Assembly (NCBI GenBank): GCA_038063635.1
Contig: JBBTUS010000006.1
Location: 13,500 to 77,499, forward strand
Source: Patescibacteria group bacterium
GTDB taxonomy: Bacteria; Patescibacteriota; Minisyncoccia; Phycocordibacterales; UBA9973
Length of the DNA: 64,000 nt
Direction of reading: 5' to 3'
Part shown: positions 1 to 64,000 of the stretch, piece after piece
How the letters are laid out: the number at the start of each line of letters is the position of its first letter
How positions within the stretch are numbered: the first letter of the stretch is position 1
Program-made: the position numbers and the translations under genes
The notes under the pieces: generated by a model
What the model was told of the DNA's origin: nothing
Databases searched by the model: none
The model's input: the letters and a program-made list of their open reading frames with translations, nothing else

Positions 1-440
1 ATTTAATGAAAAGAATTGTTGAATTGCGAAATAAAATAAATCCAGAAACTTTACTCATCGGTAACGGAGATGTCGTAGACATTGACGACGGAAGGAGGAA
101 ATGTGAAGAATATGGTTGCGATGGAGTAATGATAGGCCGTGGAGTTTTTGGTAATCCTTGGTTTTTTCTAGAAAAAGAAAGTGCTGATATTTCAGTTGAA
201 GAAAAATTGAAAGTTCTTATAGAGCACACACAAATTTTCGAGAAAGAACTTTCAGGACCTAAACATAAAAGTTTTGCAGTTATGAAAAAACATTTCAAAG
301 CTTATGTAAATGGTTTTGCTGGCGCTAAAGAACTCCGTACAAAATTAATGAAAACAGAAAACAGCAGGGAAGTGCAGAAAATAATTAATGATTTTTTACC
401 CGCCTTCATTAAAATTTCGGCGAGGCAAGAAAAAATTTGA
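1..440 (+). CDS. dusB: tRNA-dihydrouridine synthase (DusB-like), C-terminal part; the 5' end lies outside the window
   Basis: The ORF is open to the window edge. Motifs GNGDV...GCDGVMIGRGVFGNPW are typical of the Dus family TIM barrel and of the C-terminal helical domain. Confidence 0.65.
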   Translation, partial: LMKRIVELRNKINPETLLIGNGDVVDIDDGRRKCEEYGCDGVMIGRGVFGNPWFFLEKESADISVEEKLKVLIEHTQIFEKELSGPKHKSFAVMKKHFKAYVNGFAGAKELRTKLMKTENSREVQKIINDFLPAFIKISARQEKI

Positions 441-493
441 CCTGTCCCGTAGTAAATTTTGATAAAAATTTTACTATGGGGTAAAATAAGCAA

Positions 494-1543
494 ATGCACG
501 ACTTAGCTTTATATCGCAAATATAGGCCAAAAACTTTCAATGAAGTTCTAGGACAAAACCATATTGTGGATGTGCTTGCAAGTTCCATAGATACAAATAA
601 GATTTCTCACGCTTATCTTTTTGTCGGTTCTAGAGGTACTGGAAAAACGTCGGTGGCTAGGATTTTTGCTGAACAAATGGGTGTAAAGGAAAACGACCTA
701 TATGAGATAGATGCGGCTTCAAATCGCAGTATAGACGATATTAGAGCCCTTCGTGACGGGGTAAGAGTCCTGCCATTTGATTCAAAATATAAAATATACA
801 TTATTGACGAGGTGCATATGCTTACAAAAGAAGCTTGGGGCGCATTGCTTAAAACTCTGGAAGAACCGCCAAGGCATGTTATTTTTATTTTAGCTACGAC
901 AGAATTACATAAAGTTCCGGAAACAATAATTTCCAGATGTCAGGTTTTCACTTTTAAAAAAGCGACTGATTCAATTTTGAAAAATATGATTTTGGAAGTT
1001 ACAAAAAAAGAAGGATTTGAATTAGACAATAGTTCGGCTGAACTTTTGGCAATATTGGGCGATGGCTCATATAGAGACGCGCTAGGCACTCTGCAAAAAG
1101 TTTTAAATTTTAGCAAAAGTAAAAAAATTAAAAAAGAGGATGTTGAAAAAATAACTGGCGCGCCTAAAACAACACTCGTCAATAATTTTATTTCCGCAAT
1201 CGCGGAGAAAAAACTGGAAGACGGAATAATGACAATACGAAAAGCATCGCAAGAAAATTTAGATATGAAATTGTATCTGAAACTGATTATTCAAAAATTC
1301 CGAGTAGCGATAATATTAAAATACGCTCCAAAATTGGAAGATGAAATGGCCAAAGACCTTTCTCCGGAAGATTTAACCTTTTTAAAGAAAACTGTAAAAG
1401 AAGACAAAGAGGGAATATTGCGTTCACCTGCGCTGTCTGTATTGCTTGAGGCATATCAGAATATTGACCGAGCATTTATTACCGAACTTCCGCTAGAACT
1501 TGCTTTGGTGGAGATAATAAGTAAAGATAAGAAAGTTGTTTAA
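494..1543 (+). CDS. dnaX: DNA polymerase III subunit gamma/tau (short form, 349 aa)
   Basis: YRPKTFNEVLGQNHIV...AYLFVGSRGTGKTS is a Walker A in the clamp-loader N-terminus. IIDEVHML is the Walker B with DEVH, and the ATT/SRC sensor motifs are present. Confidence 0.9.
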   Translation: MHDLALYRKYRPKTFNEVLGQNHIVDVLASSIDTNKISHAYLFVGSRGTGKTSVARIFAEQMGVKENDLYEIDAASNRSIDDIRALRDGVRVLPFDSKYKIYIIDEVHMLTKEAWGALLKTLEEPPRHVIFILATTELHKVPETIISRCQVFTFKKATDSILKNMILEVTKKEGFELDNSSAELLAILGDGSYRDALGTLQKVLNFSKSKKIKKEDVEKITGAPKTTLVNNFISAIAEKKLEDGIMTIRKASQENLDMKLYLKLIIQKFRVAIILKYAPKLEDEMAKDLSPEDLTFLKKTVKEDKEGILRSPALSVLLEAYQNIDRAFITELPLELALVEIISKDKKVV

Positions 1544-1557
1544 CAAAGACAATATAT

Positions 1558-1629
1558 TGGGGGGTCGTCTAACGGTAGGACAACAGATTTTGGATCTGTT
1601 TATCTAGGTCCGATTCCTAGTCCCCCAGC
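1558..1629 (+). tRNA. tRNA-Gln (anticodon UUG)
   Basis: A hand-folded cloverleaf fits. Acceptor TGGGGGG/TCCCCCA has a U1:A72 pair and a G73 discriminator, as in bacterial tRNA-Gln. D stem GTCT/GGAC carries a GG-containing D loop. Anticodon stem ACAGA/TCTGT has loop TTTTGGA, giving anticodon TTG at 1590-1592. T stem is CTAGG/CCTAG. CCA is not fully encoded (CC only). Confidence 0.7.
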
Positions 1630-1748
1630 CTTGATAAAACTTAGGTCATTTTCACAAAAATTAACGCGCGCTTTTTGCCACAATAACCGCAAAGGTAACC
1701 GCTAAAAAAGTTATTTTCTTTATAAATAATTACCGGACTTTTATGCTT

Positions 1749-2573
1749 TTAATAAAGCTTATTTACTCCAATAACATCGCCGGCGTTCAGGTCGCGTTTT
1801 TTCGTCTCGCCGTTCGCGGCATAGCCGTACATAGTTTCGTTAGAGCAGTTTGAGTTGTAGAGATCGCCCATACCTACCGAATGGCCGAGTTCATGCGTGG
1901 CGATATTTTCAAAATCCATTTTCCCCGGTTCACCCGCCATTGACCAATCATAGGTTGCGTCGTCGTAGACCTGATCCCATTCAACCAACTGGCGGTTGGC
2001 AGGTCGGCCACCAAAAATGCCCCAGACGATGGTTACCGCAATGGTGTTTGGGTCAGAGAGGTCAGCGAAATATACCTCATTTTGATTGTCAAGCGAAACG
2101 GTGTCGGCTACCAAAGTATCGGCAGTTTCGGCACCATTGCCTAAAATATTAAAAGCCGCGGCAGTTTCCCACTTGGCGATTCCCGCGGTTAGCGTGTCAA
2201 AAACAAAATTTGAACCAAGGCTTCTGGTATTGGCGGGATTCACTATCCATGATTCAGGAGTACCTTTCCATTTGGCGTCTGTTGCCAAAAAGCCGTAACA
2301 GGCAGTCGCACCCGTTTTGGCTTCGCTTGATTTTGCGGCTCCGTCCTTGCGGTGGATAATAGCATAACCCTCAACCTGCTTACCGCTTTTTTGATCAAAA
2401 GCCGTGCCCAAGCTATAAAGGTTGTCGGCCACTTGTACCGCGCTCGCCGGTAATTGAAACTTTGCTTTTTGGCTTTTTGCCAGAGCTATCTGCGGCTGGT
2501 ATGCCAGCAAAGCCCCGTCTGTTCCGATTAAAACCGCCACGGCGACCAAAACAACTAAAAGTTTATTTGTCAT
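1749..2573 (-). CDS. secreted zinc metalloprotease (HExxHxxGxxD motif, snapalysin/metzincin-like), with an N-terminal signal peptide
   Basis: The N-terminus is hydrophobic (LLVVLVAVAVLIGT). The C-terminal ATHELGHSVGMGDLY is a zinc-binding motif with Asp as the third ligand. The gene is visibly more GC-rich (about 50%) than the surrounding genome (about 30%). Confidence 0.65.
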   Translation of the reverse strand: MTNKLLVVLVAVAVLIGTDGALLAYQPQIALAKSQKAKFQLPASAVQVADNLYSLGTAFDQKSGKQVEGYAIIHRKDGAAKSSEAKTGATACYGFLATDAKWKGTPESWIVNPANTRSLGSNFVFDTLTAGIAKWETAAAFNILGNGAETADTLVADTVSLDNQNEVYFADLSDPNTIAVTIVWGIFGGRPANRQLVEWDQVYDDATYDWSMAGEPGKMDFENIATHELGHSVGMGDLYNSNCSNETMYGYAANGETKKRDLNAGDVIGVNKLY

Positions 2574-2880
2574 ATTGATTTTTAATTAAGTATAATTTTT
2601 CGACCTTTGTACATCTAATACCAGTATAGCATTTTCTCAACACCCGCAAATAAAGTGCCGGGTGGTTGGGTGGGGTAAATAAGGCGACCGCAGAAGAAAA
2701 CGACGCAGGCCGAATTGAAAATCGCATAGCGGTTTTTTTTAATGAGAAAGCCGTTGCGGAGAAATTTTTGCATAATAAAATTATGGCAGAGGAATATCTA
2801 GACATCTTAAACGAGAGAGGAATATAGGCGTTTATTAGATTATATAAAATAACTTTATTTCTACGACAACTTACAATATA

Positions 2881-2915
2881 AAAAAGCCTTGATATAAATC
2901 AAGGCTTTTTGTTTT
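2881..2915. terminator. bidirectional rho-independent terminator hairpin
   Basis: Stem AAAGCCTTGAT/ATCAAGGCTTT has a 4-nt loop. It is flanked by an A-run on one side and a T-run on the other, so it works on both strands. It lies immediately downstream of the minus-strand gene 2929..3573. Confidence 0.6.
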
Positions 2916-2928
2916 AGAAACTAGATTA

Positions 2929-3573
2929 TTAGCGAGATAACTGCCATCCACCGCTGGGTGTAAAAAAGACAGGACCACCTCCATAACCATTTGGAGCGTT
3001 TTTGATCATTGGATGTGAATAACCATAAGGAATAGATTTTCTTTCCATTGCTTCTTTGTCCATATTTCCACCAAGACAAAACGCTGGTTTTAAAGATGGT
3101 AGAAGAGTTGGCTTATTGTAAACCTCTGAATAAGATGGAATATTTACAGCTAGATTTTTTTTTGGAAGAGAGGATATAAAGTTATTCATTTTATTCCATT
3201 CAGATAACGTTTTCATGGTTTCTTGTAGTTCTTCTTTTTTTCTCTGTTCCTCTCTTTCTTCTATATCTCCTTGAAGCTTTTTAAAAAATTTTACACAATC
3301 AAGAGAATTAAAACCATATTTGTGAGATATAGAAGTATCTTCTGGAATATGCTTTCCAGTCCATCTTCCAGGATTGAATCCTGTAATTCCATCTTGTTTA
3401 AAAATTCCTCTTACCGCATCACGTTCATCTTGGTGGATGATGTCGTGTACAATTTTAGGAATAAGTTCTGTTGGTCCAGCTAATCTGCCAGGATGGTGGT
3501 CTTCTTCCTCATCCATACAATTTTCCATACCTGCAACATGATTCTTGCAGTGTATTGCCCAAAAATTTTTCAT
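2929..3573 (-). CDS. hypothetical protein (214 aa), with a His/Cys-rich N-terminus and a Gly-rich C-terminus
   Basis: The ORF is long and followed by the terminator. I recognise no family. Confidence 0.45.
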   Translation of the reverse strand: MKNFWAIHCKNHVAGMENCMDEEEDHHPGRLAGPTELIPKIVHDIIHQDERDAVRGIFKQDGITGFNPGRWTGKHIPEDTSISHKYGFNSLDCVKFFKKLQGDIEEREEQRKKEELQETMKTLSEWNKMNNFISSLPKKNLAVNIPSYSEVYNKPTLLPSLKPAFCLGGNMDKEAMERKSIPYGYSHPMIKNAPNGYGGGPVFFTPSGGWQLSR

Positions 3574-3821
3574 AATAATTTATTTTTTAAGTTTTCAAAT
3601 TACATATTTTGTATTCATTTTACCATATACTTAAGTTTTGTAAATAGGCGATAAATAGTAACTATTTCTACTGTAATAAAACCATAAATCCGGTAGTAGA
3701 ATTTCAAATTATTGATTAGTTCTTTCCCGTATTTATTTTTTAATGTAGTTTATGGATTATTAATAATAAAGTTTTAAGTTGTTTTTATGAATCAATAAAG
3801 GACAATTTGAAATTTCACTAA

Positions 3822-3995
3822 CCGGATGAATAAACAAAAAATTGTTTTTATAATACTTCGTTTGGTTATGGGTTTTATGTTTCTTTGGGCGTTTTTTGAT
3901 AAACTTTTTGGCTTGGGATTTGCGACAACCCCTAATCCTCTAACCCCTAACCCCCAATCCTCTAATCTCTAATTCGCGCGAATAGGCGAATAGAT
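3822..3995 (+). repeat. left copy of a direct repeat (about 170 bp, internally deleted) flanking the fic cassette; the right copy is 4966..5478
   Basis: Long identical nucleotide runs were seen by eye at both ends (the start of doxX, and the tail ending ...ttcgcgcgaataggcgaatag). Confidence 0.7.
3826..3972 (+). pseudogene. truncated duplicate of the doxX-like gene at 4970..5422 (5' 110 nt fused to the 3' tail region; 48 codons)
   Basis: Nucleotide stretch 3826-3940 is nearly identical to 4970-5084 (MNKQKIVFIILRLVMGFMFLWAFFDK versus MHKQKIVFIILRLVMGFMFLWAFFDK). It is joined to a tail resembling 5408-5478 (ccaatcctctaatctctaattcgcgcgaataggcgaatag). Confidence 0.6.
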
Positions 3996-4123
3996 AAAAT
4001 AAGAAAAATTAAGTAAAAAAATTCAACGACAGTACATATTTGATTTTAATATATAAATATGTTATAATATATAATGTGTAATACATATTTGATTGGTTTT
4101 GTTATACTTAATATAATAATAAA

Positions 4124-4336
4124 ATGTTAAAAAATCTTATAAAAAGAGACAAAAATATGTCTAGATTGGTTGATCTTCAATTAGAAGCAAGTAGGTTGCC
4201 GGATCTTTCTCATATCGAAAAAACTAAATTTGACCATCTTCTGGCTATTGATCAACTTTACTACTCAAGTAAATTAGAAGGATCTCACTTAACAAAAAGT
4301 GGGCTTGAGCAGGCTATACATGGGAAAAATATTTAG
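4124..4336 (+). CDS. Fic N-terminal segment carrying the inhibitory (S/T)xxxE(G/N) motif (SSKLEGSHLT); either a VbhA/FicA-like antitoxin or the frameshifted N-terminus of a class II Fic
   Basis: The motif SKLEG lies upstream of a Fic-motif ORF. It overlaps the next ORF by 38 nt in a different frame. An A5 run at the junction (gggaaaaat) could be a slippage or sequencing site. Confidence 0.5.
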   Translation: MLKNLIKRDKNMSRLVDLQLEASRLPDLSHIEKTKFDHLLAIDQLYYSSKLEGSHLTKSGLEQAIHGKNI

Positions 4337-4967
4337 TAGACCTAGGAACGAAAAAGAGCTGCAGGAGCGCGAAGCTGCTGGACTTTGGAGAGCACAAGCA
4401 CTTGCAAAAAGTATTGGAGAAAGTAAAGAAAAAATAACTCTTTCAGTCATTTTGCGTATACATAAAATTTTTCTAGAAGATGCTAATCCAGAAATTGCTG
4501 GAAAGTTTAGAGTAATAGGTCAAGATATTAAAAAACTTACCTGTATGATACCTCCACCCGGTTTTGTAGTGCAAGAGGAAATGTATAAATTTTGGAGAGA
4601 ACTCGATTCTCGTCTTTCAAAAGTTCCTCCTATGCTAAAAGGAAAGAAAATATCTAAAACGTCCTTAAGAAAAAGAAATGAGAAAGTTATTAATCTCGCT
4701 GCATGGACACAATATCAGATTACTCGTATTCATCCTTTCTGTGAAGGTAACGGTCGCATGGCAAGATTGATGACAAATTTTATTTTATGGCGTTATAAAT
4801 TTTTACCTACAGATATTAAATACGAAGGCGAAAACAAGCAAAAATATTTAAAATCTCTTTGTGAAATAGATTATACTGGTGATTATAGAATGTTAGTTCA
4901 GCTTATTATAAAAGGTATGACAGCATCTTATAAAAGACTTATTAAAAAGCAAAAGGGGAAATTTTAA
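4299..4967 (+). CDS. fic: Fic family protein (AMPylase/toxin core) with the canonical HPFxEGNGRxxR motif
   Basis: IHPFCEGNGRMARL matches the Fic active-site motif HxFx(D/E)GNGRxxR. Confidence 0.8.
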   Translation: MGLSRLYMGKIFSRPRNEKELQEREAAGLWRAQALAKSIGESKEKITLSVILRIHKIFLEDANPEIAGKFRVIGQDIKKLTCMIPPPGFVVQEEMYKFWRELDSRLSKVPPMLKGKKISKTSLRKRNEKVINLAAWTQYQITRIHPFCEGNGRMARLMTNFILWRYKFLPTDIKYEGENKQKYLKSLCEIDYTGDYRMLVQLIIKGMTASYKRLIKKQKGKF

Positions 4968-5478
4968 CCATGCACAAACAAAAAATAGTTTTTATAATAC
5001 TTCGTTTGGTTATGGGCTTTATGTTTCTTTGGGCATTTTTTGATAAAGTTTTTGGCTTAGGATTTGCGACAACTGCAGACAAAGCATGGATTAACGGGGT
5101 ATCGCCAACAGCTGGTTTTCTTTCTTTCGCGACAGAAGGTCCTTTCGTTAATATATTTCACGCCCTCGCCGGTGTTGCTGTTGTTGATTGGCTATTTATG
5201 CTCGGACTTTTGTTTGCAGGACTAACTCTTGTATTTAATAAATTTATAAAATGGGGATGTATTGCCGGATGTTTAATGCTATTTTTTATGTATTTGTCTT
5301 TGCTCTGGCCGGAAAATAATCCAATTATTGATGAACATATCGTTTATATTTTAGTACTTATACTAATCGCTTTTAATAATAAAAATAACATCGAACAAAA
5401 ACCCACCACCCTTAATCTTTAATCTTTAATCCCCAACCCCCAATCCTCTAATCTCTAATTCGCGCGAATAGGCGAATA
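4966..5478 (+). repeat. right (complete) copy of the direct repeat pair bracketing the fic cassette
   Basis: Its start (4971-5084) and tail (5408-5478) match 3822-3995. Confidence 0.7.
4970..5422 (+). CDS. DoxX-family small membrane protein (four TM helices)
   Basis: At 150 aa and hydrophobic, it has a DoxX-like topology. The N-terminus LRLVMGFMFLWAFFDK is typical of DoxX/DoxD-like proteins. Confidence 0.5.
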   Translation: MHKQKIVFIILRLVMGFMFLWAFFDKVFGLGFATTADKAWINGVSPTAGFLSFATEGPFVNIFHALAGVAVVDWLFMLGLLFAGLTLVFNKFIKWGCIAGCLMLFFMYLSLLWPENNPIIDEHIVYILVLILIAFNNKNNIEQKPTTLNL

Positions 5479-5508
5479 GTTATTATCTAAAGTTTAATAT
5501 AATAAAAA

Positions 5509-6237
5509 ATGAAACTCAAAATTTTATCTTGGAATATATGGGCTGGAACTTATTTAGATGGGGTAATAGAATTTTTAAAAAACATTGATGCTGATATTAT
5601 TGCTCTTCAAGAGGTAGTAGAGGATGACAGAAGAAATATAATAGAAATTATTGCAAAAAAATTAGGGTATGAATACGCTCATGCAGTTGATATGAACATG
5701 CCATTAAAATTTCTTCCTGGACAAAAAAGTGACGATAAAAGAACTATAAAATATGGTAATGCAATTTTAAGTAAATATAAAATTACAAATAGCAATATAT
5801 ATGAGTTAAGTAAAGTAAAAGAATTTAGACGATTGATAATAGAAGTTGATATTAAAATTGAAGATAAAACTCTTCATGTTTTTAGCGTTCATTTGAAGCA
5901 TAATCATCAAAAACCATCGGAAATACAAGACTTGGAAGCTGAAAATTTACTAAAACTTTTATCTGAAAAAAATACAATTGTGATGGGAGATTTTAATGCC
6001 TTGCCTGAAGACACTACAATCAAAAAAATGAGTAAGACATTAATAAACACTGAAAAAAATTCAGCTACCCCAACATGGTCAGTTTATAAAGAAGGATGTA
6101 CTGGTTGTCTTGTTGAAGATATTAAATATAAATTAGATTATATATTCACAAGTAAAGATATAAAATCAGATTTTTTTAAGGTTTATGAATCAAAAAGCTC
6201 TGACCATTTGCCCATTTCAGCTGAAATAGAAATATGA
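5509..6237 (+). CDS. endonuclease/exonuclease/phosphatase (EEP) family protein
   Basis: LKILSWNIWAG...DADIIALQEV...GDFN...SDHLPI are the conserved EEP catalytic motifs. Confidence 0.75.
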   Translation: MKLKILSWNIWAGTYLDGVIEFLKNIDADIIALQEVVEDDRRNIIEIIAKKLGYEYAHAVDMNMPLKFLPGQKSDDKRTIKYGNAILSKYKITNSNIYELSKVKEFRRLIIEVDIKIEDKTLHVFSVHLKHNHQKPSEIQDLEAENLLKLLSEKNTIVMGDFNALPEDTTIKKMSKTLINTEKNSATPTWSVYKEGCTGCLVEDIKYKLDYIFTSKDIKSDFFKVYESKSSDHLPISAEIEI

Positions 6238-6262
6238 GTAATAATTTTGCTATAATAAACTT

Positions 6263-6838
6263 ATGGAAAACAAATTAAATTGCATTATTATTCATGGATG
6301 TCCTTCAAGCAAAGAATCAACAATGAATCCGGAAACAAGGACATATGATAAGCATTGGATTCCTTGGATTAAAAAAGAATTATTGCTGAAGGGGATTAAA
6401 ACTGAAACTCCATCAATGCCAAATCCGTGGGAGCCGAATTATGAAGCTTTTAAGAAAGAATTTGGAAAATATCAAGTTTCCGAAAATACCATTTTAATAG
6501 GACATAGTTGCGGATGCGCTTTTTTGGTTCGTTGGCTAGGCGAATTAAAGCAAAAAATTAAAAAGTTGATTTTAGTCGCGCCTTGGAAAATTCCAAGTGA
6601 AAATGATATTTCTAGAGAAAATTTTTATATGTTTCCAATAGATGAAACTATTAATTCTCGCGTAGAAGGGATTGTTATATTTACATCAGATAACGAAAGG
6701 GAAGATGGAAAGAAAAGTGTAGAAATTTACAAAAAAAGCCTTAATAGTAAAATTATAGAACTAAAAGGAAAAGGGCACTATAAATACAGTGATATGGGAA
6801 CTGAAGAATTTCCAGAATTACTAGAGGAGATTAAATAA
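6263..6838 (+). CDS. alpha/beta serine hydrolase (RBBP9/YdeN-like)
   Basis: IIIHGCPSS...LIGHSCGC is the GxSxG nucleophile elbow. Its size matches YdeN-type serine hydrolases. Confidence 0.5.
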   Translation: MENKLNCIIIHGCPSSKESTMNPETRTYDKHWIPWIKKELLLKGIKTETPSMPNPWEPNYEAFKKEFGKYQVSENTILIGHSCGCAFLVRWLGELKQKIKKLILVAPWKIPSENDISRENFYMFPIDETINSRVEGIVIFTSDNEREDGKKSVEIYKKSLNSKIIELKGKGHYKYSDMGTEEFPELLEEIK

Positions 6839-6886
6839 TTTTAGCCTCGCCCGGCTCGCTCGTAGGTCTATGGCCGAGGGAAAAAT

Positions 6887-7774
6887 TTATCTATGAAATG
6901 GCAATTCAATAAAGAAAGTAGTTCCTTTATTTCTGCCTTTTGACTTGGCATATATCTTGCCATGATGTCGAGCAATAATTTGCCTTGAAAGGTTAAGCCT
7001 TATGCCCATACCGTCCGGATGAGATAATACGGCGTTTTTAGCTCGGAAAAATCGTGAAAAGATTCTTATTTTATCATGAAAGCTCAATCCCGGACCATCG
7101 TCTCTAACGCTCAAAATTAGTTTATTCTTATTAAAAATACAATCAATAAAAATTTGACCATTGGCTGGCGTGTAAATAATCGCATTTTCAATAATAGAAT
7201 CTACAACAAAAGAAATTTTTTTTAAATCAGCCGTGAGCATGGGAATATCCTTAAAAGTTGGAACTTGAAATGTCAAACTTTTTTTATTTATTTCCTCCCG
7301 ATATTTTACAATTGATTTTTCAACAATATCGCGCAGGGAAGTGGCTTGAAAAATATAGCCTGTTTTATCGTCTATATTTTTTATTCCTGCAATCAAATCC
7401 ACTATTTCAATCAATCTGCTCGTGGCGTTATTTAAACTTTGTAAATAGGTAAGTCTTTCGTTCTGAGATAAGTCTTTTTCCAATTCTTTTGAAATCCAAT
7501 TTATTCTGGTTAATGGAGTACGAAATGTATGATTTACTATTGTGGTAAATTCATGTTCAATTTGATTTTTATTTGAGTATAATTCTATATAGCTATATCC
7601 TATATATAAAATAATTATAAATACAATAAGAGGAATAAACCAAACGGGCAAATTAAATAACGCGGTAAGATACTCGTGCCGTAACGCAAGATAAAATATT
7701 ACAAATAAAAACAGTATAATGAAAAAGATTTTTACTAATTGCCGGAAGTTTTTCATATCTATATTATAACTCAT
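6887..7774 (-). CDS. sensor histidine kinase (two N-terminal TM helices, HisKA and HATPase_c domains), with no adjacent response regulator
   Basis: The H-box is NHTFRTPLTRI, the G1 is RDDGPGL, and the G2 is GMGIRLNLSRQI. Confidence 0.8.
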   Translation of the reverse strand: MSYNIDMKNFRQLVKIFFIILFLFVIFYLALRHEYLTALFNLPVWFIPLIVFIIILYIGYSYIELYSNKNQIEHEFTTIVNHTFRTPLTRINWISKELEKDLSQNERLTYLQSLNNATSRLIEIVDLIAGIKNIDDKTGYIFQATSLRDIVEKSIVKYREEINKKSLTFQVPTFKDIPMLTADLKKISFVVDSIIENAIIYTPANGQIFIDCIFNKNKLILSVRDDGPGLSFHDKIRIFSRFFRAKNAVLSHPDGMGIRLNLSRQIIARHHGKIYAKSKGRNKGTTFFIELPFHR

Positions 7775-7810
7775 TATTATTTTAACTCAAAATTATGTTA
7801 TAATATCAAT

Positions 7811-8647
7811 GTGACGAAAAAATATATCGGAATTATTTTATTTTTAATACTCTTTTTGACCCCTTTTTACTTGACTTTTGCGCAAACTTCAAATGCCGGC
7901 TTTATACCCGGAAATATTTGGTATTCTAAGGATCCTTTTGAAGAAGGAGATAAAATAAAGATATATACCTTAATCTACAATCCTGATTCAAGGCAACTGT
8001 CAGGCACAGTATTTTTTTTTGATAAAACTATATTTTTAGGAAGCAAAAGTTTTACTGTTGCAGGAAAGGGAATTCAAGATGTTTCCATAGATTGGACAGC
8101 GACAATTGGCGACCATACAATCTTTGGACAAATTCAAGACGCAAAATTTTTAACGGCAAATAATATTTATCAAAACGCATCCTTATCTGAAACAAAAACA
8201 TCGGAAAGCAAGCGCAGTGTTTCAAAAAAAATAACTTTAAACACAATTGGAGAAAATATAAGTGATTCAAATACCGTTTCAAATATTCAAAATTTTGTAA
8301 AAGAAAATACTCCAGAAGTTGTTTCCAAAACAATAGACACAACTGTAAGCTCGGTTGAAGAATTTCGAGAAAAAATAGGAACTTTTTCAGAAAATAAAAA
8401 AGAAGAAGTGAAAAAAGAGATAAAAATCATAGAAGATAGTAAAATTACGCAAAATTCTGATGCAACAAAAAAAGATACTGAAATTAATCCAATAAATCAA
8501 AATACATTTTTAAAACCATTTAAATATGCAGAACTTTTCGCTTTGACTGTATTTTCAGCTGTTTTCAACAATAAATACATATTTTATGGCCTAATAGTTC
8601 TAATCATTTTCTTTGTTATACGCTATATTATACGCAAGATTTTTTAA
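7811..8647 (+). CDS. hypothetical exported/membrane-anchored protein
   Basis: The ORF track starts at 7739 and overlaps the kinase. The GTG at 7811 gives MTKKYIGIILFLILFLTPFYLTFAQT, a signal-peptide-like start, and is preceded by a TTATAAT -10 box. The C-terminus has a TM helix. Confidence 0.45.
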   Translation: MTKKYIGIILFLILFLTPFYLTFAQTSNAGFIPGNIWYSKDPFEEGDKIKIYTLIYNPDSRQLSGTVFFFDKTIFLGSKSFTVAGKGIQDVSIDWTATIGDHTIFGQIQDAKFLTANNIYQNASLSETKTSESKRSVSKKITLNTIGENISDSNTVSNIQNFVKENTPEVVSKTIDTTVSSVEEFREKIGTFSENKKEEVKKEIKIIEDSKITQNSDATKKDTEINPINQNTFLKPFKYAELFALTVFSAVFNNKYIFYGLIVLIIFFVIRYIIRKIF

Positions 8648-8682
8648 TTTGTAATTTTGCTTAAAATGTGTAATATAAAGCT

Positions 8683-8973
8683 ATGATGCTTCGAATTTTC
8701 GCTTCTATTTTACTTTTATTTTCAATCTTATTTTTGCCTTTTTGGGTTTCAGTTATCCTAGCTCTTTTAGGAATGCTGTATTTTTCTTTATTTTATGAAG
8801 CTGTGGTTTTATTTTTATTATCAGACTTGCTTTATGGCGCGCCAGAAGCAAGATTATTTAATATATTTTTCTTTTCATTTATTTTATCTATAATATTTTT
8901 ATTAGTTATAGAATTTTTAAAAAAGAAATTAAAATTTTATAAGAAAAATCAGCATGTCTTTAAAGATTTTTAA
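8683..8973 (+). CDS. small hydrophobic membrane protein (96 aa), possibly MreD-like given its position upstream of PBP2
   Basis: It is hydrophobic throughout and overlaps the PBP2 start. No motif was recognised. Confidence 0.4.
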   Translation: MMLRIFASILLLFSILFLPFWVSVILALLGMLYFSLFYEAVVLFLLSDLLYGAPEARLFNIFFFSFILSIIFLLVIEFLKKKLKFYKKNQHVFKDF

Positions 8974-10690
8974 AAAACATAAAATAAAAAATGTAAACTC
9001 CTTTGTGGAACCGGATGAGATATTTTTGGATTCGGAAAATTTGGAAAATTTTGACAGCCAGCAGTTTGAAGGACGAATAGAAAAACAAATACATAAAAAA
9101 ACCGTTATTTTTCTTGGTATTTTCTGTGTTTTTTTTATAGGATTATTTTTAATCCAGCTAGGACGCTTGCAAATACAAAAAGGCGAAGCCTATTTAAAAA
9201 GAAGCGAAAATAATACTTTAACAAAACAAGTTATTTTTGCCGATAGAGGAGTAATTTATGATAGAAATAATGTAAAATTAGTTTGGAATGAAAAAGGAAA
9301 AGATATTACTGCTCAAGCTACAACAACAGAAATAGCGAAAGATTTTAAAATGCCGACAAGAGAATACTTATCGCCCGGATTTTCACATATTTTGGGCTAT
9401 GTAAGCTATCCAACGCAAGATAAATCCGGAAAATTTTGGCAAACTGAATTTATTGGAATAAATGGCCTTGAAAAACAATATAATGACAAAATAAAAGGGG
9501 AGAATGGTTCAAAAACAGTGGAAATAGATGCGACGGGAAAAGTTCAATCAGAAAATGTGGTTAATTCTCCAAAACTCGGCGCGGATTTGGTAACTACACT
9601 TGATTCACGCATTCAAAAACAATTATTTTTATTTATAAAAGGATTGGCAGAAAGCCGTTCTTTCGTTGGCGGAGCCGGAGTAATAATGAATGCGCAAAAT
9701 GGAGAAATTTTAACTTCAGTCAGTTTCCCGGAATATAATTCTAAAATTTTATCTTTAGGTAAAGACACGAAAACAATAAAAAATTATTTTTCGGATAAGA
9801 GAAAAGTTTTTATGAATAGGACAATTTCCGGCTTATATACTCCCGGTTCCGTAGTAAAGCCGTTTTTTGCATTAAGCGCTTTAACTGAGGGAATAATAGA
9901 CCCTTCAAAGCAAATTCTTTCAACAGGCTCTATTTCTATTCAAAATCCGTATTTTCCAGACCAAACAACGGTTTTTAAAGACTGGAGAGTAAATGGATGG
10001 ACAGATATGAGAGAAGCTATCGCCGTATCTTCTGACGTGTATTTTTACACTATTGGCGGAGGATATCAGGGACAAAAAGGACTTGGTATCGTAAATCTTG
10101 GAAAATACGCAAGAATGTTTGGCATAGGCGCAGGGTTAACTGGCATTGATTTGTTGGGAGAAAAAGAAGGAACTATTCCAAGTATTGAATGGAAAGAGGA
10201 AAATTTTCCCGGTGACCCTTGGCGTATTGGAAACACTTATCACACATCTATCGGACAATATGGATTTCAAGTTACCTTAATGCAAATGGTTCGCGCTGTT
10301 TCTGCTTTGGCCAATAATGGCAAACTAGTCACTCCGCATTATATACTGGGAGATACTGAAAAAGAAAAACAATTTTCAATAATAGATATTAAAAAAGAAA
10401 ATTTTGATGTGGTGCACGAAGGCATGAGACAAGCTGTCACTTATGGCACAGCTATAGCGCTTGATGTGCCTTATGTAAGTGTCGCCGCTAAAACCGGTAC
10501 GGCACAATTGGGAGTTTTAAAAAATAAAGTTAACTCTTGGGTTATGGGATTTTTCCCGTATGAAAATCCTAAATACACATTTGTCATAATGATGGAATCC
10601 GGGTCTTCTACAAACAGTACGGGAGCATCAAGTGTTATGAGGCAACTATTGGATTGGATGTCTGTAAATACTCCAGAATATTTTAAATAA
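8954..10690 (+). CDS. mrdA: penicillin-binding protein 2 / peptidoglycan D,D-transpeptidase
   Basis: It has an N-terminal TM. SVVKP (SxxK), SSD (SxN) and KTGTA (KTG) are the transpeptidase motifs. Confidence 0.85.
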   Translation: MSLKIFKKHKIKNVNSFVEPDEIFLDSENLENFDSQQFEGRIEKQIHKKTVIFLGIFCVFFIGLFLIQLGRLQIQKGEAYLKRSENNTLTKQVIFADRGVIYDRNNVKLVWNEKGKDITAQATTTEIAKDFKMPTREYLSPGFSHILGYVSYPTQDKSGKFWQTEFIGINGLEKQYNDKIKGENGSKTVEIDATGKVQSENVVNSPKLGADLVTTLDSRIQKQLFLFIKGLAESRSFVGGAGVIMNAQNGEILTSVSFPEYNSKILSLGKDTKTIKNYFSDKRKVFMNRTISGLYTPGSVVKPFFALSALTEGIIDPSKQILSTGSISIQNPYFPDQTTVFKDWRVNGWTDMREAIAVSSDVYFYTIGGGYQGQKGLGIVNLGKYARMFGIGAGLTGIDLLGEKEGTIPSIEWKEENFPGDPWRIGNTYHTSIGQYGFQVTLMQMVRAVSALANNGKLVTPHYILGDTEKEKQFSIIDIKKENFDVVHEGMRQAVTYGTAIALDVPYVSVAAKTGTAQLGVLKNKVNSWVMGFFPYENPKYTFVIMMESGSSTNSTGASSVMRQLLDWMSVNTPEYFK

Positions 10691-10738
10691 AAATTTATTT
10701 GCATTTTAGACCAATCGTGAAGTATAATAATATAGTTA

Positions 10739-10992
10739 TGAAAACAGCAAGAATACTTTTAATGTTGGCGGTTTGGGTGGCAATATTGCCATACTTAGGT
10801 TTTCCATCTTCATGGAAAAATATTTTATTCACAATTACCGGCTTAGCGCTTGCCTATTTAGCTTATAGTCTATATAAAGAATATAAAATAAATACAAAAG
10901 ATATAATAAAAGAAGAAATTTTTGATAATTTTTTGGAAAATAAAGATTTTAATGAAGATAAAACAAATACAGATGAAAATAATTTCAATTAA
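10739..10992 (+). CDS. small membrane protein (two TM helices)
   Basis: The ORF starts at 10699 in the track. The ATG at 10739 (MKTARILLMLAVW...) is the more plausible start. Confidence 0.4.
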
Positions 10993-12235
10993 AAATGTAT
11001 TCAACAAAAAATTCATATATGAATTCGTAAAAAATAGAAAAAATATTTTTCTAGTTTTGCTTCTTATTCTATTCTTTGGTTTCGGTGTTTATATTGGATT
11101 TAACAATAGACCGGAAACAACTAAAATTTTAGATTTATTTAACAAAGATGGGGAAATTATAAGTCAGACGGATTTTTCGCCATTTTGGAAAGCATGGAAT
11201 GCCATCAATGAAAAATATCCCGATGCTGGCAAAACAAGCAATCAAGAAAGAATTTATGGGGCTATTTCGGGTCTGGTAAATTCATTAAATGACCCGTATA
11301 GCGTATTTTTTAATCCGGAAGATACAAAAAATTTTGAAGATGATATGTCCGGCAGTTTTAGCGGGGTAGGCATGGAAGTTGGAATTAAAGATAAAGTATT
11401 GACAGTTATTTCTCCGCTTAAAGACACTCCAGCTTATAAAGCTGGCTTAAAGGCCGGTGATAAAATTTTGAAAATAGACCAAGTCCCGACTTTTGATTTA
11501 ACAATAGAAAAAGCTATTAGATTAATTCGCGGTGAAAGGGGAACTGTCGTTGTGTTAACAATATTCAATGAAAATAATAAAAATTCAAAAGATATAAGCG
11601 TAACTAGAGATATTATAAATCTGCCTACTCTTGATACTGAATTACGGCCTGACGGCATTTTTGTCATAAAACTTTACACCTTTTCCGCCAATTCAATGGA
11701 TCTCTTTCGTAATGCAATAAAAAAATTCTATGAATCTAAATCAGATAAACTACTGCTTGATTTAAGAGGGAACCCTGGCGGATATTTAGATGCGGCTGTA
11801 AATATGGCAAGCTGGTTCTTGCCCGGAGGCAAGCCAGTTGTAATTGAAGATTTTGGCAAAAACGCCAAGAAAAAAATTCATAGGAGCGAAGGATATGATG
11901 TTTTTTCTGATAAATTAAAATTTGTAATTTTAATAAATAGCGGTTCTGCTTCAGCTTCTGAAATACTGACCGGAGCAATGCAAGATTATGGCATTGCCAA
12001 AATCGTAGGAGAACAAAGTTATGGCAAGGGTTCAGTGCAAGAAGTTGTAAATGTAACTTCTAATACCATTTTAAAAATAACGATAGCCAAATGGCTGACA
12101 CCCAAAGGTACGTCAATTGGAGATAAGGGAATTACCCCAGATTATAAAGTTGAATTTACTAAAAAAGATGAAAATAATAAAATAGATCCTCAATTAGATA
12201 AAGCGGTAGAATTGTTAAATAATTGGAAAAAATAA
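10922..12235 (+). CDS. ctpA: carboxy-terminal processing protease (S41 family, PDZ domain)
   Basis: The S41 motifs are LDLRGNPGGYLDAAV, FVILINSGSASASE and GKGSVQ. The start is probably an internal Met (10952 or 10973), because 10922 overlaps the previous ORF. Confidence 0.85.
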   Translation: MIIFWKIKILMKIKQIQMKIISIKNVFNKKFIYEFVKNRKNIFLVLLLILFFGFGVYIGFNNRPETTKILDLFNKDGEIISQTDFSPFWKAWNAINEKYPDAGKTSNQERIYGAISGLVNSLNDPYSVFFNPEDTKNFEDDMSGSFSGVGMEVGIKDKVLTVISPLKDTPAYKAGLKAGDKILKIDQVPTFDLTIEKAIRLIRGERGTVVVLTIFNENNKNSKDISVTRDIINLPTLDTELRPDGIFVIKLYTFSANSMDLFRNAIKKFYESKSDKLLLDLRGNPGGYLDAAVNMASWFLPGGKPVVIEDFGKNAKKKIHRSEGYDVFSDKLKFVILINSGSASASEILTGAMQDYGIAKIVGEQSYGKGSVQEVVNVTSNTILKITIAKWLTPKGTSIGDKGITPDYKVEFTKKDENNKIDPQLDKAVELLNNWKK

Positions 12236-12237
12236 AT

Positions 12238-12681
12238 ATGAAAGTAATTTTTTCAAAAGATGTGCCGAGAGTTGGGAAAAAAAATGATGTAAAGGAAGTT
12301 AATGATGGATATGCTATAAATTTTTTATTTCCTAACAAGCTTGCTGAGAGAGCTTCTTCAAGTTCATTAAGAGAATTGGAAAAGAGACAAAAAGAAATTT
12401 TAATTGAAAGGGAACTGGAAGAAAGTCTTTTAATAAAAAATTTAGGGGAAATAGAAGGCAAAAAGATAACCTTAAAAGGCAAGGCAAATGATAAAGGCCA
12501 CTTATTTTCGGCAATTCATAAAAAAGAAATTTTAGAAGCGATGAAAAATGAACACAAGATTGAAATTGATGAAGATTTTCTTGTTCTTGAAAAACCGATA
12601 AAAGAGATAGGGGAGTTTAATATTTCAATTAAAGTAAAGAATAAAAAATCGTTTTTAAAATTAAGAGTTGAAGAATTATAA
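12238..12681 (+). CDS. rplI: 50S ribosomal protein L9
   Basis: MKVIFSKDVPRVGKKNDVKEVNDGYAINFLFPNKLA is the canonical L9 N-terminus. Confidence 0.9.
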   Translation: MKVIFSKDVPRVGKKNDVKEVNDGYAINFLFPNKLAERASSSSLRELEKRQKEILIERELEESLLIKNLGEIEGKKITLKGKANDKGHLFSAIHKKEILEAMKNEHKIEIDEDFLVLEKPIKEIGEFNISIKVKNKKSFLKLRVEEL

Positions 12682-12687
12682 TAAAAA

Positions 12688-12713
12688 ATCCCCAAGCTAG
12701 TGGGGATTTTTTA
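12688..12713. terminator. rho-independent terminator shared by convergent rplI and rpmA
   Basis: Stem ATCCCCA/TGGGGAT has a 6-nt loop and is followed by TTTTT. An A-run lies on the other side. Confidence 0.7.
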
Positions 12714-12716
12714 TTA

Positions 12717-12989
12717 TTATATTACATTAATTATTTTTTTTACTATTGTCTTGCCATTAAAAGAAGTTTTACGTCTAGCGCCAAATTTTACTATGCCATC
12801 CTTTAAAGCGAATAGGGTATGGTCTTTCCCGACATCCACATTTTTTCCCGCCATAATAACCGTTCCGCGCTGGCGAACGATAATAGACCCAGCTTGAGCC
12901 TTTTGACCATCTGTCAGCTTAATACCTAGGTACTTTGGGTTTGAATCTCTTAAATTTTTGGCGGTACCGCCAGCTTTCCTGTGTGCCAT
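12717..12989 (-). CDS. rpmA: 50S ribosomal protein L27
   Basis: [24 protein letters not shown]...VRQRGT matches L27. Confidence 0.9.
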
Positions 12990-13076
12990 CGAATTAGTTA
13001 TCAGGTTCTAGGTTTTAGTTTCTAGTTAAAATAAAGAAAATAAAAACCATAGACTAAATATTTAATATTATTTATA

Positions 13077-13499
13077 ATGAAAACAATTATGAGTATAAAC
13101 AATTTCATGGAAAAAATCAAGCTTTTTTTAGAAAGTGAAAAGGGGAAAGATATTTTAGTTATAATGATAGTTGTATTGGTAGGCCTAGCATCATTTGAAT
13201 TAGGTAGATTATCTAAACAAGACTCAAGTAATGGCCTTAAAATTGAATATCAGGGCCAAGAGGCCAATGCAATGGGCTCTATTAGCTCAAATATGCCTAA
13301 ATTAGCCCAAAATACGGCTTTTCAGGGTAATACAGACAACTCAAATAAAGGAAGTTATTTTGCTTCTAAATTGGGTAAAAAATTTTATTCAATAACTTGT
13401 TCGGCAGGAAAAACCATTAAACAAGAAAATAGAATTTATTTTTCTTCCACGATTGAAGCAACTAATGCAGGATACGAACTTTCCAGCGCGTGCAGATAA
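13077..13499 (+). CDS. membrane-anchored protein with a C-terminal Ada-like metal-binding domain
   Basis: It has an N-terminal TM. The C-terminal FYSITCSAGKTIKQENRIYFSSTIEATNAGYELSSAC resembles the Ada Zn-binding pattern Y..C......EN...F.s..EA...GY.PC..C. Confidence 0.4.
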   Translation: MKTIMSINNFMEKIKLFLESEKGKDILVIMIVVLVGLASFELGRLSKQDSSNGLKIEYQGQEANAMGSISSNMPKLAQNTAFQGNTDNSNKGSYFASKLGKKFYSITCSAGKTIKQENRIYFSSTIEATNAGYELSSACR

Positions 13500-13594
13500 A
13501 TTGGTATAGGGAAGTGCTGTATTTAAAAGAAATACCGTGTCGCACAATATATCTTTTCCGACGCAGTATTTCTAATAACCCAATAAAATGAGCT

Positions 13595-13936
13595 TTAGGG
13601 CTTTGTACCTGTTAATGGCATTGTCGGCGCAGCTTCTTCAAAATTTGTGGGTTTTCCATCGCGAATTCTTTCCATATTTAAAATAAAAGATTTCCAAAAA
13701 ATTTCTATAAAAATATCATTCCAAAGATAAGCTACAGGTTTCTTTAAATAAGCTTGCCAAATAGTCATGCTAGTTTCTTTAACATAACTTATATTACCCT
13801 GCCCTTCCGGACTTTCTACAACAGACTTAATATCTACTTTAAAATAACTAAGAACTAAAATCAGAATGAATCCTAAAATTAAAATTCTTATTAAGCTCAT
13901 ACCGCGATTTTTTTCTTTTTTTGCGATATTTGTCAT
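13595..13936 (-). CDS. hypothetical membrane protein (113 aa)
   Basis: The ORF has an N-terminal TM. It is preceded by a possible 48-codon small hydrophobic ORF at 13944..14090 on the same strand. Confidence 0.4.
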   Translation of the reverse strand: MTNIAKKEKNRGMSLIRILILGFILILVLSYFKVDIKSVVESPEGQGNISYVKETSMTIWQAYLKKPVAYLWNDIFIEIFWKSFILNMERIRDGKPTNFEEAAPTMPLTGTKP

Positions 13937-14134
13937 AGTCTTTCAATTAATTAAAAAATATTTCTTATCGCAGATATAAACCAATCAATGAATCCTCTTA
14001 CAGTTATATGAAAATAGCTCATTAAAAAAACTGCGATTATAATAAAAATAATAAATGTTAGAAATCCACCTGTTTTATTTTTTTTAACCATATTTATATA
14101 ATACTACAATATATAACTATAAGACAACAGGTAC

Positions 14135-14182
14135 TTAGAGGCGAGGCAGGCCCGCCTTGACTTGCATTAGAGGCGAGGCAGG
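14135..14182. repeat. 16-bp direct repeat ttagaggcgaggcagg x2 (14135-14150 and 14167-14182), GC-rich; the second copy begins exactly at the stop codon of the M23 peptidase
   Basis: The repeat was seen directly in the sequence. Confidence 0.6.
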
Positions 14183-15450
14183 TAATACATCGGGTCTAAA
14201 TATGCATTTACCGGGGCTATAGGCATCGTATAAATACGTCCTCCACATGTCCTAGAAGGCCTAGATTCCATTTTTACGGCCCCTGATGCGTATAAAGACA
14301 CGTGTAAATGAGGGCCGGTTGAATATCCAGTATTCCCAGTATAACCAACAATTTCTCCTCTTGTCACTCTTTGTCCTTCATAAACTTTAATTAAAGATAA
14401 ATGCCCATAGGTGCTGGAAAGACCATTGTCATACTGTATAAATATAAATTTTCCAAAAGACGCGCCGAGACAAGTCAAATCCGTATTCCCTGTTCCTAAA
14501 ACTTTTCCATCAGCCATAGCTTTAAGCGGAGTACCAACTGAAGCTCTGAAATCAACGCCATTATGCGTACCGTTTGCATACAAGCGCTTGCCAGCTTCTG
14601 TTTTGCCAAAAAATTGGGTTATATAAATATAATCAAGCGGCCAACTTAGAACTCCAGCCCCCGGAAGCTTGGTTGGGTCAAGAATAAAACTTATTTTAGA
14701 TTCATAATCGCGAACTTCTTTTTCAAACGCTTCTTTCTTTGCCAGTCTATTCTTTAAAAGTTTTTGATAATTTATCTCGCTATTTTTAGTTTCCGCTAAT
14801 AATTTTTTCTTTTCGGTTGTATTTTGTTCTATAATTTTTTTCTGGTCGGCTAAATTTGTTTTCAATAATATTAATTCCTTTTTAGCATCAATAGTTTCTT
14901 TTCTGGTATCTTCCAATTCACTCTTTATTTCTTTTAATTCTATTATTTTATCCCGAATCTTTTCGCGAATAGTCGCCATATTGTCTATATCATTCCACGC
15001 AGTTGTAAAATCATTGTTAGATAATAGTATTTCCACTATGCTTTCATTTTCAAATTCATCGGTTTTTCTGATATAAAGTCCTAAGGAATTTATATTATTT
15101 GAAATAGAATTCTGTTCAGTGATTATTTGAGAATTTAATCCTTGAATTTTTAAATTTGTTTTATCTATTTTTTTTTGAGTTAATGCAATATCTACAGTCA
15201 ATTTTTTCTTATTTAAATCAAGTTCTTTAATAGAATTACTCAAGGATTTTTTTTGCTTTCCAACTAAATTTAACTCTGTTTGATATTGTTCAATTTCTTG
15301 TTCTAATGCGGTTATATCAATATTTTTTTGATTTATTTTACTATTTAATTCTTCTATCGTTTCGGCAAAAGAAAAAACAATGGGCATCAAAAGAGATAAT
15401 CCTATGATTATAAAACTAAATAGCCTTTTGTATTCGAGATAAGGTTTCAT
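14167..15450 (-). CDS. M23 family peptidoglycan metalloendopeptidase with a long N-terminal coiled coil (EnvC-like)
   Basis: A signal/TM is followed by about 230 aa of coiled coil. The C-terminal HNGVDF...GNTGYSTGPHLHVSLY is the M23 HxxxD/HxH motif. Confidence 0.8.
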   Translation of the reverse strand: MKPYLEYKRLFSFIIIGLSLLMPIVFSFAETIEELNSKINQKNIDITALEQEIEQYQTELNLVGKQKKSLSNSIKELDLNKKKLTVDIALTQKKIDKTNLKIQGLNSQIITEQNSISNNINSLGLYIRKTDEFENESIVEILLSNNDFTTAWNDIDNMATIREKIRDKIIELKEIKSELEDTRKETIDAKKELILLKTNLADQKKIIEQNTTEKKKLLAETKNSEINYQKLLKNRLAKKEAFEKEVRDYESKISFILDPTKLPGAGVLSWPLDYIYITQFFGKTEAGKRLYANGTHNGVDFRASVGTPLKAMADGKVLGTGNTDLTCLGASFGKFIFIQYDNGLSSTYGHLSLIKVYEGQRVTRGEIVGYTGNTGYSTGPHLHVSLYASGAVKMESRPSRTCGGRIYTMPIAPVNAYLDPMYYLPRL

Positions 15451-16879
15451 TTTTTCCTAAAATTTCAGCAATAACAAAGGGGTCTGGAGATTTATCAAGG
15501 CCAGATAAAGCAAAACGCACCGGATGCAGTAACTCTCCCCTGCTCCCCTTCTTTTCCGCAATTTTCATTAAAATATTTTTTATATTTTCTACTGTAAAAT
15601 CATTTTCATTTATTTTTTCAAGCGCCGATAAAATTTCTTTCAAATTTGATGAAATTTTATCGGCTGAAATGTTTTTGAAAATTAATTTATCTTTTGAATA
15701 TTCCGGCTGTTTATAAAAAAAATCAAGTTCTCCGTTATTTATCATTTCTTTTATATCTCCGAATTTTGAAATTCTTTCAGCAATAATAGGAATAAGTTTT
15801 TCAATTTTTAAGTTTTCCGGCAAATACTCAAAAATTTTATTTTTTAATTCTTCTTTTGGAAGTTTTTTAATATGTTCCTTGTTTATCCAATCTAATTTTT
15901 CCATATTTATTTGCGCGCCGGAATGCCCTATGCGAGAAATATCAAAAGCTTTTATCAGTTCATCTTCGGTAAAAATTTCCCTATCGTCTCCGGGATTCCA
16001 ACCTAAAAGAGCCAAAAAATTTACAAGAGCTGATGGCAAATATCCTTCATTTTTATATTCTAAAATATCTTTTGCTCCATCTCTTTTGCTTAATTTTTTC
16101 TTTCCATCTGTGGCCATAATCGGCGGCAAAGTTGCAAATAGCGGCGGTTTAATATTAAGCGCTTCATAGACAGATAAAAATTTCGGAGTTGAAGAAATAA
16201 ATTCTTGTCCGCGCATAACATGAGTCACACCCATTTCTATATCATCAATAATATGGGCAAAATTATAAGTAGGATAGCCATCGCTCTTTATTAAAATAAA
16301 GTCATCTAAGGCCTCAGGCCCTGCTGATAAACCGCCATAGACCAAATCATTCCATTTATAGCTTTTTATTTCTGGAACTTTAAAGCGAAGAGGTTTTGTG
16401 ACCCCGCCAGAGGACGGGCAGGCATCCCAGACATTAAATTTTTCTGACCCGCCCAGACTCGAGTTAGTTGAGGCTGGCCTATTTTCTCTGTATAAAAATG
16501 GTTTTCTTGCAAGTTCCGCTTTATCGCGAAAAATTCCGACTTCTTCTTCAGTATATGGGTCTGGATATGCAAAACCTTTTTCAATTAAAATTTCGGCATA
16601 TTTTTTATATAAATTTAATCTCTTTGATTGAATATATGGGGCATGTGAACCGCCTATATCAGGACCTTCATCCCAATTTATACCTAACCATTTTAAAGAT
16701 TTTATTATATGTTCTATTGAACCTTCTATTTCTCTTTCTTTGTCTGTGTCTTCAATTCTCAAAATAAAAGAACCTTTATTTTTCTTAGCCCACAGATACG
16801 CATATAATGCAGTACGAATACCCCCGACATGCATAAAACCGGTTGGTGATGGTGCAAATCGTGTTACAACTTTATTCAT
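15416..16879 (-). CDS. gltX: glutamyl-tRNA synthetase
   Basis: RFAPSPTGFMHVGGIRTALY is the HIGH region. LRIEDTD and KLSKR (KMSKS-like) are present. Confidence 0.9.
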   Translation of the reverse strand: MNKVVTRFAPSPTGFMHVGGIRTALYAYLWAKKNKGSFILRIEDTDKEREIEGSIEHIIKSLKWLGINWDEGPDIGGSHAPYIQSKRLNLYKKYAEILIEKGFAYPDPYTEEEVGIFRDKAELARKPFLYRENRPASTNSSLGGSEKFNVWDACPSSGGVTKPLRFKVPEIKSYKWNDLVYGGLSAGPEALDDFILIKSDGYPTYNFAHIIDDIEMGVTHVMRGQEFISSTPKFLSVYEALNIKPPLFATLPPIMATDGKKKLSKRDGAKDILEYKNEGYLPSALVNFLALLGWNPGDDREIFTEDELIKAFDISRIGHSGAQINMEKLDWINKEHIKKLPKEELKNKIFEYLPENLKIEKLIPIIAERISKFGDIKEMINNGELDFFYKQPEYSKDKLIFKNISADKISSNLKEILSALEKINENDFTVENIKNILMKIAEKKGSRGELLHPVRFALSGLDKSPDPFVIAEILGKNETLSRIQKAI

Positions 16880-16895
16880 TCTTCTATTTTAACAT

Positions 16896-18026
16896 TTAAA
16901 TTTCGTGAGATAAAGCCATATGCAAAAGCTCTTTGGCTATTTTTTCAGCCGCATCTTTTTTATGAAAAGCCAAAGCATTGTTTGCCATTCTGCTATAAGT
17001 GTCTTTGTCTTCCATTATTCTTTCAATTTCTGAACTTAAAATATTTGCTGTCATATTTTTTTCTTCAATCACATTGCAAGCTCCCGCGCGCGCATAACAA
17101 AAAGCATTTTTCTTTGCATGGTCGGCATTTGATTCAGTAAATGGAACTAATATTGATGGCACCCCCCAAGACGCTATTTCAAAAATTGTTGAACCTGCCC
17201 GTGAAATAATAATCGTCGCAACTCCGGAAGCCATTTTCATTTGCAGCGGATTAAGAAAAGAAAATGCAAGATATCTTGATTTATTTTCATTGTTAATAAG
17301 CACAACATCGGCTTGACTCATAACTTCTTTATAATTTCTGACTCCTGTTTGATGAATGACTCTGAAATTTTTTAAAAACCTCGGCAAGGCATCTAATACC
17401 GTATTATTTATAAGTTCTGCCCCTTGAGAACCGCCTAATACCAAAATAATCGGTAAATCTGACTCTAGTTTGAAAAAATCAAGAGCTTTATTACGATCCG
17501 CTTTTTGTTCTATTTCTACACGAATCGGCTGACCTGTCCAGGCCACACGCTCTTTAGGAAAAAATTCTGCCGCTTCTTTAAAAGAAACAGCAATTCTTTT
17601 TGCAAAACGTCCCGCCCAACTATTCACTCTTCCGGGAGCGGAATCCGACTCATGGATAAATACAGGAATATTTAAAATTTTTGCCGCTAGAATCGTTGGA
17701 AAACTGGCATATCCGCCTTTGCCAAAAACAACATCCGGATAAATAGAAAAAATTTTATAAATTGCATTTAAAACGCCAAAAAATGTTTTTATAACATCGG
17801 AAAAATTTTTAAAAGAAAAATAAGTTCTTAATTTACCGGTACTTACATTTTCATAAATAAGTCCGTTTTTAAAAAGCATTTCTTTGTCATAAGGACTATT
17901 AGAAAAATAATATAGTTTTGCTCCTATTATTTTTTCTTCATCTATTAATTTATTTATTTTTTGGGTGACGGCAATAATTGGATAAAAATGCCCCCCTGTT
18001 CCCCCTCCTGTAAAAACTATTTTCAT
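16896..18026 (-). CDS. murG: UDP-GlcNAc:lipid I N-acetylglucosaminyltransferase
   Basis: MKIVFTGGGTGGHFYP is the MurG glycine-rich N-terminal motif. It lies in a cluster with ftsW and mraY. Confidence 0.9.
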   Translation of the reverse strand: MKIVFTGGGTGGHFYPIIAVTQKINKLIDEEKIIGAKLYYFSNSPYDKEMLFKNGLIYENVSTGKLRTYFSFKNFSDVIKTFFGVLNAIYKIFSIYPDVVFGKGGYASFPTILAAKILNIPVFIHESDSAPGRVNSWAGRFAKRIAVSFKEAAEFFPKERVAWTGQPIRVEIEQKADRNKALDFFKLESDLPIILVLGGSQGAELINNTVLDALPRFLKNFRVIHQTGVRNYKEVMSQADVVLINNENKSRYLAFSFLNPLQMKMASGVATIIISRAGSTIFEIASWGVPSILVPFTESNADHAKKNAFCYARAGACNVIEEKNMTANILSSEIERIMEDKDTYSRMANNALAFHKKDAAEKIAKELLHMALSHEI

Positions 18027-18078
18027 GATTGATTTTAAACAAGCGAAGCGATTATTAAAATTATATTCGTTTCACTCG

Positions 18079-19179
18079 TTAATTTTTACTAAATTTTGAT
18101 ATTTGCAACACTATTCCTATTGACATAAGATATATCATAAGCGAAGTACCTCCATGACTCATAAAAACAAGCGGAACCCCGGTCAACGGAAAAACTCCGG
18201 TAATAGAAGCTATGTTCATAAATGACTGAGCCGTAATCAGTATAACAATTCCAGCCACTAAAAGTCTACTGAATAAATCCGGTGAATTATTTGCAATATG
18301 AAGTCCTCGCAAGGCAAATAATGCATATAAAATTATAGTGGCAACAGACCCGATAAAACCTAATTCTTCACCTAGGACGGCAAAAATAGAGTCTCCTTGC
18401 GGTTCGGGAAGATAACTAAACTTTTGAATACTTTGACCAAAACCCCGCCCAAATATTCCTCCTGAACCTATGGCAATTAAAGATTGTTGAATTTGATAAG
18501 ATGACCCTTGAGAATCTTGCGATGGGTTGATAAAAGTTTTAACTCGTTCTTGGAGATAAGGAGTGACTGCAACCAAAGAAAAAAGAGCGATGCTTACCAG
18601 AAGTCCTATTCCTAAAAGATATTTTATCGGAACATCAGAAATAAAAAGCATAGCCAACCCTGTAATTGCAATTAAAATAAAACTTTTTGTGTCCGGTTGT
18701 TTAAATAAAATAAGAGCTATTATGCCAAGCATAATAAATAAAGGAAGAATGCTAAACCTAAAACTTTTTACTCTTATTTTTGCCCAAGAAAGCCAGGCGG
18801 CAAAATAAACAATAAATCCAAATTTTAGAAATTCTACCGGTTGAAACGTGCCTAATGGCCCTAATTTAATCCATCTCTCTGCTCCCCCATGACTCCACCC
18901 CAAATACGGTATAAATACGGCAGCCGTAAGAAGAATCGACCCTAAAAAAATATAAAATGCATGCTTTTTCCAAAACTTGTAATTTATTTTTAAACAAAAA
19001 AGCATGCCAACAACACCCAAACCAAGACCTAAAACAAGTTGGCTAAAAAGAACTGAATAAAAAATTTTTGGATTTTTAGCCAATATTCCGAAAGAGGCTG
19101 AAATAAACATTGCCAGTCCAATAAAAATTAAGAGAATTACAATTGTCAAAAAAAATCTATCAATTCTTTTTTCTTTCAT
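18079..19179 (-). CDS. ftsW: SEDS-family peptidoglycan polymerase FtsW/RodA
   Basis: It is a 10-TM protein between mraY and murG. The FtsW/RodA-conserved C-terminal region is PLTGVPLVFMSHGGTS. Confidence 0.8.
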   Translation of the reverse strand: MKEKRIDRFFLTIVILLIFIGLAMFISASFGILAKNPKIFYSVLFSQLVLGLGLGVVGMLFCLKINYKFWKKHAFYIFLGSILLTAAVFIPYLGWSHGGAERWIKLGPLGTFQPVEFLKFGFIVYFAAWLSWAKIRVKSFRFSILPLFIMLGIIALILFKQPDTKSFILIAITGLAMLFISDVPIKYLLGIGLLVSIALFSLVAVTPYLQERVKTFINPSQDSQGSSYQIQQSLIAIGSGGIFGRGFGQSIQKFSYLPEPQGDSIFAVLGEELGFIGSVATIILYALFALRGLHIANNSPDLFSRLLVAGIVILITAQSFMNIASITGVFPLTGVPLVFMSHGGTSLMIYLMSIGIVLQISKFSKN

Positions 19180-20231
19180 CGGCTAATAACTGCTAAAATT
19201 ATTCCTATAATAGCGAAAATAATCGAGAAAACCCAATAACGCATCGTAACTTTATAACTTGGCCAACCAATCGCTTCAAAATGATGATGAATCGGCGCCA
19301 ATTTAAATATTCTTTTGCCTCCTCTGAATTTTTTAGAAAGAATTTGTAAAATTACCGACAATGAAGTTATAACCAACGGCAATGCAACTATTGGAAGAAT
19401 TAAAACCGAATCGGTTAAAAAAGCTAAGGTCGCCAGTGTTATGGTAAGACCCATAATTCCAGTTTCTCCCATATAAAATCTAGCTGGCGGAATATTAAAC
19501 CAAAGAAATGCCAATATGGCTCCGGTAATCACTCCTGAAAACGTGGCTAAGTTTATTTGATTATTAGCGAAAGCAATTACAGAATATGAAGCAAAAATGG
19601 AGGCGAACACTCCGCCGGAAAGTCCATCAAGGCCATCAATCACTCCTCCGGAAAATACCGCCAGCGCGACTAAAATAAAAAATGGAATAATTAAAATTCC
19701 AAAATATATCTGCCCCATAAACGGCACATGGATTGAGGTTATGCCAAGTTTATAAAAAAACCAAAGACCAATAAGCAACGAAATGAAAGTTATTATAAAA
19801 ACTTTCCATCTTCTCCAAGATTTATCATCGTGAGCAATTTTTCCTTTTCCAAAGCATTGAATTAAATCATCCCAAAGTCCTATTAAAGAACCTAAAATGA
19901 GAGTAAAAAACGGTATTAGCGTTTGGTCACGGCTCAAAAAATTTATTTTTTCTGAAAAAGCTGAAGGAAAAATTATTGCAAACAATATTGCTAAAAATGT
20001 CGTAATGAAAACTGATGCCCAAATAATTATTCCCCCAACTCGCGGGGTTTTAAGTTCTTCCTTTTCATTGTGTATTTTTTTAAAATCTTCTACTGTCGTA
20101 TCTTCGTTTCTGGAATATTTTTTCCACATTTTATATTTATAAAAAAAATGCGTTGCAACCGGCGTAATAGCCAGCCCCACAAAAAACGCTAAAGCTGTTG
20201 GAATAAAAATTTTAACCAAATTAATAAACAT
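19176..20231 (-). CDS. mraY: phospho-N-acetylmuramoyl-pentapeptide transferase
   Basis: VIDGLDGLSGG and APIHHHFE are the MraY signature motifs. Confidence 0.9.
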   Translation of the reverse strand: MFINLVKIFIPTALAFFVGLAITPVATHFFYKYKMWKKYSRNEDTTVEDFKKIHNEKEELKTPRVGGIIIWASVFITTFLAILFAIIFPSAFSEKINFLSRDQTLIPFFTLILGSLIGLWDDLIQCFGKGKIAHDDKSWRRWKVFIITFISLLIGLWFFYKLGITSIHVPFMGQIYFGILIIPFFILVALAVFSGGVIDGLDGLSGGVFASIFASYSVIAFANNQINLATFSGVITGAILAFLWFNIPPARFYMGETGIMGLTITLATLAFLTDSVLILPIVALPLVITSLSVILQILSKKFRGGKRIFKLAPIHHHFEAIGWPSYKVTMRYWVFSIIFAIIGIILAVISR

Positions 20232-21146
20232 TTATTCAGTATAACTTAATTGTAATATATTTACGAGTTTTTCCATATCGGAAAATCTTCCATTAAAAGT
20301 AGACCCCAGCACTGTAATAGCTATATCATGCTTCATTTTATCCCTAAAAATAACGGTTAAATTACCACCAGCTAGTTCAGTGTATCCGGTTTTTGAAAAT
20401 AGCGCATTGGGTATTTTATCTAAAATAATATTGGTGTTTTTTATATTATGGATAAATCCTGATTTAGATTTTAAATTTATTTCCGGCAATATTGTAGCAC
20501 CAAAAATTATCGGGTGGGCTTTCAGCCCATAGATTGCCATAATATTAGCATCTTCCGCGGAGGCAAATGCTCCAGCCTTTTTTATATCAATATCCAGTCC
20601 GGTAGAATTTAAAAATACGGTATTTTTCATACCCAATTTTCCGGCTTTATTATTCATCTTTTTTAGATATTCATGATTATTTTCAACTAGAGCATAAATG
20701 CCATCATTGGCGGAGGAAATAAGTGTAAGTTTTACAAGGTCATAAATACTCCACTTTTCATTTACAAATATTCCAAAATCTCCAGCTTGGCTAATAGCAT
20801 CTTTTGAAATAAGAATTTCTCCATCTGGCTGATAGTTATTAAGAATGATAATTATAGCCATAGTCTTGGCCAACGAAGCTATAGGCATCGGAACATTGTC
20901 ATTCTGGCCGTAAATTTTTTCACCCAAAGTCATATCATAAATAGAATACGATTTTGCTAAAATTGGCGCATCGCTTAATAAGTTTTTAATTCTTGCTAAT
21001 CTAATTTGATGATTTTTAAAATCGTTATTCAATCTATTGTTTTCAATAGTAAAAAAAATACCCTCAAGAGTAATAAAAAATAAAATAAAAATCAAAAGAT
21101 AATTTTTACTATAAATTTGCGTCATTTGGAGATTCTTTTGTCTCAA
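20232..21146 (-). CDS. dacA: D-alanyl-D-alanine carboxypeptidase (serine-type, S11/PBP5-like)
   Basis: ASLAKTM (SxxK), SSANDG (SxN) and KTGYT (KTG) are present. Confidence 0.75.
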   Translation of the reverse strand: MRQKNLQMTQIYSKNYLLIFILFFITLEGIFFTIENNRLNNDFKNHQIRLARIKNLLSDAPILAKSYSIYDMTLGEKIYGQNDNVPMPIASLAKTMAIIIILNNYQPDGEILISKDAISQAGDFGIFVNEKWSIYDLVKLTLISSANDGIYALVENNHEYLKKMNNKAGKLGMKNTVFLNSTGLDIDIKKAGAFASAEDANIMAIYGLKAHPIIFGATILPEINLKSKSGFIHNIKNTNIILDKIPNALFSKTGYTELAGGNLTVIFRDKMKHDIAITVLGSTFNGRFSDMEKLVNILQLSYTE

Positions 21147-21693
21147 TAACAGAGGGGTCTTCTAAATTTTCCACTGCGTTTTTTATAGAATTATTTATTT
21201 CGCTATATTCGGGTAATTCTTCAATAGATTTCACTCCCATATAAGCCAATAAATCAAAGCTGGGTTTATAAACATAACGCCGGTTGTCACTCGGGTCAAT
21301 AATTTTATCTATTAGTCCTCTGATTGAAAGCGCTCGTAAAATAAAACTTGAATTTACTCCTCTAATGTAATCAATTTCATGCCTATTTACTTCATTTTTA
21401 TAAAGAATTATGGCTAACGTTTCCAAACTGGCCTTGGAAAGGCCTTTATTTATTTCTTCTTTCTGTAAATCTTTAATCAGCTCTGAAAATATTGGCGCGG
21501 TGCCAAGCATTATTTCATTGTCTTTTTCAATCAGTGCCACTCCCCTATTTTTTAAATTTTCTTTAAGTTTATTTATTCCATCATTTATTTCCGTCTGGCC
21601 AGTTTTTAAAATTTCCGAAAGTCTTTTTCGCGACATTGGTTCACTTTTGAAAAAAAGTATTGCTTCAATTTTTTGTTCTGTATTCATATTCAT
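21109..21693 (-). CDS. scpB: segregation and condensation protein B
   Basis: IEAILFFKSEPMSRKRLSEIL is the ScpB N-terminal winged helix. It lies adjacent to scpA. Confidence 0.8.
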   Translation of the reverse strand: MNMNTEQKIEAILFFKSEPMSRKRLSEILKTGQTEINDGINKLKENLKNRGVALIEKDNEIMLGTAPIFSELIKDLQKEEINKGLSKASLETLAIILYKNEVNRHEIDYIRGVNSSFILRALSIRGLIDKIIDPSDNRRYVYKPSFDLLAYMGVKSIEELPEYSEINNSIKNAVENLEDPSVIETKESPNDANL

Positions 21694-21722
21694 CTTAAAT
21701 TAAAAAGATTAAAAGATTTTAA

Positions 21723-21765
21723 GAGCCGTGGGTTCCCTGTCCTAGGACTCCGAGGGCGAAGGCTC
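21723..21765. repeat. GC-rich hairpin element, family 1 (copy A), intergenic between scpA and scpB
   Basis: gagccgtgggttccctgtcctaggactccgagggcgaaggctc. The terminal inverted repeat is gagcc/ggctc. It is near-identical to copies at 36931 and 59283. Confidence 0.75.
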
Positions 21766-21793
21766 AGAAATCTTTTAATTTTCTTAATTTATT

Positions 21794-22546
21794 TTACATT
21801 GTCTCGGCTTCTTGTTTTTTAATTATAATATCCGCAAAATTATTTTCTTGCACAGCATGGAGTATTCCCTGCCTGACAAGTTCTAGCATAGCAAGAAATC
21901 CAACAATTACAACAACTCTTTCTTCTTTGGTTTCTGCTTTGCCGGAAAAATCTTTAAAATTAAATTTGAGAGAATTCTCAATTCTTTTTGTCAATCTATC
22001 TATCATTTCTTCTATGCTTATCACTTTTTTCACTTCTACTTTGGGTAAAAATACTTTTTGAGGAATTTTATCTAACGCCCCGCGAGCAAAAGTCATCATA
22101 TTTCTGGCAGTAATTTGTTCATCTGGCAAAAATGCCAAAATCTCATTTTTTCTTTCAAGCGGCGCAAAAATTATATTTTTGCCGAAATTTATTTTTATAT
22201 TATTTGCAAGCCTGGAATAAAGTTCAAAAATTTTCAGTCTATCTTCTAAATCTTTAATATCGCTTTCTTCTTCCAAAGTTAGATTTAAATTCGGCAATAA
22301 TGATTTTGATTTAATAAGTATAAGCGTAGCCGCTACAACTATAAAGCTTGCAATTTCAGCGGCTTGCCAGCCGGCAAGCCTGTTTTTATCCAACTGTAAA
22401 TTGTTCACATACTTTAAATAATCCTCTGTTACCCGAGCAAGAGATATTTCATTAATAAAAAGCTTTCGCTCTTCAATTAAATTTAAAAGAACCACAAACG
22501 GCCCTTCAAAATTCACGGTTTTTATTGTATAAGCTTGGTTTTCCAC
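21794..22546 (-). CDS. scpA: segregation and condensation protein A (kleisin)
   Basis: FEGPFVVLLNLIEERKLFINEISLARVTEDYL matches the ScpA N-terminus. Confidence 0.8.
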   Translation of the reverse strand: MENQAYTIKTVNFEGPFVVLLNLIEERKLFINEISLARVTEDYLKYVNNLQLDKNRLAGWQAAEIASFIVVAATLILIKSKSLLPNLNLTLEEESDIKDLEDRLKIFELYSRLANNIKINFGKNIIFAPLERKNEILAFLPDEQITARNMMTFARGALDKIPQKVFLPKVEVKKVISIEEMIDRLTKRIENSLKFNFKDFSGKAETKEERVVVIVGFLAMLELVRQGILHAVQENNFADIIIKKQEAETM

Positions 22547-22582
22547 TCTCTTATTTTAGCATATTAAAAAGATATATAAAAC

Positions 22583-24001
22583 TTATGATTTATAATCTTC
22601 AATCAGTTTATATAAGAGTCTAACCGGAGTACCAAGAGCGCCTTGAGCTAAAAATTCGTCAGTCATTGCCGTCATCCTTGGAGCTATGTCTATATGAGCC
22701 CATTTATAACCTTTAATAAATTGCTGCAGAAAAATTGCGCCATAAGTTGCGCCACCGTAGCGAGAATCTTTATTATGAACGTTTGACCAATCACCTAAGT
22801 TTCCTTTTATTTCATTCTCATATTCTTCCCACATGGGCAGTCGCCACATATAATCTCCCGTTTTATCTCCGATTTTTTCCAACTTAACGCATAATTCATC
22901 ATCGTCTGTAAAAATTGCCGACATGCGTTCGCCCAGCGCCACTACCGCCGCGCCTGTAAGAGTCGCAACATCAATCACAACTTCCGGATTATATTTTTTA
23001 GAATAAGTAAGCGCGTCAGCCAGAATAACTCTTCCCTCTGCGTCTGTATTTAATATTTCAATTGTCTGGCCGGACATTGAACGGATGACATCCCCGGGAC
23101 GATAACTTTTTCCGGATGGCATATTTTCAACCGAAGGAATTAATACAACTACATTTTTTTTTAATTTCATTTTTGCCACAAGAGCAATCACGTGTATGCA
23201 AGCCGCTCCGCCGGACATATCCATATTCATGCCGGAAAGCGAAGATGATGGTTTTAAATTTAATCCTCCGGTATCAAAAGTTACACCCTTGCCGACAAGA
23301 ACTATCGGTTTCTCGTTTTTTTTGCTCCGTCCCGACTTAGGTCGGGATAGACCCCAATATTCCATAATAATAAATTTTGATTCTTCGTCTGACCCGCGAC
23401 CGACAGAAAGCACCGCTTCCATGTTTAGTTTTTCCATTTCTTTTTCACCCAATACTTTAACTTTTACCGGTAAACCCCTTACAGCTTCTTTTGCTTTTTG
23501 CGCAAGTATTTGAGGTGTCATATCTCCGCCTGGAGTATTTGATAATGAGCGAGCTTTATTTACTTCTTGGGTTATAGCGTGACCTTTCAAAATTGCTTTT
23601 TTTATCTCTATTTTATTTGCGCCTGAAATTATCACTTCTTTAATAGAATTAAAACCTTCTCCAGTTAGTGTTTTATATTCTATAAATTCATAATTGGCAA
23701 AATCAAGTTGTGAACCGATTATTTCTCCGAGTTCTTCATCAGATATTTTTATATTCTTGAATTTTAAATCGTTAAAATCAAAACCTATCTTTTCTGCTTT
23801 CACTCCTTTTGCTAAAATAATCATTTTACGTACAAGTAAAAAAAGCTTTCTGGAATTCATTTTTTCTGCTTCATCACATTTTAGATAAAGAGTTTTTACT
23901 CCTTTTTCTTTAATAATTTCATCTTTATTTTTAGAACTAACAGATATAAAAAGCGTTTCTTTTTTTGCTTCTTTTAAACTGTTTTTGAAGGTTATTTTCA
24001 T
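22583..24001 (-). CDS. pepA: leucyl aminopeptidase (M17)
   Basis: VGKGVTFDTGG and NTDAEGRVILADAL are the M17 signature motifs. Confidence 0.9.
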   Translation of the reverse strand: MKITFKNSLKEAKKETLFISVSSKNKDEIIKEKGVKTLYLKCDEAEKMNSRKLFLLVRKMIILAKGVKAEKIGFDFNDLKFKNIKISDEELGEIIGSQLDFANYEFIEYKTLTGEGFNSIKEVIISGANKIEIKKAILKGHAITQEVNKARSLSNTPGGDMTPQILAQKAKEAVRGLPVKVKVLGEKEMEKLNMEAVLSVGRGSDEESKFIIMEYWGLSRPKSGRSKKNEKPIVLVGKGVTFDTGGLNLKPSSSLSGMNMDMSGGAACIHVIALVAKMKLKKNVVVLIPSVENMPSGKSYRPGDVIRSMSGQTIEILNTDAEGRVILADALTYSKKYNPEVVIDVATLTGAAVVALGERMSAIFTDDDELCVKLEKIGDKTGDYMWRLPMWEEYENEIKGNLGDWSNVHNKDSRYGGATYGAIFLQQFIKGYKWAHIDIAPRMTAMTDEFLAQGALGTPVRLLYKLIEDYKS

Positions 24002-24011
24002 GCCTAATTTA

Positions 24012-25424
24012 TTAGATTAATTTTATGCCCAATTCTTTCAATTGTTTATCGGAAATTTCCGAAGGAGAACCCATCATTAAATCTTTTCCTTCACCTGTTT
24101 TTGGGAAAGCGATAACTTCACGAATATTCGGTTCATTTTCAAGTATCATCATCAACCTATCAAAACCCCAAGCGATTCCTCCGTGTGGCGGAGTACCGGA
24201 ACGAAATGCTTCAAGCATATAAAATAAATTTTTTTCTGTTTCTTCTTTTTTAACTCCCATAATGTCATAAACAGCCAAGAGCGCTTCCGGTTCATGGTTT
24301 CTAATTGAACCGCCGCCAATTTCAAAACCATTTAAGGTTATATCATATTGATTCGTAAGAATATTCGGAATATTTCTTTTATTTAATAAATCGTCATGAA
24401 ATTTCGCCTGAGCCGCTGAAAATGGATTATGCGTAAAAGTCCATTCGCCTTCTGCTTGCGGATTATTGTCTTTGTTTGCTTTTTCAAAAAATGGAAAATC
24501 AATAACCCAGCAAAATGCCAAAAGATTTTTATTATTTTTATCTTTTCTTAAATCCGGCCTGTCGTTTCCATATTTTTCCATCGCTTCTTTATGCGAAATT
24601 TTTGGAAATGGAATTTCTTGTATTTCTTTTTCCGGATACAATTTTTGAACAATTTCTATCAATAAATTCTCGTTTAAATTCATCACTTCTTCCTTCTCTA
24701 CAAAACTCATCTCCATATCAAGCTGAGTAAATTCCGGCTGGCGATCTCCTCGCAAGTCTTCATCGCGCATACATTTTGCCATCTGAAAGTATTTTTCCAT
24801 GCCAGATGCCATTAAAAGTTGTTTATGTTGTTGAGGCGCTTGAGGTAATGCAAAAAATTTACCTTTATCAAGTCTGGAAGGAACAATAAAATCTCTAGCT
24901 CCTTCAGCTGTTGATTTTGAAAGTATTGGAGTTTCTATTTCAATGAAATTTTCCTTATCTAAATAATCACGAATAAATTTTACGACTTTATGCCTGTTGC
25001 GAATATTTTTCTGCATACGGCCTCTGCGCAAGTCAAGATATCTATATTTCATTCTGTGTTCTTCTCCTATTTCATATCCATCAGTTGATAAATCAATAGC
25101 TGAAGTTTCCGCTTTGTTAAGAATTTCAATATTTACAGCTTCAAGTTCAACATCGCCATTTAACACATCATCTTTTATATTTTTATCAGGACGCTTGTTT
25201 ACAATACCGGTAATTTTTAAAACCCATTCTGGACGAATCTCTTTCGCCATTTCTATGGCTTCAATGCGGCTTGGCAATGCTATGCATTGCGCCTTCCCTG
25301 TCATGTCGCGTATATCAAAAAAAACCATTTTGCCTTGATCGCGACGCACATCCACCCACCCCGCAATTACAATTTCTTTTCCAATATTATTTTTTAAATC
25401 TTTAATATAAATTCTATTTTTCAT
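24012..25424 (-). CDS. aspS: aspartyl-tRNA synthetase (bacterial-type catalytic core, lacks the GAD insertion domain)
   Basis: It has an N-terminal OB fold. LPQAPQQHKQLLM resembles the QSPQ motif. CMRDEDLRGDRQPEFTQLD, GGGSIRNH and GTPPHGG..GFDRL are class II AspRS motifs. Confidence 0.75.
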   Translation of the reverse strand: MKNRIYIKDLKNNIGKEIVIAGWVDVRRDQGKMVFFDIRDMTGKAQCIALPSRIEAIEMAKEIRPEWVLKITGIVNKRPDKNIKDDVLNGDVELEAVNIEILNKAETSAIDLSTDGYEIGEEHRMKYRYLDLRRGRMQKNIRNRHKVVKFIRDYLDKENFIEIETPILSKSTAEGARDFIVPSRLDKGKFFALPQAPQQHKQLLMASGMEKYFQMAKCMRDEDLRGDRQPEFTQLDMEMSFVEKEEVMNLNENLLIEIVQKLYPEKEIQEIPFPKISHKEAMEKYGNDRPDLRKDKNNKNLLAFCWVIDFPFFEKANKDNNPQAEGEWTFTHNPFSAAQAKFHDDLLNKRNIPNILTNQYDITLNGFEIGGGSIRNHEPEALLAVYDIMGVKKEETEKNLFYMLEAFRSGTPPHGGIAWGFDRLMMILENEPNIREVIAFPKTGEGKDLMMGSPSEISDKQLKELGIKLI

Positions 25425-25456
25425 GTTAAAAAGTATATCATAAAATAAGCAATAAA

Positions 25457-26464
25457 TTAAAAATAGTCAATCTTTACGGCTTTTCTTACCTCCTTTATCG
25501 TTTTATTTGCCACTATCCGCGCTTTTTCAGTTCCCTCTTTTAAAATTTCCATGACTGCTTCAGGATTTTTTGCAAGCTCTTCCCTTTTTGCGCGAATAGG
25601 CGCAATCATCTTTTCCAGAACTTCAATCAAGCGCTTTTTAATTACAACATCACCCAGCCCGCCTTTTCTGTATTGCTCTTTCAACTTTTTAATTTCTTCT
25701 TTGTCTTCATCAAAAATATCCAAATATATAAAAACAACATTACCCTCTGTTTGCCCCTTGTCATTCACGTGAATATGGTTCGGGTCAGTATACATGTCCA
25801 TAACTTTTTTAGAAATTTCTTCATAACTGTCAGAAAGGTAAATACAATTATTTAATGACTTGCTCATCTTTAAACCTCCGTCTATGCCAACCAGTCTTGG
25901 CGTATCACCTATTAAATGTTTAACTTTTTTAAAAGTTTCCCCATAAAAACGATTAAAGTCATCTACAATTTCATTGGTTTGTTCAATCATTGGCTTTTGG
26001 TCTTCGCCAACTGGAACTATGTTGCCATGACAAAATAAAATATCTGCGGCTTGCGAAACAGGATGCATTAAAAACCCGGCCGGCACATCTTCGCCATAAC
26101 CTTTATCTTTCATTTCATCTTTTACCGTGGGATTTCTTTTGAGTCGCGCTAGTGTTACTAAATTTAAAAAAAGTATTGTGAGTTCAGCAATCTCTGGAAT
26201 TTCGGATTGAATAAACATTACGGTTTTATTGGGGTCAAGTCCGCAAGCTAAATTATCTAACGCAACTTCTAAAACATTTTCTCTGACCTTGGCTGGATTA
26301 TCCGCATTGGAAGTCAAGGCCTGGATATCAGCCACCATATAAAAGCATTGATTGCCTTCATTTTGAAGTTTAACCCTGTTTTGTATAGACCCGACAAAAT
26401 GACCCAAATGGAGTTTTCCTGTCGGGCGATCACCGGTTAGCGCTATTTTTTCATCTTTTGCCAT
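25457..26464 (-). CDS. trpS: tryptophanyl-tRNA synthetase
   Basis: TGDRPTGKLHLGHFVGS is the HIGH-like region and KMSKS is present. The 335-aa size fits TrpS rather than TyrS. Confidence 0.8.
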   Translation of the reverse strand: MAKDEKIALTGDRPTGKLHLGHFVGSIQNRVKLQNEGNQCFYMVADIQALTSNADNPAKVRENVLEVALDNLACGLDPNKTVMFIQSEIPEIAELTILFLNLVTLARLKRNPTVKDEMKDKGYGEDVPAGFLMHPVSQAADILFCHGNIVPVGEDQKPMIEQTNEIVDDFNRFYGETFKKVKHLIGDTPRLVGIDGGLKMSKSLNNCIYLSDSYEEISKKVMDMYTDPNHIHVNDKGQTEGNVVFIYLDIFDEDKEEIKKLKEQYRKGGLGDVVIKKRLIEVLEKMIAPIRAKREELAKNPEAVMEILKEGTEKARIVANKTIKEVRKAVKIDYF

Positions 26465-26554
26465 GAGTTTATAATATCATAATTTTCCCCATTTTAATAA
26501 CAGATTGCGCACTTTTTGACTTTGACTATTTTTCTATCGTGCTAAAATGCGCTT

Positions 26555-27943
26555 ATGGTAAAAACAAAAAGAGACAATATTCGCATACCGCCTCAAAGCA
26601 TTGACTCAGAAAAAGCGGTATTAGGTTCTATTATGCTGCGCAAAGAAGCAATGGATGAAATAGAAGATTTAATTAATCCAGATTCTTTTTATGTAGAAAA
26701 ACATAAAATAATTTTTAGAGCAATGCTTGATCTTTCCATAAAAAATGAACCGATTGACATGCTATCGCTTTCTATAAAGTTAGGTGAACAAAAACTGCTT
26801 GATGCTATTGGTAACAATCAATACTTGGCGGAAATAGTAAATGTCGTTCCTTCATCTGTCAATGTAAAACATTACGCAGAGATTGTGCAAAAAAAATACA
26901 TCTTAAGAAGTTTAATTGAAGCGGCAGATTATGTGTCTGAACTTGCCTTTGAAGAAAATGACGACCATATGGATGAAATTTTAGACATGGCAGAGAAAAA
27001 AATATTCGGAGTTGTTTCTTCTCCTAAGAATCAAAAGTTCACGAGCATCAAAGATGCATTGCCGGAAGCATGGGAGCGATTAGAAAAACTTCATGAACAT
27101 AAAGATGCCTTGAGAGGCCTGCCTACCGGATTTAAAGATTTAGACAATCTGCTTTCTGGTTTTCAAAAATCCGACTTAATAATCTTGGCGGCGAGACCTT
27201 CTATGGGTAAAACTACATTGGCGCTTGATATTGCCCGCATGGCTGCAATTTTACATAATAAATCAGTTGGAATATTTTCTCTGGAAATGTCTTCTCAGCA
27301 ATTAGTCGACAGAATGCTATCCGCTGAATCCAGAGTGAACGCTTGGAATTTAAGAACTGGACGTATTTCAACTGATAAAGAATTTTTACAACTTAGAGAT
27401 TCACTTGATAAATTATCAAAAGCAAAAATATATATTGATGACTATCCTGGAAACTCAATAATCAGGATGAAGGCCGTATCTCGCCGACTTAAAGCAGAAA
27501 AAGGTCTTGACCTTATTGTTGTGGATTACTTGCAACTTATGACAACTTCTAAAAATTACGACTCAATGGTCAATCAAGTCACGGAAATTTCAAGGTCGTT
27601 AAAAAGCTTGGCCAAGGAACTTAATTTACCAGTGCTGGCGCTTTCACAGCTTTCCCGCGCAGTTGAATCTCGTGGTGGAAAACCAAGACTTTCAGACCTT
27701 CGTGACTCCGGATCTATTGAGCAAGACGCTGATGTGGTTATGTTTATACACCGTGAAGATAAAGGCAAAGATGAATCAGAAAGAACAAATATCGCTGAGA
27801 TATTAGTTGAAAAACACAGAAATGGACCAACGGGAAAAATTGAACTTTACTTTGATGAAAAAACCACAACCTTTTTAACTCTGGAAAAAAGTATCAGTGA
27901 GTTTTCAACAAAAAAAATTAGTAGTGCGCTTGATGAGTTTTAA
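26555..27943 (+). CDS. dnaB: replicative DNA helicase DnaB
   Basis: The N-terminal domain has PPQSIDSEKAVLGSIM. GKTTLALD is the Walker A and IVVDYLQLM is the RecA-like core. Confidence 0.9.
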   Translation: MVKTKRDNIRIPPQSIDSEKAVLGSIMLRKEAMDEIEDLINPDSFYVEKHKIIFRAMLDLSIKNEPIDMLSLSIKLGEQKLLDAIGNNQYLAEIVNVVPSSVNVKHYAEIVQKKYILRSLIEAADYVSELAFEENDDHMDEILDMAEKKIFGVVSSPKNQKFTSIKDALPEAWERLEKLHEHKDALRGLPTGFKDLDNLLSGFQKSDLIILAARPSMGKTTLALDIARMAAILHNKSVGIFSLEMSSQQLVDRMLSAESRVNAWNLRTGRISTDKEFLQLRDSLDKLSKAKIYIDDYPGNSIIRMKAVSRRLKAEKGLDLIVVDYLQLMTTSKNYDSMVNQVTEISRSLKSLAKELNLPVLALSQLSRAVESRGGKPRLSDLRDSGSIEQDADVVMFIHREDKGKDESERTNIAEILVEKHRNGPTGKIELYFDEKTTTFLTLEKSISEFSTKKISSALDEF

Positions 27944-27956
27944 GTGAAAATCAATC

Positions 27957-28622
27957 ATGGATATAATAGAAAAATTAACTGAGATATTTAAAGAATTTCC
28001 GGGCATTGGCGAGCGACAAGCAAAACGCTTTGTATATTTTTTAATGTCTAAAAATCCCGCTTATGCGAAAAATCTATCTCTTTTGGTTTCGGATTTAAAA
28101 AAAGAAATAGCTCAATGTAAAGAATGTTTCAGATTTTTTATCTTGCCTGCTTCGCCGAGTCAAGGCGAGAATTCTAAAAAAGAAAAATTGTGCGACATTT
28201 GCGCTAACCTAAATACAGATTCTTCAATGCTAATGATTGTAGAGAAAGATTCTGATTTAGAAAGTGTCAGAAAAAGCAAAGTTTATTATGGAAAATATTT
28301 TATTTTAGGAGGACTTGTGCCTATTGTTGAAAAAAATACTAAAAATAAAATACGCATAAAAGAACTTATTGAAAGGATATCCGCCAAAGGCGGATCCGCC
28401 TCTGGCGGAAAAAACAACGGTAGTCTTAAAGAAATAATCTTGGGATTTTCTTTAAGTCCGCAAGGCGACCATACGGATTTTTATATTAAAAATGAAATAA
28501 AAGATTTAGCAGAATCTTTAAATATAAAAATTTCATCTTTAGGCCGTGGATTATCTACCGGAACCGAACTTGAATATTCTGACAACGACACCATAAAAAA
28601 TGCTCTAAAAAATAGGCAATAA
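27957..28622 (+). CDS. recR: recombination protein RecR
   Basis: FPGIGERQAKRFVYFL is the HhH. The C4 zinc finger CKEC...CDIC is present, and the size fits a Toprim region. Confidence 0.8.
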   Translation: MDIIEKLTEIFKEFPGIGERQAKRFVYFLMSKNPAYAKNLSLLVSDLKKEIAQCKECFRFFILPASPSQGENSKKEKLCDICANLNTDSSMLMIVEKDSDLESVRKSKVYYGKYFILGGLVPIVEKNTKNKIRIKELIERISAKGGSASGGKNNGSLKEIILGFSLSPQGDHTDFYIKNEIKDLAESLNIKISSLGRGLSTGTELEYSDNDTIKNALKNRQ

Positions 28623-28655
28623 TTCTTCCCCTTGGTAGTCCTACTGCCAAGTTTC

Positions 28656-28973
28656 TTATTTTATAGAAGTAATTTTTACTTTGATATATGGCTGACGATG
28701 ACCATTTCGGCGAAGATAACGAGATTTTTGTTTATATTTCATAACGAGAATTTTACGAGCTCGGCCAATTTCCACAACTTCAGAATCAACTTTAGCGCCA
28801 GTAATAAAAGGCGTGCCAATCGTGGTATTTTTGCCATCATCAACCAAAAGAACTTTATCAAAAGAAATTTTATCCCCTTTTTTAAATTCCCCTTTGATTT
28901 TTTCAACAGAAATAAAAGTCCCTAAAGAGACCTTATATTGCTTTCCGCCTGTTTTTATGACTGCAAATTCCAT
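28656..28973 (-). CDS. rplU: 50S ribosomal protein L21
   Basis: MEFAVIKTGGKQYKVSLGTFISVEKI matches the L21 N-terminus. The start was taken at the internal Met of the track ORF 28656..29009. Confidence 0.85.
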   Translation of the reverse strand: MEFAVIKTGGKQYKVSLGTFISVEKIKGEFKKGDKISFDKVLLVDDGKNTTIGTPFITGAKVDSEVVEIGRARKILVMKYKQKSRYLRRNGHRQPYIKVKITSIK

Positions 28974-29065
28974 AAAATCCATATTATCTGAAATTATCTG
29001 AAAACGCAAGTCCTTATAATATATTTTATTTACGGCTTGTCTAAATTTTGTTATACTAAGTCAGT

Positions 29066-30073
29066 ATGCAAACAAAAACATTTGAGAGGTATTTTTTGTT
29101 AAGTCTTTTATTTATAACGTTTATTTTTACTTTTTTCATTTTTCGCCCTTTTTGGATAGTACTCATTTTGGGAGCTTGTTTTGCCGTAGTGCTGCAACCC
29201 ATACATAAGTGGCTAAATAAAATTAAAATACCTAATTCTATTTCGGCATTTATTACTGTTATTTTATTTTTCATCGTTCTTTGTGTTCCAGTATTTAGCA
29301 TAAGTTCTATAATCTTTAATCAATCTCAAAATGTTTATCAAGGAATTGTGGCCAATGGAAACGTAGGGTCATTTTTAGGTTCAATTGGAGATAAAATAAA
29401 TTTAGCCTTGCCCCAAGGAGTAGTTTTTAATACAAATGAAATAGCTTCAAACTTTGTTTCTTTTATAACAAACAATATTACAAAAATATTCAATACTTCT
29501 CTTTCTGCTTTAATTTCATTAATCCTGCTTTTTTTAGCTACATTTTATTTTTTAAAAGACGGTCAGGAGTGGAAAAAGAAAATTATTTTATTAAGTCCTC
29601 TTTCAGACGATAATGATGAAAAAATAATCAATAAACTTTCAAAAACCATAAATGGAGTGATGGTAGGATATATGTTGATTGCTTTAATTCAGGGAATGTT
29701 GATGTGGATTGGATTGTCATTGTTTGGCGTGCCAAACCCAGCTTTTTGGGGATTGGTGGCAGCCATAGCCGCTCTTATCCCGCCATTTGGCACTAGCCTT
29801 GTTTCTGTTCCAGCAATAATTTTTCTCTTTGCAACAGGACATACGTTGCCTGCCATTGGTCTTCTAGTCTGGGCTATAGTTATGGTTGGAATGATAGATA
29901 ATTTTTTAAATCCGTTTATTATCGGTAAAAAAATAGAAATATCTCCATTTTTAATACTTTTTTCTGTGTTGGGTGGCATTGCCCTCTTGGGGCCTGTGGG
30001 AATTTTAATCGGTCCGCTGGCTGTAACCATGCTTAATACTCTCTTTTTAATTTATAGAAATGAATCAATCTAA
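29066..30073 (+). CDS. AI-2E family transporter (UPF0118 / PerM-like)
   Basis: The topology is about 8 TM. The typical central motif is FYFLKDG...LIALIQGML. Confidence 0.55.
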   Translation: MQTKTFERYFLLSLLFITFIFTFFIFRPFWIVLILGACFAVVLQPIHKWLNKIKIPNSISAFITVILFFIVLCVPVFSISSIIFNQSQNVYQGIVANGNVGSFLGSIGDKINLALPQGVVFNTNEIASNFVSFITNNITKIFNTSLSALISLILLFLATFYFLKDGQEWKKKIILLSPLSDDNDEKIINKLSKTINGVMVGYMLIALIQGMLMWIGLSLFGVPNPAFWGLVAAIAALIPPFGTSLVSVPAIIFLFATGHTLPAIGLLVWAIVMVGMIDNFLNPFIIGKKIEISPFLILFSVLGGIALLGPVGILIGPLAVTMLNTLFLIYRNESI

Positions 30074-31469
30074 AATAAAACTTTATAACACTCTGAGTAG
30101 AAAAAAAGAAGAATTTACGCCGATAAATGAACTGGAAGTCCGCATGTACACCTGCGGACCGACAGTTTATAACTACACACACATAGGCAATCTGCGTTCT
30201 TATATTTTTGCCGATATATTATGCCGTACCCTCAAATATAGCGGATTAAAAGTAAAACAAGTAATAAACATTACAGATATCGGACATCTTTCCAGTGATG
30301 CTGATTCTGGCGACGATAAAATGACCAAGGGACTTTTGCGCGAAGGAAAAGAATTAAGCTTAAAAAATATGCGCGAACTTGCGGAATTTTATACAGAAAG
30401 TTTTAAAGAAGATTTAAAAATACTTAATGTTGAAAAACCTAACGGAATGTATTTTGCCAGTGATTATATAAAAGAAGATATTGATTTAATAAAAAAATTA
30501 GAAAAAAAGGGATACACATATAAAACAAGTGATGGAATTTATTTTAATATCTCTAAAATGTCTGATTATGGAATATTGTCTGGTGGAAAAAAAAATTGGA
30601 ATAAAGAAGGAGCCAGAATAGCCGAAAATTCCGAGAAAAAAAATCCGGAAGATTTTGCATTATGGAAATTTAATAATGAGATTGGTTTTAAATCTCCTTT
30701 TGGAAAAGGTTTCCCGGGATGGCACATAGAATGTTCGGCAATGAGTATGAAATTTTTAGGCGAACAGTTTGATATTCATACCGGTGGAATTGATTTAATC
30801 CCAATACATCATACAAATGAAATTGCCCAATCGGAATGCGCAACTGGCAAAAAACCTTTTGTAAAATTTTGGATGCATAGTGAGCATGTAGATACAGGAG
30901 GAGAGAGAATGGCAAAATCAGTCGGCAATTTTCTAAAAATTCAAAGTTTAATAGAAAAAGGCATAAATCCTATAACCTACCGTTTTTGGCTTTTAATGGC
31001 TAATTACAGAACTAAGGTGAACTTCGTTTGGGAAGCCCTGGAGGGCGCAGAAACAGCCCTTAAACGCCTTTATCGGCTTTATTTGAACCTTGGAGAAGAG
31101 GTTGGAGACATAAACAAGAATTATCAAAAAAAGTTTAAAGAGTGTTTGAAAGACGACCTAGATACTTCAAAAGCTCTTGCTCTTCTTTGGGATTTGTTAA
31201 AAGACCTGCCCGCCGATAAGGAGAGTGAGAAAATTTTAAACAAAGATAAAAAAGCTACAATATTGGATTTTGATAAAGTTTTAGGCTTAGGTTTTCTAAA
31301 TTTAAAAGAAGAAGATATTCCAAAAAAAATTACAAAATTAGCGGAAGAGCGCGAACTCGCCCGTAAAAATAAAGATTGGAACACAGCTGATGAAATTCGC
31401 GAGAAAATATCAGAAATGGGATACGATACAGACGACACTTCTTCCGGTCCAAGAATACGTAAAGTTTAA
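30060..31469 (+). CDS. cysS: cysteinyl-tRNA synthetase
   Basis: MYTCGPTVYNYTHIGNLRSY is the HIGH region. GWHIECSAMS and KMSKS (RMAKSVGN) are present. Confidence 0.9.
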   Translation: MNQSKIKLYNTLSRKKEEFTPINELEVRMYTCGPTVYNYTHIGNLRSYIFADILCRTLKYSGLKVKQVINITDIGHLSSDADSGDDKMTKGLLREGKELSLKNMRELAEFYTESFKEDLKILNVEKPNGMYFASDYIKEDIDLIKKLEKKGYTYKTSDGIYFNISKMSDYGILSGGKKNWNKEGARIAENSEKKNPEDFALWKFNNEIGFKSPFGKGFPGWHIECSAMSMKFLGEQFDIHTGGIDLIPIHHTNEIAQSECATGKKPFVKFWMHSEHVDTGGERMAKSVGNFLKIQSLIEKGINPITYRFWLLMANYRTKVNFVWEALEGAETALKRLYRLYLNLGEEVGDINKNYQKKFKECLKDDLDTSKALALLWDLLKDLPADKESEKILNKDKKATILDFDKVLGLGFLNLKEEDIPKKITKLAEERELARKNKDWNTADEIREKISEMGYDTDDTSSGPRIRKV

Positions 31470-31474
31470 TTTAC

Positions 31475-32419
31475 TTATTTCTCCCAAGGAAAATCAGGCC
31501 TTCCAAAATGACCCCATTGTGAAGTTTCGGCAAATTTAATATTCTCTAAATTTAATAATTTTTTTATTCCTTTTGGAGTTAAATTATATCCTTCTATGAT
31601 AGTTTCCTTTCCATCTAATACTGCAATAGCCATAACTGGTTCTGGCTTCCCTATTGCATAGGCAAGTTTTACAAAAACTTCTTTTGCTTTATACATTTTT
31701 ATAAAATCTATTGCAATTTTTCGAGCTATATATGCTCCGCTTCTATCCACTTTTGTGCAGTCTTTCCCGGAAAAAGACCCTCCCCCAATCGGTATTTCTG
31801 GACCGTAATTATCTACCACTAATTTTCTGCCTGACAAGCCGGCATCCGCGTCAAACCCGCCCATCGTCCAATCTCCAGCCGGATTAATTAAATATTTCTC
31901 GGCAGAAATTATGCTTTTTACTAGCGGTAATAAGTCTGTGTTTTTAGAACTTTGAAAACTTACTACGACTGTTTTTATTTTATCCCCGTCTAGCGTAACT
32001 TGCACTTTACCGTCATATGGATATTTTTCATAAATTTTCATACAAAGATTTCTAGCTAATTCATATTCTAATGGCATTAAATTTCTTGTTTCAGCAGTGG
32101 CATATCCTTTCATAATTCCTTGGTCTCCTGCGCCTCCAATATCTACTCCTTGAGCAATCTCTGGACTTTGTTTGGATAAATTAACAATAACTTTATAATT
32201 TTCTCCGACAATTCTTTTTATTAAAAACTCTAAATTCGGCGATGCTTTGCTCGTAACTTCTCCGTTGACAGTGATAAGATTATGGCCACCCATTACTTCT
32301 ATGCCTACGCGACTTTCTTTGTCATTTTCCAAATAGGCATCTAGTATAGAATCCGCGATAAAATCACAAATTTTATCTGGATGACCGGGACTTACAAATT
32401 CTGCTGTTTTTATACTCAT
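31475..32419 (-). CDS. metK: S-adenosylmethionine synthetase (compact 314-aa form)
   Basis: GHPDKICD, GAGDQG and GGGSFSGKDCTKVDRS are MetK motifs. Confidence 0.85.
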   Translation of the reverse strand: MSIKTAEFVSPGHPDKICDFIADSILDAYLENDKESRVGIEVMGGHNLITVNGEVTSKASPNLEFLIKRIVGENYKVIVNLSKQSPEIAQGVDIGGAGDQGIMKGYATAETRNLMPLEYELARNLCMKIYEKYPYDGKVQVTLDGDKIKTVVVSFQSSKNTDLLPLVKSIISAEKYLINPAGDWTMGGFDADAGLSGRKLVVDNYGPEIPIGGGSFSGKDCTKVDRSGAYIARKIAIDFIKMYKAKEVFVKLAYAIGKPEPVMAIAVLDGKETIIEGYNLTPKGIKKLLNLENIKFAETSQWGHFGRPDFPWEK

Positions 32420-32513
32420 ATTTTTTAAAATAAAAGGTATTAAACCTTTTAATTCGACGTCGACTCGGACGTCGTGAACGAGATTACTCGTTCACACGCT
32501 CCTCGCTCGTCGA

Positions 32514-32712
32514 AATAAAAAATCCTCTAATTGAGGAAAGATTTTTACGTTGACTGGACGTACTTATCTCTCCTAATATTGCTTTTGCAATATTGGTTGG
32601 ATTTAGCACCTTGCCAAATAAATTCTAACAGGTTGCTGAGCGACTCGAGCCAAATCTCGTTCTCCATCCGCAGTTTTAACGAAGGAGGATCATCGCTACT
32701 CTTGATACAAAC
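32514..32712 (-). ncRNA. SAM-I (S-box) riboswitch with a terminator expression platform in the metK leader
   Basis: The minus strand reads ...TATCAAGAG...CAGCAACC...AAGGTGCTAAATCC...GAGAGATAAG in the order of the conserved S-box segments. The P3 pairing is AGCA(A)CC/GGTGCT and the P4 hairpin is CAATATTGC-AAAA-GCAATATTG. A TCCTC-AATTA-GAGGA hairpin plus TTTTTTATTT follows. The element sits directly upstream of metK. Confidence 0.6.
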
Positions 32713-32833
32713 TATTTAGTTATAAATACATAATAGCAAATATATACTTTTATGCAAATATATTTTAAAAAGTAAAATATTGCTTAATTTCTTTACTTAT
32801 AATAGTATTTACTATATATTTAATTAATAAATT

Positions 32834-33730
32834 ATGATGGTAGACTCAATTATTAGTGCAAAAAAAATAAACGAATCAGATGTCGTTATTCTGCTGGCCG
32901 GTTATGAAAAAACTGTTTCGTCAAAAAAGGGCGCATCAAAAGGTCCTAAAAAAGTTTTAGAAATGCTTGACTCAAAAATTGAGTTTTTTGACCGTACTTA
33001 TAAAACAATTCCTAGTAATAAAATTAAAATTGGAGAAAAAAATCTTGGTATTATGAAGTTTTTTTCTCCAGAAAAAGTTTATAAAAAAATAACATTGGAG
33101 TGCGAAAAATTACTTAAAAATAATAAATTTATATTCTTACTAGGAGGAGAACATTCCGTCTCATTAGGACATTTAAAGGCTTTAACAACAAAAATAAATC
33201 CGAAAGAAGTTACAATAGTGCAAATAGATGCTCATTGCGACTTACGTGATAACGATAGCGACTATAGTAAAAAACCATCAAAATTTGCGCATTCATGTGT
33301 GGCGCGTCGCGCTCATGAATTAGGATATAATCTTATTCAAATTGGTATTCGTACTTATTCCATTGATGAATATAATTATTTTTCTGATCCACAAAATAAT
33401 ATTACGGTTTTTGAATGGGGTGTTGGCAAAAAAATTCCAACCATAGAAGAAATAATTGGGTCTATTAAAACAAAATATGTTTATATTACTATAGATATAG
33501 ACGGATTTGACCCAAAATATATGCCTGGAACCGGCACTCCCGTACAGGGTGGCCTTGATTGGTGGTATGGAATAGAGCTTATAGAAAATATTATAGATAA
33601 AAAAGACATGATAGGAGCAGATATAGTAGAAGTATCCCCTGTTAAAGATTCAGTTCTAACTGAATACGGAGCTGCTCAACTTTGTTATACAATGATAGCT
33701 CATAAATTTAGGGATAAATTAATTTCTTAA
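32834..33730 (+). CDS. arginase/agmatinase-family ureohydrolase (agmatinase-like)
   Basis: GGEHSVS, QIDAHCDLRD and ITIDIDGFDP are the ureohydrolase Mn-binding motifs. Confidence 0.75.
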   Translation: MMVDSIISAKKINESDVVILLAGYEKTVSSKKGASKGPKKVLEMLDSKIEFFDRTYKTIPSNKIKIGEKNLGIMKFFSPEKVYKKITLECEKLLKNNKFIFLLGGEHSVSLGHLKALTTKINPKEVTIVQIDAHCDLRDNDSDYSKKPSKFAHSCVARRAHELGYNLIQIGIRTYSIDEYNYFSDPQNNITVFEWGVGKKIPTIEEIIGSIKTKYVYITIDIDGFDPKYMPGTGTPVQGGLDWWYGIELIENIIDKKDMIGADIVEVSPVKDSVLTEYGAAQLCYTMIAHKFRDKLIS

Positions 33731-34298
33731 AAATTTTTTTTCTATAAATACAAAATACTATAATCAAATTTATTATTATAAAATAGACGCCAAAAGAGTA
33801 TATTGAAAAAATCCAATTTTTTATAATTAACAAGCCTATAATATTATTTACTATTCCAGAAAGATATAAAATCCCTGTTTCTGTGTGCGGAAACTTCCAA
33901 GATTTTATGATGGTTGGAAAGGCTGCTAGACCATCGCTTAATATTGCAAAAAGAATTGAAACTCCCAAATTCTTAGTTAAAATATATATTGCGAGAGCAA
34001 TTAATGATAAAAAACCACAAAACATATCAAATTTTGTGATTTTCCAATAACCATTTTTCACAATTAAAGAAGCGACCAATACAATCAAGGGGCCAAAACC
34101 AGCAATAAATACCGGTAGCACAGAAAGTCCTGCTCCCGCTTTCAGCTGAAAAAATACGCCAATAAATGGCGCAAGCATCCAAATAAACCAAGAAACCAGA
34201 TTGGGTCTTGTTTCTCCAAAAAACATATTCTTAAAATAAAAATAATAACCTATTACGGTTGAAAGTATAATTAGATATCCAAATTGTTCAGGAAGCAT
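33708..34298 (-). CDS. hypothetical polytopic membrane protein (about 6 TM)
   Basis: Hydrophobicity pattern only. Confidence 0.4.
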   Translation of the reverse strand: MLPEQFGYLIILSTVIGYYFYFKNMFFGETRPNLVSWFIWMLAPFIGVFFQLKAGAGLSVLPVFIAGFGPLIVLVASLIVKNGYWKITKFDMFCGFLSLIALAIYILTKNLGVSILFAILSDGLAAFPTIIKSWKFPHTETGILYLSGIVNNIIGLLIIKNWIFSIYSFGVYFIIINLIIVFCIYRKKIFKKLIYP

Positions 34299-34325
34299 TC
34301 TAAAATTATATCATATTACTCCAGT

Positions 34326-35081
34326 AAACAAGGTTCAACCTTGTTAAAATCTTGTTAAAATTCTTTTCTGAAATTTAACCAGTCACTTATAAAATCCTTA
34401 AACTCTTTACGGTATTTAAAGTATTGTGGAAAATTTTCCATATCCAAAATAGATTTTTCTTTTCTATTAAAACCACAATGATCTAAAAAGCTTGAGAACT
34501 TATAATTAAACAAAAAAATTTTTACCCTTATTAAATTTTTAATTCCCTCTTCTTTCCAATTTTTCTCTATTAATTTTACTGGGTTTAATCCAATATAAGC
34601 GAACAAATACTTTAAATAATTATCCTTTTGAACATGACTGCCTTTAAATCTACCTTGAAAGAGGGTGCCATTTCTATTGTATTTCTTATTGAAATACATA
34701 GTATAAGCAGTCATTAATTTTTGCATAAACAAACTAATTCCACCTTCACTTTTTTCATTGATTAAAATATGAAAGTGATTAGGCATCAAACAATAAGCAC
34801 CAATTTCAACCAATGTTTCGTTTCTCTCTAAATTCAAAAGTTCTGACAAGGTCTGACCTTGTCTTAAATAGTCTCCTAAATCTACTTTCAAATTACTATT
34901 GCATAAATATAAAAGAATTAAAAATCTATAATAATCACTTGTTTCATTAAAAATAATTCTTTTATCGGTACCTCTGTTATAAATATGATAAAACTCGCCG
35001 ATAGAAAATTCTATATTTCTACTCATTAATATATTTTAGCAAAGAATACACAGAAGACAAGGTTCAACCTTGTCTTCTGTG
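34326..35081 (-). mobile_element. REP-associated tyrosine transposase (RAYT) / IS200-like unit: a HUH-Y1 transposase gene flanked by palindromes with the shared core acaaggttcaaccttgt
   Basis: The left hairpin is aacaaggttcaaccttgtt (34326-34344). The right is a perfect 33-bp palindrome cacagaagacaaggttcaaccttgtcttctgtg (35049-35081). Confidence 0.7.
34355..35026 (-). CDS. HUH Y1 transposase (IS200/IS605 TnpA-like / RAYT family)
   Basis: CLMPNHFHILI is the HuH motif. YIGLNPVKL matches the catalytic Tyr context YI..NPVK. Confidence 0.7.
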   Translation of the reverse strand: MSRNIEFSIGEFYHIYNRGTDKRIIFNETSDYYRFLILLYLCNSNLKVDLGDYLRQGQTLSELLNLERNETLVEIGAYCLMPNHFHILINEKSEGGISLFMQKLMTAYTMYFNKKYNRNGTLFQGRFKGSHVQKDNYLKYLFAYIGLNPVKLIEKNWKEEGIKNLIRVKIFLFNYKFSSFLDHCGFNRKEKSILDMENFPQYFKYRKEFKDFISDWLNFRKEF

Positions 35082-35103
35082 TTGTTTGTATTAAAAATGA
35101 AAC

Positions 35104-35700
35104 CTAAGAAGCAAGAGGTGATCTAGATTCTAGTATTACTCTTAAGCTTTGAATTTTATCAAGTGCCTCTTTCAGCATATTAACACCTTGTTCATGTAAA
35201 GTATTTTTCTCTTGTTCAGAATAATCTTTATATTTTGTGTCTGCCAATTTAGCTTCGGGGTCTATAAGATAATTTCCTTGTTTCTCTTTAAACAACGGGT
35301 CTTCGGCTTTAATTATTAAATCATAAATTTTTTCGAGCTTTTCATCAAATACCTTAATGGGTTCATACGAATATATTTCATCTTTATTTTTTGGATAAAA
35401 ATACCCGCCGTAACTCTCTTGAGCACACTTAAGATATAATTGGGCAAGTTCGTCAAAAGAATTTTCAAGGTCAAGTGCTAATGATTGATCTACATTATAA
35501 TTTTTATTATAAGGAGGTAAATATTGATCAATACGTCCTGAAACGTGTTTAATTCGAGCTAAAATTGCTTCATGAAGTTTATCATAATGTTTCTCCCTGA
35601 CTTTTGGTCCCCATATGCCAGGTGCTGCATTGGGGAAGGATTTGTATTTAATACTTTTTCTTTCCTCAACTGTTGGTTTAATATCCATTGATTTATTCAT
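35104..35700 (-). CDS. hypothetical protein (198 aa)
   Basis: The ORF is long. I recognise no family. Confidence 0.4.
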   Translation of the reverse strand: MNKSMDIKPTVEERKSIKYKSFPNAAPGIWGPKVREKHYDKLHEAILARIKHVSGRIDQYLPPYNKNYNVDQSLALDLENSFDELAQLYLKCAQESYGGYFYPKNKDEIYSYEPIKVFDEKLEKIYDLIIKAEDPLFKEKQGNYLIDPEAKLADTKYKDYSEQEKNTLHEQGVNMLKEALDKIQSLRVILESRSPLAS

Positions 35701-35778
35701 AAAATTTTTGAATTTGATTTAATTTATAATATTTAGATTACACTACTTTAACATTTAAAGTCAAAATTTTTAGCTATT

Positions 35779-36873
35779 TTATATTCCTTCTTTTTTAAGC
35801 TGTTCTATAATCTCACGAGATTTGTGAGAAAGCTTGTTGGGAAGTTTAATATTTAATTTAATCAATAAATCTCCACGTTTTGTTTTTGAAACAGGCACAC
35901 CTTTGCCGCGCACGCGAAGTATTTCATTTATGGAAACACCTTCTGGAATGGTAACTTTTATTTCTCCATCTAAAGTTTGAATTGGATACTCCGTGCCAAG
36001 CAGCGCTTCAGAAAGTTTTAAATTTAGATTCATTACAAGGTCATTTCCATCTCTCTTAAATATTGAATGTGGCACAACATTTATTTTTATATAAAGATCC
36101 CCGATTGTTCCATTTTTTACAGCTTCTCCCATGCCACTCATGCGAATCATTTCTCCGTTACGAATTCCGGCAGGTATTGAAATTGATATTTCTTCTTCGC
36201 GACGCAATACTCCTGCGCCCTTGCAATGAGAACAAATTTCTTTTGGAATTTCTCCCACGCCTAAGCATTCATTGCAGAGTTTTGTACTTGAAATATTTCC
36301 AAAAATAGTTCTTTTTGCTTCGCGAATTTTTCCTTGTCCATTGCAAGTTTTGCAAGTTTGCGTTTTTGTACCTTCCTTGGCTCCGGAACCGCCACAAATA
36401 CTGCACTTAGATATTTTAGTAATTAAAACTTTTCTAGTAACGCCAAAGATGGAATCAGAAAAAGAAATTTGAATCTCCGTTGAAATATCGCGTCCACGAC
36501 GTGTTTCATATCTTTGTTCTCCGTTTCCTCCAGTAAAGAAATCGCTAAAAATGTCATTTAAATTTCCAAAATCAAATTCTGAACCAGAACCATTTTGAAA
36601 ACCGCTGAAATCAAAACCGCCGAATCCGCCTTGTTGGTATCTAGCGCCTCCGCCTTGATTTATATTTTTAAACCCAGCTCCAAATTGGTCATATTTTGAA
36701 CGCTTAGAGTCATCAGAAAGCACCTGATAAGCTTCATTTGTTTCTTTAAACTTAGCTTCGTTGCCACCTTTCTTGTCTGGATGATATTTGTGCGCTAACT
36801 TATAAAAAGCCTTTTTGATTTCATCTTTTGACGCATTTTTATTTACACCCAATGTATTATAATAATCTTTCAT
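35779..36873 (-). CDS. dnaJ: chaperone DnaJ
   Basis: The J domain is DYYNTLGV...HPDK. A G/F region follows, then four CxxCxGxG zinc-finger repeats and a C-terminal domain. Confidence 0.9.
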   Translation of the reverse strand: MKDYYNTLGVNKNASKDEIKKAFYKLAHKYHPDKKGGNEAKFKETNEAYQVLSDDSKRSKYDQFGAGFKNINQGGGARYQQGGFGGFDFSGFQNGSGSEFDFGNLNDIFSDFFTGGNGEQRYETRRGRDISTEIQISFSDSIFGVTRKVLITKISKCSICGGSGAKEGTKTQTCKTCNGQGKIREAKRTIFGNISSTKLCNECLGVGEIPKEICSHCKGAGVLRREEEISISIPAGIRNGEMIRMSGMGEAVKNGTIGDLYIKINVVPHSIFKRDGNDLVMNLNLKLSEALLGTEYPIQTLDGEIKVTIPEGVSINEILRVRGKGVPVSKTKRGDLLIKLNIKLPNKLSHKSREIIEQLKKEGI

Positions 36874-36930
36874 AATGTTTAAAGAAGCATTATATCATAT
36901 ATTATGTAAACATTTCAATAAAAATTTAAA

Positions 36931-36972
36931 GCGTCGTGGGTTCCTTGTCCTATATCTCCGAGGGCGAAGGCG
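36931..36972. repeat. GC-rich hairpin element, family 1 (copy B), between ATPase-1 and dnaJ
   Basis: gcgtcgtgggttccttgtcctatatctccgagggcgaaggcgc. The terminal arms gcgtc/ggcgc give a G-U wobble if transcribed. Confidence 0.75.
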
Positions 36973-36997
36973 CTAAAATTTCTATTGGAATGTTTAT

Positions 36998-38524
36998 TTA
37001 TATCATGGGTTCTGCTTCCTGTGAAGCTTTATTTGCCTTCAACGCTTCTTTTGAAACACCTGATTCAACCTCATCGGTTCTTTCTTCGTCTTCTTCGTAT
37101 TCCTCTTGCACTTTTCTCTTTGTTTTTCCTTCAATTATCGTCTTTTCTTCCGCGCTTCTTATAATTGTTGCTTCTTCTTCAGCGATAAGTCTAGCTGCAT
37201 CATGTTTTGATATAGAATATTTTCTGTGAGATGCAGAAATAATATCTTCTCGATAAGAAGGATGCGTAGGCGGTAGTACTCTCAAAGTTTCCGCGGAAAA
37301 TGGGTCATATGATTCTCCGTCAATCGTCATTTTTACATAAATTTCTCCAACCGCTAGATTGATTAAATCTTTTATGTCAAAAACTGGAGCAAATTCCGGT
37401 TTCATTTTAATCGCATCTTCTCCGCCAATTCTAAAAGCAATAATACTGCCACAGTTACCAAGCACTGCTTGATGTACTTTAGTAATAATCTGACCGACAT
37501 ACTGATGCGCTATAGTTAAATTTAGCGCATATTTTCTAGCTTCTGATAAAATATTTTCAAAAGTTTGCGTAACTACATTTTGAAACTCGTCTACATATAA
37601 GTAAAAATCCGTACGGTCTTTTTCCGGAATAGCCGCGCGCTCCATTCCTGCTTGTTTTATTTTAGTCAGGAATATTGAACCAAGAAAACTGGAATTTTCT
37701 TCCCCAAGGCGGCCCTTGGAAAGATTAATCAGAATTATTTTTTCTTCGTTCATTAATTTACTTATATCTATTTTATTTTGTTTCTGTCCAAAGATATTTC
37801 TAAGCAATGGGTCGGATAAAAATTGTCCGAGTTTATTTACAAGCGGAATAATAGCATCAGTATCAAATTTTTCAGACCAATCGGCGAATTCAATAGCGAA
37901 GAATCTTTTAACCATGTCGTCTGTAATATATTCAACAACTTTTTGCCTATAATTTCTGTCTGTCAGCATTGAAATCATCCCGCGCATGGTTGCATGCGGA
38001 TAATCAAGCAAGGCTAAACACGTAAAACGAAAAACGTGTTCAAGACGAGGTGTCCAATTGGCTCCGAATTGTTTTTGAAAAACCTCAATAAGACCTTGAG
38101 TAAGTTGAAACTTAAACATCGGGTCCACGTTCGCCAGTGGATTAAATGAAGCTGGATATTCAAGGTCTGTAGGGTCAATAATGCACACGTCTTCAACGCG
38201 TTCTTTTGGTATGTAGTCTAAAATAGCATCAATAACGTCTCCGTGCGGATCAATAAAACACAAGCCATGATTATATGTTATGTCTTGACGCATAAAAAGT
38301 TCAAGTAGTTTACTTTTTCCTACACCGGATTTTCCAATAACATAAAGATGTCTTCTGCGGTCAATACGCTTTATGCCGAAAATAAATTTCTTTTCTTCCA
38401 GAGCTGCCACATAATTCGTACGGCCAATAAAAGAAACCTCCTCTGGATTAACTTTTCCAAAAACAGGAAGTTCTGGCGGAGGAGGAGCATATTTAATTAT
38501 CTGCACTCGATTTGGCTTTGGCAT
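36998..38524 (-). CDS. soluble TraD/TrwB/VirD4-like P-loop ATPase (FtsK/HerA superfamily; paralog 1)
   Basis: GKSGVGKS is the Walker A, followed by IDPHGD. YLYVDEFQN is the Walker B and LTIAHQY is present. It has no N-terminal TM. It is a paralog of 42514..44763. Confidence 0.65.
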   Translation of the reverse strand: MPKPNRVQIIKYAPPPPELPVFGKVNPEEVSFIGRTNYVAALEEKKFIFGIKRIDRRRHLYVIGKSGVGKSKLLELFMRQDITYNHGLCFIDPHGDVIDAILDYIPKERVEDVCIIDPTDLEYPASFNPLANVDPMFKFQLTQGLIEVFQKQFGANWTPRLEHVFRFTCLALLDYPHATMRGMISMLTDRNYRQKVVEYITDDMVKRFFAIEFADWSEKFDTDAIIPLVNKLGQFLSDPLLRNIFGQKQNKIDISKLMNEEKIILINLSKGRLGEENSSFLGSIFLTKIKQAGMERAAIPEKDRTDFYLYVDEFQNVVTQTFENILSEARKYALNLTIAHQYVGQIITKVHQAVLGNCGSIIAFRIGGEDAIKMKPEFAPVFDIKDLINLAVGEIYVKMTIDGESYDPFSAETLRVLPPTHPSYREDIISASHRKYSISKHDAARLIAEEEATIIRSAEEKTIIEGKTKRKVQEEYEEDEERTDEVESGVSKEALKANKASQEAEPMI

Positions 38525-38565
38525 ATTATTTTGTTATTTTACTACAATTTTGGCTTATTTTCAAC

Positions 38566-38593
38566 CTGTTTCTGTTTCCCCTAAGTCCGACTT
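38566..38593. repeat. perfect 12-bp-stem palindrome tttcccctaagtc-cg-acttaggggaaa, sharing the core ccgacttagg with a palindrome inside pepA (23318-23342)
   Basis: Seen directly in the sequence. It is intergenic between Cys-rich paralog 1 and ATPase-1, and no T-tract follows. Confidence 0.6.
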
Positions 38594-38603
38594 AGGGGAA
38601 ACT

Positions 38604-40343
38604 TTAATACACTTCCTGTTGATAACACTTTTCACAATATATTATTTCGGGTCGGTTGGGAGCGTAGGATGTTTCAAATTCTACACTGCATTTTCCTTTA
38701 TGTTCATGGTTTTCTTTATCGCACATGCAAGACCTATGCCAAAGTTTCATTGGATTTCGTTGTTTTAATCTTTGATAATGTCTGCAGTTTGGGCAAAATC
38801 TTGGTAAAGCAATATTATTTTTTCTCAAAAAATTTAATTCATCTTTTATGATGCGATAAGCTTGCGTACATAAAGTTAACTCACTGCCATTATTGGGACA
38901 AGCTATAGTTTCATTTAGAATATCTTCTTTTACATCTTGAATATGATTTGGCAAATCGTTTGATTTTAACGTAGTTTTATATTCTTTCTTTAGAGGTTCT
39001 CTAAAAAAATATCCTTCTTCCGTTATTTCTTTTTTGGTTTTTGGAAAATATTCTTGGGCAATTGTTTCATTGTAGGAGAATGGAGATAATTCGCTTGGGA
39101 AAAATTCACCATATTTATATACTCTGCCTTTACTATCTACATAAGGCATATCGTTCATATGTTTTATTATTTTAGGAACTAATTCTTCATATTCTTCTTT
39201 TGTATATTTTTTATTCAAAATACAATATTCCCCTTTTCTTATTCCAATACAACCAAATAAATTTTTCGAGTTATAACACATATAAGTATAATTGGTATCC
39301 AAACAACTGTGGGTTAATATTGAAAAATGTTGATTAAACGCTTTTATTCCCGTATCAACCCCCTCATACAACAAAGAAGCGCTAGCCCCAAAACCATAAC
39401 AATCATAATTATTTTCTGCCCAACCTCCGTGAGCTGAAAATTTTGTATCCTTGTTGTCTCCATAAATATCAAAAGATTGTTTGGTATTTTTTGAATTCAT
39501 AATATTATCTCCGGTACTATCTGAAGATTTTATTATATTGACATATTTATTAGGAAATTTTAAAACAAAGTCAGTATATTTATTTTTAAAATCAGATAAA
39601 ATTTTATAATTTCCAAAATCTAGATTCTTTTTTATTTTTAAATACTCTTCTTTGGAATATTGTTTGTTAAAAACACAGTATTTTTTGTTATGTAAATTAA
39701 TACAACCTATGCAATCTTGGCAATTCACGCAATTTTTCAAAAAATAACAGTTTATAGATTGACCTGAATTATAAGAAAAATGAGTTTGAAACAAAGAATC
39801 AGAAAGTATGTCTTCATAACATAATTCGGATTTTACAATAGAATATGTGTCAACGCAGTTTTTTAAACTAGATGCGCCTTGAGAATAAAGAACGTCTTCA
39901 TTTAAATAGGAAGCATAAACAAGATAACAATTTTTACAATCAGCATTATGATTGCCATATGGAAAATTTACACAATTAGTATTGCCAACATTGGCTAAAG
40001 GCACTTTTAATAATAATTCTTTATATTGTTCGAAGAATGGCTTACTAAAATCATAATCTTTTCCATAAGAAGCAGCGTCCCAATCATCTCCCCACCAAAT
40101 ATCATGATCATAAACTTTTCCCTTAAATTCAGGGTTAAACATCGCTATTATTGATTTATTTGTTTTGTCACAAGTTCTTTTAAAGAGAGCTCTTTCATTT
40201 CTCCAAGTTAGCCTTCTTATCATCCTGCATTCCGGACAAAAAGTCGGAGGCGGAACTTTTATTTTCTCATAGAAATTAAAATCTTCCGGCTCTATTATAA
40301 AGTCTTTTTGGCAATTTTGACATTGTTGAATTTTTTTTTGCAT
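38604..40343 (-). CDS. large cysteine-rich zinc-ribbon-containing protein (family not recognised; paralog 1 of 3)
   Basis: At 579 aa it has more than 40 Cys. The N-terminus is CQNCQKDFIIEPEDFNFYEKIKVPPPTFCPECR. The C-terminus LPRFCPNCRHYQRLKQRNPMKLWHRSCMC...YCEKCYQQEVY is related to it. Internal repeats are YC[VI][FL]NK[QK]Y[ST]KEEY. Confidence 0.6.
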   Translation of the reverse strand: MQKKIQQCQNCQKDFIIEPEDFNFYEKIKVPPPTFCPECRMIRRLTWRNERALFKRTCDKTNKSIIAMFNPEFKGKVYDHDIWWGDDWDAASYGKDYDFSKPFFEQYKELLLKVPLANVGNTNCVNFPYGNHNADCKNCYLVYASYLNEDVLYSQGASSLKNCVDTYSIVKSELCYEDILSDSLFQTHFSYNSGQSINCYFLKNCVNCQDCIGCINLHNKKYCVFNKQYSKEEYLKIKKNLDFGNYKILSDFKNKYTDFVLKFPNKYVNIIKSSDSTGDNIMNSKNTKQSFDIYGDNKDTKFSAHGGWAENNYDCYGFGASASLLYEGVDTGIKAFNQHFSILTHSCLDTNYTYMCYNSKNLFGCIGIRKGEYCILNKKYTKEEYEELVPKIIKHMNDMPYVDSKGRVYKYGEFFPSELSPFSYNETIAQEYFPKTKKEITEEGYFFREPLKKEYKTTLKSNDLPNHIQDVKEDILNETIACPNNGSELTLCTQAYRIIKDELNFLRKNNIALPRFCPNCRHYQRLKQRNPMKLWHRSCMCDKENHEHKGKCSVEFETSYAPNRPEIIYCEKCYQQEVY

Positions 40344-40448
40344 ATGTTTAAAAATTTTTATGCTTCCAAATTTTAACTCGAAATTTTATAGTTTTCCATA
40401 TAATTGATAAGGTGTATATAAAATATTCTAGTTTTAATTTTATTTTTT

Positions 40449-42224
40449 TCATAGAAATTCAGCTTGATAACATTTTTCGCAATATACAATTTCTTTTCGG
40501 TTATTATTAATCGCTGTTTCAAATTCATTTTGGCATGGATTTTCTGCGTGAAAATGCCCAATGGTATTTTTATATTCTTTATTTTCTGATTCTACACCAT
40601 TACACATGCATTTTCTATGCCAGAGTTTTGGCGGATTAACCATTTTTAACCGTTCATAATACCGGCAATTAGGACATAAATGGGGCAAAGCTAGCCTCAT
40701 AGATTGATAAAATTTTAACTCGTCTGGTAAAATACGAAAAGCTGTCGTGCATTGTTCATTGCAATTACCTTTATGTTCACATTCAATAACTTCATTTAAT
40801 ATGGACTCGGTAACATCGTTAATATGATCAGGTAAATTTTCTGGTTGAATGGTTATTTTATAATCTCTTGTAATTGAATCACGCCAATAAAATCCTTGTT
40901 TTAACGCCTCTTCTTTTGTAAGAGGAAAATATTTATTTGCCCATGTTTCATTATATGCCCATAAAGAAAGTTCAGACGGATAAAATTCTCCATACTTATA
41001 GATTCTTCCCTTTTTATCAACATAAGGCATATCGTTCATATGTTTTTTAATTTTAGGAATTAATTTTTCGTATTCTTCTTTTGTATATTGTTTGTTTAAA
41101 ATACAGTATTTTTTTTGCTTTAGCCTAACACAGCCAAAAAGATTAGCGCCACCATAAATATTCTCGGAATATTCAACATCTATAACATTATTGCTCCCAC
41201 GACAAAAAAAACTTCGCTGTGATTGAGTGCTTCCATTTACTTCGTATAAAAGCTCTGAGGTATCCCCTCCAAAAGTAATATCATAACTATCTTTTAATAA
41301 AAGCCCGCAAGTAAAAATATTTTTGCAATTTTCTACACCTTCAAGAGTAATAAAACAGTTTTTACAATTTTTAGTATTTTGAAGACCATCACCGCTTACA
41401 TTATATGAGTTTATGACAATAGAAAATCGTCTTGGTGTCTTATAATAAAGTTCCATAAATTTTTCTTTCGCTTTTTGTATAACTTTATAGCTTCCTAAAT
41501 CCCATTTAGCTATTTGTTTCTTATATTCTTCTTTTGTATATTGAACATTAAAAATATTGTGTTTTTGATTTCTTAAATTTATACAGCCAAAGCAATTTGA
41601 ACATCCTATACAATAAAAAAGGAAAGATGAGTCAAGACACTCATCCGAAAAATAAGTAAATTTTGTATTATAGACTCCAGTTGAGTTTATGGTATTGTAT
41701 ACATGATCAGCATTCCAAATAACATCAGAATCCATAGAATCGCGAGAAAAAAGTGGAGCTTGACAATAATAAGAATTAATAGATTGAAAACCGCCAAAAA
41801 CAAAAGTGCAGTTTTTGCAACGAACATTTCCATGGCAATATTTATTATTAGTACAATTTCTTGAATTTGTCCCCTGTGACGGAACAATTTTTTGTAGTTC
41901 ATATAATTGTTGGAAAAATGGCTTATTAAAATCATAATCTCTACCATATAGAGTTCCATCCCAATCATCTTTCCACCAACACGGAGAACAATAAACGACA
42001 AAAGGAGTTTCAGGAGCAAATAAACTTACAATATTTTCTCCACATTTATCACACTTATCTTTATATAAAGCACGTTCTTCACGATAAGCTAAACGTCGAA
42101 TTAGTCTGCACTCCGGACAAAAAGTCGGTGGCGGAACCTTTATTTTTTCATAAAATAAAAAATCGTCTGGCTCGATTATAAAGTCTTTTTGGCAATTCTG
42201 ACAGTTTCTAGTTTCATTTTTCAT
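40449..42224 (-). CDS. large cysteine-rich zinc-ribbon-containing protein (paralog 2 of 3)
   Basis: At 591 aa its N-terminal 70 aa are about 70% identical to paralog 1. The C-terminus is LPHLCPNCRYYERLKMVNPPKLWHRKCMC...YCEKCYQAEFL. Confidence 0.6.
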   Translation of the reverse strand: MKNETRNCQNCQKDFIIEPDDFLFYEKIKVPPPTFCPECRLIRRLAYREERALYKDKCDKCGENIVSLFAPETPFVVYCSPCWWKDDWDGTLYGRDYDFNKPFFQQLYELQKIVPSQGTNSRNCTNNKYCHGNVRCKNCTFVFGGFQSINSYYCQAPLFSRDSMDSDVIWNADHVYNTINSTGVYNTKFTYFSDECLDSSFLFYCIGCSNCFGCINLRNQKHNIFNVQYTKEEYKKQIAKWDLGSYKVIQKAKEKFMELYYKTPRRFSIVINSYNVSGDGLQNTKNCKNCFITLEGVENCKNIFTCGLLLKDSYDITFGGDTSELLYEVNGSTQSQRSFFCRGSNNVIDVEYSENIYGGANLFGCVRLKQKKYCILNKQYTKEEYEKLIPKIKKHMNDMPYVDKKGRIYKYGEFYPSELSLWAYNETWANKYFPLTKEEALKQGFYWRDSITRDYKITIQPENLPDHINDVTESILNEVIECEHKGNCNEQCTTAFRILPDELKFYQSMRLALPHLCPNCRYYERLKMVNPPKLWHRKCMCNGVESENKEYKNTIGHFHAENPCQNEFETAINNNRKEIVYCEKCYQAEFL

Positions 42225-42232
42225 TTCTTAAT

Positions 42233-42475
42233 CTAAAAAAAGTCGTCTATCCACTTAAAAATTTTTGGTTCTACTTTTTTATATTTTTTCCATAATTTAT
42301 TTGGTAATTTTTCCAAATCTGGAAATTTATATTCATCTCTTAAAATCGGATAAAAAAAACAAATAAGTATTATCAGTATGGTAAGCGGTATACACCAAAG
42401 AAATATAGTAAAACCCAAAAAACGAATTATTAAAATAGCTACGATTATTGCAAATATTAAAGTTCCATTATGCAT
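42233..42475 (-). CDS. small membrane protein (two TM, 80 aa)
   Basis: It is hydrophobic and tightly packed between ATPase-2 and Cys-rich paralog 2. Confidence 0.4.
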   Translation of the reverse strand: MHNGTLIFAIIVAILIIRFLGFTIFLWCIPLTILIILICFFYPILRDEYKFPDLEKLPNKLWKKYKKVEPKIFKWIDDFF

Positions 42476-42513
42476 ATTTAATTTATATAAAAATTTTTAA
42501 ATTAATAAGTATA

Positions 42514-44763
42514 TTACTCTAGTATTTTTTTTAATACATCTTCCGGCACTTCACGAATTGTTCCCGAAGAAGAAATAGGGTTTTGTGTTTTTGGGTTTTC
42601 TTCTTTTTTGATAGGTATTTCTTCTTTCTTTTTTATCTCTTCCTTTACTTCTTTGGAAACTTCAGGCGATTCAGCTCCGTTAGATTTAGCTGAAATGAAA
42701 TTTTTTAATTTATCCATATCTTCCCTGCTTGCAGATCTATCTTTTGACGGAGAACTGGATGTTGGTTGCGTATTTTTTAATTCATTTAGAGAGATTGAAG
42801 GCGTTTCTTTTTCTATAGGTTTTTCTTCTTTATTTGTTTGAGAAGATGAAAAAACCTTATTTTCAGAAAGAGTTTTGTTTAAAATTTCTCTTAAAGCTAT
42901 ATTTTCTTTGGGTTTTTCCCCGCCTGCCTGCCCGACACGTTGACGCGAGTCATGCGGGCGGGCATTAGCTGTGCTAAAAGCATTGCGGTCAGGTTTTTGC
43001 GTTTGATTTACAAATTTATTTTTAATTGGTGCATATTGCTGTTTATCTCTTGGTTGTGGATTTGAAAATGAAGCTTTTTTATCAAAAACTCTTTTAATCG
43101 CCGAAAATATTCCCGGTCTTCTTATTGCTTCGTCCGGATGTTGGATATGTATATCAACTCTTTCTGGATATCTTTCTTCTCGGGCTCTTTCTATATTATT
43201 GGTATAAACTTCTTTTTTTTCAAATTCTATTCCTAAATCAGATAATGGCTTATAAAACTTTACTTCATCTTGTCTTACTTGGCTCATTGACCCTTTTATA
43301 GGCTTTAATTCTCCAGATTTCATTTTTGCTATGCAATCCCTGCAATACACTGGACGTCCTTTTTCTGGCTTAAAAGGCACAGTTGTTTCTTTTTTACAAA
43401 TAGAACATTCAGCGGGAAATTTTTCTACCTCACTAGCTTCATTTTCATTTCCAAGAGACATTCCACTCCAATTGTTTATTTCTCGTTCTACAACTTCTTT
43501 TGATCTGCAATATAAATCACGAGAAGATTTTATAACTTCTTCCTCTGTTTCTTTATTGCCTTTTGCCATTGGAGGTATTGTTCTAGCTGAAAAAGGTCTT
43601 GAAGTTACACCGTCTATCATTAATTTTAAATATATTTTATAGTTTGGAAGATTAACAATATCTTGAGGAGTAAATTCCGGGTCAAATTCTTTTTCTAAAA
43701 ATTCCGCATCATCGGCGCCGCAACGAAAAACTATCATCGTGCCAACGTTGCCAAAAACAGCATCACGAACTGCAGAACTTTTATCCGAAACAAGCTGGGC
43801 GGTATATTGATGAGCAACCGTCAGATTTAATCTGTATTTTCTGGCTTCAGATAAAATACCGGCAAAAGCGTCCGTCACAAAATTTTGAAATTCATCCACA
43901 TAAAGATAAAAATCTTTTCTTTCATCTTCTGGAATACGCACACGTTCCATCGCCGCAAGTTGAATTTTAGTAATAATCATACCACCCAAAAGCGAAGAAT
44001 TGTCTTCACCGATGCGCCCTTTGGAAACATTTACAAGAAAAATTTTTCCCTCATTCATTATGTCAAAAATGTTTATTGTGCTTTTTGACTGCCCTACAAC
44101 ATTTCGAATAATGGAAGTAGAAAGAAATTGACCTACTTTATTTTGGATAGGAGCAATAGCTTCATTTCTAAATTTGTCTTGCCAAGCCTCATATTCGTGA
44201 ATCCAAAAAGCTTTAATAACTGGGTCTTTTAGATTTGAAATTATTTTTTGGCGATAATCTTTGTCCACTAGCATTCTAGGTATGCCAAGAAGCGTAGTCC
44301 CAGGAGTATCTAGAAGAGCTAAAATAGCATTATTTAAAATGTATTCCATTCGAGCGCTCCAAGCATTGGCCCAAATTTTGGTAAATATTCCCATAAGACC
44401 TGAAGCGACCAAATGCTTGTATTTAGGGTCAATAAGTTCTAGAACATTAAAACCAACATGATATTCTGTGTCTGCCGGATTAAAATAAACAACATCTTTC
44501 ATGCGATTTGGAGGAATTGAAGAAAGAATTGCTTCAACATTTTCTCCGTGCGGGTCAACCATACATACACCATCGCCATTTTTGATGTTCTGAATAATCA
44601 TATTAAACATGAGCACAGATTTACCTGTTCCTGATTTTCCAAGAATATAAACATGCTGGCGCCTATCTTTGCGCTTTATGCCAAAAAGCTGATTTTTATC
44701 TCTATAAGTAGAATACCCAATATATGTAATATCTTTATTTAAAGGCAAATCTAAGGCGTTCAT
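42514..44763 (-). CDS. soluble TraD/TrwB/VirD4-like P-loop ATPase (paralog 2) with a 300-aa low-complexity C-terminal extension containing a CxxC...CxxC zinc ribbon
   Basis: GKSGTGKS, VDPHGE, YLYVDEFQN and LTVAHQY are present. The tail is Lys/Glu-rich and carries the family-2 repeat insertion. Confidence 0.65.
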   Translation of the reverse strand: MNALDLPLNKDITYIGYSTYRDKNQLFGIKRKDRRQHVYILGKSGTGKSVLMFNMIIQNIKNGDGVCMVDPHGENVEAILSSIPPNRMKDVVYFNPADTEYHVGFNVLELIDPKYKHLVASGLMGIFTKIWANAWSARMEYILNNAILALLDTPGTTLLGIPRMLVDKDYRQKIISNLKDPVIKAFWIHEYEAWQDKFRNEAIAPIQNKVGQFLSTSIIRNVVGQSKSTINIFDIMNEGKIFLVNVSKGRIGEDNSSLLGGMIITKIQLAAMERVRIPEDERKDFYLYVDEFQNFVTDAFAGILSEARKYRLNLTVAHQYTAQLVSDKSSAVRDAVFGNVGTMIVFRCGADDAEFLEKEFDPEFTPQDIVNLPNYKIYLKLMIDGVTSRPFSARTIPPMAKGNKETEEEVIKSSRDLYCRSKEVVEREINNWSGMSLGNENEASEVEKFPAECSICKKETTVPFKPEKGRPVYCRDCIAKMKSGELKPIKGSMSQVRQDEVKFYKPLSDLGIEFEKKEVYTNNIERAREERYPERVDIHIQHPDEAIRRPGIFSAIKRVFDKKASFSNPQPRDKQQYAPIKNKFVNQTQKPDRNAFSTANARPHDSRQRVGQAGGEKPKENIALREILNKTLSENKVFSSSQTNKEEKPIEKETPSISLNELKNTQPTSSSPSKDRSASREDMDKLKNFISAKSNGAESPEVSKEVKEEIKKKEEIPIKKEENPKTQNPISSSGTIREVPEDVLKKILE
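42913..42997. repeat. GC-rich palindromic element, family 2 (copy 1), in-frame inside the C-terminal tail of ATPase-2
   Basis: It is about 88% identical over about 85 nt to 50265-50349. The termini CCTGCCCG...CGGGCAGG form an inverted repeat. It encodes NAFSTANARPHDSRQRVGQAGGEK. Confidence 0.75.
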
Positions 44764-44851
44764 ATGTTAAATTATAACACTCTATAATAGATTTTAGCAA
44801 AAAATTTTAAGGGTTTTTATGTTTTTGGACCTGCTCCATAGTGAGTTTGCT

Positions 44852-46792
44852 TTATTTTTTAGGAGCTTCCTCTTCCGGCTTTTCTTTTGCCTCGTCTGTA
44901 GACGGACCTTCTTTATATTCTGCATCGCGAACTTTAGAATCTTTTTCTTCAGAAGTTGCTTGTTCTGATTTTGCTGAAGAACTGGTTTCATCTACTTTTG
45001 CCATAGCTTCGCCAATTTTAGACATCTCACTGGAAAGTTCTTCGGTGGCTTTTTTAATTGCTTCAGAATCCGTTCCGTCTTTTACTTCTTTCAAAGAAGT
45101 TATTTTAGCATTTACCCCATCCTTAATATCCGATGGGATTTTTGCTTCGTTATCTTTCAATGCTTTTTCCGCAGTGTAAATAATCATTTCCGCGGTATTT
45201 TTTATATCAACAATTTCTTTTTTCTTTTTATCTTCCTCTGCATGAAGTTCAGCATCGGCCTGCATTTTCTTAATATCTTCTTCTTTTAATCCAGAACTTG
45301 CTTCAATTTTAATTGATTGAGCTTTTCCGGAAGCTTTATCTTTTGCCGTAACATTTAAAATTCCATTTGCATCAACATCAAAAGTAACTTCAACTTGTGG
45401 AATACCGCGAGGTGCTGGCGGAATTCCATCTAATATAAATCTTCCTAAACTCTTGTTATCGGAAACCATTGGACGTTCTCCTTGCACAATATGAATTTCA
45501 ACAGAAGTTTGATTGTCGGCTGCAGTTGAAAAAATTTGAGATTTAGAAGATGGAATAGTTGTGTTTCTTTCAATTAATTTTGTAGAAACTCCTCCAAGCG
45601 TTTCAATACCGAGTGAAAGAGGTATAACGTCCAAAAGCAACACATCACGAACTTCACCGGCCAAAACTCCAGCTTGAACCGCAGCTCCTAAAGCCACAAC
45701 TTCATCGGGATTTATAGACATATTCGGTGTTTTTCCAAAAAGATTTTTCACCGCATCAACAATCGCCGGCATTCTTGTTTGTCCGCCAACCATTATAATT
45801 TCGTTTATTTCATTCATTTTAAACGGCGATGCTTCAAGAGCTTTTTTTGTTATTTCAATTGAACGGTCAATATATTCTTTTGTTAATGATTCCAGAGTTG
45901 CTCGAGACATTTTTAAAAGCAAATGTTTTGGTCCGGAAGAATCAGAAGTGATAAATGGAACATTTATTTCCGTTTCCATTGTTGTAGAAAGTTCATGCTT
46001 TGCTTTTTCCGCAGCTTCTTTTAATCTCTGATGAGCCAGCGGGTCTTTTCTGACATCAATGCCAGATTCTTTTTTATATTCCTCGGCTATCCAAGTAATA
46101 ATTTTTCTATCAATATCGCCTCCACCCATATGTGAATCTCCGTCAGTTGATTTTACTTCAATAATATCATCTCCAATTTCTAAAACTGAAACATCAAAAG
46201 TTCCGCCGCCAAAATCATAGACAACTATTTTTTCATTTTTCTTTTTATCAAATCCATAAGCCAGAGCTGCGGCTGTAGGCTCGTTTATAATACGTTTCAC
46301 GTCAAGTCCGGCAATCTGACCGGCATCTTTGGTTGCTTTTCTTTGAGCATCATTAAAATAAGCGGGAACAGTAATAACTGCTTCTGTTATTTTCTCGCCT
46401 AATTTTGTTTCAACATCTGTTTTAATTTTTTGCAAAATCATCGCTGAAATTTCTTCCGGACGATAAAATTTATCCAGCATTTTAACTTTTACGCCGCCAC
46501 TTTCACCAGCTTCAATTTTAAATGACGCAGTAACTTTATCTTTTTGCACTTCCGGGTCGTCGTATCTATGACCCATATAGCGTTTTATTTCTGAAATTGT
46601 ATTTTCCGGATTAGTAACTGCTTGCCTCTTTGAGAGAAGTCCGGTAATACGGTCACCATTTTTTGTAGTGGCTACTACAGAAGGCGTGGTGCGGTTGCCT
46701 TCTACGTTTTCAATAATTTTCGGTGCGCCTCCTTCAATAATTGCTACAGCCGAATTTGTTGTACCCAAATCTATACCTATTATTTTTGACAT
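44852..46792 (-). CDS. dnaK: chaperone DnaK (Hsp70)
   Basis: [23 protein letters not shown] and the rest of the Hsp70 signature set are present. Confidence 0.95.
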
Positions 46793-46809
46793 AATATTTT
46801 ATTTAATTT

Positions 46810-46839
46810 CCGCCTGAGGCGGATCAGCCCTTTGGCTGA
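46810..46839 (-). promoter_or_regulatory. two short GC hairpins in the dnaK 5' leader (ccgcctgaggcgg and tcagccctttggctga); no CIRCE consensus was seen
   Basis: Inverted repeats lie 18-47 nt upstream of the dnaK start codon. Confidence 0.35.
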
Positions 46840-46953
46840 AATTATTAATAATCTTATTTATACAACCATTATATACGAAACAAATATTTTTAGCAAGTTT
46901 TTAGTGACCGCGAAATACTTGTCAAAAGACAGTATATATTATAATATATAGCT

Positions 46954-47475
46954 ATGTCAAGAAAAATGGATTATTCTAATAAGATATTAAAGATTTTGGC
47001 CGAAAAACCAGTTGTTTCAGTTGAATCAATAAAAAGTGAGGATCCTAAGAAAAATTATGCTTTTGCTCGTTCAATAAAAAATTTAGTTGAATCAGGATGC
47101 ATTGAAATGCTTCAGTCTGATAATCAAACTTATTTAAAAATAACTAAAAAAGGTAAAGGCAAATTAAATTGTATAAAACTAGAGGGTGAAGAAGCGCTTG
47201 TGTCTAATACTTGGGATGGATTTTGGAGAATTATAATTTTAGATATTCCCGAAAACAGAAAACCGGAACGCGAAGCATTGCGTTATCTTTTAAAGAAAGC
47301 GAATTTTATTTGCGTAAAAAATACCGTATGGATTTCTCCTTATCCTTACGAAAATCTTTTTACAAACATTAAAAAAGATTTAGGTTTGGGAACTGAACTA
47401 ATGATTATAGTGACAAACAAGCTGGATTCAGAAACAAATTCAGCATTTTTAAAAAATGTAAATAAAATTCAGTAA
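46954..47475 (+). CDS. putative transcriptional regulator (small PaaX-like: wHTH plus a PaaX_C-like domain), divergent from dnaK
   Basis: DGFWRIIILDIPENRKPEREALRYLLKKANFICVKNTVWISPYP resembles the PaaX C-terminal domain pattern. A TTGTCA-N17-TATATTATAAT promoter is upstream. Confidence 0.4.
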   Translation: MSRKMDYSNKILKILAEKPVVSVESIKSEDPKKNYAFARSIKNLVESGCIEMLQSDNQTYLKITKKGKGKLNCIKLEGEEALVSNTWDGFWRIIILDIPENRKPEREALRYLLKKANFICVKNTVWISPYPYENLFTNIKKDLGLGTELMIIVTNKLDSETNSAFLKNVNKIQ

Positions 47476-49160
47476 ATTTCTTTATTGTAACAACTTTCGC
47501 AATAAATTATTTCTTTTCGGTCTGGAGAATAACTTGTTTCAAATTCATTAGAACAACCTTCTTTCATGCATTTTCGGTGCCAAAGTTTGCGAGGCAGACG
47601 AATTGCAAAACGTTTTTTATATCTGCATTCTGGACAAAAATGCGGTAATGGAATATTTTCTTTTTTATAAAATGCTAATTCGTCTTTTGTTATATTATAA
47701 TTTTTTTTACATTTATCACACGCTAAAACAGCCATTAAAATTTCATCATTAATATCTTTAATATCATCTGGGATATTTTCTAGTTTAACGGTTTCTTTTC
47801 CAAAAATTCCCGGAATCTTATCTTCCCATTTCCACCCGCGAGAAAGAATAGTTTCTTTCTCTTCCGGCATATAATAATTTCCCTGAGTTTCGTTATAACA
47901 AACAGGAGAAATAGATGGTGGAAAAAATTCTCCATACTCCCCTGTTTTCTTCATATGTTCTATTATTTTTTCTTTCAATTCCAAATATTCTTCTTTTGAA
48001 TATTTTTTATTAAAAATCATATACTCCCCTTTTTTAATTGAAATACACCCAAAAAGGTTTTGACAATTCTGACAAGAGTCCGAATATTCTATATCTCTAT
48101 TGTCATAACAAAGATGACAAAATTTACTGTTATATAAACCTTTGCATCCGTGAATTTCATACGACAATTCCGTACCCCAACCCACATGATACAAATCCAT
48201 TGAAGATTTTAAGGAAACAGATGCGTAAATATTTTTTGTATCTTCAAGCATTTCCACATCAAAACTATTTATTGAATTCTTACTATTAAATATCATATTG
48301 CCGGTACAATTAATATTGCGTTCGCTTATCACGTAGCGATGAATAGAATCCTTAATCATTAAATCAAAAAATTCTTGTTTTAACTTCTCACGAACATTAT
48401 AAGAACCTAAATTATATTCTTTTATTTTTTCTAAATAAGCCTCACGAGAATATTGTTTATTTTTAAAAACATATTTTTTATTGCGCAAATTAGACGATAA
48501 AAAACAATCATTGCAGTTACGACAATCGTAACAATAATAGCAATTTACGCAATTTTCCAATAAAAAACCAAATTGGCATTGATATGATTTTCTTGAATCA
48601 ATACATTCATAAAGTTTTTCTCCGCTGTCATATATATAACTGCAATCCATGCAGTTTCTAGATTTCATTATCCAAGTTGAATAAAGTACATCTTCAGTAT
48701 TGAAACAGCTAAAAGATAAATAAGCATTTTTGTCATCTCCGGAATGATTGGCATAATCCGAATTAATGCTATTTTTACTCAAAAGGGCTACACGAGGAAC
48801 TTCAAGCTGTAATTCATGATATTGTTCAAAAAATGACCTGGAAAAATCAAAATCACGTCCATAAACAGCAGGGTCCCAGTTATCTCCCCACCAGCATTTC
48901 AAACAATAAACTTTTAATAATTTATTTGGAGAATAAACGGTAACAATGCTTTTATTGCACAAGTCGCAGTCTCGCCTATATAAAGTTCTTTCGTTTCGCC
49001 AAGCATAACGACGTTGTTGACGACAATTCGGACACCACAAAGGCGGTGGAACTTTTATTTTTTCATAAAAATCAAAATCTTCAGGTTCTATTGTAAAATC
49101 TTTTTTGCAATTCTGGCAATTTTTATTTTTCTGTTGTTGGCTCATTATATTCAAAGACAT
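47469..49160 (-). CDS. large cysteine-rich zinc-ribbon-containing protein (paralog 3 of 3), translationally coupled to grpE
   Basis: At 563 aa its N-terminus is CQNCKKDFTIEPEDFDFYEKIKVPPPLWCPNCR and its C-terminus is LPHFCPECRYKKRFAIRLPRKLWHRKCM...YCESCYNKEIY. Its start overlaps the grpE 3' end by 38 nt. Confidence 0.6.
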   Translation of the reverse strand: MSLNIMSQQQKNKNCQNCKKDFTIEPEDFDFYEKIKVPPPLWCPNCRQQRRYAWRNERTLYRRDCDLCNKSIVTVYSPNKLLKVYCLKCWWGDNWDPAVYGRDFDFSRSFFEQYHELQLEVPRVALLSKNSINSDYANHSGDDKNAYLSFSCFNTEDVLYSTWIMKSRNCMDCSYIYDSGEKLYECIDSRKSYQCQFGFLLENCVNCYYCYDCRNCNDCFLSSNLRNKKYVFKNKQYSREAYLEKIKEYNLGSYNVREKLKQEFFDLMIKDSIHRYVISERNINCTGNMIFNSKNSINSFDVEMLEDTKNIYASVSLKSSMDLYHVGWGTELSYEIHGCKGLYNSKFCHLCYDNRDIEYSDSCQNCQNLFGCISIKKGEYMIFNKKYSKEEYLELKEKIIEHMKKTGEYGEFFPPSISPVCYNETQGNYYMPEEKETILSRGWKWEDKIPGIFGKETVKLENIPDDIKDINDEILMAVLACDKCKKNYNITKDELAFYKKENIPLPHFCPECRYKKRFAIRLPRKLWHRKCMKEGCSNEFETSYSPDRKEIIYCESCYNKEIY

Positions 49161-49731
49161 TTACTTGAGCAACACGTATCACGTGATTATCAAGTTTATA
49201 TCCTTTTTGAACAACTTCACAAACTTTATGGTCTTCTTCTTTTTTATCAGTCGGTATTGCCTTTATTGATTGGTGAATATTAGGGTCAAAATTCTCACCT
49301 GCCTCGCCTATCGGTTTTACTCCATATTCTTCAAAGATTGTATTTATTTGAGTATAAATATGTTCAACTCCCCTTCTCCAACTTTCATCTACTTTTTCCC
49401 AAGCTTCTTTGTTTGAAAACGCCATATTAAAACTGTCTAAAACACTCAAAAAACTAAAAAGAATACGCTCGCGCACTGCTTCTGAAAAATTTATTTTTCT
49501 ATCTTCTTCTTGTTTTTTATAATTGGTAAATTCTGCTCGCTCTTTTTGCCAGCCAGTCAAATATTCTTCTTTCTCAGTCTTGCACGCTTTTAAATCAACC
49601 CTCAATTTTTTAAGGGTTTTCTTTAAATCTTCCTCTCCGTTTTCATTAAATTCAAATTCAAGAACTTCAGATTCGTTTTTTTCTTCCGTTGGTTCCGAAA
49701 CTTCAGATTTTTCTTCTTCATTATCTGCCAT
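49123..49731 (-). CDS. grpE: nucleotide exchange factor GrpE
   Basis: A coiled coil is followed by the GrpE motif RAEFTNYKKQ and the C-terminal beta domain. Confidence 0.85.
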   Translation of the reverse strand: MADNEEEKSEVSEPTEEKNESEVLEFEFNENGEEDLKKTLKKLRVDLKACKTEKEEYLTGWQKERAEFTNYKKQEEDRKINFSEAVRERILFSFLSVLDSFNMAFSNKEAWEKVDESWRRGVEHIYTQINTIFEEYGVKPIGEAGENFDPNIHQSIKAIPTDKKEEDHKVCEVVQKGYKLDNHVIRVAQVNVFEYNEPTTEK

Positions 49732-49880
49732 AAATATATATTATCATAAATCTAATAAAAATAATGTTTTTAAGGGGTTTGCCGAGTGACGACGAGGCAA
49801 TTTCAGGATTTTTTAAGCTTCAAAAAATCCGTACCGACAAAAACATTATTCTTGATTTTTATTTTTAAAAACACAACTAA

Positions 49881-50387
49881 CTAACGTTTGCTCCATTGTG
49901 GGGCTTTTCTTGCCTTTTTAAGTCCGAATTTTCTTCGCTCTTTAGCCCTTCCATCACGCTTTAAAAATCCTAATGTTTTTAATTTTGCGCGAAGTTCGCC
50001 ATCTGATTCCACTAAAGCTCTAGTAAGCCCATGGCGTACTGCTTCAGATTGAGAGTGAATTCCACCTCCAGAAACTCTTGCTTCAATGCTCCATTTTGAC
50101 CCAGGCTTACCCTTAGTAATCGGGTCTGTAATCAAGCGACGCTGTTCTTCTGTTTTAAAATAATCTTTTGCATCTTTTCCATTTACAACAAAACTTGTTT
50201 TAGCAGATTCATAAATACGAACTCTGGCCGTAGAAGTTTTTCTTCTGCCTATTGCTTCAATATATTTTTCCCCGCCTGCCTGCCCGACACGCTGACGCGA
50301 GTCATATGGGCGAGCATCAGCTATGCTGAAAGCATTGCGGGCAGGTTTTGTTGTTGTTTTGTTGTCATCTATCATAATATTATTCAT
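49881..50387 (-). CDS. rpsI: 30S ribosomal protein S9 with a 40-aa N-terminal extension
   Basis: The core from YIEAIGRRKTSTARV to the C-terminal KKARKAPQWSKR is canonical S9. The extension contains the family-2 repeat. Confidence 0.9.
   Translation of the reverse strand: MNNIMIDDNKTTTKPARNAFSIADARPYDSRQRVGQAGGEKYIEAIGRRKTSTARVRIYESAKTSFVVNGKDAKDYFKTEEQRRLITDPITKGKPGSKWSIEARVSGGGIHSQSEAVRHGLTRALVESDGELRAKLKTLGFLKRDGRAKERRKFGLKKARKAPQWSKR
50265..50349. repeat. GC-rich palindromic element, family 2 (copy 2), in-frame at the 5' end of rpsI
   Basis: It encodes NAFSIADARPYDSRQRVGQAGGEK, the same peptide frame as copy 1. No in-frame start codon exists between the element and the conserved S9 core. 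Confidence 0.75.
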
Positions 50388-50743
50388 TAATTTTCTATTT
50401 TTAAATTTTTCATCATTTCTCTTCTTATTTTATTTCCTGGAAGCATTTGAAAAACAGCGTGCTTTAATAATTCACTCATTCCTTTTTTTTCAACAGTTTC
50501 TGTACCTTTTAATAGACGAAGTCCTCCTCTGTGACCTGAATATCTTTTATGGACAATGCTGTCTAATTTTTTTGCCGTTATTTTAATTTTTGATACATTT
50601 ATAACTTTAACTGGAACGCCAGAATAAACATTTCTTTCAAATGTTACTTTTGTTTTACCCATCAAAGACATTGCTGCCACGGAAGCCACTCTTCCTAGTG
50701 TCATATCTTGCGCGTCTATTATTTTTGTATCATTTTTTACCAT
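50387..50743 (-). CDS. rplM: 50S ribosomal protein L13
   Basis: LGRVASVAAMSLMGK...RYSGHRGGL is the L13 pattern. Confidence 0.85.
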   Translation of the reverse strand: MVKNDTKIIDAQDMTLGRVASVAAMSLMGKTKVTFERNVYSGVPVKVINVSKIKITAKKLDSIVHKRYSGHRGGLRLLKGTETVEKKGMSELLKHAVFQMLPGNKIRREMMKNLKIEN

Positions 50744-50841
50744 ATATTTTTATCCGCCTAAATTTTAAATATTTTTTCTTTTTTATTATTCTACTTAATT
50801 TTTGTAAAAAATTTTGGCGGATGAATTAAAATAATTATTTT

Positions 50842-51195
50842 CTAAACAAATTCAATAATTGCCATTTTGGCTCCATCTGACTTTCTAACTCCCATTTTTA
50901 TAATTCTGGTGTATCCTCCTTTTTTATCTTTATATTTAGGCGCAATAACATCAAAAAGTTTTTTTACTTCTTTCTTGCGATTTGAAAGTTTTGAAACTAT
51001 CAACTTTTTACTTTCCAGATTATTTCTTTTTGCGGAAGTTATAATCTTTTCAATAAAAGGTCGCAATTCTTTTGCTTTTGGCTCAGTTGTTTTTATTTTT
51101 TCTCGTATAATTAAGTTAAGCGCTAAAGAATTAATCAAAGCATTTCTTTGATTCTTCCTTCTACCAAATTTTCTTTTAGAATTATGATGTCGCAT
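50842..51195 (-). CDS. rplQ: 50S ribosomal protein L17
   Basis: MRHHNSKRKFGRRKNQRNAL...TTEPKAKELRPFIEKIIT matches L17. Confidence 0.9.
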   Translation of the reverse strand: MRHHNSKRKFGRRKNQRNALINSLALNLIIREKIKTTEPKAKELRPFIEKIITSAKRNNLESKKLIVSKLSNRKKEVKKLFDVIAPKYKDKKGGYTRIIKMGVRKSDGAKMAIIEFV

Positions 51196-51206
51196 ATATT
51201 ATAAAA

Positions 51207-52184
51207 TTATTCTTTCAAATTAAGACCAAACTTGCCAAGCACTTTTTTAATTTCAGCAATCCCCTTTTCTCCCATGCCTTCAACCTCAAGCAAATCTTCT
51301 CGCTTCTTTCTAGCTAGACCCCCAAGAGTTCTAATGTTTGCAAAAGTAAGAGCGTTTAAAGTCCTTGTTGAAAGTTCAAGATTGTCTATACGAGTTTTTA
51401 AAACATCAATAAAACTATCTTCTTTCTTTTCATTTTCCTCTTTTTTATCTTCAATTTTTACAACTTTTTTATCAATAATTAATTCTTCTTCAGGCTCTAT
51501 ATAATCAACAATGGCCTTCAGCTGATTAATCATTATTTCAATAGAATTTGAAAGAGCTTCGCGGGGAGTCAATGTGCCATCTGTTTCTATCACTATTCTT
51601 AAACGATTATGGTTAGTTTTTTCGCCAACACGCATATTTTCAACTTCATAAGAAACCCTGCGAACTGGAGTAAATATAGCGTCAACAGCAATAGTGCCTA
51701 TGTCAACTTTTTCTTTTCGTAAAACTTCTTTCGGAACAAAACCAAGGCCTTTTTCAAGTCTCATTTCAATATTTAAATTTATTTTTCCTGTAATTTCTGC
51801 AATATAAAGTTCTGGATTTAATATTTCAACTTGTCCGCCAATTTTTATGTCTCCGGCAGTAACCTGTTTTGGACCCTTAACTAATAAATTAACTGTTTGA
51901 GGTTCATCAGAAATCATTTTAAAATGAGTCTTTTTTAAATTTAAAATAATCGCGATTACGTCTTCTTTGACTCCATCTATGGTTGCAAATTCATGAGAAA
52001 CACCGTCTATTTTTATCGATACTACACTAGTACCCGGTAAAGAAGAAAGAATTATTCTTCTAAGACTATTTCCTAAAGTATGACCATATCCAGGATATAA
52101 ACCATCTATTTCAAATATTCCCTTGTTGCCTTCTTCTAAAACTACACGAGGCTTTGAAGGCATAATTATTTTATATTCAGGCAT
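51207..52184 (-). CDS. rpoA: DNA-directed RNA polymerase subunit alpha
   Basis: The NTD has GYGHTLGNSLRRILLSS-like GHTLGNSLRRIILSSLPG. The C-terminal alphaCTD has LELSTRTLNAL. It sits in the S13-S11-S4-rpoA-L17 context. Confidence 0.9.
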   Translation of the reverse strand: MPEYKIIMPSKPRVVLEEGNKGIFEIDGLYPGYGHTLGNSLRRIILSSLPGTSVVSIKIDGVSHEFATIDGVKEDVIAIILNLKKTHFKMISDEPQTVNLLVKGPKQVTAGDIKIGGQVEILNPELYIAEITGKINLNIEMRLEKGLGFVPKEVLRKEKVDIGTIAVDAIFTPVRRVSYEVENMRVGEKTNHNRLRIVIETDGTLTPREALSNSIEIMINQLKAIVDYIEPEEELIIDKKVVKIEDKKEENEKKEDSFIDVLKTRIDNLELSTRTLNALTFANIRTLGGLARKKREDLLEVEGMGEKGIAEIKKVLGKFGLNLKE

Positions 52185-52255
52185 ATTTTTATATAAAAAT
52201 TACTGTTAGTTTTAATAATACTTGTCCCGCTAACAGCGGGGAATAAATAATAATG

Positions 52256-52858
52256 TTAACGACTATAAAATTCTAAGACGACATTTAAATCAAGAAAAGT
52301 TTCTGTATTTTTGGGCTTATCTAAAATTTTTCCTTCAATCTTTGCAATATCAAATGAAATCCAATCCGGCGCTTTATATTCTTTTAATCTTTCAGCTAAA
52401 TTATCAAAAATTTTCTTTGCCTTTGATCCTTCACGAATTTTTATAATATCTCCAATTTTAACCTGATATGAAGGAATAGTAACCCTACGGTCATTTACTA
52501 AAAAGTGCCCATGAGAAACCATCTGTCTGGCTGCGCGGCGGCTATTTCCTAAACCCATGCGATAAACAACATTATCCAGACGTGACTCAAGTTCTTCATG
52601 AAATTTTTCAGCTGTACGGGCGCCTTTTACCAGAAAAGCTTTTTTCACATAATTTGAAAGTTGTCTTTCGGTTATACCATAAGAAAATCGGATTTTTTGT
52701 TTTTCATTAAGCTGAGTTCCATATTCTGAAAGGGCTTTTGGACGACGAGCGCCTGGCTTAAAACTTGCGGCTGCAACAGTAAATTTATTAGTCTGACATT
52801 TATCGAAGACTCCTGCGCCTAATCTTTTACAAATTTTAAATTTTGGTTTTGATATCAT
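52256..52858 (-). CDS. rpsD: 30S ribosomal protein S4
   Basis: The N-terminus is KICKRLGAGVF, the S4 domain is RLDNVVYRMGL, and the gene is in the conserved order. Confidence 0.9.
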   Translation of the reverse strand: MISKPKFKICKRLGAGVFDKCQTNKFTVAAASFKPGARRPKALSEYGTQLNEKQKIRFSYGITERQLSNYVKKAFLVKGARTAEKFHEELESRLDNVVYRMGLGNSRRAARQMVSHGHFLVNDRRVTIPSYQVKIGDIIKIREGSKAKKIFDNLAERLKEYKAPDWISFDIAKIEGKILDKPKNTETFLDLNVVLEFYSR

Positions 52859-52872
52859 GTTTTAAAAAAAAA

Positions 52873-53310
52873 TTATACTCTTCTTGGTTTCTTTGGTTTT
52901 GGACCATTATGCGGTACAGGAGTAACATCTTTTATGGAAGTGATTTCAATTCCATAAGCCATAAAAGCCCTAATTGCGGGTTCACGGCCAGAACCAACGC
53001 CTTTTACAATAACATCAGCATCTTTTACTCCAAGCGTGATTGCTTTATTTCCAATAACATCACCAACTTTTGAAGCGGCAAAAGGAGTTCCCTTTTTTGC
53101 TCCTCTAAAACCCATAGCTCCAGCGCTAGATGCAAATAATACGTTACCTTTCTTGTCAGAAAATAAAATTTTAGTATTGTTGAAAGTAGCGTCAATATGA
53201 ATAATGCCAGAACTTATTTTCTTTTTAGGAAGCCTGGATGAAATTGCTTTTACTTCTTCCGCTTTTTTAATTTCTGTATTTGATTCTTTTGTAATTTTTG
53301 TTTTTCCCAT
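52873..53310 (-). CDS. rpsK: 30S ribosomal protein S11
   Basis: GIIHIDATFNNTKILFSDKKGNVLFASSAGAMGFRGAKKGTPFAA matches S11. Confidence 0.9.
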   Translation of the reverse strand: MGKTKITKESNTEIKKAEEVKAISSRLPKKKISSGIIHIDATFNNTKILFSDKKGNVLFASSAGAMGFRGAKKGTPFAASKVGDVIGNKAITLGVKDADVIVKGVGSGREPAIRAFMAYGIEITSIKDVTPVPHNGPKPKKPRRV

Positions 53311-53393
53311 TTTTATCCGCCTAAATTTTTTAATAATACTTTAACACTTTACCCACCTTATTTTTTCAAAAAAATTTTGGTGGATAAAATTAA

Positions 53394-53774
53394 TTATGTT
53401 TTGCTTTCTTTTCTTTTACCTGATGCCATTGTTTTTCGAACATTTCCCCTTATAGTTCTTGAATTGGTCTTAGTTCTTTGCCCGCGTACCGGCAATCTTC
53501 TCATATGGCGAACACCTTTATATGCCTTTATGTCTTTTAGTCTTTTTATATTAGCAGAAACTTCTCTCTTTAAATTTCCTTCTATATTCATTCCTTCTAT
53601 AATTGCGCGTATTTTATTTTCTTCATCAGGAATTAAATCTTTGGCATGTTTGCCGCGCTCTATGCCAACTTTATCTAGAATTTTACGAGCAGATGAAATA
53701 CCTATGCCGTATATATAAGTTAAGCCAATCTCAAGTCTCTTTTCATCTGGTACTGTTATTCCAAGAATTCTCAT
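53394..53774 (-). CDS. rpsM: 30S ribosomal protein S13
   Basis: MRILGITVPDEKRLEIGLTYIYGIG matches S13. Confidence 0.9.
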   Translation of the reverse strand: MRILGITVPDEKRLEIGLTYIYGIGISSARKILDKVGIERGKHAKDLIPDEENKIRAIIEGMNIEGNLKREVSANIKRLKDIKAYKGVRHMRRLPVRGQRTKTNSRTIRGNVRKTMASGKRKESKT

Positions 53775-53777
53775 AAA

Positions 53778-53888
53778 TTATTGTTTTTGTTTGTGTTTGG
53801 GATTTGAACAAATAATCCTTAAATGCCTTTGGCGTTTAATCATTTTACATTTATCACAAATTTTTTTGACTGATGCTTTTATTTTCAT
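53778..53888 (-). CDS. rpmJ: 50S ribosomal protein L36 (36 aa; below the ORF-track cutoff)
   Basis: The minus-strand translation is [36 protein letters not shown]. The CxxC...C...H zinc ribbon of L36 is present, and the gene lies between infA and rpsM. Confidence 0.85.
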
Positions 53889-53997
53889 AAAAATAGTTCT
53901 ACCCAAAACAAAACAAAAACAAAGGGGAAACCCTTATTTTTAAATGTTTATAATCTTTTTAAACTGTACTTTCCATAATACACCATTATCAAAAAAT

Positions 53998-54249
53998 TTA
54001 CAACCTTTTTACAATTCTTCCTTTTCCGCCATATGGATCTAATACCACTTCAACAGAATCTCCAATTAAAACCTTAATTCGGTGCATTCTCATTTTTCCC
54101 GAAAGATATGCAAGAATTTCTCTATCATCTCCGTTTGCTCTCTCTTGAGAGCCGGCAGGTTCTAATTTTACCTTAAATAAAGTACTAGGCAACGCTTCGG
54201 TAACAAAACCGCGCACTGTTAATATTTTTTCGTTTTTTGGATCACTCAT
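53998..54249 (-). CDS. infA: translation initiation factor IF-1 (with an insertion of about 13 aa)
   Basis: The S1-like fold signature is ILTVRGFVTEALPSTLFKVKLE...ILAYLSGKMRMHRIKVLIGDSVEV. Confidence 0.85.
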   Translation of the reverse strand: MSDPKNEKILTVRGFVTEALPSTLFKVKLEPAGSQERANGDDREILAYLSGKMRMHRIKVLIGDSVEVVLDPYGGKGRIVKRL

Positions 54250-54348
54250 TAAGATACCTAATCCTACTAAATTTATAACTTTAAGTCAACTCAAAATAAG
54301 TTTTCAAAATTTTCTTTACTTGTCGACGCGGCAGGTTGACAAGTTTTT

Positions 54349-55620
54349 CTATTTTGGATAATTTACGATAACTTTTATGTTTTTGCTTTTTTCTGGAAAA
54401 GATAATTTCCAGATTGGCCTAATAGACAATGAAGCTGAATCTATATTTTGATACTGGGATAATATTTGATTAAAATCTTTTTTATTTTTACCCGGAAGCT
54501 CAGAAACTAATTTTGTTGAGTCAAATTTATAAACAACTTTTTGTACGCCATAAATATTAAAATCTATGCTTGTCACATCATTAAAAATGATGCCTTCCTT
54601 ATTAGAAAGAGCAAATGTTAAATCTTTAATATTTGATATATAAACTTCACTTCCATCATAATCTGGAATAAAAAATTCAACAATTTTTTTGGTTAATTTC
54701 TTTTCATTAAAAATAAATCCATAAAGCGTGCCTTGAACATTGATTGTTATAGATCCATCTGGAGACGTTGGACTAATATCACTGTCATCAATATTAAAAA
54801 AAGTAGCATCTTTAAACAATACAAATCCTTCTGGAATTTGACTCACAACTTTATTAAAAAGTTTATTTTCTAAACTAGTTTTTAATTCTTTTTCTGCTAT
54901 TGTTTTTTGTATATCGGTAATTTGGCGGGATTTACCGATAAATCCACCTGTTATATCCCCCACTGATCTGCCGTCAAACTTTGAATATTTGGACGTTCCT
55001 TTAAAACCAAATATTTTAAAATCTAGCGGAATGCTATTATATTCCTCTCCTGGGGCTAAAGCATAAATATCAACGCTTACTTTTCCGGGAGTGCCGTCTT
55101 TATTCATTCCGGGAATTACTGTCTTTGTTTTTGTTTTATAAATTTTACTATTTGATCCTTCAAGTCGCGTATTTATCAAAAGCAACTGAGGCGAAGAGCT
55201 AAATTTATTGTAAAGAAGGACCTTACCTTTTGCGCTTTCTTTCAAATCTTTTTCTTCTCCGCCTTTAATTAATCTGGATTCTTGGTCGGAAAGCACTACA
55301 AGGTCAAAGGATAGTTTGTCGGTGTTTGAATCTTTTACGGCAGATAAATTCTGATTTAATGATAAAGTTTTTATTTTTGGATTAATTGTAACTGTAGCTT
55401 TGGAAAACAAAAATGATAAAGCAAAAAAAAGAAAAATCAAAGAGATTAGCGCTACAATCCAAAGCGTATAACGAGAACCTTTTATTTTTTGTTCTTCATT
55501 ATTATTAATATTCGCCTCATTAATTTTAGATACGGCAGGAATATATTTATTAAGAATTTTATTTCTTTTAGTTGTTTCTATTTTTTTTATATCTTGAAGT
55601 AAATTTCTAGGCATAAGCAT
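54349..55620 (-). CDS. hypothetical single-pass membrane protein (423 aa), a possible partner of the upstream actin-like ATPase
   Basis: One TM lies at about residues 52-73, and the large domain is probably extracytoplasmic. It is tightly linked (4 nt) to 55624..56796. Confidence 0.4.
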   Translation of the reverse strand: MLMPRNLLQDIKKIETTKRNKILNKYIPAVSKINEANINNNEEQKIKGSRYTLWIVALISLIFLFFALSFLFSKATVTINPKIKTLSLNQNLSAVKDSNTDKLSFDLVVLSDQESRLIKGGEEKDLKESAKGKVLLYNKFSSSPQLLLINTRLEGSNSKIYKTKTKTVIPGMNKDGTPGKVSVDIYALAPGEEYNSIPLDFKIFGFKGTSKYSKFDGRSVGDITGGFIGKSRQITDIQKTIAEKELKTSLENKLFNKVVSQIPEGFVLFKDATFFNIDDSDISPTSPDGSITINVQGTLYGFIFNEKKLTKKIVEFFIPDYDGSEVYISNIKDLTFALSNKEGIIFNDVTSIDFNIYGVQKVVYKFDSTKLVSELPGKNKKDFNQILSQYQNIDSASLSIRPIWKLSFPEKSKNIKVIVNYPK

Positions 55621-55623
55621 GTT

Positions 55624-56796
55624 TTATACTAAAAAACGATTGATAAAAATAGATTCAATGGTAATAAATGAATCGTGTTTCACGTCTTTTTTATATTCTG
55701 CGATACCGTGAAGCATTTGGGTGCTTAAGTATATAACTCTGAATTTTGATTCAGAAAAAGCATATTGATTAAATTGTTCATTTACGATTGTTTCTGAAAA
55801 GAATTCTGCCAATTCTTCGTCAATAGTCATGAAAATAGTGGAAGGAACAAAAAGGTTATTCGACAAAAAAACAAAAGATTCTTGAAATTTATCAAGCCAA
55901 TTTGATTTTAACTTCTCAATAATCGGTTTTAATTTATTTTCCACAGCAACTGATGCATGATTATCTTTATAAAGAGAAATGTAAGATTTTGCCTCATCTA
56001 GTGAACATTTTAAACTAGACGACAATCCTCGCACAATATAGTTGTATCCGATTGGAAAAGAAGCGGATGAACTTAATGCATCTTTTTTAACTAAAGAAAT
56101 TTCTGTAATTTCTCCACCGATATCAATTAAAGCAAAATTATCTTGGTGTATAAACATATCACGAGCAACAGTAAAAGATGCTAAAGCAAAAGAAGAAAAC
56201 TTGACATTTTTCTGATGAAAATGTTTGTCTACAACATTTTCTATCCTACTTAATACTTCTTTTGGGCTCATTGATATAAAAATAGCCATCTCTACCTCTC
56301 TTGTTTTTTGATTTAAAGGCTTATTTGTTATATAACCATTCAACATAGTCCTCATATTTTTAAGTTCTATTAAACAAACTTTATTTTTACTTGGTGAATT
56401 TTTAAGATATTCTTCTTTAAAAAGAAAGCTTTCTTTTTGGATTAATTCATTGGCAAGTTTTGAAGTAAAAATAAAAGAAATATTCTTTTTAAGAGAAATA
56501 ATCCTAACTTGAGAAGAATACCAAGGTGAGGAAAGCACGCAGAAAAACTTAGTTGGAGCGCCTAAACCTTTAGCGCTTATTTTCCTTATTACTATTTCAA
56601 GTGTTTTTATGGTTGAAGACAATAATTCATCAAAATCAATTTTTTCTTTAAGTTCTATAGATTCACGAACAGATAAAATTATTTTAGGAGTTCCTAGTTT
56701 TTGCATTTCAAAAAGAGCGCCTCCGATAGAAGAAGACCCAATATCAAAAACCAATGCTAATTCTTTTTTATCTTTTAACTCAAAAAAAATTCCCAT
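55624..56796 (-). CDS. actin-fold ATPase of the FtsA/PilM type
   Basis: Two phosphate-binding motifs are LVFDIGSSSIGGALF and FALIDIGGEITEISLV. Confidence 0.45.
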   Translation of the reverse strand: MGIFFELKDKKELALVFDIGSSSIGGALFEMQKLGTPKIILSVRESIELKEKIDFDELLSSTIKTLEIVIRKISAKGLGAPTKFFCVLSSPWYSSQVRIISLKKNISFIFTSKLANELIQKESFLFKEEYLKNSPSKNKVCLIELKNMRTMLNGYITNKPLNQKTREVEMAIFISMSPKEVLSRIENVVDKHFHQKNVKFSSFALASFTVARDMFIHQDNFALIDIGGEITEISLVKKDALSSSASFPIGYNYIVRGLSSSLKCSLDEAKSYISLYKDNHASVAVENKLKPIIEKLKSNWLDKFQESFVFLSNNLFVPSTIFMTIDEELAEFFSETIVNEQFNQYAFSESKFRVIYLSTQMLHGIAEYKKDVKHDSFITIESIFINRFLV

Positions 56797-56814
56797 GGAT
56801 ATTATTGTATTATA

Positions 56815-58479
56815 TCACAAAAGTACGGCTTTGATACGCCTGACACCTGCTGATATAGCTTCCTCTTTTTGAATTTTAAAATGCTTGGGTGCCTCTTTAT
56901 CGGTGCCAGCCAATTCGGAAATATTTTTCACATGTGGTCCCCCGCAAAATTCCCTGCTAAAGTATCCTGTATTTTTATCTCCTATAGAATAAACCTTTAC
57001 AATATCACCATACTTTTCATTGAAAGAATGCGTCGCAATTTTTTCTGCTTCTTCTTTTGGCATTTCTACAAAACCAACGGGCAATTTTTCGTTAATTTTA
57101 TCATTTACAATTTTCTCAACCATCTTTTTTTCTTCTTCAGTCATTTTTTGCGTATGAGTAAAATCAAAACGCAAGCGTTCAGCTGTAATATTGCTTCCCT
57201 TTTGCATAATATGATTGCCAAGAACTTGCCGAAGAGCGGCATTTAATAAATGCGTTGCCGTATGTAACTTTTTAGTTTCTTCACTACTATCTGATAAACC
57301 TCCTTTGAACATGCCGGCGGAAGATGTCTGTGATAGTTTTTGGTGTTCTGCCATTTTCTTTTTAAAATCTTCTAAATCTATTTCTATACCTTTTTGCTCC
57401 GCTAATTCAAGAGTTAATTCAATCGGGAAACCATAAGTCGTAAATAAAACAAATGGATCTGCGTTTTTTTCAAATTCTTTTAAACCATGTTCAAGTGTCT
57501 GACGAAATTTATTTTCTTCTTTTTGAATTTCTCCCTTGTCTTGAAGATTGTATATTTCTTGATATATTTTCTTATTTCTTTCAATTATTTCTTCTAATGA
57601 TTTTTTGGAAAATCTGACTGCTCGACGAATTAATCGTCTGGGAATATATCCTGCTCCAGTGTTTGAAGGAACTACGCCATCTGAAATAATAAAAAGAGAT
57701 GCTCTTGTATGGTCAGTTACAATTCTTTCTTCTCTTGTTTTTTCATTATTAAATAAATCCGTCTCATAAACACTTTCTTTTTCTTGCACTATAGAAACTA
57801 ATCTTTCTAATCCCATTCCAGTATCAATACCCAGTGTGTCTAATTTTTTAAGAGTTGCTTCGCCTTTATCCAATTTTTCACGAGAACCATCGCAAAAATA
57901 TTCGTTAAAAACAATATTCCAAATTTCCACATCTTCATTATTTACATTCTTGCAATAAATTTCTGTCGTTGGACCGCATGGGCCAGAATCTCCAGTCGGA
58001 CCCCAAAAAACATCTTCTCCTTCTTCTTTTATTTTTTCAATTCCGAGTTCTTTCCAAATTTTTTCTGATTCTTCGTCTTTTGGAACATTTTTACTTCTCT
58101 TGTAAATTGTAACATAAGAAATTTTCAATCCCATTTCTTTTGTAATAAATTCATAAGCATATTCTATCGCTTTTTTTCTTCCATATCCGCCAAAAGAAAA
58201 ATTACCTAACATTTCAAAGAATGTCAGGTGGGTAGAATCTCCAACTTCGTCTATGTCTCCGGTACGCACGCATTTTTGAACAGTAACTACATTCAAACCG
58301 CCAAAATCTTTTTCCGCTTCTTTGGGATTGGTATAATATTTTTTAAATTGTTGCATTCCAGCAGTTGTAAAAAGCACCGATTTATCATTTTCTGGAACAA
58401 GAGAAGAAGAAGGGATTATTTTATGCCCTCTTTCTTCAAAGAATTTTAAAAATCTTAATCTTACTTCGCTTGCTTGCAT
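56815..58479 (-). CDS. alaS: alanyl-tRNA synthetase (compact 554-aa form: catalytic domain plus editing domain, no C-Ala domain)
   Basis: The N-terminus is FLKFFEERGHKIIPSSSLVPENDKSVLFTTAGMQQFK...HLTFFEMLGNFSFGGY. The editing-domain motifs are HTATHLLNAALRQ and CGGPH. Confidence 0.85.
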   Translation of the reverse strand: MQASEVRLRFLKFFEERGHKIIPSSSLVPENDKSVLFTTAGMQQFKKYYTNPKEAEKDFGGLNVVTVQKCVRTGDIDEVGDSTHLTFFEMLGNFSFGGYGRKKAIEYAYEFITKEMGLKISYVTIYKRSKNVPKDEESEKIWKELGIEKIKEEGEDVFWGPTGDSGPCGPTTEIYCKNVNNEDVEIWNIVFNEYFCDGSREKLDKGEATLKKLDTLGIDTGMGLERLVSIVQEKESVYETDLFNNEKTREERIVTDHTRASLFIISDGVVPSNTGAGYIPRRLIRRAVRFSKKSLEEIIERNKKIYQEIYNLQDKGEIQKEENKFRQTLEHGLKEFEKNADPFVLFTTYGFPIELTLELAEQKGIEIDLEDFKKKMAEHQKLSQTSSAGMFKGGLSDSSEETKKLHTATHLLNAALRQVLGNHIMQKGSNITAERLRFDFTHTQKMTEEEKKMVEKIVNDKINEKLPVGFVEMPKEEAEKIATHSFNEKYGDIVKVYSIGDKNTGYFSREFCGGPHVKNISELAGTDKEAPKHFKIQKEEAISAGVRRIKAVLL

Positions 58480-58480
58480 A

Positions 58481-58963
58481 TCATATTTCTATTTTATCGG
58501 AATCATTAAGTTTATCGTTAGATATTTTCAGTAACGGTCTTTCAATTAAATTCATCACAACAAGGATTATCAAAACAAGAACAGTTGAAATAATAGCAAG
58601 ACTAAAAAGTCCGAATCCTGCCGCCATACCAATACCTGCCGTAACCCAAAGCCCGCCGGCTGTCGTAAGTCCTTTTAAGCGAGTACCTGAAAAAATTATA
58701 GAACCTGCTCCTAAAAATCCAATACCAACAATTATATTTGATGCCATTATTCCGGGATTATAACCGGCTTTTTCCGCGTATAGCACCGACAAATATTCAG
58801 AAATAATAATAAAAAGAGCTGAACCTAAAGAAACGAGAGAGTGAGTTTTCAAACCAGCCTCTTTGTGCACTAAAAAACGCTCAGCCCCAATAATCATACC
58901 CAAACCTATTGCTACCGCTAATCTTAAAATAATTTGACTATTTTGCGTAAAAAATTGTTCCAT
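58481..58963 (-). CDS. MgtC/SapB family membrane protein
   Basis: ILRLAVAIGLGMIIGAERFLVHKEAGLKTHSLVSLGSALF matches the MgtC N-terminal domain. Confidence 0.7.
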   Translation of the reverse strand: MEQFFTQNSQIILRLAVAIGLGMIIGAERFLVHKEAGLKTHSLVSLGSALFIIISEYLSVLYAEKAGYNPGIMASNIIVGIGFLGAGSIIFSGTRLKGLTTAGGLWVTAGIGMAAGFGLFSLAIISTVLVLIILVVMNLIERPLLKISNDKLNDSDKIEI

Positions 58964-59014
58964 ATCTGTATATTATATCAAAAAATGAGGAGTACAAGCA
59001 AATTTAGATATTAG

Positions 59015-60319
59015 TTATTTTATAACTCCCCCTCCTAAAACAACATTTTTATCATATATAACGCAAGACTGTCCTTTATCAACTAAAACAGGCTTATTAA
59101 AGCTGACTTTCGCGCTTTTTTTATTTATTATCTTAATTTTACATGGCAAAAATTCACCATGATAACGAATTTGCGCTTGGTAATTCTTGCCGTTTTTTGG
59201 AATTTCAGACCTGTTCCTGAATTGGCGGGCAGGAATCCAATTTGTATTCTTTATTTCTAAATGGAAACCTGAAAAATTTAAAGCGTCGCGGGTTCCCTGT
59301 TCTATGTCTCCGAGGACGAAGACGCTGGAATTTTTTAGATTTTCATTTTTAAAATTTTTATCTTGAGAAACTATTAAAATATTTTTCTTAATATTTTTAT
59401 CTATTATGTAATATGGGCCGTCATTCGGACTTTTTTGGGTAATCGTAAAACCATGCCGTTCTCCCAAGGTATAAAAAACCACTCCATTGTGATAACCTAT
59501 TTCTTCCCTTTTTTCATTAAGCGTTTTCCCTTTTTTTTCTTTTATATAATGTCTTAAAAATTCCTTTAAATCTACCGCGCCTAAAAAACATATTCCTTGA
59601 CTGTCTTTTTTTTCTGCAACCGGCAAATTGAATTTTTTTGCCAGTTTGCGAACTTCTGTTTTTTTGAGATGGCCTATTGGAAACAAAATTTTCTTCAATT
59701 GTTCTTGCTTTAATGTCCAAAGAAAATAACTTTGATCTTTGGATGGATCTAGTCCAACTTTTAGCTCATAGCTTTTAGCTTTTAGCTTGTGATTTCCTCT
59801 ATCAGCTATCAGCCATAAGCTATCAGCTATTCTGGCATAGTGTCCCGTTGCCACAAAATCAGCTCCCATTGAAATCGCTTCTTTAAAAAATGCGCCAAAT
59901 TTTACTTCCTTATTGCACATCACATCAGGGTTTGGCGTCCTGCCGGCTCTATATTCAGAAATCATATAATCTGCAACCTCTTTTTTATACACATCTTCAA
60001 AATCAAAAGTTAAAAATGGAATATCTAAAAAGGCGGCAACACGCATTGCGTCATGACGCTCTTCTTCTTCATTGCACTCTAAAAAATCCGGATGCCAAGT
60101 TTTAATAAAAACTCCAACAACTTCATATCCACTAAACCCCTTCGGGGTCGGGCGACCAAAAAATTTTAAAAAATTTTTTGGTGTAGCCTGTTTTAAAAGT
60201 GCTGCCGAAACAGCGCTATCTACTCCTCCCGAAAGTCCTACAAAAACTGTTTTTTTATTACTTTTCATAGAATTAAAATGTCTTTTAAAAAGCATTGCGC
60301 AGGCTGACGAGCCGAGCAT
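59015..60319 (-). CDS. mnmA: tRNA-specific 2-thiouridylase MnmA (carries an in-frame repeat insertion in the C-terminal region)
   Basis: The PP-loop is VFVGLSGGVDSAV, plus DPSKDQSYFL and catalytic cysteines. The family-1 element is translated as SVFVLGDIEQGTRDA. Confidence 0.85.
   Translation of the reverse strand: MLGSSACAMLFKRHFNSMKSNKKTVFVGLSGGVDSAVSAALLKQATPKNFLKFFGRPTPKGFSGYEVVGVFIKTWHPDFLECNEEEERHDAMRVAAFLDIPFLTFDFEDVYKKEVADYMISEYRAGRTPNPDVMCNKEVKFGAFFKEAISMGADFVATGHYARIADSLWLIADRGNHKLKAKSYELKVGLDPSKDQSYFLWTLKQEQLKKILFPIGHLKKTEVRKLAKKFNLPVAEKKDSQGICFLGAVDLKEFLRHYIKEKKGKTLNEKREEIGYHNGVVFYTLGERHGFTITQKSPNDGPYYIIDKNIKKNILIVSQDKNFKNENLKNSSVFVLGDIEQGTRDALNFSGFHLEIKNTNWIPARQFRNRSEIPKNGKNYQAQIRYHGEFLPCKIKIINKKSAKVSFNKPVLVDKGQSCVIYDKNVVLGGGVIK
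59283..59325. repeat. GC-rich hairpin element, family 1 (copy C), in-frame inside mnmA
   Basis: gcgtcgcgggttccctgttctatgtctccgaggacgaagacgc. The arms are gcgtc/gacgc, and the flanks aatttaaa..aat are shared with copy B. Confidence 0.75.
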
Positions 60320-60370
60320 AGCAATCCGCCAGCAGGCGGATATGCGCGGTTTTTAAAAGATATTTTGATT

Positions 60371-60898
60371 CTATAAGGACATCAGCTTTTTGTAAAGCTC
60401 AAAAGTTGCGTAAGCGTCCGAAAGAGCGCTGTGGGGATGTTCGTTTTTTATATCAAAATGCTTGCATAATTCACGCAGAGAAAAACGGTCAATATCCGGA
60501 TTGTCATGAAATTTAGCCCAAGCTATGGAAATCGTATCCAGCTTGTGATAATGCATATTATTTTTAAATTCAGCTTTGGCAAAAGCATATTCCAAAAATC
60601 CTGAATCAAAAGACACATTTTGCCCAATCATTATACAATCTTTGACTTTTTTAGAAAAAATTTTCATTGCATTTCTGAGCGTATAAGCAAGCACCCAGTT
60701 TACTGAATCATAATGATTAATTTTAAGAGCCACCGGGTCAGCATTTTCTATATGTTCTGGTTTTATTTTTAATTCAAATTTTTCAATTATTTCAAGTTTT
60801 GGTGTGGTTATTACACAACCAATTTCAATAATCTCATGTTTTGTGATATCAAGTCCGGTAGTTTCTATATCTATAAAAGCTAAATTATGTTTTCTCAT
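60371..60898 (-). CDS. DEDDh 3'-5' exonuclease (DnaQ/epsilon-like)
   Basis: Exo I is FIDIETTGLD, and exo II/III regions with H..SD...A are near the C-terminus. Confidence 0.75.
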   Translation of the reverse strand: MRKHNLAFIDIETTGLDITKHEIIEIGCVITTPKLEIIEKFELKIKPEHIENADPVALKINHYDSVNWVLAYTLRNAMKIFSKKVKDCIMIGQNVSFDSGFLEYAFAKAEFKNNMHYHKLDTISIAWAKFHDNPDIDRFSLRELCKHFDIKNEHPHSALSDAYATFELYKKLMSL

Positions 60899-60937
60899 GA
60901 TTAATTTTTAAGGAGTGAAACAACTATAAAAATCGTC

Positions 60938-61042
60938 ACCCCGCACATAACTCTACATTGTTCATAATTATTATAATAATTTCTTTTATTGATTTTAATA
61001 AACATATATTTTAAAAATTAAATATAAAGTTATGTGCGGGGT
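60938..61042. repeat. 15-bp perfect inverted repeat (accccgcacataact / agttatgtgcggggt) enclosing 75 nt of AT-rich sequence
   Basis: Seen directly. It is intergenic between the mltG stop and the exonuclease start. The loop contains TATAAT-like boxes. Confidence 0.6.
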
Positions 61043-61065
61043 AAGGAAAATCATATTCGCTATGC

Positions 61066-62019
61066 TCATTGATTTTCACTTAAATACTTTCTTATGTTCG
61101 TCTGATGCTCTGCAAAAGTCCTGGCATAATGAATTAATCCATTTTTATCATGCAAGTAATAAAGGTATTGGGAACTGATTGGATTTATTGATGCTTTTAT
61201 AGCTTCAATTCCAGGATTAGAAATTGGATTTTGAGGCAAGCCTCTTGTCTTGTAAGTTTCTGGCGCTGCATCCACCTGCAACGGCATTTTTTTAGAAATT
61301 CTATTCCATAAAATTCCTGAGATAATTCCCCTATCGTTGTCTCCCTTGGCTTCTCTTTCTATAATAGACGCCATTATTATAATCTCATTCTGATTTTTAC
61401 CCGATGATACAATATCACGCTCAAATGGTTTTATTTTTTTATTAAAATTATCGCTCATATATTTTATTACATCTTCATCATTATCGGTAGTAAGGAAAAA
61501 ATATGTATCCGGGAAAAGATACCCTTCCTTGTTTTTTACGAGCAATAAAAAATTATCTTTATTAAAGTTTTTTAATTTAAGAGAAAATGCTTCCGCTATT
61601 TGCAGTCTGTCAAAACCTTCCGGAATTGTAACTTTAACCGGCGCCAAGTGGCGATCTCTTTTTACCATTCTTCTGGCAACTTCAAAAACTGGTAATTTAT
61701 TTTCAAATAAATAATCACCTTCCCCTATATGATTTTCACCGCCATAAATTATGACAAAAGTTTCAAATAAGACTTTTGAACGAATAATGTGTTTTTCTTT
61801 TAAATCTTCTGAAATGCTTTTTAAGGTCGCTCCTTTTTCAATGTTAACAATAATTTGATTTGGGAAGGCATCCGGCGCGCTAAAAAATAAAAAATAAATA
61901 AACACAAAAAATAAAACAATACTAGCAACAATAATAATTGCTCCTTTAAAAAATAAATTATATTTAGAAGAATTATCCGTAAATTCAACTCTGTTTTTTG
62001 GTGAAGATAAATTTTCCAT
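61066..62019 (-). CDS. mltG: endolytic murein transglycosylase MltG (YceG-like)
   Basis: It has an N-terminal TM. TIPEGFDRLQIAE and the C-terminal RGLPQNPISNPG are YceG-family motifs. Confidence 0.8.
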   Translation of the reverse strand: MENLSSPKNRVEFTDNSSKYNLFFKGAIIIVASIVLFFVFIYFLFFSAPDAFPNQIIVNIEKGATLKSISEDLKEKHIIRSKVLFETFVIIYGGENHIGEGDYLFENKLPVFEVARRMVKRDRHLAPVKVTIPEGFDRLQIAEAFSLKLKNFNKDNFLLLVKNKEGYLFPDTYFFLTTDNDEDVIKYMSDNFNKKIKPFERDIVSSGKNQNEIIIMASIIEREAKGDNDRGIISGILWNRISKKMPLQVDAAPETYKTRGLPQNPISNPGIEAIKASINPISSQYLYYLHDKNGLIHYARTFAEHQTNIRKYLSENQ

Positions 62020-62024
62020 ATATA

Positions 62025-63335
62025 TTAAGTAGGTAAGTCAGTCGGAGGAGCCGCTTCTTTTGATTCAATGCGTTCAAGAGTTGGAACTTTAAGTATCTGA
62101 CCCGGGAAGTGCCATAAGGTGGCTAATTCCTCTACATTTAAGACAAAAGTTTCAGAATGAACAAATGGATGAAGAAGAATGGAAAAAGGCCAAAAGATAG
62201 TATGCACACTAAAAAGACGATGCCGCAATGGTTCATGAAAAAAAGAACGTTCTCTGTATTCATGAAGCATTCTATTCGCCAAAATCATAACTGTTTTAGG
62301 CGTAGCCGAAAAATATCCGCTATAAGCGTCCGCCTGAGTTGAATTAAAACGCATAAGCTGATTGGAGAAAGGATTGGCATACTGGCGAAAAATCAAACGA
62401 AGATTGCGTCGGCTGTTCATTTGAAAAGCTTCTTTTTTAGCAACATAATAAATTCTAATTCCAGTATCAAAGCCAAGCTTAGAAAGTTTTCTACCAGATC
62501 CTTTAATCATTTCATCCATAAATCCTGGAGCACGAATTTCTTGAGAAAAGCTTCCACCCATCTTATCTCCTGTTGCTCTTGCACGTGAACCAGTATATGG
62601 CACTAATTTTTTCTTTAACTGTATTTGTCCCTCTTCCACCCAATTATGTTTGCCAAAATATGTGCTTTTAGTATGATATGTCTTTTTTGAAGGCGTAATT
62701 ACAATTTGCATCCACATCTGCTCTCCTTTTTGGATAGAACCAAAAAGTTCTATAACCGAAGAAATTGGGTCAACTTTAAATTCTTCTTTGGGGTCTTTAT
62801 CTAAACCAAAATCAACATAAGTTTTTAAAGAAAATACTTCAGGTTTTTCCAATTTAAATTCACATCCCCAGCCATTCCAGGCGCTGTCTGGAGAAATTTT
62901 ATCAATCGCCAAAGTGTAATCTTCCGCTACTTTTACTTGAGCTTGAGGATACTGCGCATACATTTGCGTTTCAATCAATTCTTTCAAACGAGAAGGTGCG
63001 CGCAGAAAAAAATGCACTTGTCCGTCTATTGAGGCAATTTCCAAAGAAAACCAAAACCAAACCGCTCCCTGCCAATATTCTTCACGTCCGCCTTTCATAC
63101 TCCACTGATAAAGAGCATTGGTTAAAAATAATTCCATTGCTTTTGGAGACCTTAAAACATCTCGCGGTGGAATAATTTCAAGTAAAACCCACTCTATGCC
63201 GGAAATAAAATCCTGCTGGATATAGTGAATCCAAAGTTTCCAACCAATATACACAAGAAACACCGTCGCGAGATAAGGCAAAAGAAATAGAATTACTTCC
63301 CAAAAATAGACAAGTATTATATTAACATTAATCAT
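62025..63335 (-). CDS. hypothetical membrane-anchored protein (436 aa)
   Basis: An N-terminal hydrophobic region is followed by a Trp/Phe-rich domain. No family was recognised. Confidence 0.4.
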   Translation of the reverse strand: MINVNIILVYFWEVILFLLPYLATVFLVYIGWKLWIHYIQQDFISGIEWVLLEIIPPRDVLRSPKAMELFLTNALYQWSMKGGREEYWQGAVWFWFSLEIASIDGQVHFFLRAPSRLKELIETQMYAQYPQAQVKVAEDYTLAIDKISPDSAWNGWGCEFKLEKPEVFSLKTYVDFGLDKDPKEEFKVDPISSVIELFGSIQKGEQMWMQIVITPSKKTYHTKSTYFGKHNWVEEGQIQLKKKLVPYTGSRARATGDKMGGSFSQEIRAPGFMDEMIKGSGRKLSKLGFDTGIRIYYVAKKEAFQMNSRRNLRLIFRQYANPFSNQLMRFNSTQADAYSGYFSATPKTVMILANRMLHEYRERSFFHEPLRHRLFSVHTIFWPFSILLHPFVHSETFVLNVEELATLWHFPGQILKVPTLERIESKEAAPPTDLPT

Positions 63336-63388
63336 TATCTATATTTTAATATAAAAACCTTAAAATAAGAAGCAATTTTGTGGAAAGA

Positions 63389-63994
63389 TTAAACTAGAGT
63401 GTAAAGCCCGTCTTTATTTTTTTTGAAATATTTTGAATTAGCTAGATTCACTAAAATAGTATTTTTTTTAAAATATCTCTCTTTCATTACTTTTTCCGCC
63501 ACTTGTTCTTTGGTAAGCGGTCCTTCTCTTTTTAAAATATCCCGAATTACCTCTCGCGCAATGCCCGCTTTATACCCCCATTCAGAGAGAGCATACATTC
63601 CGCGTCCGACTAAAACAAAACGAGGGTCTTTAATAAGTTCATTATGGCAAGTTGCATAATGTATTTTCTTGCCAAAAATTTTCGTTATTGCATCAGCCAC
63701 TTCTCTAAAATGCATCGGGGAACCATGGCGTCTCATAACCAAAAATGCATAATCTTTAACTCCGCGTGTTCTAATATTGGGTGAAGTTGATTTTCCCCAC
63801 TCTCCAAGAGGATTCTTAGAAATTGTCTTGGACATAGCTAGCCATCTTTTTGCAATTTCTTCATTCTTATATTGCTCGGAAACATCTTTCATTTCATTAA
63901 AAAACTTTTTTATCATTTCTGCTTCTAAAATAATATCTTCATCATTTAAGCTTGAATAAAGTTTTTTTAGAGAGTCATGAACACGAGATGCCAT
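63389..63994 (-). CDS. hypothetical protein; the ORF is open toward the window edge, so the true start may lie beyond 64000
   Basis: No stop is seen upstream within the window. No family was recognised. Confidence 0.35.
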   Translation of the reverse strand: MASRVHDSLKKLYSSLNDEDIILEAEMIKKFFNEMKDVSEQYKNEEIAKRWLAMSKTISKNPLGEWGKSTSPNIRTRGVKDYAFLVMRRHGSPMHFREVADAITKIFGKKIHYATCHNELIKDPRFVLVGRGMYALSEWGYKAGIAREVIRDILKREGPLTKEQVAEKVMKERYFKKNTILVNLANSKYFKKNKDGLYTLV

Positions 63995-64000
63995 TTCATC

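Follow-up and report, generated by a model that had tools for sequence, protein, structure and literature searches.

A recently inserted foreign fragment with a matrixin-like protease gene beside tRNA-Gln in a groundwater Patescibacteria genome

A fragment of foreign DNA, 1123 bp long, was in all probability inserted recently at the 3' end of the tRNA-Gln gene of a Patescibacteria genome (about 33% GC, Nomurabacteria-like) from Hainich groundwater, and it came from a locus of the protease-amidase type. The insert was studied within a window of 64 kb, the whole stretch of DNA that was analysed, and carries an intact gene for a matrixin-like zinc metalloprotease. The original prediction of a horizontally acquired protease gene next to tRNA-Gln is borne out by the outlier composition of this gene and by the empty site in relatives of the host, and as an instance of horizontal gene transfer the case is clear, though of an ordinary kind. 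The features of the locus are listed in Table 1.

Table 1. Features of the tRNA-Gln locus, in window coordinates
Feature	Position	Strand	Remarks
tRNA-Gln(UUG), anticodon ttg	1558-1630	+	ARAGORN; Rfam tRNA 56 bits; native, intact
Inserted foreign fragment, 1123 bp	1631-2753		Between the tRNA-Gln 3' end and native downstream sequence TTGCGGAGAAATTTTTGC
Dead 5' stub of Amidase_3 (N-acetylmuramoyl-L-alanine amidase) gene	1661-1723	-	21 codons; start ATG changed to ATA
Matrixin-like zinc metalloprotease gene, 274 aa	1749-2573	-	Pfam Peptidase_M10, HELGHSVGMGD
Donor-derived region upstream of protease, about 180 bp	2574-2753	-	Shared with L094 and L004
Native NUDIX gene remnant	2754-2845	+	5' region and first codons (L087 3900-3967) fused to last codons (L087 4436-4461)
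Perfect 13-bp hairpin terminator	2881-2910		Downstream of the 214-aa gene; outside the protease insert
214-aa hypothetical gene	2929-3573	-	GC 0.355, native-like; no Pfam or NCBIfam match
Internally deleted membrane-protein gene copy	3826-3996	+	3830-3928 97% identical to L087 4496-4594

Boundaries of the insert

In the closest relative, L087 (DnaX 96% identical), TTGCGGAAAAATTTTTGC and a NUDIX gene come immediately after tRNA-Gln. Native sequence of the L087 type is picked up again in the window at 2754-2821 (85% identity, E 2e-10), and because it resumes at 2754 the preceding segment back to 1631 is an insertion, which starts within about 2 bases of the tRNA-Gln 3' end. L087 is a contig of 6 kb, and its empty-site evidence covers that site only. 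The order dnaX, tRNA-Gln is kept in three relatives of the host (L087, L088/89 and L091/92), among which DnaX is 84-96% identical and the tRNA conserved, and the protease is absent at the site in all three. The protease gene is not syntenic at this tRNA in the relatives. The two junctions have in common only the microhomology AGCC(G)TTG, a similarity of 7 of 8 nucleotides. Three assemblies (two replicate samples and one NCBI MAG) show the identical junctions and agree at 100% identity over the region, so that an assembly artefact is not the explanation. The protease gene had been described as beginning about 120 bp after tRNA-Gln; the spacing is indeed close to this (118 bp), but the gene lies on the minus strand and it is the stop codon, not the start, that faces the tRNA.

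Base composition

The protease ORF has a GC content of 0.490 and a GC3 of 0.502, as against means of 0.331 (sd 0.038) and 0.243 (sd 0.047) for the 62 ORFs of the window, and thus z values of 4.2 for GC and 5.5 for GC3. The contrast of about 50% GC with neighbours near 30%, on which the original prediction was built, is accordingly real: the next-highest values in the window are 0.414 (GC) and 0.341 (GC3), and native genes of similar GC are found nowhere among these ORFs. The gene is equally exceptional within its own family. Over 83 loci, gene GC follows flank GC closely (r = 0.90) and exceeds it by 0.04 on average (sd 0.034); for the window protease this offset is +0.16, the largest of all. 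This composition has not been ameliorated, and the acquisition is therefore recent. A GC-richer leader of 350 bp had also been proposed at 2574-2928. Its first part holds, as GC is 0.46-0.47 at about 2601-2750 and positions 2574-2753 belong to the insert; the rest (2751-2928, GC 0.26-0.31) is native low-GC DNA with the NUDIX remnant and the terminator.

Next to no probability attaches to the alternatives that the gene is native, its high GC reflecting amino-acid composition or selection, or that the contig is a chimera of assembly or binning. The family does average 0.04 above its flanks in GC, a surplus probably due to the high Gly and Ala content of the protein, but at GC3, where the amino-acid sequence imposes almost no constraint, the value is 0.50 against 0.24, and family members in similarly low-GC surroundings (flank GC 0.28-0.33) show GC3 values of only 0.18-0.34. 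A native gene is likewise at odds with the host relatives that have no protease at the site and with the foreign amidase stub in the insert. As to a chimera, native sequence lies on both sides of the insert on one contig, and does so in all three assemblies.

Contents of the insert

Besides the protease gene the insert holds the beginning of a second gene and a stretch of upstream DNA. The stub, 'KKITFLAV', matches 'MKKITFLAV' of L095, and the match is to the start of the amidase gene of both L095 and L004; in related loci the amidase gene comes after the protease gene. Upstream of the protease, homology to L094 extends to 2693 by BLAST and by eye to about 2725. This region includes TGCTATACT at 2623-2631, a conserved element resembling an extended -10; a consensus promoter scan made no call there, and the element is promoter-like by resemblance of sequence. 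Nucleotide homology to related copies spans 1689-2693, with none outside the insert. As a donor fragment, the insert thus combines some 180 bp from upstream of the protease, promoter-like element included, with the complete protease gene and the truncated amidase stub.

Neither flank of the protease gene folds unusually when compared with shuffled sequences (z = -1.1 for the 187-nt upstream region and z = -0.13 for the 120 nt downstream), and the Rfam search of 1400-4200 gave nothing above threshold as a structured leader or riboswitch and no second tRNA at E <= 1. Two other identities considered for parts of the insert were rejected. A degenerate tRNA copy at 2655-2752, suggested by its placement opposite the tRNA in MAFFT, has low identity and no Rfam tRNA match, and its sequence is common to L094 and L004. 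An integron gene cassette was discarded as the 120 nt downstream of the protease fold like their shuffles and correspond to the amidase stub, and no integrase is present.

Mode of integration

The insert has arbitrary ends, cuts a neighbouring gene and is accompanied by neither a recombinase nor an att repeat, and AGCC(G)TTG is all that it has in common with the target. Illegitimate, microhomology-assisted recombination is therefore the most likely mode of entry. Foreign DNA would have been taken up or delivered by conjugation, and a fragment of it joined to the genome through AGCC(G)TTG. The locus downstream of tRNA-Gln where it landed is, in this lineage, a hotspot at which genes are gained, lost and decay. 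Alternatively, the few shared bases might form the core site for a site-specific recombinase that acts in trans and has gone unrecognised.

Integrase events typically land right at tRNA 3' ends, and the tRNA had been proposed as a classical integration site of this kind. An integrase would then have joined attP to the tRNA-Gln 3' end, and the cargo would be the protease, perhaps accompanied by the 214-aa gene, fic, EEP and Ser_hydrolase. The locus does resemble integrase-mediated tRNA islands in its position in the 3' flank of a tRNA, with the insert starting about 2 bases from the tRNA end, in its deviant composition and in carrying an accessory secreted enzyme. The region past tRNA-Gln is different in each relative examined, the close copies L004 and L173 also lie less than 400 bp from tRNAs, and AGCCTTGATA is present as an exact 10-nt repeat at 1627-1636 and 2885-2894. 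It differs from such islands in having neither integrase nor att direct repeats and in being a single-gene fragment with a truncated neighbour at its end. No integrase or recombinase was found at 1-9000 among the ORFs searched against Pfam, and none is recognisable among the other ORFs there. The tRNA 3' end, searched through the 64 kb as patterns of 24 nt and 13 nt with 2-3 mismatches, occurs once, in tRNA-Gln itself. With no integrase and no duplicated tRNA end, this is not a classical tRNA-targeting island. The repeat AGCCTTGATA was rejected as an att site, since a match of this length is at chance level for 1.5 kb and would enclose the NUDIX remnant, a resident sequence according to L087. 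An insert end that cuts the amidase gene is not the terminus of a defined element, the neighbouring genes have native GC, and across the family adjacency to tRNAs is not significant, with 9 such loci among 94 where 5.5 are expected (p = 0.10). An island of the classical type is thus very improbable, and the tRNA marks the position of the insert only.

An improbable alternative of another kind is that the primary insertion took place at the same site in a different strain of the lineage, and that homologous recombination across the dnaX/tRNA-Gln and NUDIX flanks brought the fragment into this genome. In favour of such allelic replacement, the flanks are conserved among relatives, other presence/absence variants occur nearby (the Ser_hydrolase gene, for example, is absent in L002) and a DprA gene lies in the neighbourhood of the locus. 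Against it, no strain was found to combine the same insertion with diverged flanks, the three carrier contigs being 100% identical over the region. Were allelic replacement correct, only the place of the primary insertion would change; where the insert came from and how it is built would stay as described.

Neighbouring DNA

The NUDIX remnant has lost about 468 bp by internal deletion. The 214-aa gene is absent in L087, where NUDIX and the membrane-protein gene are separated by 23 bp, and it is a separate, older insertion. A 214-aa ORF of L097 was considered as its homolog and rejected; the two are equal in length and unrelated. The copy of the membrane-protein gene, which carries a 64-nt tail that recurs at 5420-5482, shows that the original order was tRNA-Gln, NUDIX, membrane protein. 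The genes further along (the 214-aa ORF, fic, EEP and Ser_hydrolase) had been regarded as accessory together with the protease. They are variable among relatives, but their composition is native and they did not arrive with the protease.

Related copies and source of the fragment

Close copies of the protease gene are found in contigs whose GC matches that of the insert, namely L094 (0.489), L096-98 (0.51-0.52), L005 (0.48) and L173 (0.515), and several of the contigs with close copies are from Hainich wells. The source is likely a locus of the type found in contigs of 0.48-0.52 GC in the same aquifer, with the order matrixin-like protease, Amidase_3 and then a 171-aa protein. The nearest sampled copy, L004 (88% nucleotide identity, dS 0.39), is also a GC outlier in a low-GC genome. 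Within the close clade, gene GC and flank GC are uncorrelated (r = 0.09, n = 15).

The genomic context of the clade copies is different on every long contig, and some copies have conjugation or phage genes as neighbours. L094 encodes two TraG/TrwB coupling proteins along with Replic_Relax; on L005 there are a terminase, methylases and DarT, and on L175 a transposase. Apart from the tRNAs within 400 bp of the L004 and L173 copies, an association with tRNAs throughout the family was considered and rejected: a threefold enrichment appeared under a random-interval null and was not significant under the proper, ORF-based null. A viral origin was also set aside, as IMG/VR holds no relative of the protease, and so was a shared motif upstream of contig-end genes, the seven loci that lie 110-130 bp from a contig end having no sequence in common.

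It is conceivable, though doubtful, that the protease(-amidase-171-aa) module is a small, recombinase-free 'wandering' cassette, exchanged very often among groundwater Patescibacteria that live together and have genomic GC from 0.33 to 0.54. Conjugative or phage-like elements would move such a cassette from cell to cell, and illegitimate or short-homology recombination would fix it, with a preference for hotspots flanking tRNAs.

The encoded protease

The zinc motif of the protein, HELGHSVGMGD, occupies residues 227-237. Pfam Peptidase_M10 (PF00413) is matched at residues 205-274 only, with 32.5 bits against a cut-off of 24 and E 1e-7. The N-terminus has a lysine at position 4, a hydrophobic core from L5 to I16 (Kyte-Doolittle up to 3.7) and A-L-A at 30-32, and fits a predicted Sec signal peptide or signal anchor. 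The third zinc-ligand position is Asp in 108 of 109 aligned relatives, and D237 is aligned to the third zinc-binding His of MMP-7. The Met-turn residue M248 (in ETMYGY) is invariant in the 109 sequences, as are C92 and C243 in the family, and the window protein retains all family-invariant residues. No PRCG-like (PRCGxPD cysteine-switch) motif occurs in the sequence; Cys92 may be a candidate switch or a candidate disulfide partner of C243.

An AlphaFold2 model based on the 109-sequence alignment reached pLDDT 86.9, an earlier model from 28 sequences (pLDDT 47.5) having been discarded. It shows the catalytic-domain fold of the MMPs, which is built from a five-stranded sheet and three helices. 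The best Foldseek matches are MMP-7, MMP-2, MMP-12 and karilysin (E 1e-8, target TM 0.73), and the top 50 contain nothing but MMPs and karilysin. With vertebrate MMP-7 and the karilysin of Tannerella forsythia the window protease shares this fold (E 1e-8 to 1e-6, target TM 0.66-0.73), as well as the zinc helix HELGHSxGxx, the Met-turn, a C-terminal helix ending in ..GDxxG(I/V)xKLY and the build of a minimal protease without a hemopexin domain. Sequence similarity to them is limited to the last 65-70 residues. The window protease differs from both in its third zinc ligand, Asp instead of His, and hence from the matrixin pattern HExxHxxGxxH, and also in an insertion of 3 residues with an invariant Cys between zinc motif and Met-turn. 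Unlike the MMPs, it has an N-terminal beta-meander (about 37-76) in place of the helical prodomain and lacks the PRCGxPD switch. Snapalysin (MEROPS M7), the small neutral protease of Streptomyces, has the same HExxHxxGxxD motif with an Asp ligand, a Met-turn and the character of a small secreted enzyme; the window protease nevertheless scores 16 bits with NCBIfam NF033628 against a cut-off of 300, and its best matches in fold and sequence are MMPs.

The gene is under purifying selection, with dN/dS of 0.12-0.17 against seven relatives, and a ratio of about 0.13 indicates that it is functional. Its product is predicted to be an exported or membrane-anchored zinc endopeptidase with His-His-Asp zinc ligands. 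Proteins of the envelope or cell surface, its own or those of a host, are a plausible candidate target because the protease is linked to a cell-wall amidase in its own clade; a role in host interaction is speculation.

NCBI labels members of the family 'matrixin family metalloprotease', and the window protease belongs to a CPR/DPANN matrixin-like clade whose horizontal spread has already been published. It shares the Pfam family (PF00413, MEROPS M10-like) and the taxa (Parcubacteria, Microgenomates, Pacearchaeota) with the well-supported CPR clade of MMP homologues described in 'Horizontal transfer of matrix metalloproteinase genes links early animal and microbial evolution', which reports transfers within and out of CPR (PMC12587646). 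That work is a gene-tree study and includes neither a base-resolved insertion nor the protease-amidase-171-aa module or its varied contexts, and the terms 'Aspartate' and 'third zinc' are absent from its main text (PMC12587646). A search of the literature on Patescibacteria matrixins and on Hainich plasmids and mobile elements found nothing specific to this gene.

Significance

Gene gain in the variable regions flanking tRNAs is commonplace, and with CPR matrixin-like proteases and their horizontal spread already in print this is not a new kind of system. The locus provides a base-resolved case of recent gene gain in an uncultivated, ultra-small bacterium, complete with an empty-site comparator and donor-type loci from the same aquifer. 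The truncation of the neighbouring amidase gene shows that the integrated DNA was an arbitrary fragment and no defined element. This is useful evidence on the ways in which CPR genomes can acquire accessory secreted enzymes when no integrase is obvious, and it draws attention to a protease clade whose movement outpaces the adjustment of its composition. Patescibacteria are thought to be poor in mobile elements. If the module were a wandering cassette, it would mark unexpectedly active gene flow among them and would suggest that its extracellular function, for example the processing of host cell surfaces, is under strong selection.

Base composition of the protease gene

The protease ORF stands apart from the rest of the window, as the original prediction of a GC-rich metalloprotease gene among low-GC neighbours had proposed. 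Compared with 62 non-overlapping ORFs picked mechanically across the window (mean GC 0.331, sd 0.038; mean GC3 0.243, sd 0.047), it has a GC of 0.490 (z = 4.2) and a GC3 of 0.502 (z = 5.5), and no other ORF in this set exceeds GC 0.414 or GC3 0.341. The anomaly is real and far beyond chance. Along the ORF, GC in 100-bp windows is 0.45-0.55, against 0.329 for the window overall, and drops to 0.27 at the start codon. The upstream leader, described earlier as GC-rich throughout 2574-2928, is so only at 2601-2750 (0.46-0.47), and values of 0.26-0.31 follow up to 2928. The tRNA and the ORF are 118 bp apart, and it is the stop codon, not the start, that lies on the tRNA side. A chimeric assembly is unlikely, because three contigs, from the NCBI MAG GCA_964356995.1 and from two ENA assemblies of replicate 0.1-µm filter samples of Hainich groundwater well H41, encode an identical protease and match the window at 100% identity across the region. 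For the neighbouring DnaX, the nearest relatives that carry a name are from Candidatus Nomurabacteria and Paceibacterota.

Features of the tRNA-Gln locus and matching segments of other loci
Feature	Window position	Strand	Remark
tRNA-Gln (anticodon ttg)	1558-1630	+	ARAGORN and Rfam, both; sole tRNA placed in the window
Insertion	1631-2753		1123 bp
Beginning of the gene located 3' of the protease in L095 and L004	1723-1661		reads (ATA)KKITFLAVTFAVIVAKSAR*
Homology to L095	1689-2514
Homology to L094	1715-2693
Homology to L004	1727-2620		88% identity
Protease ORF	1749-2573	-	ORF calling; 274 aa including HELGHSVGMGD
TGCTATA(C/T)T	2623-2631		common to window, L094 and L004
NUDIX 5' region and first codons	2754-2821		L087 3900-3967, 85%, E 2e-10
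NUDIX last codons	2820-2845		L087 4436-4461, 96%
214-aa ORF	2929-3573
Membrane-protein gene, remnant	3826-3996		internally deleted
Match to start of L087 membrane-protein gene	3830-3928		97%
70-aa ORF	4124-4336		SSKLEG
Fic-domain ORF	4299/4320-4967		HPFCEGNGRMAR; Pfam Fic, E 2e-15
Membrane-protein gene, full copy	4970-5482		150 aa
Segment absent from L002	6236-6971		736 bp
Ser_hydrolase gene	6263-6838

An empty site downstream of tRNA-Gln

Three host lineages, reached through DnaX orthologues, were used as comparators. All three keep tRNA-Gln(ttg) downstream of dnaX, and the protease is absent from this position in each. In L088/89, whose DnaX is 84% identical to that of the window, long-range gene order is kept both upstream (ParB, RelA/SpoT, TopA, DprA, SerRS, Dus, DnaX, tRNA-Gln) and, farther on, past the tRNA (PBP2, S41 protease, L9, L27), while the distance from tRNA to PBP2 is about 2 kb, filled by different small genes, versus 7.3 kb in the window. 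L091/92 diverges completely past the tRNA. At the sequence level the decisive comparison is with L087 (DnaX 96% identical), where tRNA-Gln at 3827-3898 is followed directly by TTGCGGAAAAATTTTTGCATAACAAAATCATG and the start of a NUDIX gene, and a gene for a 145-aa membrane protein starts 23 bp past the NUDIX end. The matching segments in the window show that the ancestral order was tRNA-Gln, NUDIX and membrane protein, and that the 1123 bp carrying the protease are an insertion, which starts at most about two bases from the 3' end of the tRNA. The sequence is CCCAGCC/TTGATAAA at the left junction and AAAGCCG/TTGCGGAG at the right one, with only AGCC(G)TTG common to both. This base-level empty site and the extreme composition together support horizontal acquisition next to the tRNA.

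Make-up of the insert and donor-type loci

Nucleotide homology to the closest protease loci lies within the insert only. Upstream of the protease, the window, L094 and L004 have in common a block ending CCCCACCCAACCACCC and a motif resembling an extended -10; similarity to L094 and L004 extends, by eye, to about 2725. Downstream lies the start of a gene which in L095 encodes an Amidase_3-type N-acetylmuramoyl-L-alanine amidase (MKKITFLAV...IALDAGHGG). The upstream homology and this amidase start show that the insert is a piece excised from a protease-amidase locus, with one end within the amidase gene. In the close clade the amidase is 3' of the protease in L004, L095 and L096-98 and 5' of it in L107, and a 171-aa protein follows in L004, L008, L094, L095 and L175.

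Among close relatives of the protease (65-90% amino acid identity), contig GC matches gene GC: flank GC is 0.489 in L094, 0.51-0.52 in L096-98 (Hainich wells H14 and H43), 0.48-0.50 in L005/6 (Hainich H41), 0.52 in L099, 0.515 in L173 and 0.519 in L175. The gene neighbourhood is different for every such locus compared. L005 has N6/N4 methylases, a terminase and DarT, and L175 has Transposase_mut and ResIII, while L097, L173 and L174 have ordinary chromosomal contexts. The genomes of L097 and L173 are clearly related (NusG, SIMPL, 214-aa ORF, Cob_adeno_trans, L19) and carry the protease at different positions. In L094 (1-7569; JGI Ga0315274_10029729), with contig GC equal to that of its protease gene, the protease and the 171-aa gene lie between Replic_Relax and a pair of type IV coupling proteins of the TraG/TrwB type, an arrangement that may represent a conjugative or mobilisable element from a Patescibacteria-like host. 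A second recipient of low GC is L004, with a flank GC of about 0.375; there the protease, amidase and 171-aa genes sit in a high-GC block of about 2.5 kb that starts some 110 bp downstream of a tRNA-Gly. Between L004 (384-2893) and L094 the protease gene is 83% identical and the 171-aa gene 95.5%, a disparity that marks the module as a recombination mosaic. At least six loci from different assemblies (L005, L099, L011, L030, L034, L072) have the protease start 110-130 bp from a contig end, with no common upstream motif among them, and this position may reflect strain-level heterogeneity at insertion borders.

Across 83 family loci, gene GC tracks flank GC (r = 0.90; slope 0.74, intercept 0.15), with a mean gene-minus-flank offset of +0.042 (sd 0.034); the window offset, +0.160, is the largest. 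Members with flank GC of 0.28-0.33 have GC3 of 0.18-0.34, versus 0.50 in the window copy. The gene is thus compositionally at home in most lineages and foreign-looking in the window genome. In the close clade, gene GC (0.44-0.52) is uncorrelated with flank GC (0.33-0.54; r = 0.09, n = 15), and the window copy is sister to that of L004, the pair being nested within copies whose contexts are richer in GC. Since dS to the nearest copy is 0.39 and window GC3 is still at the level of high-GC contigs, most of this divergence is older than the transfer. The direct donor is not among the sampled loci.

Mode of integration

Integration through an att site at the tRNA, an idea raised by the original prediction, found no support: the tRNA 3' end is not duplicated anywhere in the window, no recombinase gene was seen in 1-9000, and the flanks of the protease gene have no unusual structure. 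An integrase-type island was rejected on the first two grounds, and the insert is not an integron cassette either. What sits next to the tRNA, about two bases at most from its 3' end, is an arbitrary donor fragment. It was probably integrated by illegitimate, microhomology-assisted recombination, after the DNA had been taken up or brought in by a conjugative or phage-like element. Natural competence is established in Patescibacteria, and the contig carries a DprA gene farther upstream. Family-wide, a tRNA lies within 500 bp at 9 of 94 loci, versus 5.5 expected under an ORF-based null (p = 0.10), hence no preference for tRNA flanks; the enrichment suggested by a naive random-interval null disappears under the ORF-based one.

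Turnover of neighbouring genes

The locus downstream of tRNA-Gln is a turnover hotspot. Of the native NUDIX gene, only the 5' region with the first codons is left, joined to the last codons; compared with L087 about 468 bp has been lost, and the fusion junction lies within a short AGAGGAATAT repeat. The 214-aa ORF, which has native-like GC and no Pfam or NCBIfam match, is an extra insertion into what in L087 is the 23-bp gap, and the neighbouring genes that the original prediction saw as accessory did not come in together with the protease. The membrane-protein gene occurs twice, with the fic module in between; the remnant joins some 100 nt of the 5' part (97% identity with L087) to a 64-nt tail. 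The tail, common to both copies and ending CTAATTCGCGCGAATAGGCGAATAG, is found at exactly two places in the window and has no counterpart in the L087 orthologue. The 70-aa ORF, whose SSKLEG fits the Fic-inhibitory motif [S/T]xxxE[G/N], overlaps the start of the Fic-domain ORF, and the two likely form a class-I-type Fic toxin-antitoxin pair. A segment with the whole Ser_hydrolase gene is missing from the L002 contig, which comes from a replicate of well H41 (Hain_H41 R2) and is otherwise identical, so this segment is a presence/absence polymorphism in the population.

The protease and its family

The protease matches Pfam Peptidase_M10 (matrixin) over residues 205-274, above the curated cut-off. 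In PDB, its family profile matches MMP-7, MMP-10 and MMP-3, with D237 opposite their third zinc-binding His and the C-terminal GDxxGxxKLY aligned to their C-terminal helix. AlphaFold2 gave a pLDDT of 47.5 from 28 sequences and of 86.9 (pTM 0.83) from 109 homologues; the top Foldseek matches of the latter model are the catalytic domains of MMP-7, MMP-2, MMP-12 and karilysin (E 1e-8 to 1e-6, target TM 0.65-0.73). H227, E228, H231, G234, M248 (Met-turn), C92 and C243 are invariant in the 109-sequence alignment, and at residue 237 Asp is present in 108 of them, the remaining one having His. From these results the protein is predicted to be a metzincin with an MMP fold and a His-His-Asp zinc site. 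It differs from MMPs in lacking the textbook third His and the cysteine-switch motif; formally it belongs to Pfam M10, and it is predicted to work in the manner of an MMP or a karilysin-type minimal metzincin. Membership of the snapalysins, the classical HExxHxxGxxD family, is excluded, their model giving 16 bits where the cut-off is 300. The N-terminus (K4, hydrophobic core L5-I16, A-L-A at residues 30-32) makes export or membrane anchoring a reasonable inference, and the model places a confident beta-meander (about residues 37-76) N-terminal of the catalytic domain. The dN/dS of 0.12-0.17 against seven relatives points to purifying selection on the gene.

A word-indexed search returned 2478 proteins (E <= 0.001), with named sources including Roizman-, Davies- and Paceibacterota (Patescibacteria groups) and a Pacearchaeota archaeon. 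A scan of GTDB representative genomes gave 80 loci, in many CPR lineages and in DPANN archaea (Pace-, Woese-, Micr-, Aenigm- and Nanohaloarchaeota). The family is found in many CPR bacteria and DPANN archaea at 45-60% identity, and also in a few MAGs labelled Gammaproteobacteria, Bdellovibrionales or Methanosarcinales, some of which labels may be binning or labelling errors.

Significance

The MMP-type family in CPR and its horizontal spread are already known from a 2025 phylogenetic study of MMPs, which reported a well-supported CPR clade, gene movement from Parcubacteria into Microgenomates and some of the proteobacteria, and scattered archaeal members, Pacearchaeota among them (PMC12587646). 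New here are the base-level anatomy of one recent acquisition event, the donor-type module with contexts adjoining mobile-element genes, the decoupling of gene GC from host GC inside one clade, and the near-universal Asp as third ligand among aligned relatives. The locus is a well-documented but ordinary case of gene gain.

Follow-up and report, generated by a model that had tools for sequence, protein, structure and literature searches.

A Fic gene apparently broken by a frameshift in a groundwater Patescibacteria genome reads as a conserved overlapping pair of a putative inhibitor gene and a Fic gene

In the genome of a groundwater Patescibacteria bacterium, a small ORF carrying a Fic inhibitory motif is followed by an overlapping, out-of-frame ORF encoding a Fic protein at positions 4124–4967 of the window, the whole 64,000-nucleotide stretch of DNA analyzed here. 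The two ORFs are referred to as ficA and ficT, respectively, and as ficAT together. The pair is flanked by repeats consisting of the 5′ end of a doxX-like gene and a 3′ tail. Most of the sequence features described for this locus by an earlier note were found to be present, with small corrections to their coordinates. The features are as follows.

3817–3929, + strand: truncated left copy of the doxX-like gene (upstream TAACCGG and the first 35 codons), which starts a 48-aa ORF (3826–3972)
3930–3993, + strand: left tail copy, a C-rich heptad-like stretch and a 33-nt element, TCTAATCTCTAATTCGCGCGAATAGGCGAATAG (3961–3993), with the palindrome ATTCGCGCGAAT
4033–4117, + strand: candidate promoter region of the cassette, with two tandem sigma-70-like sites
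4124–4336, + strand: ficA, 70 aa, with the Fic inhibitory-helix motif S48-SKL-E52-G53 (nt 4265–4282)
4294–4329, + strand: interval with two A5 runs (4294–4298 and 4325–4329), the basis of the frameshift idea
4320–4967, + strand: ficT, 215 aa, with the active site H138-PFCEGNGRMA-R149, HPFCEGNGRMAR (nt 4731–4766)
4970–5422, + strand: intact doxX-like gene encoding a small membrane protein of 150 aa, beginning 2 nt past the ficT stop codon
5420–5479, + strand: right tail copy, including the 33-nt dispersed element (5447–5479), flagged as terminator-like

The 70-aa ORF with an inhibitory motif was confirmed, and SSKLEG (residues 48–53) is the sole match to (S/T)xxxE(G/N) in FicA. The helix is conserved among FicA proteins with the consensus (L/I)YYSSK(L/I/V)EG(S/T)xLT. 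Close homologues of FicA numbered 26, with lengths of 62–77 aa, and the inhibitory motif was present in 74 of 76 FicA homologues (60–141 aa, median 74). A search of 1.84 billion protein representatives with the FicA profile yielded 53 cluster representatives, of which 52 were small proteins (60–141 aa) and none was a Fic enzyme. P0197, a repetitive 1006-aa match to this profile, was judged spurious. P0167, a FicA homologue joined to the N-terminus of GAPDH, was dismissed as a hint of insertion into genes; it lies on a 624-nt contig labelled cov_0.

The Fic ORF was described in the earlier note as having 222 aa, a 38-nt overlap with the small ORF, and a canonical active site. These values hold for the longest ORF in this frame, which starts at GTG 4299; the conserved start is ATG 4320, which gives 215 aa and an overlap of 17 nt, and the ORF ends with TAA at 4965–4967. 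FicT matched Pfam Fic (PF02661) with an E-value of 2e-15 and a score of 57.7 bits, above the cut-off of 24 bits. The canonical HxFx(D/E)GNGRxxR motif was kept in 111 of 116 close FicT homologues (155–226 aa). The (S/T)xxxE(G/N) motif was absent from FicT and likewise from 113 of the 116 homologues. The closest relative, P0002 of lineage L081, has an extra Gly in its Fic motif (HPFCEGNGGRMAR), which suggests that active-site changes may be tolerated in at least one lineage. Comparison with L081 revealed 22 synonymous and 9 non-synonymous codon differences in ficA, and 45 and 21, respectively, in ficT. These counts indicate that both genes are under purifying selection.

The predicted structure of FicT has the all-helical Fic fold. 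Foldseek gave a probability of 1.00 to FICD, FIC-1, and BT_2513, with TM scores of up to 0.73. The AF2 model used for this comparison was built from a conceptual fusion of FicA and FicT with alignment rows for FicT only, and its core had pLDDT values above 90 over the FicT part. The alignment did not cover FicA, and the inhibitory-helix segment had a pLDDT of about 50, so the model is confident for FicT only. Single-sequence AF2 on the conceptual fusion gave a pLDDT of 42.

The start codon of ficT is embedded in the His66-Gly67 codons (CAT GGG) of ficA. With respect to ficA, ficT is read in the +1 frame, and a possible frame switch would be confined to 4293–4333. This junction was compared in 11 lineages, namely the window, L081, L001–L005, L100, L101, L103, and L105, which were mostly Patescibacteria with one Acidobacteriota MAG and had Fic identities of 46–90%. 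The layout was the same in all of them: an upstream ORF of 67–82 aa with SS(K/R)(L/I/V)EG was followed by the Fic gene in the +1 frame, and the Fic ATG lay inside xAT-Gxx codons of that upstream ORF. All 11 lineages retain the split, the small-ORF stop codon, and the Fic ATG. The two ORFs overlapped by 8, 11, 17, or 26 nt, depending on the lineage. In the overlap region, the N-terminus of FicT (MxKxFxRP) is conserved and the C-terminus of FicA is variable.

Two readings of the overlap had been put forward previously, a class II Fic gene disrupted by a frameshift within an A5 run and a class I FicA/FicT-like pair. The gggaaaaat run on which the former depends is present, at 4322–4330 instead of 4318–4326, and removal of one A at 4325–4329 joins the two ORFs into an uninterrupted frame of 280 aa, alignable to class II Fic proteins, as would be expected if the locus were a pseudogene formed by a recent 1-nt insertion or if the extra A were an assembly or sequencing error. 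However, the window is 100% identical, base for base across the split, to contigs of several assemblies and runs, and the same split occurs without the A run in lineages down to about 46% identity. Both ORFs show the purifying selection described above, and no fused relative was found among the 116 Fic and 76 small-protein homologues or by profile search. The reading as a recent lesion or an error is already effectively refuted. It is also very improbable that programmed +1 ribosomal frameshifting yields a full-length class-II-type Fic protein besides or instead of the two products. The constant +1 frame in all 11 lineages, the A5 run of the window, where tRNA-Lys could slip by +1, and the colinearity of the conceptual fusion with FICD are consistent with such a mechanism. 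Programmed frameshift genes of the prfB/dnaX type, however, have a conserved slippery sequence in the overlap, whereas no slippery motif was common to the junctions of the 11 lineages: the A5 run is confined to the window and L081, and the overlaps ATGGCTAA, ATGCCTAA, ATGGCAGCTAG, ATGGCAAAGAAGCGCTCGCGGCCTAA, and others share no such site. Moreover, two of the overlaps are only 8 nt long, and the Fic ATG, whose start Met is nearly invariant across the family, would be needless for a fusion. The constant +1 frame is explained by common descent with in-frame indels, as the overlap lengths differ by multiples of 3. The alternative put forward in the earlier note, a class I FicA/FicT-like pair, finds support in architecture and conservation.

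Class I Fic modules are defined by a Fic protein without the inhibitory motif and a small (S/T)xxxE(G/N) protein encoded upstream (Engel et al. 2012, restated in PMC3667792 and PMC5033356). In ficAT, FicT lacks the motif and the small ORF directly upstream bears it. As in the class I modules VbhA/VbhT of Bartonella schoenbuchensis, EcFicA(YhfG)/EcFicT, and Fic-1/AntF, an upstream small protein would supply the inhibitory helix in trans, and the modules also share a Fic protein of about 200 aa with HxFx(D/E)GNGRxxR and an operon with the inhibitor first. Similarity in sequence to VbhT is, however, marginal (E = 8e-3), and the NCBIfam VbhT model scored FicT at 16 bits against a cut-off of 800. 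An N-terminal DPY lock motif has been described for canonical class I toxins (PMC5033356); the VbhT/EcFicT/YeFicT clade has this lock, whereas FicT does not. Because of the missing lock and the marginal similarity, the toxin–antitoxin behavior of the VbhT clade is not simply transferable to FicT. FicA also differs from class I antitoxins in being longer at its N-terminus and in aligning colinearly with the N-terminal part of class II proteins.

The alignment to Fic classes that the earlier note had called for placed the core of FicT nearest to class II (FICD, BT_2513, and SoFic) and not to VbhT/EcFicT. The E-values of the FicT profile matches were 1e-19, 2.5e-14, and 3e-7 for FICD, BT_2513, and SoFic, respectively, and 8e-3 for VbhT. 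In the Foldseek ranking, FICD was at the top, BT_2513 had a TM score of 0.73, and class I Bep1/BiaA appeared at rank 40. The class II proteins, which include human FICD/HYPE, C. elegans FIC-1, Bacteroides BT_2513 (3CUC), Shewanella SoFic, and C. difficile CdFic, thus provide the best matches to FicT in both sequence and fold. They also share with ficAT the order and spacing of the inhibitory helix, a linker of about 30 residues, and the Fic core. The alignment of the conceptual fusion with FICD covered residues 44–264 and crossed the junction; the alignment with a class II homologue of 463 aa covered residues 12–279. The only match of the FicA profile in the PDB was the N-terminal inhibitory helix of class II CdFic (E = 0.1), whose HSNKIEGSTFT resembles the motif region of FicA. 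Class II proteins differ from ficAT in carrying the helix in the same polypeptide, whereas ficAT consists of two polypeptides separated by a conserved stop codon and a frame change; ficAT also lacks the TPR or other accessory domains of class II enzymes. Since the Fic core is nearest to class II and the fusion is colinear with FICD, the class-I-type module was probably formed by fission of a class-II-type gene. The class II reading of the earlier note is therefore retained in part: the colinearity with FICD-type proteins stands and points to an apparently ancient fission, and the recent break does not. By descent, as judged from these alignments, ficAT is probably a class-II-type (FICD/BT_2513/SoFic-like) gene that was split in an ancestor of the whole family.

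FicT also matched the PADLOC-DB profiles of SoFic and PDC-S04, single-gene anti-phage candidates, with E-values of 1e-17 to 4e-17; these profiles have no curated score cut-offs. The N-terminal part of one PDC-S04 profile was matched by FicA, and on one single-gene Fic profile of PADLOC, FicA aligned with positions 21–51 and FicT with positions 158–222. SoFic and PDC-S04 are single-gene systems, whereas ficAT is split. The best NCBIfam match of FicT was mobile mystery protein B (TIGR02613; E = 1.7e-9), the Fic protein of the mobile two-gene pair mobile mystery protein A/B (TIGR02612/TIGR02613), but its score of 37.8 bits was far under the family cut-off of 124.4. Mobile mystery protein A is a helix-turn-helix protein and is not known to carry an inhibitory helix.

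Upstream of ficA, the candidate promoter region contains TTGATT-17 nt-TATAAT at 4040–4068, with a TG extension, and at 4089–4117. The 13-nt direct repeat described previously in this region is exact (TACATATTTGATT), and its copies start at 4033 and 4082 (4033–4045 and 4082–4094), not at 4034 and 4083. The suggestion that it may serve as an autoregulatory operator gained no support: each copy contains the TTGATT hexamer that forms the −35 box of one of the two promoter-like sites, and the repeat is not conserved beyond L081. The promoter layout and the 13-mers are partly conserved in the 90%-related cassette of L081, and an equivalent repeat was absent upstream of distant family members. Promoter-like matches in this AT-rich stretch were not enriched, with 12 found and 9.5 expected. 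FicA had no match in Pfam or NCBIfam, whether to DNA-binding families or to others, and the autoregulation typical of type II toxin–antitoxin modules is unsupported because no DNA-binding domain was detected in this protein.

The direct repeats around the cassette were as the earlier note had described them, with an internally deleted copy of the doxX-like gene on the left, and the intact copy after the cassette. The identity is 93% in both parts. In the first part, 3826–3929 is 93% identical to 4970–5073, and the BLAST alignment extends to 4965–5073, taking in TAACC and the fic stop codon; the ficT stop TAA lies within the repeated TAACC upstream of doxX. The left and intact copies differ in seven codons, of which five are synonymous. 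The left relic was also present in independent assemblies and in a contig of another sequencing run that is 99.5% identical to the window. In the tail, 3933–3993 is 93% identical to 5420–5479, with 45 nt exact (3949–3993 = 5435–5479), and short-read contigs of the same population break within this exact repeat. The 25-nt core of the tail was found twice against 0.00 expected by chance. The 33-nt element forms a weak hairpin (z of about −2), and no Rfam family matched the repeat elements. The doxX label is weak: the 150-aa protein matched Pfam DoxX (PF07681) below the cut-off (E = 0.07, 14.2 bits vs. 23.6), as did its homologues (11–13 bits), and “DoxX-like” is thus a tentative label. A metagenome scan found homologues with 65–70% identity at other loci, each in a single copy, with neither fic nor any shared neighbors. 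Searches for exact matches to DoxX, to the Exo_endo_phos gene downstream, and to the 214-aa gene upstream recovered nothing but the same population, its structure unchanged, and no fic-less relative of the doxX locus. The doxX duplication is thus present, and acquisition of the cassette by duplication or recombination at this gene, as put forward in the earlier note, would be one candidate origin.

The genomic contexts of ficAT are accessory or mobile. Its neighbors in relatives include ParE and PemK toxin–antitoxin genes, a serine recombinase and a SIR2 protein, an N6/N4 methyltransferase and ImmA/IrrE, and a MazG/SLFN-helicase-S24 protein. Just 5 of 185,579 GTDB species representatives had a close relative, and the phage and plasmid collections contained only distant Fic genes. 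The family is new within a known kind, in which the inhibitory helix is provided in trans, and occurs mainly in Patescibacteria/CPR. A literature search turned up no paper that combines the Fic domain with Patescibacteria and toxin–antitoxin systems. In NCBI, family members are named only “Fic family protein” and “hypothetical protein”.

Taken together, we consider it likely that ficA-ficT is an intact two-gene operon encoding an inhibitor and a Fic enzyme, with class I architecture and class-II-type descent. Transcription would probably start from one or both of the tandem promoter-like sites at 4040–4117. The 17-nt overlap and the position of the ficT ATG within the CAT-GGG codons of ficA suggest that translation is probably coupled. 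FicT, which combines the predicted Fic fold with the canonical motif of AMP-transferases and has no inhibitory helix of its own, is a putative AMPylase. FicA would bind FicT, its helix supplying the inhibitory glutamate E52 in trans with R149 of FicT as the partner arginine. In solved Fic structures, the inhibitory Glu forms a salt bridge with the second arginine of the Fic motif and holds ATP in a non-productive pose (PMC3667792, PMC5033356); from this salt bridge, FicT is predicted to be inactive while FicA is bound. The module has the character of a small accessory cassette with differing genomic neighborhoods, and here the cassette and the intact doxX-like gene lie between two copies of a short repeat, beside the relic of a second doxX allele. 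With its two-gene operon, inhibitor first, overlaps of 8–26 nt, and unrelated neighborhoods, ficAT has traits of type II toxin–antitoxin systems. By architecture, it can be assigned to the class I Fic modules (FicTA-type, type II toxin–antitoxin-like), with toxicity as a prediction.

Other roles and another origin of the flanking repeats were weighed against this interpretation. The FicA–FicT heterodimer might be an obligate two-subunit enzyme, a switchable AMPylase/deAMPylase like FICD or SoFic, and not a toxin–antitoxin or defense module, in which case FicA would stay bound, the target would be cellular, and E52 would be needed for deAMPylation; we regard this as unlikely. The FICD/SoFic-like core and the equal conservation and constant co-occurrence of the two genes fit such an enzyme, and deAMPylase activity is reported for FICD (PMC6826200) and for the Fic-1–AntF toxin–antitoxin complex (PMC13327609). 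However, the small number of GTDB species representatives with a close relative and the patchy family in unrelated neighborhoods, often beside toxin–antitoxin, defense, or mobile genes, are typical of accessory modules and not of housekeeping enzymes. It is also improbable that the family represents single-gene Fic anti-phage systems of the SoFic/PDC-S04 type in split form, spread among Patescibacteria and occasionally other phyla as a cassette of about 1–1.5 kb bounded by lineage-specific repeats. For the doxX arrangement only, it is similarly doubtful that the repeats are recombination sites (attC/REP-like) of a mobile cassette of about 1.1–1.5 kb instead of relics of a doxX duplication. In L081, the tail core recurs twice as a dispersed intergenic element, after unrelated small genes; in L101 and L103, ficAT lies between direct repeats particular to each lineage (67 nt in L101; a 70-nt element with five copies in 3 kb in L103); and in L105, a serine recombinase is encoded 0.9 kb away from ficA. 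All of these observations favor such a cassette. Against it, the tail element occurs just twice in the window, no recombinase adjoins the cassette there, the elements differ among lineages, fold weakly, and match no Rfam family, those of L101 end in ordinary terminator hairpins, and the left copy clearly holds 104 nt of doxX coding sequence. Inspection by eye of the tail and the L101 and L103 repeats for integron attC-like signatures gave no convincing R″/R′ consensus.

On this sequence evidence, the apparent frameshift-broken Fic gene reads as a conserved overlapping gene pair of a known toxin–antitoxin-like kind. The result corrects a tempting mis-annotation, in that an out-of-frame overlap at a homopolymer beside a recognizable domain is here a conserved pair and not a broken gene. 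It adds an uncharacterized family, mainly from Patescibacteria/CPR, to the Fic modules with a helix in trans, and ficAT offers a clear example of how splitting a class-II-type (FICD/SoFic-like) gene can give rise to class I architecture, which implies that the Fic classes are architectural and not phylogenetic. If the split anti-phage reading were true, a switch within one molecule would, with the helix placed on a separate, possibly labile small protein, become a toxin–antitoxin or abortive-infection trigger. If ficAT is a toxin–antitoxin or defense module, it would be among the few such modules described in reduced, episymbiotic bacteria.

The ficA–ficT pair lies on the forward strand of the window as follows:

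4124–4336, + strand, ficA, 70 aa, with S48-SKL-E52-G53 as its sole (S/T)xxxE(G/N) match
4731–4766, + strand, active-site motif HPFCEGNGRMAR of ficT, in an ORF running to 4967 (Pfam Fic, E = 2e-15)

ORF, motif, and repeat analysis bore out the earlier note's description of this region with small corrections. ficT is in the +1 frame relative to ficA. The reported 38-nt overlap holds for the longest ficT ORF, which starts at GTG 4299. However, the start Met is nearly invariant in the alignment of FicT homologues, in the context MxKxFxRP, and corresponds in the window to ATG 4320; the real overlap is therefore 17 nt. A frame switch able to join the two genes is possible solely within 4293–4333, which contains two A5 runs (4294–4298 and 4325–4329).

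The earlier note had considered a class II gene broken by a frameshift at such a run. A conceptual 280-aa FicA–FicT fusion, made by deleting one A, was used as a search query and retrieved more than 110 homologues (46–90% identity), all of 155–226 aa and matching the query over its Fic three-quarters only. The DNA 5′ of the Fic gene was read in 10 further lineages (L081–L086, L001–L005, L100, L101/L102, L103/L104, and L105/L106). All 11 lineages, including the window, shared one layout: a small ORF of 67–82 aa with SS(K/R)(L/I/V)EG, a Fic gene in the +1 frame, and a Fic ATG inside two adjacent codons (xAT-Gxx) of the small ORF. The overlaps were 8, 11, 17, or 26 nt; these lengths differ by multiples of three, which, like the constant frame, is consistent with common descent and in-frame indels. 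No slippery motif was common to the overlaps of the 11 lineages (e.g., ATGGCTAA, ATGCCTAA, ATGGCAGCTAG, and ATGGCAAAGAAGCGCTCGCGGCCTAA), and the A5 run was confined to the junctions of the window and its closest relative. Programmed frameshifting at the overlap is unlikely.

FicA had 26 close homologues of 62–77 aa. Its profile gave 53 matches of 60–141 aa among 1.84 billion cluster representatives, apart from one spurious repetitive protein, and none of them formed part of a Fic enzyme. The inhibitory motif was present in 74 of 76 FicA homologues and absent from 113 of 116 FicT homologues. Compared with the 90%-related cassette of L081, synonymous and non-synonymous codon differences numbered 22 and 9 in ficA and 45 and 21 in ficT, respectively; within the overlap, the FicA C-terminus was variable and the FicT N-terminus conserved. 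Several assemblies and runs that sampled the same groundwater site yielded contigs identical to the window across the Fic region, and a variant contig with 99.5% identity retained the truncated doxX copy to the left of the pair. The conserved split, the mostly synonymous change, and the identical assemblies therefore exclude, for practical purposes, a recent frameshift, a pseudogene, or a sequencing error. ficA–ficT is not a broken gene.

The other possibility raised earlier, a class I FicT/FicA-like pair with a separate small inhibitory protein, agrees with the published definition of class I (PMC3667792, PMC5033356), in which a small protein from the gene directly upstream provides the inhibitory helix, and by that definition the locus is class I. 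By descent, it groups with the class II enzymes. The FicT profile matched best to the class II proteins FICD (1e-19), BT_2513 (3CUC; 2.5e-14), and SoFic (3e-7), and matched the class I toxin VbhT at 8e-3 only. The conceptual fusion aligned with FICD across the junction (residues 44–264), with a single one-residue gap near it, and its residues 12–279 aligned with a 463-aa bacterial class II homologue. In the AlphaFold model, the FicT part had a pLDDT above 90, and the FicA helix, in a region without alignment coverage, was not confident; structural matches were led by FICD and FIC-1, with BT_2513 reaching TM 0.73 and class I Bep1/BiaA appearing no higher than rank 40. In PADLOC, FicT matched PDC-S04 and SoFic (about 1e-17), which are single-gene Fic candidates for defence systems, and one PDC-S04 profile took both proteins, FicA at positions 21–51 and FicT at 158–222. 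The sole match of the FicA profile among solved structures was the N-terminal inhibitory helix of class II CdFic, a motif-level resemblance (E = 0.1). Unlike canonical class I toxins, which carry an N-terminal lock, DPY (PMC5033356), FicT lacks this motif in its sequence. On the simplest reading, a class-II-type gene was split anciently within the linker that joins the inhibitory helix to the following helix, and selection has maintained the split pair since. By analogy with solved Fic structures, E52 of FicA would pair up with R149 of FicT, the R2 residue of the motif, and keep ATP in a non-productive pose, and FicT on its own would be active as an AMP-transferase.

Upstream of ficA, two promoter-like sites were found:

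4040–4068, site 1, TTGATT-17 nt-TATAAT with a TG extension
4089–4117, site 2, TTGATT-17 nt-TATAAT

The previously noted 13-bp direct repeat was exact and present in two copies, at 4033 and 4082 rather than 4034 and 4083. Each copy contains the TTGATT −35 box of its site, and the economical reading of the 13-mers is tandem promoters. Homology between the window and L081 cassettes starts at about 4015–4030 and includes this layout in degenerate form; no comparable 13-nt-type repeat was found upstream of more distant family members. An operator role is possible but not supported.

The direct repeats said to bracket the cassette were confirmed: 3826–3929 matched 4970–5073 at 93%, the tail at 3933–3993 matched 5420–5479 at 93% (45 nt exact), and a 25-nt tail core, expected 0.00 times by chance, was found twice. 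The 'DoxX' label of the flanking gene was sub-threshold. Window/L081 homology stops just 5′ of the fic stop codon, FicT ends in residues unlike those of its relatives, and the ficT stop TAA (4965–4967) lies inside TAACC, a sequence also found before the left doxX copy; together these points place a recombination junction at the extreme 3′ end of ficT. Seven codons differ between the left doxX 5′ fragment and the intact gene, five of them synonymously (binomial P = 0.013 under neutral decay); the fragment was therefore still a functional allele or paralogue while it diverged, and its middle was lost later. DoxX homologues elsewhere (65–70% identity) were single-copy, without the tail, and had no neighbours in common with the window, and no fic-less version of the locus was found among contigs matching the same population.

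The tail core is not doxX-specific. An element of about 33 nt, TCTAATCTCTAATTCGCGCGAATAGGCGAATAG, containing the perfect palindrome ATTCGCGCGAAT, lies at 3961–3993 and 5447–5479 in the window, at 5998–6035 and 6345–6382 in L081, and at 1284–1300 and 1631–1647 in L083; across two related Patescibacteria genomes the small genes that it follows differ, and the two that precede it in L081/L083 are unrelated. It folds only into a weak hairpin, had no Rfam match, and could be a lineage-specific terminator, REP-like element, or recombination site. Direct repeats of 67–70 nt, specific to each lineage, also flank the pair in L101 and L103:

L101 4598–4664 and 5670–5736, repeat
L103 2821–5579, 70-nt element in five copies

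Copies of these repeats also lie after small genes nearby, among them toxin genes of the ParE and PemK types, and the layout looks like a series of small cassettes with repeats between them.

Immediately following tRNA-Gln (1558–1630), a GC-rich islet (1558–2800; 45–51% GC vs 33% for the window) contains a matrixin-type Peptidase_M10 gene (1749–2573, − strand) and was probably acquired horizontally. The fic cassette lies 1.5 kb beyond the islet, and this region may therefore be variable. A 214-aa ORF adjoining the cassette (2929–3573, − strand) had no Pfam, NCBIfam, or PADLOC match. In L094, an ENA contig of 93 kb from the same population, a 100-N scaffold gap at 7267–7366 corresponds to 736 nt in the window (6236–6971). 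At L100 10217–10322, upstream of a SAM synthetase gene, a SAM riboswitch match was sub-threshold (39.8 bits vs a gathering score of 44.4).

The family occurs mainly in Patescibacteria. An Acidobacteriota MAG also has a member, on a contig of 2.09 Mb (L003 3778–4654; locus of 59% GC), which suggests transfer of the module beyond Patescibacteria. The closest FicT relative (P0002, L081 5001–5648; 90% identity) was found on 12 contigs. Its active-site motif has an extra glycine (HPFCEGNGGRMAR vs HPFCEGNGRMAR in the window), so catalysis in that lineage may be changed or lost. ficA–ficT may act as a toxin-antitoxin or defence module, or else as a permanently associated, regulated AMPylase/deAMPylase. 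Its patchy spread, with close relatives in only 5 of 185,579 GTDB species representatives, favours an accessory role, as do neighbourhoods with ParE and PemK toxin-antitoxin genes, a serine recombinase and SIR2 protein, a methyltransferase and ImmA/IrrE, or a MazG/SLFN-helicase-S24 protein. No paper combining Fic domain, Patescibacteria, and toxin-antitoxin was found in the library searched. Fic modules with the inhibitor in trans are a known kind; among them, ficA–ficT is a new, uncharacterised family, and its evolutionary origin is instructive.

Follow-up and report, generated by a model that had tools for sequence, protein, structure and literature searches.

Three short GC-rich palindromes recur in the 64,000-nt window analysed here, two of them between genes and the third inside a coding sequence, and their presence at such different sites raises the question of what kind of element they represent and how it spreads and persists. 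On balance, we favour the view that the three sites belong to a selfish family of small, non-autonomous palindromic repeats of the Nomurabacteria/Paceibacteria (CPR), which would occupy hairpin tips and resemble Rickettsia palindromic elements (RPEs) in coding regions and repetitive extragenic palindromes (REPs) in spacers.

Hairpin anatomy and extent of the family

All three copies were found where an earlier note on this sequence had placed them. A degenerate 32-nt core pattern, allowing up to three mismatches, matched the window at precisely these sites (none expected from 100 shuffles), and a covariance model run with filters off returned exactly the same three copies, with scores of 92-100 bits. 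Each 43-nt core sits inside an additional AT-rich inverted repeat of 21-25 nt that differs between copies, indicating that the real unit is a hairpin of 95-100 nt. The 43-nt element originally described therefore stands as the GC-rich core, but not as the full unit, which is about 100 nt. All three hairpins fold on the plus strand with z-scores of -3.5 to -5.

The first hairpin (21696-21791, plus strand; 99.6 bits) has 24-nt arms (21696-21719 and 21768-21791) that are 92% complementary, and a core at 21723-21765 closed by gagcc/ggctc. It takes up the spacer between scpA (ScpA; 21794-22546, minus strand), upstream, and scpB (ScpB; 21109-21693, minus strand), downstream, leaving no more than 2 nt on either side, next to the scpA stop codon (21794-21796) and to the scpB start (21693). 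The second hairpin (36907-36996, plus strand) has 21-nt arms (36907-36927 and 36976-36996; 90% complementary) around a core at 36931-36973, the end of which had been set at 36972, and its closing helix, gcgtc/ggcgc, includes a T.G wobble. It begins 1 nt past the stop codon (36998-37000) of a gene for a TraG/VirD4/HerA-like AAA ATPase (36998-38524, minus strand) and lies upstream of dnaJ (DnaJ; 35779-36873, minus strand), its left arm overlapping the top promoter-like site ahead of that gene (minus strand, 36918 to 36889).

The third hairpin (59254-59353, plus strand), with 25-nt arms (59254-59278 and 59329-59353; 80% complementary) and a core at 59283-59325, is closed by gcgtc/gacgc; the closing arms of the second and third copies had previously been listed in exchanged order. 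It lies within the mnmA ORF (59015-60319, minus strand; likely true start, the ATG at 60268), and translation of the ORF bears out the proposed in-frame reading on the minus strand, in which the core encodes SVFVLGDIEQGTRDA and the hairpin reads ...NENLKNSSVFVLGDIEQGTRDALNFSGFH... Pfam places the end of the PRC-barrel domain of MnmA at residue 319 and the start of the C-terminal barrel at residue 354, which assigns the copy to the linker between the barrel domains. The insert, first put at 15 residues, is really about 30 residues long and corresponds to the whole hairpin. The gene context given by the earlier note proved correct for all three copies.

Outside the window, about 90 further core copies were identified in 35 species-level Nomurabacteria/Paceibacteria assemblies, with 4-12 strict-pattern copies per MAG, and the covariance model yielded 97 matches in 92 CPR loci, most of them above 85 bits and few representing decayed copies. 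Some 20 other pattern matches, in high-GC genomes, were set aside as chance matches, and the core was absent from the viral contigs scanned. The only Rfam match in the window passing the gathering threshold was tRNA-Gln, and searches around the first copy at E<=10 returned just spurious microRNA-type hairpins. The earlier note had allowed that the genome might hold no further copies, or that arm pairing might be lost in them; copies are instead numerous and their pairing is kept. In an alignment of 90 copies, 91.7% of stem cells are paired, 20 of the 27 stem pairs covary and double-change cells number 448, versus 158 in shuffles, none of 500 reaching the observed value. This substantiates the claim that the copies form a genuine family whose stems change in a compensatory way, although most of the covariation falls in the outer arms, which that claim had not included.

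The conserved unit spans about 65 nt (aaaGAATTTTAAGAGTCGT-GGGTTCCCTGTCCT-loop-GaCTCCGAGGGCGAAG-GCTCAGAAATTcTTt) and constitutes the tip of the hairpin, whereas each locus has its own outer 10-15 bp of stem, and arms differ from locus to locus even within one genome. Identity between copies is 0.88 in the core and 0.35, near random, in the outer arms. Two variants of the closing helix predominate, the GAG type (GAGTC; 48/90) and GCGTC (34/90).

Strand asymmetry and turnover at orthologous sites

The core strand folds more stably than its complement in 87 of 90 copies, and nearly all copies are antisense to the gene (21:1 among those in tandem spacers, 27:2 among those in ORFs); these ratios, like the conservation statistics, are inflated by the non-independence of orthologous copies. 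The folding asymmetry is also seen in the arms alone (62 vs 24), and the variable arms present a strand-specific excess of G.T over A.C mismatches (38 vs 11). This excess speaks for selection acting on one strand in its folded, single-stranded form and, since a purely junk element would not predict it, counts against a selfish reading. The genes flanking all three window copies lie on the minus strand, so that the wobble-containing fold belongs to the strand antisense to their mRNAs; the operon mRNA strand carries C-A mismatches where the antisense strand has G.U wobbles. Given this placement and the greater stability of the core strand, the wobble provides no evidence of selection on the operon transcript, as had been proposed.

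These asymmetries make it possible, if distinctly less probable than not, that the repeat is a host-useful, REP-like structured element. Its antisense-strand hairpin, as single-stranded DNA or as RNA, would then be a binding or processing site kept at each locus by selection, with mobility explaining only its origin, and might block antisense transcription, protect or process operon transcripts, or bind a nucleoid or repair protein. The far stronger conservation of the core than of its surroundings, which extends to synonymous positions within ORFs, and the scarcity of decayed copies would fit such a role, as would an orientation bias that is maintained even though tips are able to invert and neither strand is closed to translation. 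The same spacers are, in addition, filled in distant genomes, whose flanking proteins are only about 57% identical, the scpA-scpB spacer, for instance, in at least seven; purifying selection on each copy fits this observation as well as repeated colonisation. Against this reading, a regulatory site would hardly be expected within the coding sequence of essential genes, the element matches no Rfam family, and there is no conserved promoter for an antisense RNA, the flanks being hypervariable. The tails that follow the closing helix (AGAAATTT and TTAAAATT) are not U-tracts of terminator quality, and a role as intrinsic terminator was rejected, the elements being absent from the 27 terminator-like sites called between positions 21000 and 38000.

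A further argument against a host function is that no site is indispensable, with orthologous sites in close relatives being empty or holding a bare hairpin, an unrelated GC-rich core or the same core inverted. The AspRS encoded in the window lacks the insert of 24-29 residues; window positions 435-491 form a bare hairpin at a site where five genomes carry the element; and positions 49747-49864 contain a different core at the site where a relative (L050) carries that of the tip-repeat family. Two others (L029 and L071) share their arms but have the core inverted. The MnmA linker is a hotspot, with unrelated elements there in other genomes: among 120 homologues, it is occupied by the tip-repeat family in 36, by a second family in 20 and by other inserts in 47, and is without insert in 17, this occupancy showing no phylogenetic signal (Fitch score of 56 vs 60.3 in shuffles). 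Two loci that are 97.8% identical over 6.2 kb (L122 and L123) carry different families in this linker. Divergence between them is elevated across some 300 bp around the difference, which may thus have arisen when alleles were exchanged by homologous recombination and not through transposition.

No target-site duplication could be discerned, direct repeats at the borders not being in excess over controls, and no conserved ends were detected, the termini being the hypervariable and least conserved part of the element. No identical-armed copies were seen at different loci of one genome, and hence no recent transposition of a whole unit is documented. The 20 window ORFs scanned with Pfam revealed neither a mobilising gene nor a RAYT (Y1 HUH transposase). 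Both results, like the scarcity of decayed copies, count against the favoured reading. The one gene with two inverted copies on its flanks (L101) by inspection appears ftsX-like: its product would have about 305 residues with several hydrophobic stretches, and the gene follows one for an ABC ATPase.

Copies within coding sequences

About a third of the roughly 90 copies (27-29) lie within long ORFs, encoding MnmA, LeuRS, PheT, AspRS, LigA, UvrC, a CCA/polyA polymerase and a FAD oxidase, and at least 29 are clearly intergenic, in short spacers between co-directional genes. All copies within long ORFs preserve the reading frame and contain no stop codon, under an ORF criterion by which frame-breaking copies would have been counted as intergenic. 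The core measures 32 or 33 nt, and its length and the flanks co-adjust so that the frame is kept. One reading frame is used in 23 of the 25 in-ORF copies examined, giving the peptide (K/E)N(F/S)(G/P)AFALGD(I/K)GQGTHD(A/S)LN.

This shared frame, together with a peptide recognisable in 36 of the 120 MnmA homologues, is what a mobile protein module would produce, in which the encoded peptide itself matters as a functional loop added to enzymes. We regard this as very unlikely. At one LeuRS site the reading frame differs between genomes, L019 having one and L043 and L074 another, and the frame other than the usual one gives DFLSLRPRSRKGREPTTLEN; the nucleotides, and not the peptide, are thus what is conserved, which largely refutes the module. 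The intergenic copies and the conservation of synonymous positions also speak against it, and with the commonest closing helix, the GAG type, the frame normally used would run into a TGA stop, which is directly visible in the sequence. Close relatives, moreover, dispense with the insert or carry unrelated peptides.

Equally improbable is that the in-gene copies escape translation, being removed from the mRNA like a mini-intron or skipped by the ribosome. The comparison that would suggest it is with the GC clusters, double-hairpin and byp elements of mitochondria, GC-rich hairpin modules that have invaded AT-rich organellar genomes, coding regions included, much as these GC-rich hairpins lie in AT-rich coding sequence. 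The ribosome skips the byp elements of yeast mitochondria, so that the frame need not be kept in them, whereas the CPR elements are bacterial and keep it: the co-adjustment of core length and flanks would be needless under removal or bypass, and the in-ORF copies are all open, even if frame-breaking ones are classed as intergenic. Finally, chance similarity, or the remnant of a longer duplicated segment, for which nothing but the small copy number in the window speaks, is already refuted by the absence of expected chance matches, the unrelated flanks beyond the core and the many copies in other genomes.

Relation to known repeats and proposed mode of spread

In the searchable literature, elements of this kind were not found described for CPR bacteria. 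The closest likeness is to the RPEs, of about 150 bp, which form ten families, with 44 copies in R. conorii, nearly half of them fused in frame to ORFs (PMC10969869). Compared by published features rather than by sequence, both are short palindromic repeats of AT-rich, reduced bacterial genomes, present between genes and in frame in unrelated housekeeping genes, usually with one conserved peptide, and both comprise several families per genome. The elements described here differ in their hosts, which are CPR/Patescibacteria and not Rickettsia, and in conserving only the central ~65 nt, with ends that are hypervariable yet self-complementary. They consequently lack the whole-length alignability of RPEs (consensus of about 100-150 bp), outer arms being 35% identical as against 88% for the core. 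Different families swap at one hairpin, the tip is invertible, and a strong antisense orientation bias accompanies the strand-asymmetric fold.

REPs measure 30-40 nt, are confined to extragenic sites, occur mostly as pairs in BIMEs, are headed by GTAG (or CGTC), number in the hundreds per genome and go with a RAYT gene that REPs flank; in them a conserved stem irregularity leads to strand-specific recognition of the folded single strand (PMC3333891). The family shares with them GC-rich imperfect palindromes in spacers of co-transcribed genes, compensatory stem variation and a conserved stem irregularity. The REP assignment made in the earlier note accordingly fits the position of the intergenic copies but does not extend to strict membership: the conserved unit (about 65 nt) and the hairpin (95-100 nt) exceed the REP size of 20-40 nt, 29 of the ~90 copies lie inside long ORFs, and copies are solitary and few per MAG rather than paired and in hundreds. 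As to the GTAG or CGTC tetranucleotide at the stem foot, CGTC occurs solely in the minority GCGTC variant. MITEs (Correia, ERIC, BOX and RUP among others) are likewise small, non-coding, hairpin-forming, multi-copy and at times intragenic, but their terminal inverted repeats are conserved, being recognised by a transposase, and they are bordered by target-site duplications, where the present termini are hypervariable and direct repeats match controls. Group IIC introns target hairpins. The insertion sequences IS1397 and ISKpn1 are described as landing in REP loops (PMC1525189). Such elements resemble the CPR repeats in using a pre-existing DNA hairpin as landing site, but are autonomous, with their own enzyme, whereas the unit inserted here is a non-coding module of 45-65 nt.

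Under the favoured reading of a selfish family, spread and turnover would most likely proceed at the DNA level, with AT-rich hairpins receiving a copied GC-rich tip or exchanging tips among themselves. This might come about through template switching during replication or fold-back synthesis, through recombination, or through an enzyme specific for such structures, while cut-and-paste of the classical kind, relying on terminal repeats, is unlikely. The arms would afterwards be kept complementary by selection or by arm-to-arm correction. Copies would last where harm is small, in spacers between co-transcribed genes and in linkers or surface loops of housekeeping enzymes, where the entire hairpin would be translated through in frame, adding roughly 20-30 residues. 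In mRNAs, the elements would be tolerated almost only if the weaker-folding strand is transcribed.

A bolder and rather unlikely proposal is that the GC-rich modules are interchangeable tip cassettes of AT-rich hairpins and so a class of bacterial repeat that needs neither terminal repeats nor target duplications nor a transposase of its own to spread, relying on template switching or fold-back synthesis that creates complementary, locus-specific arms. They would be kept because some conserved process of the cell requires the antisense single strand, as DNA or RNA, to fold, and this would hold even where essential enzymes are encoded. If true, this would imply dual-use coding sequence throughout a CPR class.

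The genomes of CPR/Patescibacteria are tiny and thought to be stripped of excess DNA. Despite this, the lineage holds several families of palindromic modules, some within aminoacyl-tRNA synthetases, DNA ligase, UvrC and MnmA, and what they present is an RPE-like phenomenon, distinguished by a tip that is conserved on a stem that is different at every site. If the elements are selfish, they would represent a second, independent instance of the Rickettsia phenomenon and a ready source of in-frame protein length variation, and would also give rise to artefacts when CPR proteins are annotated or aligned. Should the strand-specific fold prove functional, they would instead mark a process in which template-strand hairpins are read. 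The combination of conserved tip, free stem and family replacement offers a tractable system for how bacterial chromosomes create, maintain and exchange palindromes.

Extent of the elements in the window

The three GC-rich 43-mers described in the earlier note were confirmed on the forward strand at 21723-21765 (copy 1), 36931-36973 (copy 2, previously ended at 36972) and 59283-59325 (copy 3). In the 64-kb window a degenerate pattern for the 32-nt core, allowing at most three mismatches, matches these three sites only (0 expected, from 100 dinucleotide shuffles), and a covariance model run with filters off returned exactly the same number of copies, at 92-100 bits. The window is about 32% G+C, and the GC-rich cores therefore stand out. 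Pfam searches upheld the proposed neighbours, ScpA and ScpB for copy 1 and a TraG/HerA-like ATPase and DnaJ for copy 2, and, together with ORF reading, the placement of copy 3 inside MnmA, where it is read in frame. All the genes neighbouring the three copies lie on the minus strand. The window MnmA is identical to a protein from a metagenome-assembled genome listed at NCBI as 'Patescibacteria group bacterium'.

The cores are real, but the proposed 43-nt extent falls short of the complete element. Each core is enclosed by an outer, AT-rich inverted repeat whose arms measure 21-25 nt, located at 21696-21719/21768-21791 for copy 1 (92%), 36907-36927/36976-36996 for copy 2 (90%) and 59254-59278/59329-59353 for copy 3 (80%), so that the whole unit is a 95-100-nt hairpin. 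The arm sequences are wholly different among the three copies, and the forward-strand fold energies range from -32 to -35 kcal/mol (z-scores -3.5 to -5.0). The copy 1 hairpin occupies the scpA-scpB spacer up to 2 nt from the stop and start codons, and that of copy 3 spans approximately residues 323-355 of the 434-aa MnmA ORF, in the interval separating the Pfam PRC-barrel domain (ending at 319) from the C-terminal barrel (starting at 354). The best sigma-70-like promoter match in the 17 kb scanned (minus strand, 36889-36918; TTGAAA-18-TATAAT with TG, 11/12) lies upstream of dnaJ, with its -35 box within the left arm of copy 2.

The window also contains other hairpins and repeats. A GC-rich repeat of about 85 nt (CCCCGCCTGCCTGCCCGACACG..GCATTGCGG(G/T)CAGG) is present at 42903-42994, within the ORF for a TrwB/VirD4-like ATPase (749 aa), in its C-terminal part, and at 50258-50347, in a 46-aa N-terminal extension of ribosomal protein S9 or a leader upstream of it. 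Hairpins devoid of a GC core were observed between minus-strand genes at 35039-35090 (perfect 16-bp stem, 3-nt loop) and between convergent genes at 12667-12728, where the long hairpin looks like a bidirectional terminator. Two occurrences of the near-palindrome CTAATCTCTAATTCGCGCGAATAGGCGAATAG(A) lie some 1.5 kb from each other (3961-3994 and 5448-5479), and a GC-rich spacer at 14117-14188, upstream of the minus-strand gene 14167-15450, carries TTAGAGGCGAGGCAGG twice, 38 nt apart. An island of about 1 kb (1749-2712) reaches some 60% G+C in this 32% G+C genome and is possibly of horizontal origin; its ORF encodes a matrixin-type metalloprotease domain (Peptidase_M10, E = 1e-7).

Distribution, fold and strand asymmetry of family 1

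A scan of 185,579 species-representative genomes with the pattern GGGTTCCN{8,16}CTCCGAGGNCGAAG returned 110 loci. About 20 of them are from high-GC genomes and match by chance, the intervening stretch being unrelated. The earlier note had envisaged that no further copies might exist; about 90 were found beyond the window, in 35 assemblies mostly labelled as Candidatus Nomurabacteria, Paceibacterota or Patescibacteria, with a few low-GC bins labelled otherwise. Family 1 does not exceed 12 copies per metagenome-assembled genome, in a sample of one genome per species that represents recent events thinly. The covariance model yielded 97 matches in 92 CPR loci, most of them above 85 bits and a handful at 40-80. 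One Paceibacterota genome presents three same-strand matches within 1.4 kb (locus L001, 542-643, 963-1071 and 1805-1906), the middle one strongly diverged (40 bits). No viral contig with family 1 was found, the five pattern matches all being unrelated high-GC chance hits, and no Rfam family matched the whole window at gathering threshold or the copy 1 region at E<=10.

Beyond the part enforced by the pattern, the conserved unit comprises about 65 nt, aaaGAATTTTAAGAGTCGT GGGTTCCCTGTCCT (3-6 nt) GaCTCCGAGGGCGAAG GCTCAGAAATTcTTt, outside which copies are unrelated in sequence and self-complementarity is kept. Mean pairwise identity is 0.35 in the outer arms, 0.76 in the inner AT part and 0.88 in the core and closing helix, where the search pattern, by fixing 20 core positions, accounts for part of the conservation and leaves decayed copies under-represented, a bias that the covariance-model search offsets only within the fetched loci. 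RNAalifold analysis of a 90-sequence alignment outlined an 18-bp outer stem, a 4-bp closing helix and a short inner helix. Arm pairing, whose loss in additional copies had been considered a possibility, is kept in them, with 91.7% of all cells paired across the 90 sequences, and covariation is supported by 448 cells changed on both sides versus 158 in shuffles (0/500). Sliding the partners by one to three columns causes pairing to collapse. Within the core, two partners are available to the 3' AGGGC, GUUCCCU and GUCCU, and both pairings are compatible with the few variants.

The two strands of the element are not equivalent. The core strand presents a conserved U.G in the closing helix (79/90) and in the inner helix (87/90), positions at which the opposite strand has C-A mismatches. 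It is the more stable strand in 87 of the 90 copies (mean -38.2 vs -30.9 kcal/mol with RNAfold), and for the arms alone in 62 vs 24. Relative to the genes, the core strand lies in antisense at 21 of 22 tandem-gene spacers and in 27 of 29 ORF-internal copies, counts in which orthologous copies are not independent and which hence inflate orientation p-values. Stop codons alone do not explain this bias, since open frames exist on both strands, and replication direction was read from skew only, a measure confounded by gene strand. Two explanations would account for the bias: purging of copies that place the strongly folding strand in mRNA, or a strand-specific process.

The variable part of the arms comprises 1103 Watson-Crick pairs, 38 G.T-type mismatches, 11 A.C-type mismatches and 28 others, and, relative to transversion-type mismatches, the G.T class is enriched and the A.C class is not. 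This enrichment fits selection on core-strand pairing better than the mere weakening of mRNA hairpins. Mainly on these grounds, a host-useful, REP-like function of the family-1 elements retains a real, if minor, share of our confidence, and we regard it as unlikely overall.

Copies inside genes and turnover at orthologous sites

Family 1 resides in long ORFs encoding PheT, LeuRS (two sites), the CCA-adding/polyA polymerase, LigA, AspRS and MnmA, and two copies each are found in ORFs for an FAD-linked oxidase and for UvrC (both in one genome in the latter case). A single reading frame, (K/E)N(F/S)(G/P)AFALGD(I/K)GQGTHD(A/S)LN, is used by 23 of the 25 in-ORF copies examined; if translated, the inserts are predicted to contain stretches such as ...AFALGDIGQGTHD... 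This strict frame conservation makes bypass or splicing of in-gene copies unlikely, with the proviso that frame-breaking copies would count as intergenic under the ORF criterion used. A peptide-level role of the inserts is contradicted by one LeuRS site, at which locus L019 has the usual frame and loci L043 and L074 a different one (DFLSLRPRSRKGREPTTLEN); this indicates that the nucleotide sequence is conserved, not the peptide. The GAG and GCG types of the closing helix cluster by site, since a TGA arises in the usual frame with the GAG type; given this trivial cause, the clustering is uninformative on inheritance, and within-genome concerted evolution of these variants was discarded.

The MnmA insert, for which comparison among orthologs had been proposed, is shared only in part. 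Among the 120 closest homologues, 36 carry family 1 in the linker, 20 a second family (..STDIFLLKNSSCSRQSRSQVSF..), 47 other inserts and 17 none. Linker state lacks phylogenetic signal (56 Fitch changes vs 60.3 in shuffles; nearest neighbour in the same state in 38/120), which rules out vertical inheritance as the sole explanation. Two loci, L122 and L123, are 97.8% identical over 6.2 kb, yet differ in bearing family 1 versus family 2 in the linker, with compensated differences in the outermost arm bases. A tract of about 300 bp with higher divergence starts at the MnmA hairpin and extends downstream (about 3360-3660 of each locus), suggesting allele exchange by recombination and fitting the import of a foreign allele via homologous recombination. 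Read in reverse complement, the conserved left flank QDKN(L) gives the right-arm peptide NF(Y/C)L that both families have in common, so that the downstream arm is a mirror of sequence the gene itself carries upstream. In locus L113, the MnmA gene (P0002) presents a second family-1 copy (3427-3526, 77.9 bits), located some 490 nt upstream of the one in the linker and likewise antisense to the gene. In the N-terminal domain of the window mnmA, a perfect 12-bp AT palindrome with a small ACCCCTTCGGGGT hairpin (60141-60198) encodes an 18-aa insert, ATPKNFLKFFGRPTPKGF, present in only 15 of 120 close homologues; a different 8-9-aa insert (..SLPAGRQ) occupies the same point in 2/120, and this is a second insertion hotspot in mnmA.

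Spacers also exchange their contents. Between the RNase T-like gene and mnmA, a window hairpin (60267-60374) with a 25-bp AT-rich stem (92%) and an unrelated 58-nt GC core reaches exactly from the stop codon of the former to the likely start codon of the latter, its forward strand folding better (-52.6 vs -42.9 kcal/mol). In the closest relative, the syntenic locus L111 (79% amino-acid identity over the region of synteny), this stem closes on a short loop alone. At this site L114 presents a family-2 core, a third core family. The window spacer 441-493 (site A) holds a bare 14-bp hairpin without a GC core (435-491), and five other genomes have family 1 there. The grpE-rpsI spacer (49732-49880) has a different core in the window and family 1 in its ortholog, L050; the long AT-stem hairpin involved (49747-49864; ..GGATTTTTTGAAGCTTAAAAAATCC..GCCTCGTCGTCACTCGGC..) folds better on the sense strand, and its core family also occurs upstream of mnmA in L115, in opposite orientation. 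At a spacer between divergent genes the arms are homologous in L029 and L071, and the core is inverted between the two. The scpA-scpB spacer contains family 1 in at least 7 genomes, with flanking proteins roughly 57-72% identical and arms that have drifted and are still paired.

The AspRS of L109 and L080 carries an insert of 24-29 residues that includes both arms and is absent from the window AspRS (24012-25424). The absence of the whole hairpin from this orthologue defeats the notion that the arms always derive from a pre-existing target hairpin, which holds for the RNase T-mnmA spacer and site A. No direct repeats of the target-duplication type were detected at hairpin borders over controls in 90 copies; the AspRS insert of L080 has an apparent direct repeat of 10-12 nt, which did not prove general.

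Relationship to known elements and putative mode of spread

The behaviour of family 1 within genes resembles that reported for the Rickettsia palindromic elements (PMC10969869). Its siting in operon spacers is REP-like (PMC3333891), as the earlier note had proposed, but tests for REP membership failed, as did those for MITE, terminator and Rfam family membership. Family 1 differs from both Rickettsia palindromic and REP elements in that its centre is conserved while its ends are free, and in that different families occupy the same hairpin. A terminator scan did not support terminator identity, and a search for tRNA or tmRNA fragments returned only an unrelated tRNA-Gln (1558-1630). Visual inspection of both strands of family 1 showed none of the cores typical of self-cleaving ribozymes, such as the hammerhead motif CUGANGA/GAAA; in the core of another family CUGACGA does occur, with neither stem II nor GAAA. 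No description of palindromic or in-frame elements in CPR, Parcubacteria or Nomurabacteria was found in the searchable literature.

A conserved centre with free ends, and a hairpin common to different families, argue against a transposase reading terminal repeats, and no mobilising gene was identified among the 20 window ORFs scanned. We infer that spread would occur by a DNA-level process acting at hairpins, which might involve template switching or fold-back synthesis, arm recombination or a structure-specific enzyme. In the simplest account, family 1 is one of several families of palindromic repeats in this lineage that are selfish and non-autonomous, each built as an AT-rich hairpin tipped with a GC-rich module. 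On this account the modules, dispersed over many unrelated loci and genomes, are gained, lost, flipped and replaced, and survive only at harmless places, namely short spacers and permissive protein linkers, the latter requiring that the frame be kept.
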